37,081 bases of DNA from an uncultured Ardenticatenales bacterium (GTDB lineage Bacteria > Chloroflexota > Anaerolineae > Ardenticatenales > JAADHH01): positions 1 through 37,081 of the forward strand of contig CAYWAK010000003.1 of assembly GCA_964455755.1 (NCBI GenBank), written 5' to 3'. Shown here in pieces: positions 1 through 37,081 of the stretch (its first letter is position 1; every line of letters starts with the position of its first letter). Position numbers and translations under genes: made by a program. The notes under the pieces are model-generated. The model did no database searches. It had not been told where the DNA came from and was given only the letters and a program-made list of their open reading frames with translations.

Positions 1-108
1 AACAGGCCAACGACCTGCGCAAATCATTTCTGCCTGCCGGCGCCGCCCCCAGCGACAACAGCTCGGTTCCGGACAGCCGGCAACCAACATACGTAGGGGA
101 AAAGACCA

Positions 109-1776
109 ATGCCTAAAGAATCTGTCTCCATGGAACAGCACCTTCGACGTATCTCTTTCTTTAGCAACTTGCCCGACAAAACACTCAGCGCAATCCAAAG
201 CCACATGCAAATGCAGCGATACCCGAAAGGGAAAAAGGTGGTTGTGGAGGGCGATCTGGCAGATTCAATGTACCTGATTGAATCGGGACAAGTTCAGGTG
301 GTATCCGGCATAGGCGACGACCAACGAATTCTGGCTTATCTGGGACCCGGAAGTTTCTTCGGCGAAATGGCCCTCCTTCTTAGTGAGCGCCGGTCGGCAA
401 CTGTAGAAGTAGTCATTGACGCGGAACTCTGGGTATTGCTAAAATCCGACCTGGACAAACTCCTCCAGGAACACCCGTCTCTGGGCCTGACCATCAGCCG
501 CGAACTGAGTCGTCGCCTCCAGCAGACGATTCAACACCCCACACGGCGGAAGGAAATCCGCATCATTGCCGTTAGCGGAGCTTTCGGCAGCGAACTGGCC
601 AGATTCCTGTCGATACAGACCGCGGAAAACGTCCTTTGGTTCCCAACAAGTGATTCCGCACCAACCCTACACCCCGATACCCCCGGCGTTATTCCCTTCC
701 ACCCGCCGGATGACTTGACCGCCGAAAGTCTTCCCGAAGTCCTCAGCCAAGTTCTGCAAGATTACAGCCGAGTCTGCCTGGCCATAGATACGGAAGATAG
801 TCCACTCGCCCGCAAGGCCGTCGAGCTGGCCGAAGAAGTAATCCAGGTTGGCGAGGTACAAATTCCCTGGGTACAAGATATGGCCATTGACCGCTACCGG
901 GTGACCACCCTCGACCCGGTCAAGCTGGGGCGTATGGCCCGCCGCATCGCCGGCAGGCAGATCGGGTTGGCCCTCTCCAGCGGAAACGCCCGCGGAATCG
1001 CACACATCGGCATTCTGAAAGTCTTCGAAGAAGAGGGTATCCCCATTGATGTCTTGGCTGGAACAAGCGCCGGCTCATTGTTCGGAGCGCTATACGCCGC
1101 CGGCAAGAGTGTGGACGAAATCGCCGACTTTGCCCGCAACCTTCCGAAAATCACCAGCTACCGCTTTGGTCTCTGGGATTTCAGCATCCCCCCACGATCC
1201 AGCATTATTAAGGGAAATAAGACTCTGAATTATATCCGCGAGTTGCTCGGAAACAAAACCTTTGATGCCTTAGATATCCCCTTCTACGTCGTCTCCGCCG
1301 ACTATCATTGCGGGGAGGAAGTCGTGTTCCACGACGGGCCGGTGGCCGATGCCGTACGCGCCAGCATCTCCATCATCGGTCTATTCAAACCGATGCACCT
1401 GCAGGGGCGTCACTTCATTGATGGCGGCACCGTAAACCCTGTTCCTACCAGCATACTCTCTGACCACGGTGTGGAAACCATCATCGCCTCCAGCGTAATT
1501 CCGAACCTGGCAGAGCGACTGGAAAGACAAGACCTCCGTCGCCAGGGAAAGCTCCCTAACATCGTGGGCATTCTGATGGGCGCCATGGAAATCATGGAGA
1601 GCGAGATCATTCAATCGCGCATGGGCCCCGTGGATGTGCTCATCAAGCCGGAAGTGGCCGACCTGCACACCATGCAATACGAGAAGGCCGACGAGTTCAT
1701 CCGCCGGGGAGAAGAAGCAGCACGCAAGAACATCGCTGCCATAAAGACCCTGATAGCACCGAAGCCGCGGACATAG
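109..1776 (+). CDS. cyclic-nucleotide-binding (CAP_ED) domain fused to a patatin-like phospholipase
   Basis: 555-aa ORF. The N-terminus has a cNMP-binding signature (FFGEMALL...RSATV). The C-terminal half has patatin motifs: oxyanion region SSGNARG, nucleophile elbow GTSAGS, and the catalytic Asp in IDGGTVNPVP. ATG at 109; alternative ATG at 130. Confidence 0.85.
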   Translation: MPKESVSMEQHLRRISFFSNLPDKTLSAIQSHMQMQRYPKGKKVVVEGDLADSMYLIESGQVQVVSGIGDDQRILAYLGPGSFFGEMALLLSERRSATVEVVIDAELWVLLKSDLDKLLQEHPSLGLTISRELSRRLQQTIQHPTRRKEIRIIAVSGAFGSELARFLSIQTAENVLWFPTSDSAPTLHPDTPGVIPFHPPDDLTAESLPEVLSQVLQDYSRVCLAIDTEDSPLARKAVELAEEVIQVGEVQIPWVQDMAIDRYRVTTLDPVKLGRMARRIAGRQIGLALSSGNARGIAHIGILKVFEEEGIPIDVLAGTSAGSLFGALYAAGKSVDEIADFARNLPKITSYRFGLWDFSIPPRSSIIKGNKTLNYIRELLGNKTFDALDIPFYVVSADYHCGEEVVFHDGPVADAVRASISIIGLFKPMHLQGRHFIDGGTVNPVPTSILSDHGVETIIASSVIPNLAERLERQDLRRQGKLPNIVGILMGAMEIMESEIIQSRMGPVDVLIKPEVADLHTMQYEKADEFIRRGEEAARKNIAAIKTLIAPKPRT

Positions 1777-1917
1777 TCGTGGGACGTGGAGCGCTCTGAT
1801 AACGATCAATGATGAGCAGTACGTAAACCGTGAAGACGTGAAACGTTCCAACGCAACACCTGTTACGTGACAGTCGAGCATGAACGATTCGCTGATTTGC
1901 AGAACAGAGGAGACCGC

Positions 1918-2592
1918 ATGTCTACCATTCTCGTCGCGGACGACGAAGATAACATCTTTCAACTGGCCAAGCTATACCTGGGCAAGGAAGGCTTTCACGT
2001 ACTCCACGCTGCCGACGGGAAAGAAGCCCTGCAGCGCGTGGCCGATGACCGGCCCAACCTCTTGATCCTGGACATCATGCTGCCCGAAATGGACGGCTGG
2101 GACGTCTGCCGGCAACTGCGGCAAGAAAACAACGACATCCCTATCATCATGCTGACCGCACGAGACGATGACGTAGATAAAATCGTCGGACTGGAGCTGG
2201 GAGCGGACGACTATGTCACCAAACCCTTCAATCCGCGCGAACTGGTCGCCCGCGTAAAAGCCCTCCTGCGACGCGTGGATTCGAGACCCAAAGCCCCACC
2301 CGCTGTTGACCTGGGCGAGCTGCACCTGGACTCGGCACGACGGGAGGTACGCATTGATGATCAGCCGATATCCCTGCGCCCCAAAGAGTTCGACCTCCTT
2401 TGGGCTTTCGTCCAAAACCGGGGGCTGGTGCTCAGCCGCGATCAACTGCTCGATTCCGTATGGGGGTACGATTTCTATGGCGATACGCGCACCGTAGATG
2501 TCCACGTCGCCAGCCTCCGGGATAAACTCGCCAACAGCGGTGTCATTATCGAAACCGTTTGGGGCATTGGCTACAAACTTTCCACGGACTAA
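1918..2592 (+). CDS. OmpR/PhoB-family response regulator (receiver + winged-helix domain)
   Basis: Receiver motifs ILVADDE, LLILDIMLPEMDG and KPF; C-terminal winged helix (LRPKEFDLL...VWGIGYKL). The ORF track starts at 1867, but ATG 1918 (MSTILVADDE) follows GAGGAG at 1907-1912. Confidence 0.9.
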   Translation: MSTILVADDEDNIFQLAKLYLGKEGFHVLHAADGKEALQRVADDRPNLLILDIMLPEMDGWDVCRQLRQENNDIPIIMLTARDDDVDKIVGLELGADDYVTKPFNPRELVARVKALLRRVDSRPKAPPAVDLGELHLDSARREVRIDDQPISLRPKEFDLLWAFVQNRGLVLSRDQLLDSVWGYDFYGDTRTVDVHVASLRDKLANSGVIIETVWGIGYKLSTD

Positions 2593-2598
2593 GCCGCC

Positions 2599-4023
2599 AT
2601 GTTCCAAACCCTGCGCCACAAACTGATCGTCTCCTACGCCCTGATCGCTCTTCTTTCCCTGCTCCTCTCGGGCAGTGCCGCGGCATGGCTCCTGCAGAAC
2701 CGGCAGGAAGAATCGGCTGTGCGTAGTTTGCGCCTCCTGGCCCTTTCCGTTTCCGTGCGACTGCCTCAATTCACCCAGCGGCAAGTGACCCTCCCCATCC
2801 TACTGCCACAACTGCGCCAGGAGGCCGACGATGCCGGCGTACGGCTTGTGGTGCTCGCCACCAATGGAAAAGTGCTGGCCGATACCGATACCACTTCCAA
2901 TTTGGAAGGCGAACGCGTTTCCTCTGCCTTACGCACAGACCTGCCGCGCCCGGATGTGCGACGAAAACGGATAAAAGGGCAAGACCTGTTCTTCGTGGTC
3001 CTTCCCCTGATGGGCCGCGGCCGGCCGCCAACTCCAGATCAGCCAAGATTCGTTGCCCTTGTGGTGCCGGCCGCAGACCTCGTGGATACCTGGCTGGAAT
3101 TGGCCCCTTCGCTCTTGTTCGCTCTGGCGCTGACGCTGATCGTGTGCATCGCTATCGGGGGCATCCTGTCGCGGGCCATCACGCGCCCGCTGGAAGAAAT
3201 GACCCACGCATCGCAGGCAATCGCCGCCGGCGACTACGAACAGAAGATCGCTACGTCCGGCAATGACGAAGTGGGACGACTGGCCGCAGCCTTCAACCAC
3301 ATGGCCCTGGAAGTGTACCGCGCCCGGAAAACCCAACGCGATTTTCTTGCCAACGTCTCCCATGACTTGAAAACGCCCCTCACCTCGATCCAGGGATTCT
3401 CCCAGGCCCTGCTCGACGGCTCCGCCGATACCCCCGAAGAACGCAAGAAAGCGGCTCTCGTCATCCACCAGGAATCGGAGCGCATGACCCGGCTCGTCGG
3501 GGAATTGCTCGAGCTGTCCCGGCTGGAATCGGGGCAGATTCCCTTCAGGCAAGACCCGGTTGACGCCGGAAAGCGTTTGCAGCATTGCGCCGAGAAGTTT
3601 AGTCCGCAAGCAGAACAAGGTCATGTCGACTTGCACGTGGAAATACCAGCCACGGCCTTGGCCATTACCGGAGACGCAGACCGCCTCGATCAGGTACTGA
3701 CCAATCTCGTGGATAACGCCCTCCGCTACACGCCGGCCGGCGGCCGCGTGCAGTTGCGGGGAGACCGGGAACAGACGGCACAAAATGGAAACTGGATCGT
3801 GATCCGCGTAAGCGATACCGGCGAAGGAATCTCCCCGGAAGACCTGCCCCACGTCTTCGAACGATTTTACCGCGTAGACCGCGCACGTGCCAAAGGAGGC
3901 GGCACCGGTCTCGGACTGGCCATCGCCCGCGAAATCGTACAAACCATGGGGGGCTACATCGCTGCCCAAAGCCAATTGCACCAGGGCACAACCTTCACCG
4001 TTCGCCTGCCGGCGAAGGAATGA
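2599..4023 (+). CDS. sensor histidine kinase (2 TM + extracytoplasmic sensor, HAMP, HisKA, HATPase_c)
   Basis: 474 aa. Two hydrophobic segments flank a roughly 130-aa sensor region. H-box SHDLKTPLTSI, N-box LVDNALRYT, G-boxes DTGEGI and GTGLGLAIA. Starts 7 nt after the response regulator stop. Confidence 0.9.
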   Translation: MFQTLRHKLIVSYALIALLSLLLSGSAAAWLLQNRQEESAVRSLRLLALSVSVRLPQFTQRQVTLPILLPQLRQEADDAGVRLVVLATNGKVLADTDTTSNLEGERVSSALRTDLPRPDVRRKRIKGQDLFFVVLPLMGRGRPPTPDQPRFVALVVPAADLVDTWLELAPSLLFALALTLIVCIAIGGILSRAITRPLEEMTHASQAIAAGDYEQKIATSGNDEVGRLAAAFNHMALEVYRARKTQRDFLANVSHDLKTPLTSIQGFSQALLDGSADTPEERKKAALVIHQESERMTRLVGELLELSRLESGQIPFRQDPVDAGKRLQHCAEKFSPQAEQGHVDLHVEIPATALAITGDADRLDQVLTNLVDNALRYTPAGGRVQLRGDREQTAQNGNWIVIRVSDTGEGISPEDLPHVFERFYRVDRARAKGGGTGLGLAIAREIVQTMGGYIAAQSQLHQGTTFTVRLPAKE

Positions 4024-4071
4024 CGACCGGCGACTGTCTTCTGACCACTGACCTCTGCCTTCTGACGACTG

Positions 4072-5385
4072 ATGACTGACCACCGGCAACCGATCACATC
4101 CCTCTGCTTGCTGATCATCCTCCTCATTGCCGGCTGTACGGCCGCACAGCCCACCACCACGGCGGTCACGCGCACGCCGCGACCGACCTTCACGCCCCAA
4201 CCTATTTCCACGCCAACGCGCCCGCCCACCGCGACGCCAGCCCCTTCCCCCACACCGGAGAGCATCCCCCTTTCGGTCAACGAACCGGCGGGCGAAGCAG
4301 CGAAAATCCGCAGCTTTCAGGAAGAACTGGCCATCCAACGCGCCGCTACCGCGCGGGCAAAAATCGCCGCCACCGCGACCCCCGCAGCCATGCAAATCGC
4401 CGGCGCGGAGAGTGGGGGGAATGCCGTGTCCCCGTCACACGAACGGGGCGATCCGCTGGTGCTGGCAAACTATTTCGTCTGGTATGACGCGGAAGGGTGG
4501 GACGGCTGCAACATCAGCAACGGCGACCACCCGCAGACTCCGTACAGCTCGGACGATCCCGAAGCGATGCGCCGCCACGTCGGGCAGGCGCGCGCCGCCG
4601 GCGTGGACGGGTTCACCACGCAGTGGTTCGCGCCGGGGGAACGCACCGACCAGAATTTCGCCCGGCTGCTGGATGTCTCCCAGGGCCAGTCCTTCCACTC
4701 GACGGTCGTCTTCCTACGCCACATCTGGCCAGGCTCCCCCCGCCCGACGACCGCAAACGTCGCCGAGGCGCTGCGCTACATTCTGGATCGCTACGGCAGT
4801 CACGACAGCTTCTTGCGATGGAACGGGAAGCCGGTCATCTTCTTCGCCGACATCTACCGCGTACCACACGGCGCCGGACAGACGGCGCAACAAGCCTGGC
4901 AAGCGATCCGCCAGCAAGCCGACCCACAACATCAAAGTTTGTGGATTGCCGAAGGGCTTGACCCCTCCTATCTGGTCGTTTTCGACGGGCTGTACGTTTA
5001 CAAGGTCACGCATGCCGCTTACCCCGACGACTACCGCAAAGATTCGCGCTGGGGTCAGAGCGTGCGCGGGTGGGAAGAGCGCACCGGCCAGACCAAACTC
5101 TGGATCGCCACGCTCATGCCCGGCTGGGACGACCGGCGCGCCGGGTGCCGGCCCAATGTGCGCGTGCCCTCGCAGCCGCACAAACGCGACCGGGAAAACG
5201 GGGCCTTCTATCGGGCCACGTTCGACGCTGCCCTGCAGAGCAACCCCGATTGGCTGTGGATCAACAGCTTCAACGAATGGGTCGAGGGAACGTACATCGA
5301 GCCGAGCGCACAATACGGGGACCGCTACCTGCAAGAAACCAAGGAACTGATTTCGGCCTGGAAGCAAGCGAATCACGAGCCATAA
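4072..5385 (+). CDS. lipoprotein with Pro/Thr-rich linker and GH99-like (endo-alpha-mannosidase-like) domain
   Basis: Signal peptide with lipobox LIAGC (Cys22). Linker TPRPTFTPQPISTPTRPPTATPAPSPTPES. The catalytic-type region has NYFVWYD and NSFNEWVEGTYIEPS, resembling GH99-family signatures. Family assignment is from memory of the motifs only. Confidence 0.65.
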   Translation: MTDHRQPITSLCLLIILLIAGCTAAQPTTTAVTRTPRPTFTPQPISTPTRPPTATPAPSPTPESIPLSVNEPAGEAAKIRSFQEELAIQRAATARAKIAATATPAAMQIAGAESGGNAVSPSHERGDPLVLANYFVWYDAEGWDGCNISNGDHPQTPYSSDDPEAMRRHVGQARAAGVDGFTTQWFAPGERTDQNFARLLDVSQGQSFHSTVVFLRHIWPGSPRPTTANVAEALRYILDRYGSHDSFLRWNGKPVIFFADIYRVPHGAGQTAQQAWQAIRQQADPQHQSLWIAEGLDPSYLVVFDGLYVYKVTHAAYPDDYRKDSRWGQSVRGWEERTGQTKLWIATLMPGWDDRRAGCRPNVRVPSQPHKRDRENGAFYRATFDAALQSNPDWLWINSFNEWVEGTYIEPSAQYGDRYLQETKELISAWKQANHEP

Positions 5386-5484
5386 CCGGCGATCAGATTC
5401 GTTATTGCAAGGCGGGCCAGGCGTTTTACAAAACGTTTACAATTCGACCATACGCGCCTATTGGACTTTGGAAAACGATATCTC

Positions 5485-6780
5485 TCACCTGCGCCAGAAA
5501 GCCCATCTTCTCCCGGCCGGGCGTTGCCGCGCCAATTCCTGTGCCACGTCATCCAGAATCGCACGCTGTGCCGAAACGTCCGCGGAAACCTTCTCCGTCT
5601 CCACGAGCGACAGCCCGGGATAAGCAGAAAAGATCATGACGTGCAACGCATTCGGTTTGACCGTTTGCGCGAAGCGGGCCGTTTTGCGAACCGCCTCCTC
5701 CTTTTGGCCGGGCAGACCGATCATGACAAAGAGCCGCACCGTCAGGCCGATAGACCGCGCCTCCCGGACAACGTCTCGCGTGTGCGCCAGGTAGCGCTGC
5801 GCAGCCGGCTCGTCCGGCACACGACGCAGCGCCACGAGCAATTCGGCATCCGCCGTCTCTAGCCCCAGTTTGATCACACGGCAGCCGGCCTCCTTCATGG
5901 CCCGCAGCAAGGGGGCATCGAAATGCTCCGGGCGCGACTCGCATTCCCACGGCACCGCGAAACGCGCCTCCCGCAACGCGCGACAGAGCGCGACCACGCG
6001 TTCGCGCTCACGGGCAAAGACAGGGTCGCGAAAAATCAGGCGGGGAGGCCGGAATTGCGCAGCCAACCACCCCATCTCGTCGGCCACGCGGAGCGGATCG
6101 CGCCGCCGGAATCGCCGGCCCTGGGCGACCACGTAGGGACAGTAGCCACAAGAATCTGCACACCCCCGGCTGGCTTGCAGCGTGTAAAAGGGGTAGCCGG
6201 GGAGCAAATCCCAGGCCGGCCGGGGCAGAGAATCGAGAGACACGAGCCGCCCCGCATCATCGTAGCCGGAAACGCCAAGGTCTGCGGGCCACAGCGGGCC
6301 GTGTAGACTTTGGGGCGAATCAAAAACGGCATCCACCAGCCGGGGGAAGGCCAGTTCCGGTTCCCCCAAAAGGATGGCGCGCGTCGCACCCGTCGCCTCG
6401 ATCTCCTGCGCCATGAACCGCGTGGCCGGCCCGCAGGCGACCAGGGGTATAGCTGGCAACTGCGCGTGCAGCCGTTGCAGACAGGCCAGGTCGGCCTCCC
6501 GCGTGGCCGGGGAGACGAACACGCCGACCAGGGCCGGATCGTGTGCGGCTACGCGGGCAACCGTTTCGGGCAGGTCCACCCGTCCGGCGACGGCATCCAC
6601 GGCGACGACCGCCCGGCCGGTTTCCCGCACGGCTGCCGCTGTGACGGCCAGCGTCTGCGGCGGGTAGAAGAAGCCGTCCGAACCTGCACGCACCGCGCCC
6701 ATGCCGGCCGCCCCTTCCCGATTCGCGGTCGTGCCCGGCAAGCCGGGCGGGTTCAGCAAAAGGACCGTGCGCCTGCTCAC
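5485..6780 (-). CDS. B12-binding-domain radical SAM enzyme (class B-like)
   Basis: 431 aa. The N-terminal region (LLLNPP...) is typical of the cobalamin-binding Rossmann module. Radical SAM cluster motif CADSCGYC (CxxxCxxC). The GTG start overlaps the upstream stop (GTGA at 6777-6780). Confidence 0.8.
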   Translation of the reverse strand: MSRRTVLLLNPPGLPGTTANREGAAGMGAVRAGSDGFFYPPQTLAVTAAAVRETGRAVVAVDAVAGRVDLPETVARVAAHDPALVGVFVSPATREADLACLQRLHAQLPAIPLVACGPATRFMAQEIEATGATRAILLGEPELAFPRLVDAVFDSPQSLHGPLWPADLGVSGYDDAGRLVSLDSLPRPAWDLLPGYPFYTLQASRGCADSCGYCPYVVAQGRRFRRRDPLRVADEMGWLAAQFRPPRLIFRDPVFARERERVVALCRALREARFAVPWECESRPEHFDAPLLRAMKEAGCRVIKLGLETADAELLVALRRVPDEPAAQRYLAHTRDVVREARSIGLTVRLFVMIGLPGQKEEAVRKTARFAQTVKPNALHVMIFSAYPGLSLVETEKVSADVSAQRAILDDVAQELARQRPAGRRWAFWRR

Positions 6781-8426
6781 CCGCCGCCCCCCGCCGGCGC
6801 CAAACGAAAAACCAAGACACGGCCCTTGTTGCCCGCCTGATCGTAGACCGTCTCCAGTCCTTCCGGCGGGTGGGCCGTATCCAGCAGAAAACGGAGGTGC
6901 GGGCGCAGCACGGTCAGTTCTCGTTCATCTGCGACCAGGTAATCCGCGCCGTGTTGCCGGGCATACGCCAGATAACGGTCAAATTCGGCATGAGGCGAAG
7001 GCACCCAGGGGCGCTCTGCGTAGAGGGCCACAGCGATGTCGCGCGTCAGGATGACCGCTCCGTCCGGCGTGTTCTGGCGCAGCCATAAGCCGGCATCTTT
7101 GTGCCCAAAGTCTGTGTTTTGCAAGCCCTCTTGATAGGCAGCCGGTAGGGAAAGGAGCGAATATGCCAGCACGACGGCCACCGGCAGCAGCCAGATTCCC
7201 TGCCTCCTGCGCGCTCCACCAATCCAGACCGGCCAGGTCGCGCGCAATGTGGCCAGCAGCCAATCGCCAAAGGTCACCAGGCCGTGGGCCGACCAGATGA
7301 GCAGCACGACGAAAACCGGAGCGAAGAAGCGCAGCTCGATGTGGAACGGCAAGAACGTGACCAGCGGCAGCAAGCCAATCACCAACAAGGCCTCCCCACG
7401 CAGCCGGCGGCGCGACCAGGGATCGGTGAACCAGGCCAGAGCCAGGAAAGGCCACAGCAGGAGGGGAAAGGCCGTGCGCCCGATCAAGTCGCTGCGCAGG
7501 GTGTGGGCGTTGCGCGCCATCCGCCGGAGCAAGCCCGCCGGGTCTGCGGCAATAATCTGGGCGACGTTGCGGTCGAAGCGATGCGGTGAGAACCAGATGA
7601 TCTCTTTGCCGCCGGAGTCGAGGCCGGCGGTGACGCGGTCGTACTCGGCCGGGTCACGGTCTTGCACGGCCTGGCCGATGTCCCAGGTGACGGTCAGCTT
7701 GCCGCTAAGCGTCCACTGCCCCGTCTGCGCGTGGAGGTAGCCGAGGTATGGGGTCACCAGGAGGAGCGCAATGGTCACGTAGAACGCAGCACCACCGGCA
7801 GCCAGTCGCGCGTTTTGTGGCCGGTGGAAGTGTGCCGCCGCCAGCCACCAGAGCAAGCCGGCCACGAGAAAACTCACCGCTTCGGGACGTGTCAGGTAGG
7901 CCAGACCGAAAGCCGCGCCGGCCAGGCCCATCGCAGGCCACGATTGTCGTTCGTGCGCGGCCAAGAGCAAAGCCAACCCGCCGAAAATGAGCAGCAAATA
8001 AAGCGGCTCGGTCATCGTGCCCCAGTACAGGACGCTGATGGTGAGGGGAGGGAATATCGCCAGAAGGGCCACGGCCACCCATGCCGTGCGCCGCCCATAG
8101 ATCCGGCGGGAGAGTACCCAGACCGGCACGAGCAACAACGCACCGAAGAGCGCGTAGGCCAGGTCGCTGGCCCGCTCCAGGTTGTGGGTCGCCAGATTAA
8201 AGAAGCCGACAACGAGCGGGTAAAAGGGCGTATAATGAACCTCCGGCACCCATCCCGACGTAAAGCCCTGGCCGCTCCAAAGGTGTTGGCCGAGCAACAA
8301 GTAGTCCGGTTCGTCCCATTTCACCACACGTGGCAGGGCGAAGGTAAGGAACAGACGCAGGGCAAACAGGGTCACGACCGCAACGACAAGTCCTGTTTTG
8401 TCCCGATCAAGCGTCCGACTGTCCAT
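6777..8426 (-). CDS. polytopic GT-C-fold glycosyltransferase, PMT/ArnT (GT39/GT83)-like, paralog A1
   Basis: Many hydrophobic helices. First-loop acidic motif KWDEPDY, then AYLTRPEA, and a soluble C-terminal domain. Alignable along its whole length with 10091-11731. ATG 8424-8426 overlaps the upstream stop (TGATG); the ORF-track start at 8429 is TTG. Confidence 0.8.
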   Translation of the reverse strand: MDSRTLDRDKTGLVVAVVTLFALRLFLTFALPRVVKWDEPDYLLLGQHLWSGQGFTSGWVPEVHYTPFYPLVVGFFNLATHNLERASDLAYALFGALLLVPVWVLSRRIYGRRTAWVAVALLAIFPPLTISVLYWGTMTEPLYLLLIFGGLALLLAAHERQSWPAMGLAGAAFGLAYLTRPEAVSFLVAGLLWWLAAAHFHRPQNARLAAGGAAFYVTIALLLVTPYLGYLHAQTGQWTLSGKLTVTWDIGQAVQDRDPAEYDRVTAGLDSGGKEIIWFSPHRFDRNVAQIIAADPAGLLRRMARNAHTLRSDLIGRTAFPLLLWPFLALAWFTDPWSRRRLRGEALLVIGLLPLVTFLPFHIELRFFAPVFVVLLIWSAHGLVTFGDWLLATLRATWPVWIGGARRRQGIWLLPVAVVLAYSLLSLPAAYQEGLQNTDFGHKDAGLWLRQNTPDGAVILTRDIAVALYAERPWVPSPHAEFDRYLAYARQHGADYLVADERELTVLRPHLRFLLDTAHPPEGLETVYDQAGNKGRVLVFRLAPAGGGG

Positions 8427-9961
8427 CAATTCGCGGTCCTCCCATACACAAAAACGTCCGCCGTTTCCACCGGCCCGCGAAACGAGCGGTTTTCCTGACG
8501 CAGCACGTAGCTCCGGTCGAAGGCCGCCTTGATCGCCCGAATCTGGTCGAAACGGGGGTCGTTAGGGTAAGCGTCAAGGGGGGCAACGAGCCAGACCTGC
8601 CCCGCCGGGCCAAGCGATTGTTGCACAAACTGCAACGTGGGCGTGATCGTGGCGCGCTCCCAGCGCAGGTTGTAGTCCAGCCATTCGATTTCTTCCACGC
8701 GCCGGCCTGGTTCATCGGGAAAGGAGACTTGCGGCAGGCTGCCCCGGTAATAATAGTTAAACGTCGTCGCCAGATAATCCGGGGCAATGACAATCACGTC
8801 TCCCGGCTTGCTGTTCTCCTGGACAAAGGCGGCCACTTCGCGCAGACTGGAGGGGGGCTGGTCCAACTCGGGAATCAAAACGTGCGCCCACAACAGTACG
8901 ACGATGGCAACCGTGGTGACCATAAGGGGCCAAAAGCGCAGGCCAAACACGCCCCGCGCCAGCAGCAGACAGAGGGCCGGATAGACCGCCATCGTGGCGT
9001 AGGAAGGGACCACGCCCAACCCGCTGCCGGTCAGCAGCACCGCCATCAGCAGTGGGCCGGCAATACAGGCCAACATGAGTGTCGGCGCAGGATTCATGTC
9101 CAATCGAAAGGAAAGACTCTCCCGCTCCCGCACCAGAACGAAGGTTCCCAAGAAAAACAGCAGGAACCACAAATAGTAGCGCCCGCCGAGGAAGGCCATT
9201 CCGGTCATTTCGTTGGCAATGCGGAACAGATTGCCCAGCCGCGAGCCTTGCGAGAGCCAGCTTCCGGCCACCACCAAGTGGTGATTTTGCTTCACCAGCA
9301 CCGGAACCCAAGGGAGATATCCCAAACCAACCACGAACTCGGAAGCGAACCAGACACGGAACCGGCTGCGTTCCTCCGCGTTCCATGCCAGCCGAAAGAG
9401 GGCCCATACGCCCTGGCTGGTCACGACGAGCAGCGCCCAGTTGTGGGTGTAGAGCGAGAGAAGAGAGAAGGCCACGTAGGCAACCCAGTCTCTCCGTTGC
9501 CCATCCCGCCAGGCCCGGTACAGGAAGCCCATGGAGAGCGTGGTGAAGAGGGCCAGCAGCGTATACATGCGCGCCTCGTGCGAGACCGACACATGCAAGG
9601 GCAAGCCCGTGCCAAAAGCAGCGGCCAGCAGCCCTGTCCGCGTGTCGAACATCTCCTGTCCCAGCCAAAACAGGAGCGGGATCACGGCGATTCCGGCGAG
9701 AGCAGAGAGCAACCGAATCTGCAGTTCCCCGCGCCCCGCCAGCGGGACCAAGAAGTGCACCAGGAAATGGAAGACGACAGGTGGATGACCGCCCTGGATT
9801 AAGGCCTGTATGATCCCCCCCGGGAACGACTTCAGGGAGACGAAGATTCCCTGGGCTTCATCGCGCCAAAAACCATACGCTCCCAGCCGGTAAAGGCGCA
9901 GGATTGCGCCGGCACCGGTTAGGATGATCAAAATTGCAAGGTCTCGTCGTTTCGTGTTCAT
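8426..9961 (-). CDS. polytopic GT-C-fold glycosyltransferase, GT39 (PMT_2)-like, paralog B1
   Basis: Motifs FWRDEAQG (loop-1 DE) and HEARMYTLLALF, multiple TM helices, C-terminal soluble domain. Alignable with 20896-22407. ATG at 9961 (MNTKRRDL) is preferred over the TTG at 9991 used by the ORF track. Confidence 0.8.
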   Translation of the reverse strand: MNTKRRDLAILIILTGAGAILRLYRLGAYGFWRDEAQGIFVSLKSFPGGIIQALIQGGHPPVVFHFLVHFLVPLAGRGELQIRLLSALAGIAVIPLLFWLGQEMFDTRTGLLAAAFGTGLPLHVSVSHEARMYTLLALFTTLSMGFLYRAWRDGQRRDWVAYVAFSLLSLYTHNWALLVVTSQGVWALFRLAWNAEERSRFRVWFASEFVVGLGYLPWVPVLVKQNHHLVVAGSWLSQGSRLGNLFRIANEMTGMAFLGGRYYLWFLLFFLGTFVLVRERESLSFRLDMNPAPTLMLACIAGPLLMAVLLTGSGLGVVPSYATMAVYPALCLLLARGVFGLRFWPLMVTTVAIVVLLWAHVLIPELDQPPSSLREVAAFVQENSKPGDVIVIAPDYLATTFNYYYRGSLPQVSFPDEPGRRVEEIEWLDYNLRWERATITPTLQFVQQSLGPAGQVWLVAPLDAYPNDPRFDQIRAIKAAFDRSYVLRQENRSFRGPVETADVFVYGRTAN

Positions 9962-10090
9962 TTTGGTTTTGTACGTACAGCGCCTTTCCAAACAAGTGCG
10001 TTGTGCCTTGGAGGCAGCTATCTCACCACAAAGGCCTAAAGAAAAGAAACTCCTCGTATCGCGCGGGGCGTAGGAAACTCTCCCTGTTGC

Positions 10091-11731
10091 CTACTGTCCA
10101 CTCCCTTCATACCGGAAAACGACCAGCTTGTTGTCCGGGTCTTCGTTGTCTTCGTAAACCTCCTTGAGGTCGGGGGGCTGCGTTTCGGGCACGAGCAGCG
10201 GGCTCAACTGCGGCCGCAGTTTGCGGACTTCGTGCTCCTCCAGGACGAAGTATTCGACGCCCTTTGCCTCCGCGTAGGGCCGAATTTCCGGCCAAGTTGC
10301 ATTCGGCGTGGGCACCCAACGGGCGGCATCGGCGTGGAAGGCGATGGCCGGGTAGCGCGACATGACCGTAGCGCCGGCCGGCAGGTTCGCCTTCATCCAC
10401 AGCCCGACATGGCGGTGGGCCGGGTTCCACGATCCCAGGCTGGTGTTTGCGTCCACGCGGGGGATCATCACGGCGAAAAAGGCCACCGAGACGAGCGCCG
10501 GAATCATCAACAAAGCCGCCCCTTGTTTCGGCCCGGATATCCTTCTGCCCGTGATTTCTGCGGCCGTCTCCTTCAGCCATTCTCCCCCTTCCCGAACACC
10601 GTGCGCCGCCCAAATCAGCAAGGAGGGGATGGCCGTGGCGATGTAGCGCTCCTGAATAAAGAAGAGCAGAAAGGCCGTCACCGGCAAGCAGGAAATGAGC
10701 AGAAACCCCTCGCGCCGTACGCGGTCACGATCCCACGGACGGCGGAACCATCCCAGGCACAGGAAGGGCAAAAGGTAGATCGGTATCATCCGCGAGGAAA
10801 TCATCAGGTGGGCGAACTGGGCCACGTTGCGTTTGAACAGCCGCAAGAAGTCTTGCGGATCGGCCAAAATGGTTTGCACCATGCTGACGTTGTAGCTTTG
10901 CCGCGAGAAGAAGAAGACTTCCCGACCGGTGCTGTCCAAACCCCAGGTGGCCCGGTCAAACGTAGCGACGTCGCTGTAGGCCAGGCTCTTGCTGGTGACG
11001 TACGTCACGCCGGCCTTCTCGCTGATCATCCATTCGCCCGTTTCGCCGTGGACGTACACCGCGTAGGGCATGAAGAAGAGCGCGAAACCGGCCACGTAGG
11101 CGGCCAAACGGAGCGCCTCTGATCGCGTGAATAGTTGGCGCTCCAGCAGGCGCACGAGCAAGAAATAGCCACCCACGGCGGCCAGGTAGGCAATTGCCTC
11201 CGGCCGGGTCAGGTAGGCGAGGGCGAACATCGCGCCGGCACCGGCATAGGCCCAGGCCGACCGTTTTTCGAGGGCGAGGAGGGCTGCCAGCAGGCCGGTG
11301 TAGATGAACAGGTAGTAGGGCGGCTCGGTGAGTGTGCCCCAATGGATTACACCGGCGGTAAGCGCCGGGTGCAGCGAGACGAAGAGCAGAGCCACCACAG
11401 CCGTAGGGCGGCCATACATACGTCGCGCCAGCAGGTAGACCGGAAGGCCCAACAGCGCACCGAGTACGATATACCAAATGCGGCTGGCCAGTTCCAGGTT
11501 GTGTGTCACCAGGTAGAGCGCGCCGGTGAGCAACGGATAGAGCGGCGTATGATGGACGTCAGAATAGCCGGTGAAGGTGTAGCCGTGGCCGGTCAGCCAA
11601 TTTCGGCCCAGCCAGAGATAGAACGGCTCATCGCCCCACACAACGCGCTGGGGAGAAGCCAACGCGACGCGCAGGCCGGCCGCCAGGACGATGACGGCTG
11701 CAACCAGCCACCATTCCTGTTTCCTACGCAT
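10091..11731 (-). CDS. polytopic GT-C-fold glycosyltransferase, PMT/ArnT-like, paralog A2
   Basis: 546 aa. WGDEPFY, HHTPLYPL and AYLTRPEA (identical to A1). The C-terminal EVRKLRPQLSPLL...LVVFRY parallels A1 (ELTVLRPHLRFLL...VLVFRL). ATG at 11731 overlaps the DUF2304 stop by 8 nt. Confidence 0.8.
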   Translation of the reverse strand: MRRKQEWWLVAAVIVLAAGLRVALASPQRVVWGDEPFYLWLGRNWLTGHGYTFTGYSDVHHTPLYPLLTGALYLVTHNLELASRIWYIVLGALLGLPVYLLARRMYGRPTAVVALLFVSLHPALTAGVIHWGTLTEPPYYLFIYTGLLAALLALEKRSAWAYAGAGAMFALAYLTRPEAIAYLAAVGGYFLLVRLLERQLFTRSEALRLAAYVAGFALFFMPYAVYVHGETGEWMISEKAGVTYVTSKSLAYSDVATFDRATWGLDSTGREVFFFSRQSYNVSMVQTILADPQDFLRLFKRNVAQFAHLMISSRMIPIYLLPFLCLGWFRRPWDRDRVRREGFLLISCLPVTAFLLFFIQERYIATAIPSLLIWAAHGVREGGEWLKETAAEITGRRISGPKQGAALLMIPALVSVAFFAVMIPRVDANTSLGSWNPAHRHVGLWMKANLPAGATVMSRYPAIAFHADAARWVPTPNATWPEIRPYAEAKGVEYFVLEEHEVRKLRPQLSPLLVPETQPPDLKEVYEDNEDPDNKLVVFRYEGSGQ

Positions 11732-12101
11732 GGTCGCCCCCCGATTCGGCAGCCGGCTGTTCCAGCTCGGCCACGCGTTGGGAAAGAAGAGCTACCTCTT
11801 GCGTCAGCACCTTGATTTGCTCCGTAAAGCGGGAAATGCTGACGGAAAACTGGAACAGGATGAAGAGCAAAAAGAGAAAGAAGAGCACAAAAAGCAGCGC
11901 CGGCGGATAGTCTATGCCAATGGCGTAGGCCAGCACATCCAGCCAGTCAATCGTCAAGGGGGCGATGACCAACGCGGCCCCGGCAAACAGCCAGAGCAAA
12001 GCAAACTCCTCTTTCAGCTTCCGCGTACGCACCAGGTTTATCACAAACGCCAGCACCCCCAGGCTAAGCAAGACGACAAACACTTTAGCCCGTATGGACA
12101 T
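11724..12101 (-). CDS. DUF2304-like small membrane protein (3-4 TM + C-terminal coiled-coil)
   Basis: ATG at 12101 (MSIRAKV...) is preceded by AGGAGG. Hydrophobic core, ...EEFALLWLFAG..., and amphipathic tail QIKVLTQEVALLSQRVAELEQ. This small-protein type usually accompanies GT2 polyprenyl-P-sugar synthases. Confidence 0.65.
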   Translation of the reverse strand: MSIRAKVFVVLLSLGVLAFVINLVRTRKLKEEFALLWLFAGAALVIAPLTIDWLDVLAYAIGIDYPPALLFVLFFLFLLFILFQFSVSISRFTEQIKVLTQEVALLSQRVAELEQPAAESGGDHA

Positions 12102-12130
12102 ACTCTCTCCCCTCCTAACCCTGAAAAGCC

Positions 12131-12207
12131 GGAACAAAAAAAGATGGCCACAGATTTCTCAGATTATTCTTGGTTTTTTCAATCTGTGTCATCCGTGAAA
12201 TCTGTGG
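12131..12207 (-). terminator. long hairpin + T-tract (terminator/attenuator-like) built from CAC[AG]GAT repeats
   Basis: On the minus strand, the arms CCACAGATTTC (12207-12197) and GAAATCTGTGG (12158-12148) flank an inner CAGATT/AATCTG pairing, followed by CCATCTTTTTTTG. Lies between the GT87 stop and the DUF2304 start. Confidence 0.45.
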
Positions 12208-12208
12208 T

Positions 12209-13537
12209 TCATTTTCTTGCCCAGAAAACAAGATTCTCGTTGATTACGTTCCTGCGTGCCAGCACGCCAAAGAACAGACCCCACAAAAGCAGCGTTCCGA
12301 TCAAGATGTGAGACTGAATCAAACGGATCACAAAGCGCACGTTGAACGAAAACTCCCGGCCGACGAGGAGATAGGCCGCCACCAGAAGAATCGTCACCGC
12401 CCAGGGAAATGGGTTCTGGTGCGTCGCCCATCGCCAAATGACAATGAAGGGGAGCAGCAACCAGACAAAAGCATAGATTTGGGAGTGCGGCGAGACCAGC
12501 AGTAAGACAACCACTGCAAAGGCATACTCCAACGTGAATCTTTCGCCGTCCGGTTCACTCTTTCCCCACGTGACGGCCAGGAAGGGCAACGTGACCACTG
12601 CGCCGGCCAGCAAGGTCAGGGACCAGGCCAGCGCCGGACTGTCTATCCCCCGCACCGGCGTCACGAAAAGGTTGGCGGTGAACGCGCGACTGAAGAATCC
12701 GCTGAGGGACTGGTTGTAGGGAAAAGCGGCGAACCCCCCACGGCTGTACACCGAGGTAAAGGCCAGGTAACGCGGGATGTTGTCCAGCCCCACAACGGCA
12801 TACGAAAGGATGAGCAAGGTCAACGCACTACCGATTCCCCATGCCGCAGATTTCCAGCGCCGCTTCCAAAGGAGGAAGCCGATCAACGCACCGGGGAAGA
12901 ACTTCAACGCGGTGGCCATGCCCAAAGAGAGTCCGGCCAACCCCTCTCGCCGATTTCTCAAAGCCCACAGCGCCGCCGCCAGCAGGATGAACTGGGCGAT
13001 TTCCATTTGCCCCAGCCGCAAGGCCACCGTGGCCGGGTAGAACTGGTAGAGCAGCAGCAATGTCGCCAGGCCGAGTGTCCAGGTGAGCCGTCCCAGGGCA
13101 AGGAGGGTCAGCGCACAACCGCCCCACAAGAATAGGAAATTCGCCACCGTCCAGCCGGCGGCGGCGTTCGCATACGGGATCCAGGTCAGCGGCAGAAACA
13201 GAATCGCGGCCAGCGGCGGGTAGGCATAGGGCCAAACTGTGTCCGGGTTCTTCAGCACAAACGAACCGCTTTCAATCGCGGTCTGGAACGCCGGCAAGTC
13301 ATGGTAAATATCCTGCCCGTTTCGCAGCCGCACGGCAGCCTGGTAAAAGACCGCAAAGTCATGGTTATTGGTGATGGCCCACACGTGGGCATAATCGAGG
13401 GCCAGCAAAACCGTCAGGCCGGCGAGGAGCAGCCAGCGCCCCCAGGCCGCACGGTCGTCGAAAACGCGCACGCCCACGTCAGACCTCTTCGCCCCGGCTT
13501 TCAAGGTACGCCTCCAGGGCCTTTTCCATGGGCGCAA
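12209..13537 (-). CDS. GT87 / DUF2029-family polytopic mannosyltransferase-like protein (PimE-like GT-C)
   Basis: 442-aa hydrophobic ORF with an N-terminal loop motif NNHDFAVFYQAAVRLRNGQDIY typical of DUF2029/GT87. Start is uncertain: 13537, or GTG at 13477 one nt after the upstream stop. Confidence 0.7.
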   Translation of the reverse strand: MRPWKRPWRRTLKAGAKRSDVGVRVFDDRAAWGRWLLLAGLTVLLALDYAHVWAITNNHDFAVFYQAAVRLRNGQDIYHDLPAFQTAIESGSFVLKNPDTVWPYAYPPLAAILFLPLTWIPYANAAAGWTVANFLFLWGGCALTLLALGRLTWTLGLATLLLLYQFYPATVALRLGQMEIAQFILLAAALWALRNRREGLAGLSLGMATALKFFPGALIGFLLWKRRWKSAAWGIGSALTLLILSYAVVGLDNIPRYLAFTSVYSRGGFAAFPYNQSLSGFFSRAFTANLFVTPVRGIDSPALAWSLTLLAGAVVTLPFLAVTWGKSEPDGERFTLEYAFAVVVLLLVSPHSQIYAFVWLLLPFIVIWRWATHQNPFPWAVTILLVAAYLLVGREFSFNVRFVIRLIQSHILIGTLLLWGLFFGVLARRNVINENLVFWARK

Positions 13538-14360
13538 AGCGGAACCGGTTGAGAATCCTGGCCAGTTTGACCAGCGTGCTGTCTATGTTGTGGTAAGTAA
13601 TGAAACTGTCCTGCGGCGAAAGGTTTGCCACGTGTGGCGTTCCCGGATACGTTTCCCAGGGATGGACGTAGAGCGTGAACGGAATTCCGCCGGCGTTGAG
13701 CCTGCGCAGCCCCCACGTAAGGAGCGAAAGCGGAAACAAGCGGAGGTAGAAACCGCCGGCCAGCGGAATCTTCACTGGCCCGGCTTGAACCACAGGCATG
13801 GGAAACTCCCACAACAGCCCCCGGCCCGGGGCGTCCTTCGTTACATCTTCCGTATGCAAGCGGTACGGCGTAGGGGGGCAAGTATCCACGCCGTATAGCG
13901 GCGTGCGCATCGGAAAAATGCTCGAATCGTAGCGATAGCCGGCTTCGGAAAGGACACGAATGGCCCAGTTCGTTTGCTGGTTCAGGGAAAAGGTCGGTGC
14001 GCGAAATCCGGCGGTGGCGAAGTCCGCGCCCAGGAGATCACGGGTGAGTTCGGCGAAGGCGGCAACCTCCTCCCGAAAGGCCTCTTCCCCCATCTGATGG
14101 AGGAGCCGGTGGGACATGGTGTGGAAGGCGATCTCGTGTCCTTCGTCATGGAGGGTGCGCACAAGTGCAGGGTGCCGGCGGGCGATCTCTCCCACGAAGA
14201 AGAAAGTTGCCCGCACACCCTGGCGGCGAAACAAGTGTCGCAAGGGAGCCAAAGCTTCCTCTACTTGCGAGATCCTTTCGGTTTCGGGCACACGGTGGCG
14301 CACGATTTCAGCATGGTACCACGCTTCCACATCAACCGTAAGGGCATTGACAATTTTCAT
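13479..14360 (-). CDS. polysaccharide deacetylase (NodB fold) with DUF3473-type C-terminus
   Basis: MKIVNALTVDVEAWYH..., HEIAFHTMSH metal/His motifs, and C-terminal LAGGFYLRLFP typical of DUF3473 deacetylases. ATG at 14360 overlaps the upstream GT2 stop (ATGA). The ORF-track start at 14453 is rejected. Confidence 0.8.
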   Translation of the reverse strand: MKIVNALTVDVEAWYHAEIVRHRVPETERISQVEEALAPLRHLFRRQGVRATFFFVGEIARRHPALVRTLHDEGHEIAFHTMSHRLLHQMGEEAFREEVAAFAELTRDLLGADFATAGFRAPTFSLNQQTNWAIRVLSEAGYRYDSSIFPMRTPLYGVDTCPPTPYRLHTEDVTKDAPGRGLLWEFPMPVVQAGPVKIPLAGGFYLRLFPLSLLTWGLRRLNAGGIPFTLYVHPWETYPGTPHVANLSPQDSFITYHNIDSTLVKLARILNRFRFAPMEKALEAYLESRGEEV

Positions 14361-15112
14361 AAGCGACCACGTCCGTTTAGATTGGTTTTCTGTCGCAGTT
14401 CGACAACCAGGATAGACAAGAGCATCTTGAAAACGTAGTAGAGGGGTTTCCATCCGGCGTGCATAGACCGGCCGCTGAGCCGGTCTCTGATCGTCACCGG
14501 AACCTCTTTCACGCGAAAGCCGGCGTATTTCAGGAGGAGGATGGTGTCGGCATCGGGATAATCGGTCGGGTAATTGTCACGGGCAAAAAAACGCATCACC
14601 TCCCCGCTCAAGCACTGGAAGCCAGAGGTGGGGTCGGTGAATCGCTGCTTGCCCATGCGGTCCACGATTTTCCGAAAGAAGGCCATGCCCAGTCGCCGGG
14701 TGAGGGGAACCTGGTACATTGCCCGGCCCAGGAAGCGGGAGCCCAGAGCGACGTCTGCCTGCCCCGTTTGCACGACAGAGAGGAGCGCTGGGACGCTATG
14801 CGGGTCGTGTTGCCCATCGGCATCCATCAGCAGGCCGAGGGCGTAGCCGCGCTCCGAGGCATAGCGGAAACCGGTCTGCACCGCCCCTCCGTATCCGAGG
14901 TTGCAGGGCAATTGCACAACCTTCGCTCCCAAACGGTGCGCCACCGCCGCCGTCTCATCGGCGGAGCAGTCATCCACGACCAGGATGTCCGCCTCGCGCA
15001 ACACTTCGCGCAGCTCGGCGATCACGCGCGGCAAGTTTTCGGCTTCGTTGTACGCCGGCATAATGACGATGGGCCGGGCCGCCGCCACTTGATTTTCCAC
15101 CGAGCTGCTCAT
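14357..15112 (-). CDS. GT2 glycosyltransferase, polyprenyl-phosphate sugar synthase-like (ArnC/GtrB/CsbB-like)
   Basis: IVIMPAYNEAENL, VVDDCSADET and MDADGQHDP (DxD region), with a hydrophobic C-terminal helix YYVFKMLLSILVVEL. ATGA overlaps at both ends. Confidence 0.8.
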   Translation of the reverse strand: MSSSVENQVAAARPIVIMPAYNEAENLPRVIAELREVLREADILVVDDCSADETAAVAHRLGAKVVQLPCNLGYGGAVQTGFRYASERGYALGLLMDADGQHDPHSVPALLSVVQTGQADVALGSRFLGRAMYQVPLTRRLGMAFFRKIVDRMGKQRFTDPTSGFQCLSGEVMRFFARDNYPTDYPDADTILLLKYAGFRVKEVPVTIRDRLSGRSMHAGWKPLYYVFKMLLSILVVELRQKTNLNGRGRL

Positions 15113-15873
15113 CCTTCCCGCCCCACCTGTTTACGGTAAGCGGCTACCCAGGCATCCCAGGGTAGCCCTCCCCACCGCAATCGAAAGACCGTATACATTG
15201 CTTTCGCGATCTCTATTTTCGAGATTTTGGACGATCCCCGTTGCCGGTTCTCAAAAATGATCGGCACCTCCCCGATCCGAAAGCCCAATTCCTGACACTT
15301 GTAGATCATCTCAATCAGAAAAGAATAGCCGCTGGAAAATATCTGGTCAAGCGGTATCGCCTGCAGAACCTCGCGCCGGTAACAGCGAAATCCGGCGGTA
15401 CAATCGTGCGCGTGCAGGCCGAGCATCGTTTTGGCCACCCCGTTTGCCCCGCGACTGAGCATCTTCCGCGACCAGGTGCAATAGCGGGTTCCGCCTCCCG
15501 GCACGTATCGCGAGCCGATCACGACATCGCAGTCGCTCATGGCCTGCAACATGCTCGGAATGTAGCGCGGGTTGTGGGAGAAATCAGCATCCATGGTCAC
15601 GATGTAGTCAACGTCCCGCGCAAAGGCGTGCCGAAAGCCGGCGATGTAGGCCGTGCCCAATCCCAACTTGCTCGCACGGTGGATTACAGAGATTTCTTTG
15701 TGCGTTCCGGCCAGATCGTCGGCCAATTGCCCGGTGCCGTCGGGCGAGTTGTCGTCTACCACGACCGGCATCAGACCCAGGTCAAGCGCCAGGAGTTGCT
15801 CAATCAGGCTGGGTAAGTTCTCGATTTCGTTGTAGGTGGGGACAATTACGGCCGTCCTCTTTTCCTTGCTCAT
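15109..15873 (-). CDS. GT2 polyprenol-monophosphomannose synthase-like (Ppm1/DPM1-like)
   Basis: VIVPTYNEIENL, VVDDNSPDGTG, TMDADFSHNP and VIGSRY follow the classic DPM1/Ppm1 pattern. ATG at 15873 (MSKEKR) is preferred; the ORF-track start at 15894 is TTG. Confidence 0.8.
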   Translation of the reverse strand: MSKEKRTAVIVPTYNEIENLPSLIEQLLALDLGLMPVVVDDNSPDGTGQLADDLAGTHKEISVIHRASKLGLGTAYIAGFRHAFARDVDYIVTMDADFSHNPRYIPSMLQAMSDCDVVIGSRYVPGGGTRYCTWSRKMLSRGANGVAKTMLGLHAHDCTAGFRCYRREVLQAIPLDQIFSSGYSFLIEMIYKCQELGFRIGEVPIIFENRQRGSSKISKIEIAKAMYTVFRLRWGGLPWDAWVAAYRKQVGREG

Positions 15874-15898
15874 AGGAATGACCTGTCTTCGCAATTCA

Positions 15899-18058
15899 TC
15901 AGCTCATTTTCCCCCGCCGCCAAGCGTAGAGAAAAACTGCCAAGGTTCCACATGCTGCCGAGATCGAGAGCAGGTACCCGAACCAGACGTACGCCGGTCT
16001 GGCAAAGTGAAATCGAATGTTGCTGGCTCCGGCCGGCACGACAACGCCCAGAAACGCACCATCCACGCGCAGCACGGGAGCATCAGCCCCGTTCACCGTC
16101 GCGCGCCAGAGCGGGTACCACGCCTCGCTGAGGGCGAGCAGCGCCAGACGAGGCGTCTCGACGTGCAGATCAATTTCGTCTCCTCTGGGCCGCTGCCACG
16201 CGGGCAAAGGAAGGTCGCGCACGTTGGTCGCCGGCGAGAAGTCTTGCAGCGTGCCGGTAGCCGGTACGCTTTCGTTTGCAGGCAAACCGCCATCCAGCAG
16301 GGCCACGTGCCGCGATAGCGCATCGGGCAATGCCGCCGTATCGTCGCTGCCCATGCGCACGGCCTGCGCATAGAGTTGGGCAAAGGGCTGCACCTTTTCG
16401 TTTTCCAAAATGATGACGTCGTGCGATTGCCAGGCCTGCTGATCCCAGCCGGCAGCCTGCAAACGCTCGTTGTCACCGGCAAAGTGCGGGTCGGCCGGGC
16501 GAAGGAGTACGTAGCGCACCCCCAAGAGATTCAACAAGGTCGTCTCATCCCCCCTTTCACGCAAAAGGGACATCGGCAGGGGAACGCCTTCGTCCCAGTG
16601 ACCATCGTAATGAGGCACTGCGGCGTAGCGTACCGAAAAGGTGTAGCGATACTTGTTGCCGATCAAGCCGGTTGGCTCCCAAAGCCGGTATCCCTGTCCG
16701 TGCTCGTCCAGCCAACGATACGCGGCCAGCTCGTCGGCGGAAAAATAGGCCGGCGTGTGCTGAAAGACGGCCCAGGCCGGTTTGTAGTCAACCACGATCA
16801 GACCCAGGATGGCGACAAAAATGGCGGCTTGCCAAAGGGGCTTACGCAATCTGCCAAGCAAGCTGGCCGCGCCGGCTCCGGCCAGCACCGCCAGACCGGC
16901 AGCCACAAACATCAGGGCACGGAAGGGCATCAGCCGGGAAAGGAAGGGGGTGTGCATGACCGGATTGAAGGGCAGGTGCGTACCGGCGGCCATGACCAGA
17001 CCGATCACCACCATAACCCAAACCGCGTAAAGTCCCCGAAACCGTCGCCACGATAGTGACCCGATCAAGCTCAACAGCAGCGTGCTTCCGCCCAGGTACC
17101 AGGCATTCAGGCCACCAAAAGCTTTCCAAATGATCGGCAAAGCGGACGTGTCCACGGGCATCTTCGCTCTTTTCAATGCGGCATCCCAAAGCATCGGCAC
17201 GGAGACCGCATAGCCACGCAAGAAATCGGCGGAGAGGGTCGCAGTCACGCCGCGCATCTGGGACACGGCGACCTGCTTCATTTCGACGGCCGCCGGCACG
17301 AGCACGGCAGCGCCGAGTGCTCCGGCGATCACGGCGGCGGCCAGGCCAATCTGCAAGCTCCGCACAATGGTGCGCTGCCCGCTGCGCCAGAGTGCGGCTT
17401 CGCGCAAGCCAATATATATGCCAAGCACAACCCAGGCAGGGGGTGTCCGCTCCAAATTCGCCAGGGGCAAGATGCCCAAGAAGAAGCCCAGGCCGAACAC
17501 CCACCACCAGCTTTCCGCCGGCCGTTGGCGGTGTCGTTCGTACCACCACAAGGGCAAAGGCAACAAGGCCCAGAAGAGGGCGTGCTCCCACCAATCCACG
17601 GCCGTGTGCAGGTGGAAGGGAAAGAGCAGGTAGACGGCGCCGGCGATGAGCGCACCCGCTCTGCCCATCGCCAATGACGACGCCCACAGATAAAGGCCAA
17701 TCGCCGAACCAGAGAGCACCACCAGATAGAACAGTTTTGTCACGAAACCCAAAGACAAGCCGCTCAGCGCCGAGAATCCGGCAACCGCATAATAAACTGG
17801 CCAGGCCAGGAACCGCGTCCAGGGTAGTCCGCCGAACCAGGCCGGAGTCCACGGGGAGAAGAGTACTCCGTGCAAGAGGTCTTGCCGTACCAGCCAGGCC
17901 GTGCTCATTTGCACCAGCATCTCGCGGCGCGGGGTGAGGGGCAATTCCCGATTCCACCAGCCGTGCATGGCCACGACGGCGAGCAAGAGCAACAGCGTCC
18001 CCTCCGCCCAGCGGCCGAACGAAGGGAAGGTGCGCGGCAGGGTGCGCGAATTCCGCAT
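15899..18058 (-). CDS. large polytopic membrane protein, YfhO-like GT-C glycosyltransferase, paralog C1
   Basis: 719 aa with many TM helices. The extracytoplasmic C-terminal domain ends in SEAWYPLWRATVNGADAPVLRVDGAFLGVVVPAGASNIRFHF plus a terminal TM, a YfhO-family pattern. ATG at 18058 abuts the upstream TAG. Confidence 0.65.
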   Translation of the reverse strand: MRNSRTLPRTFPSFGRWAEGTLLLLLAVVAMHGWWNRELPLTPRREMLVQMSTAWLVRQDLLHGVLFSPWTPAWFGGLPWTRFLAWPVYYAVAGFSALSGLSLGFVTKLFYLVVLSGSAIGLYLWASSLAMGRAGALIAGAVYLLFPFHLHTAVDWWEHALFWALLPLPLWWYERHRQRPAESWWWVFGLGFFLGILPLANLERTPPAWVVLGIYIGLREAALWRSGQRTIVRSLQIGLAAAVIAGALGAAVLVPAAVEMKQVAVSQMRGVTATLSADFLRGYAVSVPMLWDAALKRAKMPVDTSALPIIWKAFGGLNAWYLGGSTLLLSLIGSLSWRRFRGLYAVWVMVVIGLVMAAGTHLPFNPVMHTPFLSRLMPFRALMFVAAGLAVLAGAGAASLLGRLRKPLWQAAIFVAILGLIVVDYKPAWAVFQHTPAYFSADELAAYRWLDEHGQGYRLWEPTGLIGNKYRYTFSVRYAAVPHYDGHWDEGVPLPMSLLRERGDETTLLNLLGVRYVLLRPADPHFAGDNERLQAAGWDQQAWQSHDVIILENEKVQPFAQLYAQAVRMGSDDTAALPDALSRHVALLDGGLPANESVPATGTLQDFSPATNVRDLPLPAWQRPRGDEIDLHVETPRLALLALSEAWYPLWRATVNGADAPVLRVDGAFLGVVVPAGASNIRFHFARPAYVWFGYLLSISAACGTLAVFLYAWRRGKMS

Positions 18059-19018
18059 CTAGCGCTCCCGACACACAATTACATCGTCAGGGGTCATGAC
18101 CGTATCCACGATGTCCTCGGAGCCGGTCACCTGCGTGCCGGCGAAGAGCAGAGAGTCCCGAATGGTGATCGGCCGGCTGACCGTTACGCCATCGCCGATG
18201 ACGGAATTTATCACCTGCGTTTCCGGAGCCAGGCGGACGTTCTGGCCCACAACGTTATCCAATCCCAGGCGTTCCCTTTGGCGACGGTTACAACCCAGCA
18301 GATCGCAGGCCAGGGTGATATTCATGTCCCATTTGACCACTTCCGCGGGATAGACAGGGTAGCCATCGTCAATCAAAATCTGGATCGAGTTGGTTATCTC
18401 GTATTCGTCACGTTGCGCTGTGCGCGGAGTACGGCGAATGGCGTCGAATATCACTTGATCGAAGAGATAAATGCCGCATCCTTTCAGGTCGGTGTTTACG
18501 TAGCGCGGTTTTTCGATCACACGGGTAACGATACCGCTGGCATGAAGGATGACGGCGAAATTGCGCCGGATATACTCCGGGTTCGACTCCCGTTTCACGG
18601 CCAGCACTCCGCCGGCGCGGCGCGCCCAAAACATGTCGACCATTGTCTGCAGGTCTTTATTGACCATGAAAATGTCCCCAAGGAAAAGGAGGAAGGGGGA
18701 ATCAATCTGGTCTTCGAGTTGCAGCACGGCGTGCGCTATGCCAAGTGTTTCTCCCTGATCAATGTAATGGAGCTTCATGCCCCAGGCAGACCCGTCTCCC
18801 AACTCCTTTGGCATCTTCTCCTTCAAGTGACCCACGACGACGAAGACTTCCTTTATGCCAATGCGTTTCATGTCCTCGATTTGGTATTGGATGATCGGTT
18901 TGTTACACACCGGCAGCAAGGGTTTGGGATAGCGCAAACTGAGGGGCTTGATCCGCGTGCCCCGTCCGGCAGCCAAGATTACACCGACCAGCTTATTCTC
19001 AGTGGTCAATTCATTCAC
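18059..19018 (-). CDS. sugar-1-phosphate nucleotidyltransferase (NTP_transferase + left-handed beta-helix tail)
   Basis: GVILAAGRGTRIKPLSLRYPKPLLPV matches the GxGTRxxPxxxxxPK signature. The C-terminus has hexapeptide-repeat character. Start is GTG 19018, or TTG 19009 after GGAGG. Sugar and nucleotide specificity cannot be determined. Confidence 0.8.
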   Translation of the reverse strand: MNELTTENKLVGVILAAGRGTRIKPLSLRYPKPLLPVCNKPIIQYQIEDMKRIGIKEVFVVVGHLKEKMPKELGDGSAWGMKLHYIDQGETLGIAHAVLQLEDQIDSPFLLFLGDIFMVNKDLQTMVDMFWARRAGGVLAVKRESNPEYIRRNFAVILHASGIVTRVIEKPRYVNTDLKGCGIYLFDQVIFDAIRRTPRTAQRDEYEITNSIQILIDDGYPVYPAEVVKWDMNITLACDLLGCNRRQRERLGLDNVVGQNVRLAPETQVINSVIGDGVTVSRPITIRDSLLFAGTQVTGSEDIVDTVMTPDDVIVCRER

Positions 19019-19030
19019 CTCCGAGGTACG

Positions 19031-20899
19031 TTATTTTATTTCGTACACCAGCAAGTTATCCTGCAAAAACGATTGCTTATCGCCGTAAAGAAACTCCGAT
19101 GGCGGAACCAGGGGAGAAACCGGAAGCAAGCGTAACAACCGGTCGCCGGCATACAGGCTCCGGTCCGTTCCGGCCCAGACCAATTCTATTCCGGGCGTAT
19201 GATTCAACGTGTCTATCGCGTCCGGGTTCGAACTGGCCATGCTTTCCTGCGCGATGATGATGTACCGCACGCCCCAGCTTCGCAAAAGGTCCAGCGCCGG
19301 CCGGCCGGGAAAAGTCTCCAGCGGAGCCGCCGCGGCTTGATAATCTGCCGGCACAAAGGTTCCGTACCCATAGGCAACCGGTTTGCCATGCCAGCGCGCC
19401 TCGTAGAGCGGGTAGCCGAACCAGGTGCGGTCCAGAGGGAACTGGATGACCAGTCCCTGGCCGGGCTGTTTGGCCAGCCATACATCAACCGGCTGCGGCT
19501 GCACCCGCGCATATCCCAGAGCATAGGGCATGGGCGCAAACTCAACAATGATCCCCGCACAGAGCAAAGCGACAACGAACCGGTTCCGCCAACGCCCCAC
19601 GAGATATGCGGCCCCCACGCCGCTCAGTACGGCCACACCAAGCAAGACAAACAGCCCAAAGCGAGTCCATACGCGCATGGCGCTGAAAAAGGGCATGAAA
19701 AGGTACAGCAACAGTGTCGGCATCGGAATCACAATCGCGCCCTGTACTCCCATGTCCCACCGTGGAACAGGGTTCAGGGCCAGTGTTGTCGAAAGCCAAC
19801 TCACTCCCCTTTCGAAAGCAAATTGCACATTGACCGGAACAGCCAGATGGACAGGATTTCTGCCCACGTGTAAGGTTGTTCCCAGGGCCAGCACAAAAGC
19901 ACCCATGGCGAGCCATCCGAAGACACGGGCGGCAGCGTTACGCCTCCTCCATCCGATCCAGGCCAAGGCCAGCGGAATCCATCCTACGAAAAGGACATTC
20001 TCAAACACATTTTGCGGGTACAGGCCGGCGACGACGCTTCCCCACAACGGGTGCATGATATTCGGCACCACAAAATCCAGCGGGCTGGCCGACCACTGAT
20101 CAACATATCGCAACGAATAGGGCACAGCTTGGCGTCCTGTCGTCTGCAACAACGGCCCCAAGGCGGGCAAAAGCACGATACCGGCTACGGCAATCAGCAA
20201 GCCCAACCCGGTAGCCCATTGTACCGCAAATGTTCTTTTTCGCCAAAGGCGACCCCGCAACACGAAGTAGGCCAAAACAAATAGGCCCATCATGTAGGCA
20301 TAATACCACGACGAGAGGCCGGTCAAGCCCAGGAAGAGTCCGCCCATCGCCGCATCGCGCAACCGTTTGCGGCGCATCATTCGTTCGAGGTAGAAGAATG
20401 TGAGAGGAATCCATTGCGTCCCCATCAACGGCAGGTGGCCGGCACCCAAATGAGCGAAGCGATAGGGCGCAAAGGCGAAGACAAGACCGGTCACCAGTCC
20501 CGCTACGCGCCGTCTGGAAATCGCGTAGCCCAGCAGATAGCCGGTAAAAGCGGAGAGCACGAACGAAGCCACCATCACGGCGTTGTAGGAAAGCACTTCG
20601 CCGAAAAGTATCGTAAGCGGAAAGCCGATCAGCATGTTGGACAGCGTCGTTTCGGAAAGGGCCAGCGGGTAGCCAAACGGCGCAAACACCCCCGGGATAA
20701 AGAAGGGCGCTATTCCTTTGGCCAGCAGAGCATCTTTGAACCACCACATCTTGTAGAGATATTCAAAATTGTCACCGGGTGGACCCAAAATGATGCTCCC
20801 CGGATGAGCAACGAGTGGATAGGTCATGAGCAAGGTGATCAGCAGGCTCAACGAAAGAATGCCGGCATAGCTTTTGATCGGCGCGTGTCGGGAAGTCAC
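19031..20899 (-). CDS. large polytopic membrane protein, GT-C-like, distant paralog (C2) of 15899-18058
   Basis: 622 aa, strongly hydrophobic. The segment AGLVTGLVFAFAPYRFAHLGAGHLPLMGTQWIPLTFFYLER aligns with AGALIAGAVYLLFPFHLHTAVDWWEHALFWALLPLPLWWYER of C1. The GTG start overlaps the upstream stop (GTGA). Confidence 0.6.
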   Translation of the reverse strand: MTSRHAPIKSYAGILSLSLLITLLMTYPLVAHPGSIILGPPGDNFEYLYKMWWFKDALLAKGIAPFFIPGVFAPFGYPLALSETTLSNMLIGFPLTILFGEVLSYNAVMVASFVLSAFTGYLLGYAISRRRVAGLVTGLVFAFAPYRFAHLGAGHLPLMGTQWIPLTFFYLERMMRRKRLRDAAMGGLFLGLTGLSSWYYAYMMGLFVLAYFVLRGRLWRKRTFAVQWATGLGLLIAVAGIVLLPALGPLLQTTGRQAVPYSLRYVDQWSASPLDFVVPNIMHPLWGSVVAGLYPQNVFENVLFVGWIPLALAWIGWRRRNAAARVFGWLAMGAFVLALGTTLHVGRNPVHLAVPVNVQFAFERGVSWLSTTLALNPVPRWDMGVQGAIVIPMPTLLLYLFMPFFSAMRVWTRFGLFVLLGVAVLSGVGAAYLVGRWRNRFVVALLCAGIIVEFAPMPYALGYARVQPQPVDVWLAKQPGQGLVIQFPLDRTWFGYPLYEARWHGKPVAYGYGTFVPADYQAAAAPLETFPGRPALDLLRSWGVRYIIIAQESMASSNPDAIDTLNHTPGIELVWAGTDRSLYAGDRLLRLLPVSPLVPPSEFLYGDKQSFLQDNLLVYEIK

Positions 20900-22407
20900 G
20901 TTTTCGTCCTCGCTACCTGAAAGAGGGAAACTTCCACCCCAAAGTACGTGCGCCTATCGAGCTGCACGAGCCGCCCATCGCTTTGGAACACTTGGTCCAA
21001 AGCGTGGCCGGGGGCGTGGCTCCGGACAATCCAGAGACGGCGGTGTCCGACGATGGCATCATCCAGCAGTTTGCCCAGTTCCTGGGGATTGTCCTCCCCC
21101 CTCCATACGCGCTGCTCGTCGGTGACGTGACGATAATAACGATTGAAGGGAATGAAGATGTCCCCATCTACCAGAAAGATCACGTCGTTTGGCCGCGCCC
21201 GGCTGTCCACGTAGGCCGCAGCGCCACGCCAATCTTCTTTCTGCGGAAGCTGGTATAAGTTGAGCAAGGACACGAATGACAACAGAACCAGAGCCAGGGC
21301 CAGGGGCCATTGAATCCAGCGAATCTGGATGGAAGCAATGCCCAGGCCCAGCCACAGAGAATAGGCAGGGAGGAGCGGAATCAGATAGCGGGTAATGAAC
21401 ATCGGCGTGAATTGCGAGGCCACGTAGGCCAGGAGCAAGGGCAACAAGAAATAGAGGACGGCGAAGAGCATCCGGTCATGGCTTGCTTCTCCCCCCTGAG
21501 GGCCGTTCGCGAACGACAAAAGGGGGCTTATCGCGCCGGCCAGCAGCACCAACGCAAAGATTCCCATGGCGGCCAGTCGCCAGATGTGCGAATCGGGAAA
21601 GGTCACGCCCACGCTGAACTGTTGCCAGACGACAAGCAGGTTGCCAATGTGTGGCGGCCCGTACTTTCTGGCGACCCATCCCCACCAACCATGCCGTTGC
21701 TGGTAAATCAACCCAACCAGCCAGAGCAATGCGACCAGGAACACGGCAACTTGAGACAGAATCCAGCGCTGCAAGAACGGCCGGCCGGTATTGCGCCGCC
21801 CCGCGTGAATCAAGGCAAAGAGGTTTTGGAAAATCACGACCAGGACAGCAACGTAATGGGCATACAAGGCGAGACAAGCGGAAACAATCATCGCCACCCA
21901 ATCCATGTTCCATCTGTCATTTTGATCTCTGAGAATACGGGCAAAGAAGAGCACAGAAGCCAGGCTGAACATGCTGGCAAAGATATACATCCGCGCTTCT
22001 TGAGAATACCAAACATGGAGGGGAGATATTGCCAGGATAGCAGCGCTCCACAATCCCACCGTGCGATCGAAAAGCGTTCTCCCCAAGAGGTAAAGTATCC
22101 AAACGCTGCCCCATCCGGCAAGCGCGGAGGGCAGACGCACAAATGTGTCCCCTTCGCCGAGCTGTATCCAGAAATGGAGGAACAGATGATACAGATTGCG
22201 GTCAGAGAAAGGCAGACCGGCAAAATGGGTCAACGAGAGTTCGTGAAGAGAGCGATGGGCGAACGCAACGCTGTAGGCCTCGTCATACCAGAAGCTCTCG
22301 CTCCCCAGGCCGTACAGACGAAGAACGGCGGCAAGCAGCAAGATTGCCGCCAACAGATAGGTAGTTTTTTGGGCATCGACTGTTTCATTCGTTCCAAAGA
22401 AATTCAT
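20896..22407 (-). CDS. polytopic GT-C-fold glycosyltransferase, GT39 (PMT_2)-like, paralog B2
   Basis: 503 aa. FWYDEAYS and QEARMYIFASMF. The C-terminal domain DVIFLVDGDIFIPFNRYYR...LWIV parallels B1. ATG at 22407. First gene of the long operon. Confidence 0.8.
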   Translation of the reverse strand: MNFFGTNETVDAQKTTYLLAAILLLAAVLRLYGLGSESFWYDEAYSVAFAHRSLHELSLTHFAGLPFSDRNLYHLFLHFWIQLGEGDTFVRLPSALAGWGSVWILYLLGRTLFDRTVGLWSAAILAISPLHVWYSQEARMYIFASMFSLASVLFFARILRDQNDRWNMDWVAMIVSACLALYAHYVAVLVVIFQNLFALIHAGRRNTGRPFLQRWILSQVAVFLVALLWLVGLIYQQRHGWWGWVARKYGPPHIGNLLVVWQQFSVGVTFPDSHIWRLAAMGIFALVLLAGAISPLLSFANGPQGGEASHDRMLFAVLYFLLPLLLAYVASQFTPMFITRYLIPLLPAYSLWLGLGIASIQIRWIQWPLALALVLLSFVSLLNLYQLPQKEDWRGAAAYVDSRARPNDVIFLVDGDIFIPFNRYYRHVTDEQRVWRGEDNPQELGKLLDDAIVGHRRLWIVRSHAPGHALDQVFQSDGRLVQLDRRTYFGVEVSLFQVARTKT

Positions 22408-22464
22408 CGTGCCCCTATTATATTCTCACTTCTCTGCCTGCGCGAATCTTGCGATTTCGGGGTT

Positions 22465-23841
22465 TCAGGCAGAGAGTACTTCCAAAAGAATTGCTTGGAG
22501 AACGTCATCTTGGCTCGGGAGGACGGTCCGCAAATCAAGGACGAGCCGGTCATCTTCGATCCGTGCGATCACCGGCGGCGAAGTGGAACGTAATCGGCGA
22601 GCCAAAGCCGAAGGGTTCGGCACCGCAATCGAAAGCAACTTTGTGGGGAGACTCTGTCCGGGCAGGGAGCCGCCGCCAATCGCAGAATCTCCCTCCACAA
22701 CAGCCGCCTGAATGCCCTGTTTCTTCAAGGGTTCCATAAGCCGAGTTGCGCGCGCTTCAATTGCATCTACACTCATGCTAATCATCTGCCAAACGGGGAT
22801 TTTTCGTTCGGCTTCGCCGCGAACATAGTGCAACAAAGTCGCTTGCAGGGCAGCCAACGTGGTTTTGTCCACGCGGAGCGCTCTGGTCAAAGGATGTCGC
22901 CTTAGCCGGGCAATCAGTGACTGCCGGCCGACGATAATGCCGGCCTGCGGTCCGCCAAGGAGTTTGTCTCCGCTAAAACAGGTCAAGTCCACGCCGGTCG
23001 CCACGCTCTCCTGCACAAGGGGTTCACGGGCAAGGCCATAGGCCGTGGTATCCAGGAAAGCTCCACTCCCCAAATCGTATACCACCTGTACCCCCTGTGC
23101 TTGCCCCAGTTGAACAAGTTCATCAAGGGAAGGTTCGGTCGTAAAGCCGGTGATCAAGAAGTTGCTGGCATGTACACGGAGGATGATTGCCGTCTCTTCA
23201 CGTAAAGCCACCTGGTAGTCACGCAGATACGTACGGTTCGTGGTGCCGACCTCCACCAGCCGGGAGCCACTTTGGGCCATGATATCCGGTATGCGGAAGC
23301 CCCCGCCAATTTCAACGAGGTGTGCCCGCGATATCAGCGTCTCCTGCCCTTTGGCGAATGCGCTTAGTACCAACACCAGTGCCCCCGCATTGTTGTTCAC
23401 CACCAGAGCATCCTCTGCTCCGGTGAGCAAACGTAATAGATGGGTGGCATGGTCATAGCGTGAACCGCGTTGCCCTTTCTCCAAACTGTATTCGAGGTTA
23501 TTATATGCCTGTCCGGCGCGGACCATTGCTTCCTGAGCCTCCTCACTGAGCAATGCCCGACCCAAGTTCGTATGGATGATCACACCGCTGCCATTTATCA
23601 CGGGGAAAAGGCTAGGACGCAACAAGTCAGCAATGTATGCGGTCACACGGGCAACGATATCCTCCGGGGAGGGACAATCCTCCCCACTTTTTATTTTTTC
23701 GCGCAGGGCAGCCAGGTAGTCCCGCACAAGAGAGACCACGTAGGGCCGCTCATTTTCCAGCAGGAACTTTTGCAAAGAGGGCTTACTCAGCAGGGCATCT
23801 ACCGAAGGCAGGTTTTTCAGAGGATTTGGCGTAGGATTCAT
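22465..23841 (-). CDS. selA: L-seryl-tRNA(Sec) selenium transferase
   Basis: 458 aa. The N-terminal LKNLPSVDALL is typical of SelA. PLP-lysine motif FSGDKLLGGPQAGIIVG. Confidence 0.85.
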   Translation of the reverse strand: MNPTPNPLKNLPSVDALLSKPSLQKFLLENERPYVVSLVRDYLAALREKIKSGEDCPSPEDIVARVTAYIADLLRPSLFPVINGSGVIIHTNLGRALLSEEAQEAMVRAGQAYNNLEYSLEKGQRGSRYDHATHLLRLLTGAEDALVVNNNAGALVLVLSAFAKGQETLISRAHLVEIGGGFRIPDIMAQSGSRLVEVGTTNRTYLRDYQVALREETAIILRVHASNFLITGFTTEPSLDELVQLGQAQGVQVVYDLGSGAFLDTTAYGLAREPLVQESVATGVDLTCFSGDKLLGGPQAGIIVGRQSLIARLRRHPLTRALRVDKTTLAALQATLLHYVRGEAERKIPVWQMISMSVDAIEARATRLMEPLKKQGIQAAVVEGDSAIGGGSLPGQSLPTKLLSIAVPNPSALARRLRSTSPPVIARIEDDRLVLDLRTVLPSQDDVLQAILLEVLSA

Positions 23842-23863
23842 TTGTCACTCTCCCTGTAAACAA

Positions 23864-24232
23864 TCTCTCTCTCTTTTTTGTAGGTTACTACCTAATAATA
23901 GTAGTAGGGGCTTAGGATATGTGGATAAGGCATTGAAAAGGGGAAAGGTCACACAAGATATGCCAGATAGCTTCTTGTCCGGACGCACATGTTGCGCATT
24001 CGTACCCCCCGCGTTTGGGTATAAAAGGGGGAATAGCTGTGGAAAAAGGAAACAGGCATTATTTGAAAAGCAGGGAAGGGTATAGACCAGATATGTTGGT
24101 TTCGAGGAGGGTTGTACCCCAAAATGTGGGGGGGTAACATTAAAAGACAGCGTAGAAATAAGAGGGGTTATCCACAAACAAGAAGGGTTATCCACAATAA
24201 TCATAATGTTTTCCACAGGAAAGTGTGGAAAA
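23864..24232. other. candidate replication origin (oriC): DnaA-box cluster plus DnaA-trio-like unwinding module
   Basis: Perfect boxes TTATCCACA at 24168-24176 and 24188-24196, and TGTGGATAA at 23920-23928. One-mismatch boxes at 24039-24047, 24209-24217 and 24224-24232. TAA TAA TAG TAG TAG at 23893-23907. A (TC)n-T6 tract at 23864-23879. Lies immediately 3' of dnaA. Confidence 0.75.
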
Positions 24233-24239
24233 AGGAAAA

Positions 24240-25640
24240 TCAGGGAGTATGGGCAGGCGCTGCGTAGAGGAACTCTTTGATAGAGAGAATATCTTGCCGG
24301 AGCGTTTCATCAGCCTCCATTTGTTTATGAATTTTATCATAGCCATACAAGATTGTCGAATGATCGCGCCCGCCGATGACCGCACCGATTTTCGGTAGGG
24401 ACGTGTCGGTGAGTTCACGGCACAGATACATCGCCACTTGTCTGGGAAAAACGATGCGACTACTTCTTCGCTTTCCCAAGATTTCGGCTAACGGGATTTC
24501 ATAGTACTGGGCAACAGCGCGTGTGATATCCTCCAGTCGAATTGAACGACGCTTTTGCAGGATATCATGCAAGGCCATTTCGGCTGTTTCCACGCTGAGG
24601 GGCAGACGCAGAAACCGGCTGTGCGCAATCACCTTTGTAAGCGCACCCTCCAGCTCCCGAATGTTGCTTTCAATTTTTCTGGCAATGAAAGATAAAACTT
24701 CATTGGGGACCTGTACTGGTTGATGGTCAGCTTTGAATCGAAGAATGGCAATACGGGTTTCAAACTCTGGTGGAGGTAAGTCTACCACCAGTCCTCCCTC
24801 AAAGCGGGAGCGCAATCTTTCTTCGAGGGTACCCATTGCGCGTGGCGCTCTGTCACTTGAAATGATAATCTGCCGGTCTGCCCCGTGTAGGGTATTGAAG
24901 GTGTGAAAGAACTCTTCCTGGGTGCTCTCTTTTCCGGCGATGAATTGGATATCGTCAATCAGAAGCACGTCAAGGCTGCGATAGCGGTTACGAAAATCAT
25001 CGGTATTTTGATGGCGAATAGCTTTGATTAGTTCGTTGGTAAAGACTTCTGAAGATGTGTAGCCGGCGCGCAACCCCCTGGTGCCAACCGAATGGGCCAC
25101 TGCCTGGAGCAGATGGGTTTTGCCTAATCCCACGCCCCCGTAGATGAACAAGGGGTTGTAGGCTCCGGCGAGATGTTCGGCTACCGAACGGGAGGCAGCG
25201 TGGGCCATGCGGTTGCTATTTCCCACGATGAAGGAATCAAAAGTGTAGCGGGGATTCAGCGGATAGAAAGGCGCCGAGTTTGTATTGAGCAGAGTATTAT
25301 GAGATGTGGCAACCGGTACCGCCCTTTCCACACCAGCATCTGGACTGGGTGTTTCTGAGAACAGCGGTCCAGCTTCCTCTTCAATCGATTCCGTCTCTGT
25401 GTGTACGATAAATCGTAACCCTACGCTTCGTCCCATGATACGGGTAAGCGTGTTTTTTATAAGGCGTTGCAAACGGTTTTCCAGCCACTCAACTGCGTAG
25501 GGATTCGGTGTGCTAATTACGAATACCCCATCCTCGTACGAGGAGAGACGCGTATTCTTCAACCAGGTATTGAAGGTTGAAGGGAGCACTTGCAGTTGTA
25601 TATCTCCCAAGGCGGCTTGCCAGGCTTTATTAGGTTCCAT
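24240..25640 (-). CDS. dnaA: chromosomal replication initiator protein DnaA
   Basis: 466 aa. Walker A GGVGLGKTHLL, Walker B/sensor LLIDDIQFIAGKESTQEEFFHTFN, and a C-terminal DNA-binding domain (...VFPRQVAMYLCRELT...IGGRDHSTILYG). Confidence 0.95.
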   Translation of the reverse strand: MEPNKAWQAALGDIQLQVLPSTFNTWLKNTRLSSYEDGVFVISTPNPYAVEWLENRLQRLIKNTLTRIMGRSVGLRFIVHTETESIEEEAGPLFSETPSPDAGVERAVPVATSHNTLLNTNSAPFYPLNPRYTFDSFIVGNSNRMAHAASRSVAEHLAGAYNPLFIYGGVGLGKTHLLQAVAHSVGTRGLRAGYTSSEVFTNELIKAIRHQNTDDFRNRYRSLDVLLIDDIQFIAGKESTQEEFFHTFNTLHGADRQIIISSDRAPRAMGTLEERLRSRFEGGLVVDLPPPEFETRIAILRFKADHQPVQVPNEVLSFIARKIESNIRELEGALTKVIAHSRFLRLPLSVETAEMALHDILQKRRSIRLEDITRAVAQYYEIPLAEILGKRRSSRIVFPRQVAMYLCRELTDTSLPKIGAVIGGRDHSTILYGYDKIHKQMEADETLRQDILSIKEFLYAAPAHTP

Positions 25641-26213
25641 GGGGCCTTTGGTTTTCCTAAGAAAAATGATTACTGGAACGATTGCATCTTGCCAAGGCTA
25701 CGTTCTGCCGCACACAGCGGAACTCGTCCGCTACGGTGGTACTCTGGCCGGCGGAGTCTAACCTCGTTGTGAAAAGGGAGCGAACTCATTTGCTGAGTTC
25801 TTACGCTACCATTGTCAAGGTTTTCTAAGGGCAACAAATCAAGAACGTTTGAAGGGTTCTTTATCAGGTTGTTCAGAAGAAAGCTCGTTTTTGAATGACT
25901 AGTTGTATTTTACCAGAAGATTGCGAATCACGCAAGAGGTATTTCTTATGAATTCCGCATATTGACACTATTTTTAAGGATTGGGGGGGAATATAATGGA
26001 GCTGTGCCTCCCTAAGTAGTATAGAGGAGCACATCTCTTACTACAGGTTGTGTTGAAATACCAGAAAAAGGAGGTTTTTGGAATCAACAAAATGATAGAA
26101 ACAATTCTGCGTAATGCTTTGAACCAAAGTAGCGAAGGAGTTTGTCCCTCTCAGGGGGTGCAGGAATTCCTTGTCCTTACTTTTGCGTTATACCCTGTCC
26201 CCAATGGGGGGTA

Positions 26214-26242
26214 TTGACAAAACATTCTTTCTCGACTATAAT
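26214..26242 (+). promoter_or_regulatory. sigma70-type promoter, TTGACA-17 nt-TATAAT
   Basis: Perfect -35 TTGACA at 26214-26219 and perfect -10 TATAAT at 26237-26242 with a 17-nt spacer, about 145 nt upstream of the ABC-transporter SBP gene. Confidence 0.6.
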
Positions 26243-26387
26243 GAACTGTCATGGAGAAGTGGGATTAGGAGAGGGGGCTGAGGAAACGCGGCGTGCCTTT
26301 GGGCATCCCCTATGCACAGCGATTGTTTCGCAATTCATAGGGGCACTGGTGTGCTCACTTAATCATTAGATAAAGGAGGAGAGGGCA

Positions 26388-27683
26388 ATGAAGGAAAGAA
26401 GTTTCTTACCCCGGTTTGCTTTGTTTGTTGTTCTGGTTCTTGCTCTAACCATGGTCATAGCAGCCTGCGCTCCCGCACCGACAGCAGCCCCAAAAGCACC
26501 GGAAGCTGCCGCAAAGGGAACAATTAAAGTCTACACGAGTTGGCCGCTACAGGGCGCCATGCTGCCTGAAGGGCAAAGCATGAAACGTGCAGCCGACCTG
26601 GCCCTGGAACACTATCTCGCGGCACACGACGGCAAAGGGCCGGCCGGTTACGACGTAAAACTTGTCAACCTCGATGACGCTTCCCCCACGACAGGCAGTT
26701 GGGACGGCACGATTGAAGCAGAGAACGCTCAGAAATGTGTCAACGACCCAGATTGCGGTGTTTACTTTGCGACCTACAACTCCGGCGCTGCAAAAGTCTC
26801 CATCCCCATTACCAACAAAGCCGGCGTGGCCCAGATTACCCCGGCCAACACCTACCCTGGCTTGACCCATTCCTGGGACAAAGGGGAACCGGACATCTAC
26901 CGTCCGTCGGGTGAAGTCAACTATTTCCGTACCAACGCTGCGGATGACGTGCAGGGCTGGTCGGGCGCAGCTTGGGCCCAATGTCTTGGCTTCAAGAAAG
27001 CGTACCTTCTTGACGATCGCCAACTGTATGGTAAAGGTGTCGCCGATGCCTTCGCCCAACAAGCCGAGAAGATTGGACTGGAAATTGTCGGCCGTGACGG
27101 CGTTGAGTCGACGGACATTGATTTCCGGGCTCTGCTGACAAAGATCCGTGCCTCGGATGCCGACCTGGTTTACGGCGGATTCGTCATTGATAGCGGCGGG
27201 CCGCAAGTGATCCAGCAGATGGCTTCGACCGGTATGTTCGATGCCGGCACAAAGTTTATGGGACCGGATGGATTGGTCAATCCCGCCCTCATTGAGCAGG
27301 TGGGCGGCGCGGATGTCGCGAACGGCAACATCTATTTGACCTTCCCTGGATTGGCGCCCAGCCAATTGACCAGCGAAGTCGGCAAGAAATTCTTCGACGA
27401 CTTCAAAGCAAAGTATGGCGAAGAGCCAAGTCCGTGGTCTACGTATGCGTACCAGGCCATGCAGGTCATCCTGGACAGCATCGAGCGAGCACAAAGCAAT
27501 GACCGGGGCAAAATTCTGGTTGCCATGCGAGGCCTTAAAGATTTTGCGGGAATCACCGGAACGTTTGGTTTCAACGCAAACGGTGACCCGACTTTCACTA
27601 CCTTGGGCGGCAATGAGATAAAAGACGGAAAGATCGTTTTCACCGGCGCGATCAGTCCCGACATGTACAATACTTGCAAGTGA
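26388..27683 (+). CDS. ABC transporter substrate-binding lipoprotein, LivJ/LivK (Peripla_BP_6)-like
   Basis: 431 aa. Signal peptide with lipobox (VIAAC). Strong RBS AAGGAGG 7 nt upstream. Followed by LivHMGF-type genes. Confidence 0.85.
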   Translation: MKERSFLPRFALFVVLVLALTMVIAACAPAPTAAPKAPEAAAKGTIKVYTSWPLQGAMLPEGQSMKRAADLALEHYLAAHDGKGPAGYDVKLVNLDDASPTTGSWDGTIEAENAQKCVNDPDCGVYFATYNSGAAKVSIPITNKAGVAQITPANTYPGLTHSWDKGEPDIYRPSGEVNYFRTNAADDVQGWSGAAWAQCLGFKKAYLLDDRQLYGKGVADAFAQQAEKIGLEIVGRDGVESTDIDFRALLTKIRASDADLVYGGFVIDSGGPQVIQQMASTGMFDAGTKFMGPDGLVNPALIEQVGGADVANGNIYLTFPGLAPSQLTSEVGKKFFDDFKAKYGEEPSPWSTYAYQAMQVILDSIERAQSNDRGKILVAMRGLKDFAGITGTFGFNANGDPTFTTLGGNEIKDGKIVFTGAISPDMYNTCK

Positions 27684-27716
27684 GCCTCATTAGAGGCTTC
27701 CTTGGAACGTTGGAAA

Positions 27717-27746
27717 AGAAGAGACGTAGCGTGCTACGTCTCTTCT
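27717..27746 (+). promoter_or_regulatory. intercistronic stem-loop between SBP and permease genes (attenuator or mRNA-stabilising hairpin)
   Basis: Perfect inverted repeat AGAAGAGACGTAGC / GCTACGTCTCTTCT (27717-27730 / 27733-27746). There is no canonical T-tract directly after it. Confidence 0.45.
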
Positions 27747-27910
27747 GCCAACAGCTTTTCGACAACATACAGCACAACAACCAGCTGCACGTTTTCTCTT
27801 TTCCCCTCCAATCCCCCTCCATCGCATGATCCACAGGCGAGGAGGGAAAGAAATACGAGAATAAATTTGAAAAGTTCAAGGACAACGCACCGAAAGCCAG
27901 TAAAATTCCT

Positions 27911-28852
27911 ATGTCTTCTACCGACATAATCTTACAACAACTATTAAATGGTGTAACGATTGGTTCGTACCTGGCGATGATTGCCCTCGGCTATACGATG
28001 GTTTATGGCATTATCGAACTAATCAACTTTGCTCATGGCGATATTTTTACAGCCGGATTTCTTATTTCGCTCACCCTTTTTGAATGGTTTGGCGCAGGGG
28101 GTAAAACGCTCTCCGGATTTCGATTGGTGTGGATGTTTACCCTCGTGCTTATCCTTACGATGCTCTCTTGCGGAATCATTAACGTCGTCGTTGACCGTAT
28201 CGCATATAAACCTTTGAGAAAGGCCCCCCGACTTGCGCCACTGATCACAGCGGTAGCTGCGTCCTTTGCCCTGGAAAACATCTACGCTAACTGGAAAGGC
28301 CCAAGTCAGATCTTTTATCCCGACTTTTTCCCGCGGGTAGATATTCTCAATGACTGGCTTCACTTAAACACCAGCGTCTTATTCACTACCCAAGATGTCC
28401 TCTTGATCGGTATGACCATCCCCATGATGTTCGGCCTACGCCTATTCATTCAGCGCACCAAACTGGGCAAAGCCATGCGCGCCACCGCCCAAAACGCTGC
28501 GGCAGCCTCGATTATGGGCATTGACGTAGAACGAGTGATTATGACCACCTTCTTCATTGGGGGGGCAATGGCCGGTGCTGCGGGCATGGCTTTCGGAAAC
28601 TTTTTGCACACCGGTCGCTACCTGATGGGCTTCGATGCGGGACTTTTCGCCTTCACAGCCGCCGTACTTGGCGGCATTGGAAACATCACCGGCGCAGTCC
28701 TCGGAGGCTTCTTGATAGGCTTTCTCAAAGTCCTCAGCGATCAATGGATTGGCGGTCAGTGGACCCGAGCGTTTATCTTTATGATCCTGATCCTCGTCCT
28801 CGTTTTCCGCCCGGAAGGACTCGTTGGCGAGGGTGAATCAGAAAAGGCGTAA
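27911..28852 (+). CDS. livH: branched-chain amino acid ABC transporter permease (LivH-type)
   Basis: 313 aa, hydrophobic. The N-terminal QQLLNGVTIGSYLAMIALGYTMVYG is typical of LivH. Confidence 0.85.
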   Translation: MSSTDIILQQLLNGVTIGSYLAMIALGYTMVYGIIELINFAHGDIFTAGFLISLTLFEWFGAGGKTLSGFRLVWMFTLVLILTMLSCGIINVVVDRIAYKPLRKAPRLAPLITAVAASFALENIYANWKGPSQIFYPDFFPRVDILNDWLHLNTSVLFTTQDVLLIGMTIPMMFGLRLFIQRTKLGKAMRATAQNAAAASIMGIDVERVIMTTFFIGGAMAGAAGMAFGNFLHTGRYLMGFDAGLFAFTAAVLGGIGNITGAVLGGFLIGFLKVLSDQWIGGQWTRAFIFMILILVLVFRPEGLVGEGESEKA

Positions 28853-28861
28853 CGTATATTC

Positions 28862-30028
28862 ATGACCAACCAAACAGAGCGTCAGTCACCGGAAAACAAC
28901 GCCAGAAGCGAGCTTCAAAAAAGAGTCTTATTTGGGTTGGTGTTGGTCGGGATGTTCATTTTGCCCCAATTCATCCGTGTTTTTGAAAGGGCGACCGACC
29001 TCTCCATATTGATTACCCTGAATGTCGGCTTGCTTTTTGTTGTGTTGGCTCTCGGACTAAACATTGTGGTTGGCTTCGCCGGTCTCCTGGACCTGGGCTA
29101 CGCCGCTTTCTTTGCCATTGGAGCCTACACCATGGGCATCTTCACCTGGCCCAACCTGGGAATTCAATGGAGCTTCTGGGTTGTGATCTGGATCAGTGCA
29201 GTCGTGTCGGCCATCTTCGGCATGATTATTGGCGCTCCCACCCTGCGCCTGAGAGGCGATTACCTGGCCATTGTCACGCTGGCCTTTGGCGAAATCGTCC
29301 CCCGCATTATCCGCGAACTCTGGAAGATCACCATTAAGATACCCTTCACCGACATCTACATCGTAAAAGATTTCAACTTGACCAATGGTCCACAGGGAAT
29401 GAACCCTGTAGGAAGACCGAGTATCTTCGGTTTCGAAATTGGGGGAACGGCCATCGGTCCTGCCTGGTTCCGCATCACGCCCCCCATGCAATGGTATTTC
29501 CTGATTATTATCGTCGGCGCCTTGGTTCTCTTTGCTACATATCGCCTGGAACACTCCCGCCTTGGGCGAGCGTGGATGGCCATCCGCGAAGATGAAACGG
29601 CAGCAGACGCTATGGGAGTGGACCCGGTACGCACAAAACTGCTGGCCTTTGCCCTTGGCGCATCCTTATCCGGCTTCGCCGGGTCCATCTACGGAGCTAT
29701 GATCCAGGCCATCTTTCCAGAACTCTTCAGCTTCCTGGTCTCAATATTCTTGATAATCATCGTGATTGTGAGCGGAATGGGAAACATCTGGGGCGTATTA
29801 ACCGGCGGCCTCTTGATCACTTTCTTCGATCGGGTGCTCCTGGCCCAGGTCGTGCCCCAGTACATACCGGGGGGTGAAGCCCTACAACAATGGCGCTGGG
29901 TGATGTACGCTGCCGGACTCATAGCAGTCATGGTACTCAGACCGGAGGGCCTGTTCCCCTCAGCCGTCCGCCAAGCTGAGTTCCATGCCGAAGAAGAAAT
30001 CATACCAGAAGACAATGATACTACTTAA
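28862..30028 (+). CDS. livM: branched-chain amino acid ABC transporter permease (LivM-type)
   Basis: 388 aa, hydrophobic. LNIVVGFAGLLDLGYAAFFAIGAY is a LivM-type signature. Confidence 0.85.
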   Translation: MTNQTERQSPENNARSELQKRVLFGLVLVGMFILPQFIRVFERATDLSILITLNVGLLFVVLALGLNIVVGFAGLLDLGYAAFFAIGAYTMGIFTWPNLGIQWSFWVVIWISAVVSAIFGMIIGAPTLRLRGDYLAIVTLAFGEIVPRIIRELWKITIKIPFTDIYIVKDFNLTNGPQGMNPVGRPSIFGFEIGGTAIGPAWFRITPPMQWYFLIIIVGALVLFATYRLEHSRLGRAWMAIREDETAADAMGVDPVRTKLLAFALGASLSGFAGSIYGAMIQAIFPELFSFLVSIFLIIIVIVSGMGNIWGVLTGGLLITFFDRVLLAQVVPQYIPGGEALQQWRWVMYAAGLIAVMVLRPEGLFPSAVRQAEFHAEEEIIPEDNDTT

Positions 30029-30797
30029 AGCGGATACTCTGACAAAGCAGTTTGGCGGTCTGACGGCCGTAGACCACATAGATTTTGTAATCGAAGAAGG
30101 GACAATCGTGGGTTTGATTGGCCCGAACGGCGCGGGCAAGACGACCTTCTTCAACATGATCACCGGCCTCTACAAACCGACATCAGGTGACTTGTCCTTT
30201 CGTGGTCAAACCCTGATCGATCTCAGACCTCACCAGGTTGCCTCTCTCGGAATCACCCGCACATTCCAAAACATTCGCCTGTTCAACAACATGACTGCAC
30301 TGGAAAACATCCTGGTCGGCCAAAACTGCCGGCTCAAATCAACATGGATTGATGCGCTCCTACACACGCCCCGCATGAAAAACGAAGAGGATCACGCCTA
30401 CGAAAAAGCGCGTGACCTTCTGGCTTACGTAGGACTGAAAGGGTACGAGAACGCCGTCGCCAAGAACCTCCCCTACGGAAGCCAACGCCGTTTGGAAATC
30501 GCCCGATCCCTTGCTTCGGACCCGGCTCTGTTACTCCTCGACGAGCCTTCCGCCGGCATGAACCCGAACGAGACGCGCGACCTCACGCGCTTCATCCGCA
30601 AACTGCGCGACGAACGCGGACTCACAATCCTGCTGATCGAACACGACATGAAGGTCGTCATGGGCATTTCTGACCGCGTCACCGTCCTGGACTACGGTAA
30701 GAAAATCGCCGAAGGTTTGCCCTCGCAGATTCAACGCAACCCCCGCGTCATCGAGGCCTATCTGGGAACCAGGGCCATCACAACGGGAGTAGACTAA
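30015..30797 (+). CDS. livG: ABC transporter ATP-binding protein (LivG-type)
   Basis: Walker A GPNGAGKTT, signature YGSQRRLEIA, Walker B LLLLDEPSAGM. ATG at 30015 (MILLKADTL) is preferred over the ORF-track start at 29985. Confidence 0.9.
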   Translation: MILLKADTLTKQFGGLTAVDHIDFVIEEGTIVGLIGPNGAGKTTFFNMITGLYKPTSGDLSFRGQTLIDLRPHQVASLGITRTFQNIRLFNNMTALENILVGQNCRLKSTWIDALLHTPRMKNEEDHAYEKARDLLAYVGLKGYENAVAKNLPYGSQRRLEIARSLASDPALLLLDEPSAGMNPNETRDLTRFIRKLRDERGLTILLIEHDMKVVMGISDRVTVLDYGKKIAEGLPSQIQRNPRVIEAYLGTRAITTGVD

Positions 30798-30799
30798 CC

Positions 30800-31513
30800 A
30801 TGGCTATGTTGGAACTGCACGACGTTCACTCCTACTACGGCAGCATCCATGCCCTCCGAGGAATATCGCTCCATGTGAACGAGGGAGAGATCGTGACCAT
30901 GATTGGCTCCAACGGGGCCGGAAAGAGCACCACCATTCGTACAATCTCCGGTCTATTGCATCCCGGCAAAGGAGAGGTGTTGCTTAATGGAGAACGAATT
31001 GACCACATGGCTCCGCACCAAATCGTCGCCCGAGGTGTCTGCCAATCCCCCGAAGGTCGCTGGATATTCCCCCGCCTGACCGTCCTGGAAAACCTGGAAA
31101 TGGGGGCCTTCATCCGCAATGACCATGCCGAAATCAAACAAGACATGGAGCACGTCTTCGAGCTCTTTCCCCGCTTGAGCGAACGACTGCACCAAAAAGG
31201 GGGCACGCTCTCCGGTGGCGAACAGCAAATGCTGGCCATCGGACGCGCCCTGATGGGCCGGCCCCACCTTTTGCTCCTGGACGAACCATCCATGGGCCTG
31301 GCCCCCGTTCTGGTAGAAGCGATCTTTGAAACCATTCAGAGCATCAACAAGCAAGGAACCACCATCTTGCTCGTTGAGCAAAACGCTCTGATGGCCCTGT
31401 ACGTGGCCCACCGCGGATATGTCCTGCAAACCGGTGAAATCGTGCTCGAAGGCCCGGCCAAAGACCTGGAACAGAACGAAACGGTACGCAAGGCCTATTT
31501 GGGCGAGGAATAA
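30800..31513 (+). CDS. livF: ABC transporter ATP-binding protein (LivF-type)
   Basis: Walker A GSNGAGKST, signature LSGGEQQMLAIGRAL, Walker B LLLLDEPSMGL. Confidence 0.9.
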   Translation: MAMLELHDVHSYYGSIHALRGISLHVNEGEIVTMIGSNGAGKSTTIRTISGLLHPGKGEVLLNGERIDHMAPHQIVARGVCQSPEGRWIFPRLTVLENLEMGAFIRNDHAEIKQDMEHVFELFPRLSERLHQKGGTLSGGEQQMLAIGRALMGRPHLLLLDEPSMGLAPVLVEAIFETIQSINKQGTTILLVEQNALMALYVAHRGYVLQTGEIVLEGPAKDLEQNETVRKAYLGEE

Positions 31514-31525
31514 GGTGCCGGGCAA

Positions 31526-32650
31526 ATGGACGCGCGCGTAGCTCCTGCCTGGGCAGAAATAGACCTCGGCGCAATCCGCCACAACGTCCACGCCTTACAA
31601 GATCACGTCGGCCCACATGTGGAAATCATTGCCGTGGTCAAAGCGAACGCCTACGGCCACGGCGCGGTTCCGGTTTCTCGCGCAGCCCTGGCGGCCGGTG
31701 CGCGTTCGCTCGCCGTGGCGCGCGTCTCTGAGGGCGTGGCGCTGCGCCAGGCCGGCATAGACGCCCCGATATTCGTGATGGGGTATGCCTTGCCAGCCGA
31801 AGCTGAGGCTATTGTCACGCACGATCTGGTCCCCACCGTCAACACGCTGGCCTTGGCCGATGCGCTCGAAGGGCATGCGGCACAACGGGCCCGCCGCCTG
31901 CCCGTCTATCTCAAGGTAGATACGGGCATGGGACGGTTCGGCCTGCTGCCCGACGAAGTGCTTCCCTTCGCCCGGCAACTCCTTCAACGGGCACACCTGC
32001 TGTTCAGCGGGCTGTGGACCCACTTCGCCGTCGCCGATGAGGCAGACAAAGGCTACACCCACCGGCAATTCCAACGTTACCGGCAGACGGTCGCCGATCT
32101 GGAGGCCGCCGGCATTGCGGTTTCCCGGAAATTTACAGCGAACAGCGCAGCCATCCTGGACTTGCCAGAAATGCACCTGGATGCAGTTCGCGCCGGCATC
32201 GCCCTCTACGGGCTATATCCCTCGCCGGACGTCTCGCACGATGTGGCCCTGCGCCCCGCGCTCAGCCTGAAAGCGCGACTTGGGCGTGTGCGCAAACTCC
32301 CGCCGGGCTCCGACATCAGCTATGGGTGCACATACACAACCAAGCGCGAGACACCGGTCGGCTTGGTTCCCGTTGGCTATGGTGATGGCTATCCCCGCGC
32401 ACTTTCCAACCGGGGAGAGGTCCTGGTCCACGGGCATCGCGTGCCCATCATCGGACGCATCTGCATGGATCAACTCATGGTAGACCTGACAGCAGTCCCC
32501 CACGCCGCCCAAGACGATGAAGTCGTACTCATCGGCAGCCAGGGCGACGAACGTATCCCGGCAGAGGAAGTAGCCTCCTGGCTGCGAACCATCAACTACG
32601 AGGTTACCACGGCGATCGCCGCGCGCATTCCCCGACACTTCGTGGGCTGA
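31526..32650 (+). CDS. alr: alanine racemase
   Basis: 374 aa. PLP-lysine motif AVVKANAYGHG. The C-terminal ...ICMDQLMVD... and YEVTTAI are typical of Alr. Confidence 0.9.
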   Translation: MDARVAPAWAEIDLGAIRHNVHALQDHVGPHVEIIAVVKANAYGHGAVPVSRAALAAGARSLAVARVSEGVALRQAGIDAPIFVMGYALPAEAEAIVTHDLVPTVNTLALADALEGHAAQRARRLPVYLKVDTGMGRFGLLPDEVLPFARQLLQRAHLLFSGLWTHFAVADEADKGYTHRQFQRYRQTVADLEAAGIAVSRKFTANSAAILDLPEMHLDAVRAGIALYGLYPSPDVSHDVALRPALSLKARLGRVRKLPPGSDISYGCTYTTKRETPVGLVPVGYGDGYPRALSNRGEVLVHGHRVPIIGRICMDQLMVDLTAVPHAAQDDEVVLIGSQGDERIPAEEVASWLRTINYEVTTAIAARIPRHFVG

Positions 32651-32656
32651 AAAGAG

Positions 32657-34468
32657 TCACGGGCTGCGCGGCACCTGCACGTAGAGAATCGCGTCAACGT
32701 CCACGTACCCGTCCGTCACGTTGCGATAGAGCAGCCACCGCGCGCGCTCCGAACCGCTCAGTCCCGGGTTATTCCACAACCGCTGCAGGTGAAACCGTTG
32801 GCCGATGTAATCCTTCCCCAATGCCGGTGGTTCTGGAGAGTAGGGCACGAGGACAGCCGGCGTCAAATCTGGTTCCGCGGGCTGGGACGACACGCGTACA
32901 TCGCGAAAACCGCGCAGATACCAGCCGACAAGCGGCCCCAACTCCCTGTCATAGGTCACCGCCATGGCGTCTCGCTCACGAAGCCGCTCGTTCGAAAGGG
33001 TCGCGATTGTCTCCGGCAGGTGACGGATGTCGGGAGAGGTGGCTTCCACGATCATCGGTTCGGCGGGATTGTCCGCCCGTTCCAGAGACAGGTTCCACGC
33101 GCTGCCAAACGTGCTCAGGGACAGAAAAACCAGCGCGATCAGCCCCCCAGCCCGCATGCCGTTCTCTATGCCGGCCCAGTAGCCGATGGCCGCCACAGCC
33201 AGAATCACCGCCGAGAAGCCGATGATGGCCAGCCCCAGGAAACGGTCCGTCCCGGCATTGGCGTACCTGGCCAGGTTGAAGACCACAAACACGACGATCG
33301 GGGAGGCCAGCGCGAGGTACGCACCTTCCACCTCCCAGGAGCCGTAGAGGGCCAATTCGTCCAGCAGCCGGCCGGCCGCCGCGCCGGCAAGCAAAATCAA
33401 AGGCAGCAATATCGCCACCAGATTCGATGGCGAAACGGCTTCATCGAGCACGCCATAAATCAGCAACCCGCCAACAAACCACGTCACGGCAAAGGCGACC
33501 GTCCGGCCCTTCTCCCTCGCGAACAGGAGCACGCCGGCGACGCCAAACAGCAACGCGGCGGGTTCATACAGGGCCAGCAAGGAAAGGTAGTGCGTCCAGT
33601 CGAGCAGCCCGCCGGGTATGTGCCACACACCATCGAACCACGCGCCGGCCAGCCCGACCGCACCTTGCAGGCCGGCCCAATCGAGCAGGAAGCCTGTGGC
33701 AGCGATTCCAAACGTGGCGACCGCCACGATGAGCAGTCTGACGAATGTTTCCTGGTCGGGCAAGTTGGGGAACGCAACGTCGTCGCCGGACTGCCGGCGT
33801 TGTGCCCCCACCACGGCGAGGACAAACAATCCCCACAAGAAAATGTGCGTGTAGAAGGAAGGCCCGGACGTAAGGCCCAAACCAAACGCTCCGGCGGCCA
33901 GATACAGGCCGCGGCGGTCACCGGACTGTGCAAAATGTGCGGCTCCCGCCAACAGCGTCAGCGCACAGGCCGCAGCCAACACGGCCGGCGTGCCTTGCCG
34001 TGAGAAAAAGAGCATCGTCGGCGAAATGGTCATGAATAGGGCCGTCATCAGCGCGCCGCTCCGGCCGAGCAACTCGCGGAGCGTATAGGGTAGCGCGACC
34101 AGCAGCGTGCCGAACAGCACACTGACGATACGGGTCTGGGCGTCTCCACTGCCAAAGAGGGCAAACGTCAACACATCTCCATGAAACAGGAGCGGGCTGT
34201 GTCCGATGACGCTCCCCCCGGCTCCTTGCAAGAAGTGCCAGGCATCCAGGGCCGTACTCGCTTCAAATCCGGCCAGCGGCCAATGGCCCAGGTCGCCCAA
34301 GCGCAGGCCGGCAGCAGCCATCACGAGCAAGGCATAGAGTGCCCGCTCGAGCGTCAGCCAATCCAGGGCAACGGGCATGGCGATGGCTCCCCCCTCCACG
34401 GTTCCTACTGCCTCGGAAGTGGTCGTCCCCTGCACGGTCACTTGCTTTTTTTTTCTGCTTCGCGCCAT
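32657..34468 (-). CDS. polytopic membrane protein, TIGR03663-like / PMT-like putative GT-C glycosyltransferase
   Basis: 603 aa, highly hydrophobic. Its position directly downstream of a YYY (DUF2298) gene matches the reported TIGR03662/TIGR03663 pairing. The N-terminal loop has FEAS and GHSPLLFH where that family is reported to have DE and HGP. GAGG lies 6 nt before ATG 34468. Confidence 0.5.
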   Translation of the reverse strand: MARSRKKKQVTVQGTTTSEAVGTVEGGAIAMPVALDWLTLERALYALLVMAAAGLRLGDLGHWPLAGFEASTALDAWHFLQGAGGSVIGHSPLLFHGDVLTFALFGSGDAQTRIVSVLFGTLLVALPYTLRELLGRSGALMTALFMTISPTMLFFSRQGTPAVLAAACALTLLAGAAHFAQSGDRRGLYLAAGAFGLGLTSGPSFYTHIFLWGLFVLAVVGAQRRQSGDDVAFPNLPDQETFVRLLIVAVATFGIAATGFLLDWAGLQGAVGLAGAWFDGVWHIPGGLLDWTHYLSLLALYEPAALLFGVAGVLLFAREKGRTVAFAVTWFVGGLLIYGVLDEAVSPSNLVAILLPLILLAGAAAGRLLDELALYGSWEVEGAYLALASPIVVFVVFNLARYANAGTDRFLGLAIIGFSAVILAVAAIGYWAGIENGMRAGGLIALVFLSLSTFGSAWNLSLERADNPAEPMIVEATSPDIRHLPETIATLSNERLRERDAMAVTYDRELGPLVGWYLRGFRDVRVSSQPAEPDLTPAVLVPYSPEPPALGKDYIGQRFHLQRLWNNPGLSGSERARWLLYRNVTDGYVDVDAILYVQVPRSP

Positions 34469-34501
34469 GATAAACCTCGACTAACAACCTTACGCTTCGG
34501 A

Positions 34502-36862
34502 CTACCGCTGTCTAAAGATCGTCACGCTCCCTTGTTGGAAGACGATATCCATGAAGCGGCTGAACTTGTTGATCTGGGCAGCGGTCAGACCATACTTCTG
34601 CCTTTCCGTGTTGCCCACGTAAACATACTGCACGCCGTATGTATCCATAAGTTTCTTGGCTTGCCAGGCATCAGTCGTGCGGTAGATCGTGGCGATGTCC
34701 GGCTCGCGACGGCCCGGCTCGTTGTAGTTGCCCCGCCATTGCAGCTCGTGGCCACCCCAGCCGAGAAGCGTGGGCAGGCCCGTAGAAGCGGAAATCTGGT
34801 CTGCGTCGGAGTAGGACCCGCCGGTCGCCTCCAGCAGCACCGGCTGGCCGGACACGTTTTCTTGGAGCCAGCGGTAAGCGGCGTAGTCATCCGGGCGGAT
34901 GCGGCCCAGTTGCGATTCCCAGCCGTCGAAGGTTGGTGGTCCCCGGAATCCTCCGGCCTTGCTGTAGCCGGCCATGACCGGATAGACCAGTCCGGCAACG
35001 ACCAGCGCGGCCATCCCCAGCCCCAAGGCGTAGTGCCCGGCACTGTGCCGCTTCCAGGGCCGGCCAAACAGACGGTAGACGGCGTAGGCCGCGGCGATGG
35101 AAAGCAGTGTCCAGGCCTGGAAATAGAACTTGAACACGGTGTTCATCCGCGAGTGAAACGTATCGTCAATGTAGACGAACTCCGTGCTCAGGGTGAGGAG
35201 CAGGCCCATCACCACAATCGTGAGTACGAAGACGAGGGCGGGAGAAAACGATGGCGGCGTGCGCACGTCCGGATCGTCCGACGAGACGCGCTGCCAGAGG
35301 GCCAGCAGCGTTATGGCCACCAGCGTCGCCACGTAGGCCACAGTCCACCAGCGGAGCAGCGCGCCGATGAAGATCAGCGGCCCGATGGCGATCCCCACGG
35401 CCAACAGGTCCAGCCAGCCTCGCCGGTTGGCGTTCCCCGCGCGCCGGGACTTCCACCACCCGGGCACTTGCGTCGCCAGCAGCGCGATGATCGCGGCGTC
35501 GAAGGTGGTGAAGATGATCAGGTATTGGTGCAGCTTCGTCTTGGTGAGCAAAACCGGCTTCAGTCCGCCGGCCTGTGATTGAAAGCCCACGTAGAAGGGC
35601 AGGTAGAGCAGCAGTCCCAGGGCAACCAGGGTGATGCCGGTGCTGATTACACCGCCCAGCCACGCGCGCACGTTTTGGTCGCCTCCAAGGTATTGGGCGA
35701 TGGCGTAGGCGGCGATGAAGATCAGGGTGTACGTCGGGAAGTCCCAACTGTTCAGGAAGCCGAGCGCGCCCAGGATGAGAGCCGTAATAAGAAACGATGA
35801 ACGATGAACGATGAATGATGAATTAAGTTGGCTTTCCCGCTGATTCAATCCGCACTTCAGGGTGTTGAAGGCCAGGGCGAGAGCCATGAGTGCGAAAGGG
35901 AGGGCCAGAACGTGGGGGTGCATGTCGCCCAGCAGAAAGCTGAAGAAGGGGAATTCGTCAATCACCTCCGAATCTATGCCCAGGGGACGGTCGTGGATAA
36001 CGCGCGAGGCCCGCCACCACCACCAATTGTCGACCGGATGCCAGGTGGGGCTGAGCGGGGCCGTCGCCAGGTTCTTGATATCCAGCCACTGCCAGAAGGC
36101 CGGCGATCCCCAGCCCTTCGCGTGCAGCAACTCGAACAGCCCTTCCAGGTTGCCGAGGCCAACGAGGAACAGCGGGCCGAGCAGCGCGAAGAGGAACGTC
36201 GCCAGCGGTGAGTAGGAGCCTCCGGGGCCGCTCCCTTCGCGGCTCTGAATCAGGTTATAGACCAAGCTGAAGGAACCGGTCACCGTGAGCGCGAAGAGCA
36301 AAGCAATTCCCAGGTTGAACGTAATCGCCGAGGAGATTGCGGTCAGGCGGGTGAGCAGGGCCATGAGCAGGTAGCCGAAGTAGTAGTAGCTGATGGCGAA
36401 ACCCGACAGCCAGGGGTCTTGCGGCGGGAAGTGCTCGCTACGCAAGATGCCGTTCAGGAACGCGAACTCCATCGGCTTCTCGGTGCCCATGATCTGCGGG
36501 TTGTAGGCCCGGTACAAGGCACCAAAGAGGAGAGCGACGGCAAACAATCCTTCGTAGGTGAGCACGATTCGGCGATGGGCACGCAGCCAATCGAGGGGCG
36601 ATTCGCCGGCTTTCATGTAAGTCGCCCCCCAGGCCAGGCCGGCGACCAATAGCAGGACGAATGCCGCTGCGCTGCGCGTATTCGTCAGGAAACGGAAGGT
36701 GACCAGCAGCCAGAAGAGATAGCCGGTAAGGAGCCAGCCCAGTGGCCGGGCAAAGGCATACCCCCGATCCGGCAGGTGCCGGAAGAGGCGCAGGGTCAGC
36801 GGTAGGGCCGCCAGACCAATCAATTCAATTGTCAACCACCAGACGATGACAGAAAGAACCAT
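34502..36862 (-). CDS. Chlor_Arch_YYY / DUF2298 family integral membrane protein
   Basis: 786 aa, very hydrophobic. Contains the family-defining YYYxG motif (FAISYYYFGYLL). The size matches the single-domain 700-900-aa class. Confidence 0.8.
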   Translation of the reverse strand: MVLSVIVWWLTIELIGLAALPLTLRLFRHLPDRGYAFARPLGWLLTGYLFWLLVTFRFLTNTRSAAAFVLLLVAGLAWGATYMKAGESPLDWLRAHRRIVLTYEGLFAVALLFGALYRAYNPQIMGTEKPMEFAFLNGILRSEHFPPQDPWLSGFAISYYYFGYLLMALLTRLTAISSAITFNLGIALLFALTVTGSFSLVYNLIQSREGSGPGGSYSPLATFLFALLGPLFLVGLGNLEGLFELLHAKGWGSPAFWQWLDIKNLATAPLSPTWHPVDNWWWWRASRVIHDRPLGIDSEVIDEFPFFSFLLGDMHPHVLALPFALMALALAFNTLKCGLNQRESQLNSSFIVHRSSFLITALILGALGFLNSWDFPTYTLIFIAAYAIAQYLGGDQNVRAWLGGVISTGITLVALGLLLYLPFYVGFQSQAGGLKPVLLTKTKLHQYLIIFTTFDAAIIALLATQVPGWWKSRRAGNANRRGWLDLLAVGIAIGPLIFIGALLRWWTVAYVATLVAITLLALWQRVSSDDPDVRTPPSFSPALVFVLTIVVMGLLLTLSTEFVYIDDTFHSRMNTVFKFYFQAWTLLSIAAAYAVYRLFGRPWKRHSAGHYALGLGMAALVVAGLVYPVMAGYSKAGGFRGPPTFDGWESQLGRIRPDDYAAYRWLQENVSGQPVLLEATGGSYSDADQISASTGLPTLLGWGGHELQWRGNYNEPGRREPDIATIYRTTDAWQAKKLMDTYGVQYVYVGNTERQKYGLTAAQINKFSRFMDIVFQQGSVTIFRQR
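35794..35821. repeat. tandem heptanucleotide repeat (CGATGAA x3 + TGATGAA) inside the YYY gene
   Basis: Read directly: units at 35794-35800, 35801-35807, 35808-35814 and 35815-35821. Encodes ...NSSFIVHRSSF... on the minus strand. Confidence 0.9.
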
Positions 36863-36919
36863 ATCTTAAATCAAGTAGGAGCTTTGTTCAATGACTTCTG
36901 GCTCAAAGCCTAAGACGAG

Positions 36920-36996
36920 ATTCTTCGCCCCTGCGGGGCTCAGAATGACAAACCTTCTAACTACCATTCATTTCGCAAACAGGGTCATTCTCTGAG
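36920..36996. repeat. REP-like palindromic element (hairpin plus inverted GTCATTCT..GAG copies)
   Basis: Hairpin ATTCT-tc-GCCCC-tgc-GGGGC-tc-AGAAT at 36920-36946. CTCAGAATGAC (36939-36949) is inverted relative to GTCATTCTCTGAG (36984-36996). Confidence 0.5.
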
Positions 36997-37036
36997 GAGC
37001 GGAGCAATCCCCACTTTCCAATTCTGTGTAAATAGG

Positions 37037-37081
37037 ACACAGATGACACGGATAAACACGGATAAAAAATCTGTGTCATCC
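37037..37081. repeat. CAC[AG]GAT heptamer array sharing a 14-nt exact match with 12181-12194
   Basis: ACACAGAT at 37037-37044. Tandem ACACGGATAA at 37046-37055 and 37056-37065. AATCTGTGTCATCC at 37068-37081 is identical to 12181-12194. Truncated by the window edge. Confidence 0.7.

Follow-up and report, generated by a model that had tools for sequence, protein, structure and literature searches.

Organisation of the locus

The window, i.e., the whole analysed stretch of 37,081 nucleotides from an uncultured Ardenticatenales bacterium, contains 13 consecutive minus-strand open reading frames that tile positions 22407 down to 5485, as established from a six-frame ORF list and a start-codon scan. 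This bears out the initial annotation, which had described 13 packed coding sequences at 5485-22407, and every junction quoted there (overlaps, abutments, and gaps) is present in the sequence. The domain content stated earlier was likewise recovered by profile searches: NTP_transferase with LbH, Glycos_transf_2 (twice), Polysacc_deac_1 with DUF3473, DUF2304, GT87, PMT_2 (four times), and B12-binding with Radical_SAM. The genes are:

20896..22407, minus strand: g1, PMT_2-type GT-C glycosyltransferase, 503 aa (Pfam PMT_2, 53.3 bits; cut-off 26.1)
19031..20899, minus strand: g2, YfhO/DUF6311-like GT-C, 622 aa (weak Pfam PTPS_related match, 24.8; cut-off 26.4)
18059..19018, minus strand: g3, sugar-1-phosphate nucleotidylyltransferase with short LbH tail, 316-319 aa, cytoplasmic (Pfam NTP_transferase, 119 bits)
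15899..18058, minus strand: g4, YfhO-like GT-C with C-terminal beta-rich domain and final TM helix, 719 aa (Pfam YfhO, 27.6; cut-off 28.5)
15109..15873, minus strand: g5, GT2 polyprenyl-phosphate-sugar synthase, DPMS-like, 254 aa, without TM helix (Pfam Glycos_transf_2, 114.7 bits)
14357..15112, minus strand: g6, GT2, candidate polyprenyl-phosphate-HexNAc synthase, PpgS-like, 251 aa
13479..14360, minus strand: g7, CE4/NodB-type deacetylase with DUF3473 domain, 293 aa (Pfam DUF3473, 115 bits; Polysacc_deac_1, 60.8 bits)
12209..13504, minus strand: g8, GT87 (PimE-like) GT-C, 422-431 aa (Pfam GT87, 111.9 bits; cut-off 25)
11724..12101, minus strand: g9, DUF2304 small membrane protein, 125 aa, 3 TM helices (Pfam DUF2304, 83.7 bits; cut-off 25.5)
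10091..11731, minus strand: g10, PMT_2-type GT-C, 546 aa (Pfam PMT_2, 49.6 bits)
8426..9961, minus strand: g11, PMT_2-type GT-C, 501-511 aa (Pfam PMT_2, 47.8 bits; loop-1 motif FWRDEAQ)
6777..8426, minus strand: g12, PMT_2-type GT-C, 549 aa (Pfam PMT_2, 48.1 bits; loop-1 motif KWDEPDY)
5485..6780, minus strand: g13, AprD4-like radical SAM enzyme with B12-binding-like domain, 431 aa, cytoplasmic (Pfam Radical_SAM, 47 bits; B12-binding, 34.1 bits)

On the minus strand, neighbouring genes share GTGA at 20896-20899 (g1/g2) and 6777-6780 (g12/g13), ATGA at 15109-15112 (g5/g6) and 14357-14360 (g6/g7), and TGATG at 8424-8428 (g11/g12); g9 and g10 overlap by 8 nt (11724-11731), and the TAG stop of g3 abuts the ATG of g4 (18059/18058). 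The g6/g7 overlap requires an internal ATG of g7 at 14360; the same start was called in an independent assembly (293 aa). Spacing amounts to 12 nt between g2 and g3, 4 or 25 nt between g4 and g5, depending on the choice of start, and about 1 nt or an overlap between g7 and g8, and the sole larger gaps in the operon lie at 12102-12208 and 9962-10090. The 13 genes form a real, tightly packed operon. Their spacing suggests co-transcription and translational coupling; scans for promoters and terminators gave nothing above shuffled sequence.

Transferases, donor synthases, and tailoring enzymes

All seven polytopic proteins are GT-C enzymes, as judged from Pfam profiles for five and from predicted structures for g2 and g4. 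The earlier count of seven stands as such, albeit with a qualification, since only four PMT_2 proteins and one GT87 protein pass the Pfam gathering scores, whereas g2 and g4 fall below them and owe their assignment to structure. Structure prediction followed by Foldseek had been suggested as a check, and both models indeed match GT-C folds: the AF2 model of g2 (pLDDT 87, pTM 0.89) retrieved STT3, AglB, PglB, DPY19, ArnT, and ALG12 from the PDB at E 1e-9 to 1e-4, and that of g4 (pLDDT 79, pTM 0.81) AftD, STT3, DPY19, PglB, AftA, and ArnT at E 1e-8 to 2e-4. The two proteins are homologous (hhalign 99.4%). Homologues of g2 have Pfam matches to YfhO/DUF6311, and the YfhO profile match of g4 is confined to its C-terminal 48 residues.

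The loop-1 DE motif claimed earlier is seen in all four PMT_2 proteins (YDEA, RDEA, GDEP, WDEP); in g1 it lies after TM1 (FWYDEAY), and D34 and E35 of loop 1 are invariant across g10/g12 orthologues. Identity is 30% between g1 and g11 and 38.6% between g10 and g12. None of the PMT_2 proteins had a sequence match, profile searches included, to ArnT or any other solved GT-C. The GT87 protein g8 reached 76 against a cut-off of 413 for the NCBIfam mannosyltransferase PRK13375 and matched a PDB entry named "Mannosyltransferase" (9dm5, E 9e-4).

Among the donor enzymes, g3 has rmlA_long and Arch_glmU as best NCBIfam matches, all under cut-off; no single sugar specificity stands out because its PDB matches span RmlA, GDP-Man pyrophosphorylase, and GlmU alike. 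The DAD motif is intact in both GT2 proteins. The best PDB match of g5 is the dolichol-P-mannose synthase of Pyrococcus (5mlz, E 7e-34), followed by ArnC, and g6 likewise matches DPMS (1.8e-17) and ArnC, its best NCBIfam match being PpgS (NF058614, 104.6 bits across the full length against a cut-off of 370). Both GacJ and Rv3632 belong to DUF2304 and are proteins that bind and stimulate polyprenyl-phosphate-sugar synthases, PpgS being stimulated by Rv3632 (10.1101/180810); g9 is accordingly predicted to be a GacJ/Rv3632-type partner of a GT2 synthase.

Two further enzymes may tailor the sugars. The deacetylase g7 carries the metal motif HTMSH, scores 225.5 against a cut-off of 276.2 for TIGR03006, and matches chitin and peptidoglycan deacetylases in the PDB; ArnD was not among the solved structures matched. 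No signal peptide, TM helix, or hydrophobic segment was found in g7, which is therefore probably cytoplasmic. For g13, which has a CX3CX2C motif (CADSCGYC), the best PDB match is AprD4 (6fd2, E 2.7e-26, residues 4-393), and the top NCBIfam match is HpnJ, with AprD4 also among the leading ones; the scores lie far under the cut-offs of these two families (109 against 500; 119 against 578). The same holds for g6, g7, and g8: like g13, they stay far under the equivalog cut-off of the closest named NCBIfam family.

Conservation and gene neighbourhood

A test of the gene neighbourhood had also been suggested, and it revealed an identical full gene order in relatives at about 80% identity and a core, with identities of 30-65%, that persists in 17 of 19 Chloroflexota loci amenable to the test. 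These loci stem from MAGs carrying the labels Anaerolineales, Ardenticatenales, Caldilineae, and Ktedonobacterales. The operon is conserved in Anaerolineae-type Chloroflexota; the recurrence of its gene order in independent assemblies and among distant relatives goes beyond chance. Its most widely conserved marker is g2, with more than 335 homologues, mostly from Chloroflexota; g6 and g7 lie downstream of it in 17/19 loci with an orthologous g2 as compared to 0/20 with a paralogous g2 only. Ahead of g2, 19 of 22 related loci have one or two PMT_2 genes, g3 retains 63-69% identity in distant relatives, g6 is kept in 17/19 loci at 58-66% identity, and g8 and g9 are found in 10 and 15 of 19, respectively. 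In relatives, g10 (49-55% identity) immediately follows the DUF2304 gene.

At the same place, relatives add DegT aminotransferases, GNAT/hexapeptide acyltransferases, SDR epimerase/dehydratases, and a small EamA/SMR-like membrane protein, the gene for the latter lying within the cluster in one of them; such Arn-like accessory genes fit with tailored amino-sugar donors. Moreover, genes for an SDR and a hexapeptide acyltransferase adjoin those of g13-type enzymes in relatives or lie close to them, mirroring the AprD4/AprD3 pair that deoxygenates a glucosamine-containing substrate (PMC5461906). In the window, g13 has neither an SDR/acyltransferase nor a reductase partner.

Profile searches of operon and window agree with the initial annotation that no initiating phosphoglycosyltransferase (PGT), Wzx, Wzy, chain-length regulator, or polysaccharide ABC exporter is present, the sole ABC system in the window being a Liv-type amino-acid importer. 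The lack of PGT, Wzx, Wzy, and ABC exporter speaks for monophosphate-linked single sugars as the donors in every transfer. The description of the pathway as "self-contained" has to be withdrawn: the window encodes no polyprenyl-phosphate-sugar flippase, and the operon has neither acceptor-synthesis genes nor partner genes for g13. Convergent on the operon end lies one further gene of interest:

4072..5385, plus strand: GH99/WbsX-like lipoprotein (Pfam Glyco_hydro_99, 113 bits)

This protein has an LLIAGC lipobox and a Pro/Thr-rich linker of about 45 residues, adjoins g13 in the ~80% relative too, and is possibly a glycan-processing enzyme or a glycosylation substrate.

Possible pathway, related systems, and alternatives

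The seven GT-C enzymes very likely transfer sugars to a cell-envelope target outside the cell, and the loaded sugars probably include an amino sugar. On balance and with moderate confidence, we regard the operon as an expanded three-component (Arn/PpgS-like) glycosylation system of Ardenticatenales-like Chloroflexota that uses polyprenyl-phosphate-sugar donors and a non-protein envelope acceptor. The family assignments of the cytoplasmic-face enzymes come directly from the matches above, and we infer the chemistry, sugar identities, acceptor, and product. At the cytoplasmic face, g3 would supply an NDP-sugar, g5 would load one sugar onto polyprenyl phosphate, and g6, aided by g9, a second one. 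The product of g6 may then lose its N-acetyl group through g7 to yield a lipid-linked amino sugar, analogous to the ArnD step of the Arn pathway and to a step postulated for the mycobacterial GalN pathway, although g7 might instead use an NDP-sugar or a finished polymer precursor. A sugar, most likely the amino sugar, could be tailored further by g13. After flipping by a flippase presumably encoded elsewhere, the seven diverged GT-Cs (four PMT_2 enzymes in two old pairs, two YfhO-like, one GT87) would each form a different linkage or serve a different position on a wall-linked polysaccharide or lipid-anchored glycan, conceivably in the manner of the LM/LAM mannan and arabinogalactan (AG) arabinan of Corynebacteriales. 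The genes g6-g7-(g8)-g9-g10, a conserved run, may constitute an amino-sugar branch, with g10, from its kept position after g6-g7-g9, likely the best candidate for the amino-sugar transferase. The order proposed initially, from sugar activation via lipid-linked donors to transfers outside the membrane, also appears to be the best reading here.

The GalN decoration of arabinogalactan in mycobacteria and corynebacteria (PpgS Rv3631, Rv3632, GT-C Rv3779) has in common a PpgS-like GT2, a DUF2304 partner, and a GT-C transferase, and there, too, deacetylation of the lipid-linked HexNAc to HexN is expected, whether it precedes or follows the transfer. However, g6 is far below the PpgS equivalog cut-off, the present operon contains an explicit deacetylase (for the mycobacterial GalN pathway, neither a deacetylase nor a flippase has been identified so far; PMC9671496, PMC5964476), and it has six more GT-Cs, a second GT2, and a radical SAM enzyme. 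With the Arn pathway of lipid A aminoarabinose modification (ArnC, ArnD, ArnT, ArnE/F), both chemical logic and gene order agree: a GT2 places an amino sugar in N-acylated form on undecaprenyl phosphate, a member of the CE4 family takes off the acyl group at the cytoplasmic face, and a PMT_2-family GT-C transfers the sugar outside. Three-component systems (GtrA/B/*, CsbB/GtcA/YfhO, GacI/J/K/L, GT136 pentofuranose) share the combination of a polyprenyl-phosphate-sugar synthase with a GT-C acting outside the membrane (PMC11127046, PMC5836110), and g2 and g4 are YfhO-like and g9 GacJ-like; yet they are small accessory cassettes, whereas the operon is a large core locus conserved across the class, in which two synthases face seven GT-Cs, a flippase gene is missing, and a deacetylase and a radical SAM enzyme are added for tailoring. 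As for g13, AprD4 (paromamine; with AprD3), to which it aligns over its full length, and HpnJ (hopanoid glucosamine; with HpnI and HpnK) act after a glycosyltransferase and a deacetylase have made the glucosaminyl substrate, but the window holds no SDR partner, aminoglycoside genes, or hopanoid genes.

The sole characterised GT-C sets that polymerise whole glycan domains outside the membrane from polyprenyl-phosphate single sugars are those for LM/LAM and arabinogalactan in Corynebacteriales (Ppm1, PimE, MptA/B/C, Emb, Aft). They resemble the operon in a GT87 enzyme and a DPMS-like synthase but belong to another phylum, and the operon lacks PimA/PimB, Emb, and Aft orthologues and the DPA pathway; the relationship between g8 and PimE is remote. 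The mycobacterial arabinogalactan cluster holds Rv3779, AftA, EmbC/A/B, and AftB, i.e., about six GT-C genes, in about 30 genes, which the earlier statement that characterised loci encode one or a few GT-C genes overlooks. The accompanying claim that no characterised system has this composition fared better: our literature search found no paper combining Chloroflexota with GT-C and none describing such a system. The composition as a whole is undescribed in the literature found, but its modules are known and had been named initially as analogies (ArnC/D/T, CsbB/YfhO, Ppm1/PimE), so that the system is an expansion and recombination of known modules and not a new principle.

Other readings have to be weighed. 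We give very little credence to g2 being an oligosaccharyltransferase for the en bloc transfer to protein of an oligosaccharide pre-assembled on a lipid pyrophosphate, the other genes supplying or trimming the glycan: its top Foldseek matches are STT3, AglB, and PglB (E 1e-9 to 1e-7, TM about 0.5), but TM-scores to ArnT and DPY19 are similar, g4 and the matches of its homologues tie it to YfhO/DUF6311, no WWDYG-type motif was seen by eye in conserved columns, and no initiating phosphoglycosyltransferase or Wzx lies nearby. An Arn-like charge modification conferring resistance to antimicrobial peptides, i.e., a cationic amino sugar on a membrane lipid or wall polymer with the other GT-Cs as unrelated paralogues, is suggested by the order GT2, CE4 deacetylase, PMT_2 GT-C, by ArnC among the best matches of g5 and g6, and by the DegT (ArnB-like) and SMR/EamA-like (ArnE/F-like) genes of relatives. 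Nevertheless, it appears very improbable, as the window has no ArnA, ArnB, or flippase, neither g7 nor g10 is specifically similar to its Arn counterpart (ArnD and ArnT, respectively), six further conserved GT-Cs and a second GT2 would be left unexplained, and lipid A is not known from Chloroflexota.

Protein O-glycosylation, in which PMT_2 and perhaps YfhO-like enzymes would attach and elongate sugars on Ser/Thr-rich linkers of secreted proteins, lipoproteins, or an S-layer protein as an elaborated version of actinobacterial Ppm1/Pmt, is unlikely. The PMT_2 family includes relatives of protein O-mannosyltransferases, the four members here have the PMT-typical loop-1 DE motif, g5 is DPMS/Ppm1-like, and the neighbouring lipoprotein carries a Pro/Thr-rich linker of a kind that is O-mannosylated in Actinobacteria. 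However, PMT_2 also holds ArnT and many non-protein transferases, and although some PMT_2 proteins of relatives' orthologous clusters match PF02366 (PMT) also, none of the four in the window does at E <= 0.01, nor do they match any solved Pmt. Furthermore, the only known contexts of the amino-sugar branch (PpgS-like GT2, DUF2304, deacetylase) are the decoration of polysaccharides or of lipids, and the GT87 and YfhO-type enzymes characterised so far have glycolipids or teichoic acids as their targets. Quite improbable, in our view, are several independent decoration systems side by side, each GT-C adding one side-chain sugar to a polymer with a backbone made elsewhere (cf. Gtr seroconversion, GacI/J/L, CsbB/YfhO); the operon by itself would then assemble no glycan. 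All characterised three-component systems do decorate pre-formed polymers (PMC11127046; PMC5836110), accessory genes differ among relatives as in serotype loci, and acceptor-synthesis genes are absent from the operon; against this, seven GT-Cs face only two lipid-sugar synthases, the core order is kept across orders, suggesting one coordinated pathway, and mycobacterial GT-C sets polymerise whole domains. Independent decoration overlaps with the favoured expanded three-component system, the sole difference being the share of the glycan that is built outside the membrane.

Seven large membrane proteins and their soluble partners

The initial annotation had taken the seven large polytopic proteins of the operon (genes g1 to g13 in transcription order) for GT-C enzymes, an assignment that is borne out for five of them by profile searches and for g2 and g4 by comparison of predicted structures with the PDB. 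In Pfam and NCBIfam searches of the window proteins, five exceeded the Pfam gathering score for families of the GT-C clan (four PMT_2, one GT87), while g2 (PTPS_related, 24.8 vs. 26.4) and g4 (YfhO, PF09586, 27.6 bits vs. a gathering score of 28.5, with the match confined to the C-terminal 48 residues) remained below threshold. Precomputed PF09586 matches are furthermore found on most g4 homologues and some g2 homologues.

Pfam assignments of operon proteins (all encoded on the minus strand between 22407 and 5485)
g1, g10, g11, g12: PMT_2, 48-53 bits vs. cut-off 26
g3: NTP_transferase with a short LbH tail
g5, g6: Glycos_transf_2
g7: Polysacc_deac_1 and DUF3473, CE4/NodB-type deacetylase
g8: GT87, 111.9 bits vs. 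cut-off 25
g9: DUF2304, three helices, 83.7 bits vs. 25.5
g13: B12-binding and Radical_SAM

For g2 and g4, homologues were collected and aligned and AF2 structures were predicted. The g4 model (pLDDT 79, pTM 0.81) has AftD, STT3, DPY19, PglB, AftA, and ArnT as best PDB matches (E 1e-8 to 2e-4), the g2 model (pLDDT 87, pTM 0.89) matches STT3, AglB, PglB, DPY19, ArnT, and ALG12 (E 1e-9 to 1e-4), and in both lists unrelated transporters follow below the GT-C entries at low probability. The two families are mutually homologous (hhalign 99.4 %, E 1e-21) and show no more than a marginal relationship to the PMT_2 proteins. Taken together, the Pfam scores and these model-based matches identify all seven large proteins, each with 5-8 or more transmembrane (TM) segments in a crude hydropathy count, as GT-C enzymes of three kinds, namely four PMT_2, two YfhO-like, and one GT87 protein.

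A DE motif lies just past the first TM helix in g1, g10, g11, and g12 and is invariant among g10/g12 orthologues. Elsewhere, the first extracytoplasmic loop carries an invariant D43 (g2), an invariant E46 (g4), or an HDF motif (g8), and these acidic loop-1 residues are candidate catalytic residues of the GT-C type. The donor of all seven enzymes is presumably a polyprenyl-phosphate-linked sugar, since two GT2 synthases resembling dolichol-phosphate-mannose synthase (DPMS) and PpgS are co-encoded. Within the PMT_2 group the only family match is the broad Pfam PMT_2 itself, and neither g1, g10, nor a 16-sequence g10/g12 profile matches any solved GT-C structure at E <= 1, including ArnT (GT83). 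By its Pfam score g8 is a member of the GT87 family, and judged by its matches to the NCBIfam PRK13375 mannosyltransferase equivalog (76.4 vs. 413, below cut-off) and the solved structure 9dm5 (E 9e-4) it is probably not a PimE orthologue. The paralogues within the operon are old (g10/g12 39 %, g1/g11 30 %, and g5/g6 31 % identical), and recent paralogue amplification was rejected on account of GT-C pairs that are just 30-39 % identical.

Among the soluble enzymes, the nucleotidyltransferase g3 matches RmlA, GDP-Man pyrophosphorylase, and GlmU about equally, with no sugar specificity singled out. Both GT2 proteins have an intact DAD motif and no TM helices. The best structural match of g5 is the Pyrococcus dolichol-phosphate-mannose synthase (E 7e-34), followed by ArnC; g6 matches the same structures more weakly, and its best named family is PpgS (NF058614), which it covers over the full length at 104.6 bits without reaching the equivalog cut-off of 370. 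PpgS is a mycobacterial polyprenyl-phospho-GalNAc synthase that is stimulated by the DUF2304 protein Rv3632, and GacJ, another DUF2304 protein, binds to GacI, the synthase of GlcNAc-P-undecaprenol, and enhances its activity (10.1101/180810). In the operon, the DUF2304 protein g9 is encoded two genes 3' of g6.

The deacetylase g7 contains the HxxxH metal motif and has neither a signal peptide nor a TM segment, and thus is presumably cytoplasmic. Although g7 is a CE4 enzyme, ArnD was not matched in comparisons with solved structures. Its score against the XrtA-system polysaccharide deacetylase family (TIGR03006, 225.5 bits vs. 276.2) lies below cut-off and the window contains no exosortase or PEP-CTERM genes, on which grounds a PEP-CTERM/XrtA exopolysaccharide locus was rejected.

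The radical SAM protein g13 carries the CX3CX2C cluster motif (CADSCGYC), and residues 4-393 of its 431 align with AprD4, a radical SAM diol dehydratase of solved structure (6fd2; E 2.7e-26). Its top NCBIfam matches, HpnJ and AprD4, are both far below their cut-offs (for AprD4, NF033070, 109.4 bits vs. 500). Tailoring of hopanoid side chains (HpnI/K/J) was likewise dismissed: the HpnJ match covers the radical SAM core only (119 bits vs. 578) and hopanoid genes are absent. AprD4 acts together with the reductase AprD3 to deoxygenate the glucosamine ring of paromamine (PMC5461906); as to a reductase partner of g13, the window contains no SDR gene.

Conservation and variation among Chloroflexota

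The prediction that the gene neighbourhood would be conserved across Chloroflexota held. By g2 identity, the closest genomes (loci of relatives are denoted by L numbers) are L008 and L009 (81-82 %) and L010 (65 %), labelled as Ardenticatenales or Chloroflexota, and the entire 13-gene order is kept at approximately 80-95 % amino-acid identity in L002, L003, L008, and L086. All 13 proteins were furthermore mapped onto 73 genome loci encoding g2 relatives, of which those with a g2 at least 41 % identical and at least 9 kb of downstream sequence were regarded as testable (n=19). Here, g6 and g7 are present in 17 of 19 loci; in the remaining two, g2 is an additional copy, and a full cluster exists elsewhere in the same genome. 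The other genes follow with g9 and a g5-type GT2 (each 15/19), g4 (12/19), g10 (11/19), and g8 and g3 (each 10/19), while one or two PMT_2 genes immediately precede g2 in 19 of 22 loci. In contrast, all of these neighbours are absent from the 20 loci whose sole g2 is a paralogue (below 41 % identity). The MAGs that contributed positive loci carry the labels Anaerolineales, Ardenticatenales, Caldilineae, Ktedonobacterales, and unclassified Chloroflexota. Judged from these neighbour counts in related as compared to paralogous loci, the core (PMT_2)-(PMT_2)-g2 ... g6-g7-(g8)-g9-g10 is a class-level feature and not a peculiarity of this contig.

In Pfam-annotated contexts of related clusters, variable accessory genes are inserted at the same places and encode, for example, DegT aminotransferases, GNAT/hexapeptide acyltransferases, SDR epimerases/dehydratases, a carbamoyltransferase, and SAM methyltransferases. 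Surface-glycan loci typically present the same picture, with tailoring genes that vary around a core that does not. Most related clusters (heads of L011-L037) open with a B12-radical SAM enzyme of approximately 490 aa, which shares 22-29 % identity with g13. In L081 (2346-4810 and 9630-9986), a 334-aa radical SAM-SPASM gene stands behind this head gene and a gene for a 118-aa EamA/SMR-like membrane protein, a flippase candidate by its family, lies directly 5' of g2; a radical SAM-SPASM gene also heads L007. None of these genes occurs in the window.

Homologues of g13 that are 45-47 % identical were located in more distant Chloroflexota, where an SDR and a hexapeptide acyltransferase are encoded directly 3' (L084, L085) or nearby (L031):

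L084, 10001-12959: g13-type module
L085, 10001-12865: g13-type module
L031, 2400-8942: g13-type module

In L085, this trio stands alone, apart from GT-C genes. By analogy, it looks like a sugar-tailoring module of the AprD4/AprD3 type, of which the window has g13 without the SDR and the hexapeptide acyltransferase. In or beside the related clusters, very large secreted proteins (approximately 1000-1170 aa) are also encoded (L031, 12020-18446; L084, 14594-20795), with CBM96/disaggregatase repeats and esterase/peptidase_S9 domains and, in the L031 pair, also CarboxypepD_reg and dockerin domains.

Known pathways and a possible outer-face assembly route

Neither the 13 genes nor the rest of the window encode an initiating phosphoglycosyltransferase, Wzx, Wzy, a chain-length regulator, or an ABC exporter, in agreement with the initial annotation, and the hallmarks of Wzx/Wzy-, ABC-, and synthase-dependent pathways are thus missing here. 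With three-component systems (PMC11127046) the operon shares synthase and GT-Cs, and a flippase gene of the GtrA, SMR, MATE, or Wzx type was found neither in the operon nor in the window. Further characterised counterparts of its modules are CsbB/GtcA/YfhO (PMC5836110), GacI/J/L (10.1101/180810), Ppm1/PimE, PpgS/Rv3632/Rv3779 (PMC9671496, PMC5964476), and ArnC/D/T. The PpgS pathway is paralleled by the PpgS-like g6 and the DUF2304 protein g9 but differs in that the operon encodes an explicit deacetylase (g7); for GalN addition in mycobacteria, reviews state that neither the deacetylating enzyme nor the flippase has been identified (PMC9671496; PMC5964476). The order ArnC-ArnD-ArnT is mirrored by g6-g7-g9 followed by g10, and for the sugar-nucleotide steps of ArnA/ArnB there is no DegT, formyltransferase, or dehydrogenase gene in the window. 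Not a single operon protein scores above an equivalog threshold for any of these systems.

Neither this cluster nor Chloroflexota GT-C enzymes in general were the subject of any paper returned by literature searches, in keeping with the earlier statement that no characterised system of this composition is known. The mycobacterial arabinogalactan locus, which holds Rv3779, AftA, EmbC/A/B, and AftB, is likewise a multi-GT-C cluster, and the number of GT-Cs can hence not be called unprecedented. The original interpretation is thus partly supported: the seven proteins are GT-C enzymes, the cluster is conserved, and no characterised system matches it, whereas the unprecedented GT-C number has to be given up, and so has the notion of a self-contained pathway, as a flippase-type gene and an SDR partner for g13 are both wanting. 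The operon is set apart by the combination of its modules in one unit, by their conservation throughout a class of another phylum, and by the inclusion of an explicit deacetylase and of radical SAM tailoring.

From the observed protein families and folds, intact motifs, cytoplasmic or membrane location (hydropathy), and conserved linkage, the following route may be proposed. The NDP-sugar would be supplied by g3, and g5 and g6/g9 would each produce a polyprenyl-phosphate-sugar, of which the g6 product would be N-deacetylated by g7 at the inner face in an ArnD-like manner, while g13 would tailor a sugar, most plausibly the amino sugar. The donors would then be moved outward by a flippase encoded elsewhere, and the seven GT-Cs would attach the donor sugars in different linkages to an envelope acceptor, which may be a wall polysaccharide, a lipid anchor, or a protein. 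The best candidate for the amino-sugar transferase is g10, as it always follows the g6-g7-g9 block in an order reminiscent of the Arn genes. Assembly of the glycan, or its extensive branching, outside the membrane is favoured, because only two synthases serve seven transferases and genes for a phosphoglycosyltransferase, Wzx, Wzy, or an ABC exporter are lacking. LM/LAM mannan and AG arabinan provide the precedent for such outside-membrane assembly (PMC5964476; PMC3485146).

It is conceivable, though less likely than not, that the operon and its relatives encode a class-wide, phosphoglycosyltransferase-independent assembly line by which Anaerolineae-type Chloroflexota would produce a major, hitherto undescribed envelope glycopolymer wholly on the outer face of the membrane, from two lipid-monophosphate sugars, one of them free-amine and radical SAM-tailored. 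If such an assembly line exists, no lipid-linked HexNAc deacetylase of a PpgS-type pathway would have been identified before g7, and g13 would exert a novel radical SAM activity on a sugar. The operon also offers a candidate for this deacetylase, whose mycobacterial counterpart is unidentified, and another bearing on which substrates AprD4-like radical SAM enzymes accept beyond antibiotic pathways. The Chloroflexota cell envelope is poorly understood, with one versus two membranes still being debated and, to our knowledge, no lipopolysaccharide, and Anaerolineae occur in high abundance in sediments, hot springs, and wastewater sludge. A cross-order locus dominated by outside-acting GT-Cs offers a tangible genetic entry point to a surface glycan specific to the lineage. 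The pairing of lipid-linked single sugars with GT-C transferases is an established principle, and the value of the system lies in its scale, conservation, and unusual tailoring.

Operon layout and genomic surroundings

A six-frame ORF list and a start-codon scan recovered the 13 consecutive minus-strand coding sequences of the initial annotation, tiling from 22407 to 5485, with all of its junctions: the four-base GTGA/ATGA overlaps at 20896-20899, 15109-15112, 14357-14360, and 6777-6780, the TAG/ATG abutment at 18059/18058, the 8-nt overlap at 11724-11731, and TGATG at 8424-8428. Larger gaps are limited to 12102-12208 and 9962-10090. Independent gene calls on a near-identical metagenome contig (L001, L082) gave the same genes with mostly the same starts. 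The operon is flanked by the following features:

4072-5385, plus strand: GH99/WbsX-like gene, convergent with the operon 3' end
22465-23841, minus strand: selA, 57 nt upstream of g1
23920-24232: DnaA boxes in the dnaA-selA spacer
24240-25640, minus strand: dnaA
31526-32650: alanine racemase gene
32657-34468, minus strand: PMT_2 gene (603 aa)
34502-36862, minus strand: DUF2298 gene (786 aa, 390 bits)

As promoter and terminator scans did not exceed shuffled expectation, the operon boundaries are based on gene spacing. Two weak leads are a TATAAT hexamer approximately 9 nt 5' of the g1 ATG (22408-22430, minus strand), whose position points to a transcript with a very short leader or none at all, and a promoter-like site ATGACA-18-AATAAT in the g8/g9 gap (12163-12192, minus strand). 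RNA families (Rfam) and tRNAs (ARAGORN) were not found.

The DnaA boxes number six within approximately 310 bp, three of them perfect (TTATCCACA), and across the whole window 11 matches were observed as compared to 4.4 +/- 2 expected, so that the spacer is probably oriC. A 123-aa ORF between dnaA and selA (23845-24216), which lacks a family match and is packed with DnaA boxes, is unlikely to be a gene. The GT-C operon starts approximately 1.5 kb from the putative oriC and is co-directional with the leftward fork.

In the GH99/WbsX-like protein, a lipoprotein signal (LLIAGC) is combined with a Pro/Thr-rich linker of approximately 45 residues, and the protein could be a glycan-processing enzyme or a substrate of O-glycosylation; its gene, convergent on g13, is kept in an approximately 80 % identical relative. 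With the PMT_2 and DUF2298 genes adjoining the alanine racemase gene, GT-C-type genes in the 37 kb window total nine, and this genome thus appears to be rich in GT-C enzymes overall. The window flanks (109-4023 and 26388-31513, both plus strand) encode a cNMP-binding patatin-like phospholipase, an OmpR-type response regulator, and a HAMP histidine kinase, all syntenic with the operon in close relatives, as well as a complete Liv-type branched-chain amino-acid ABC importer.
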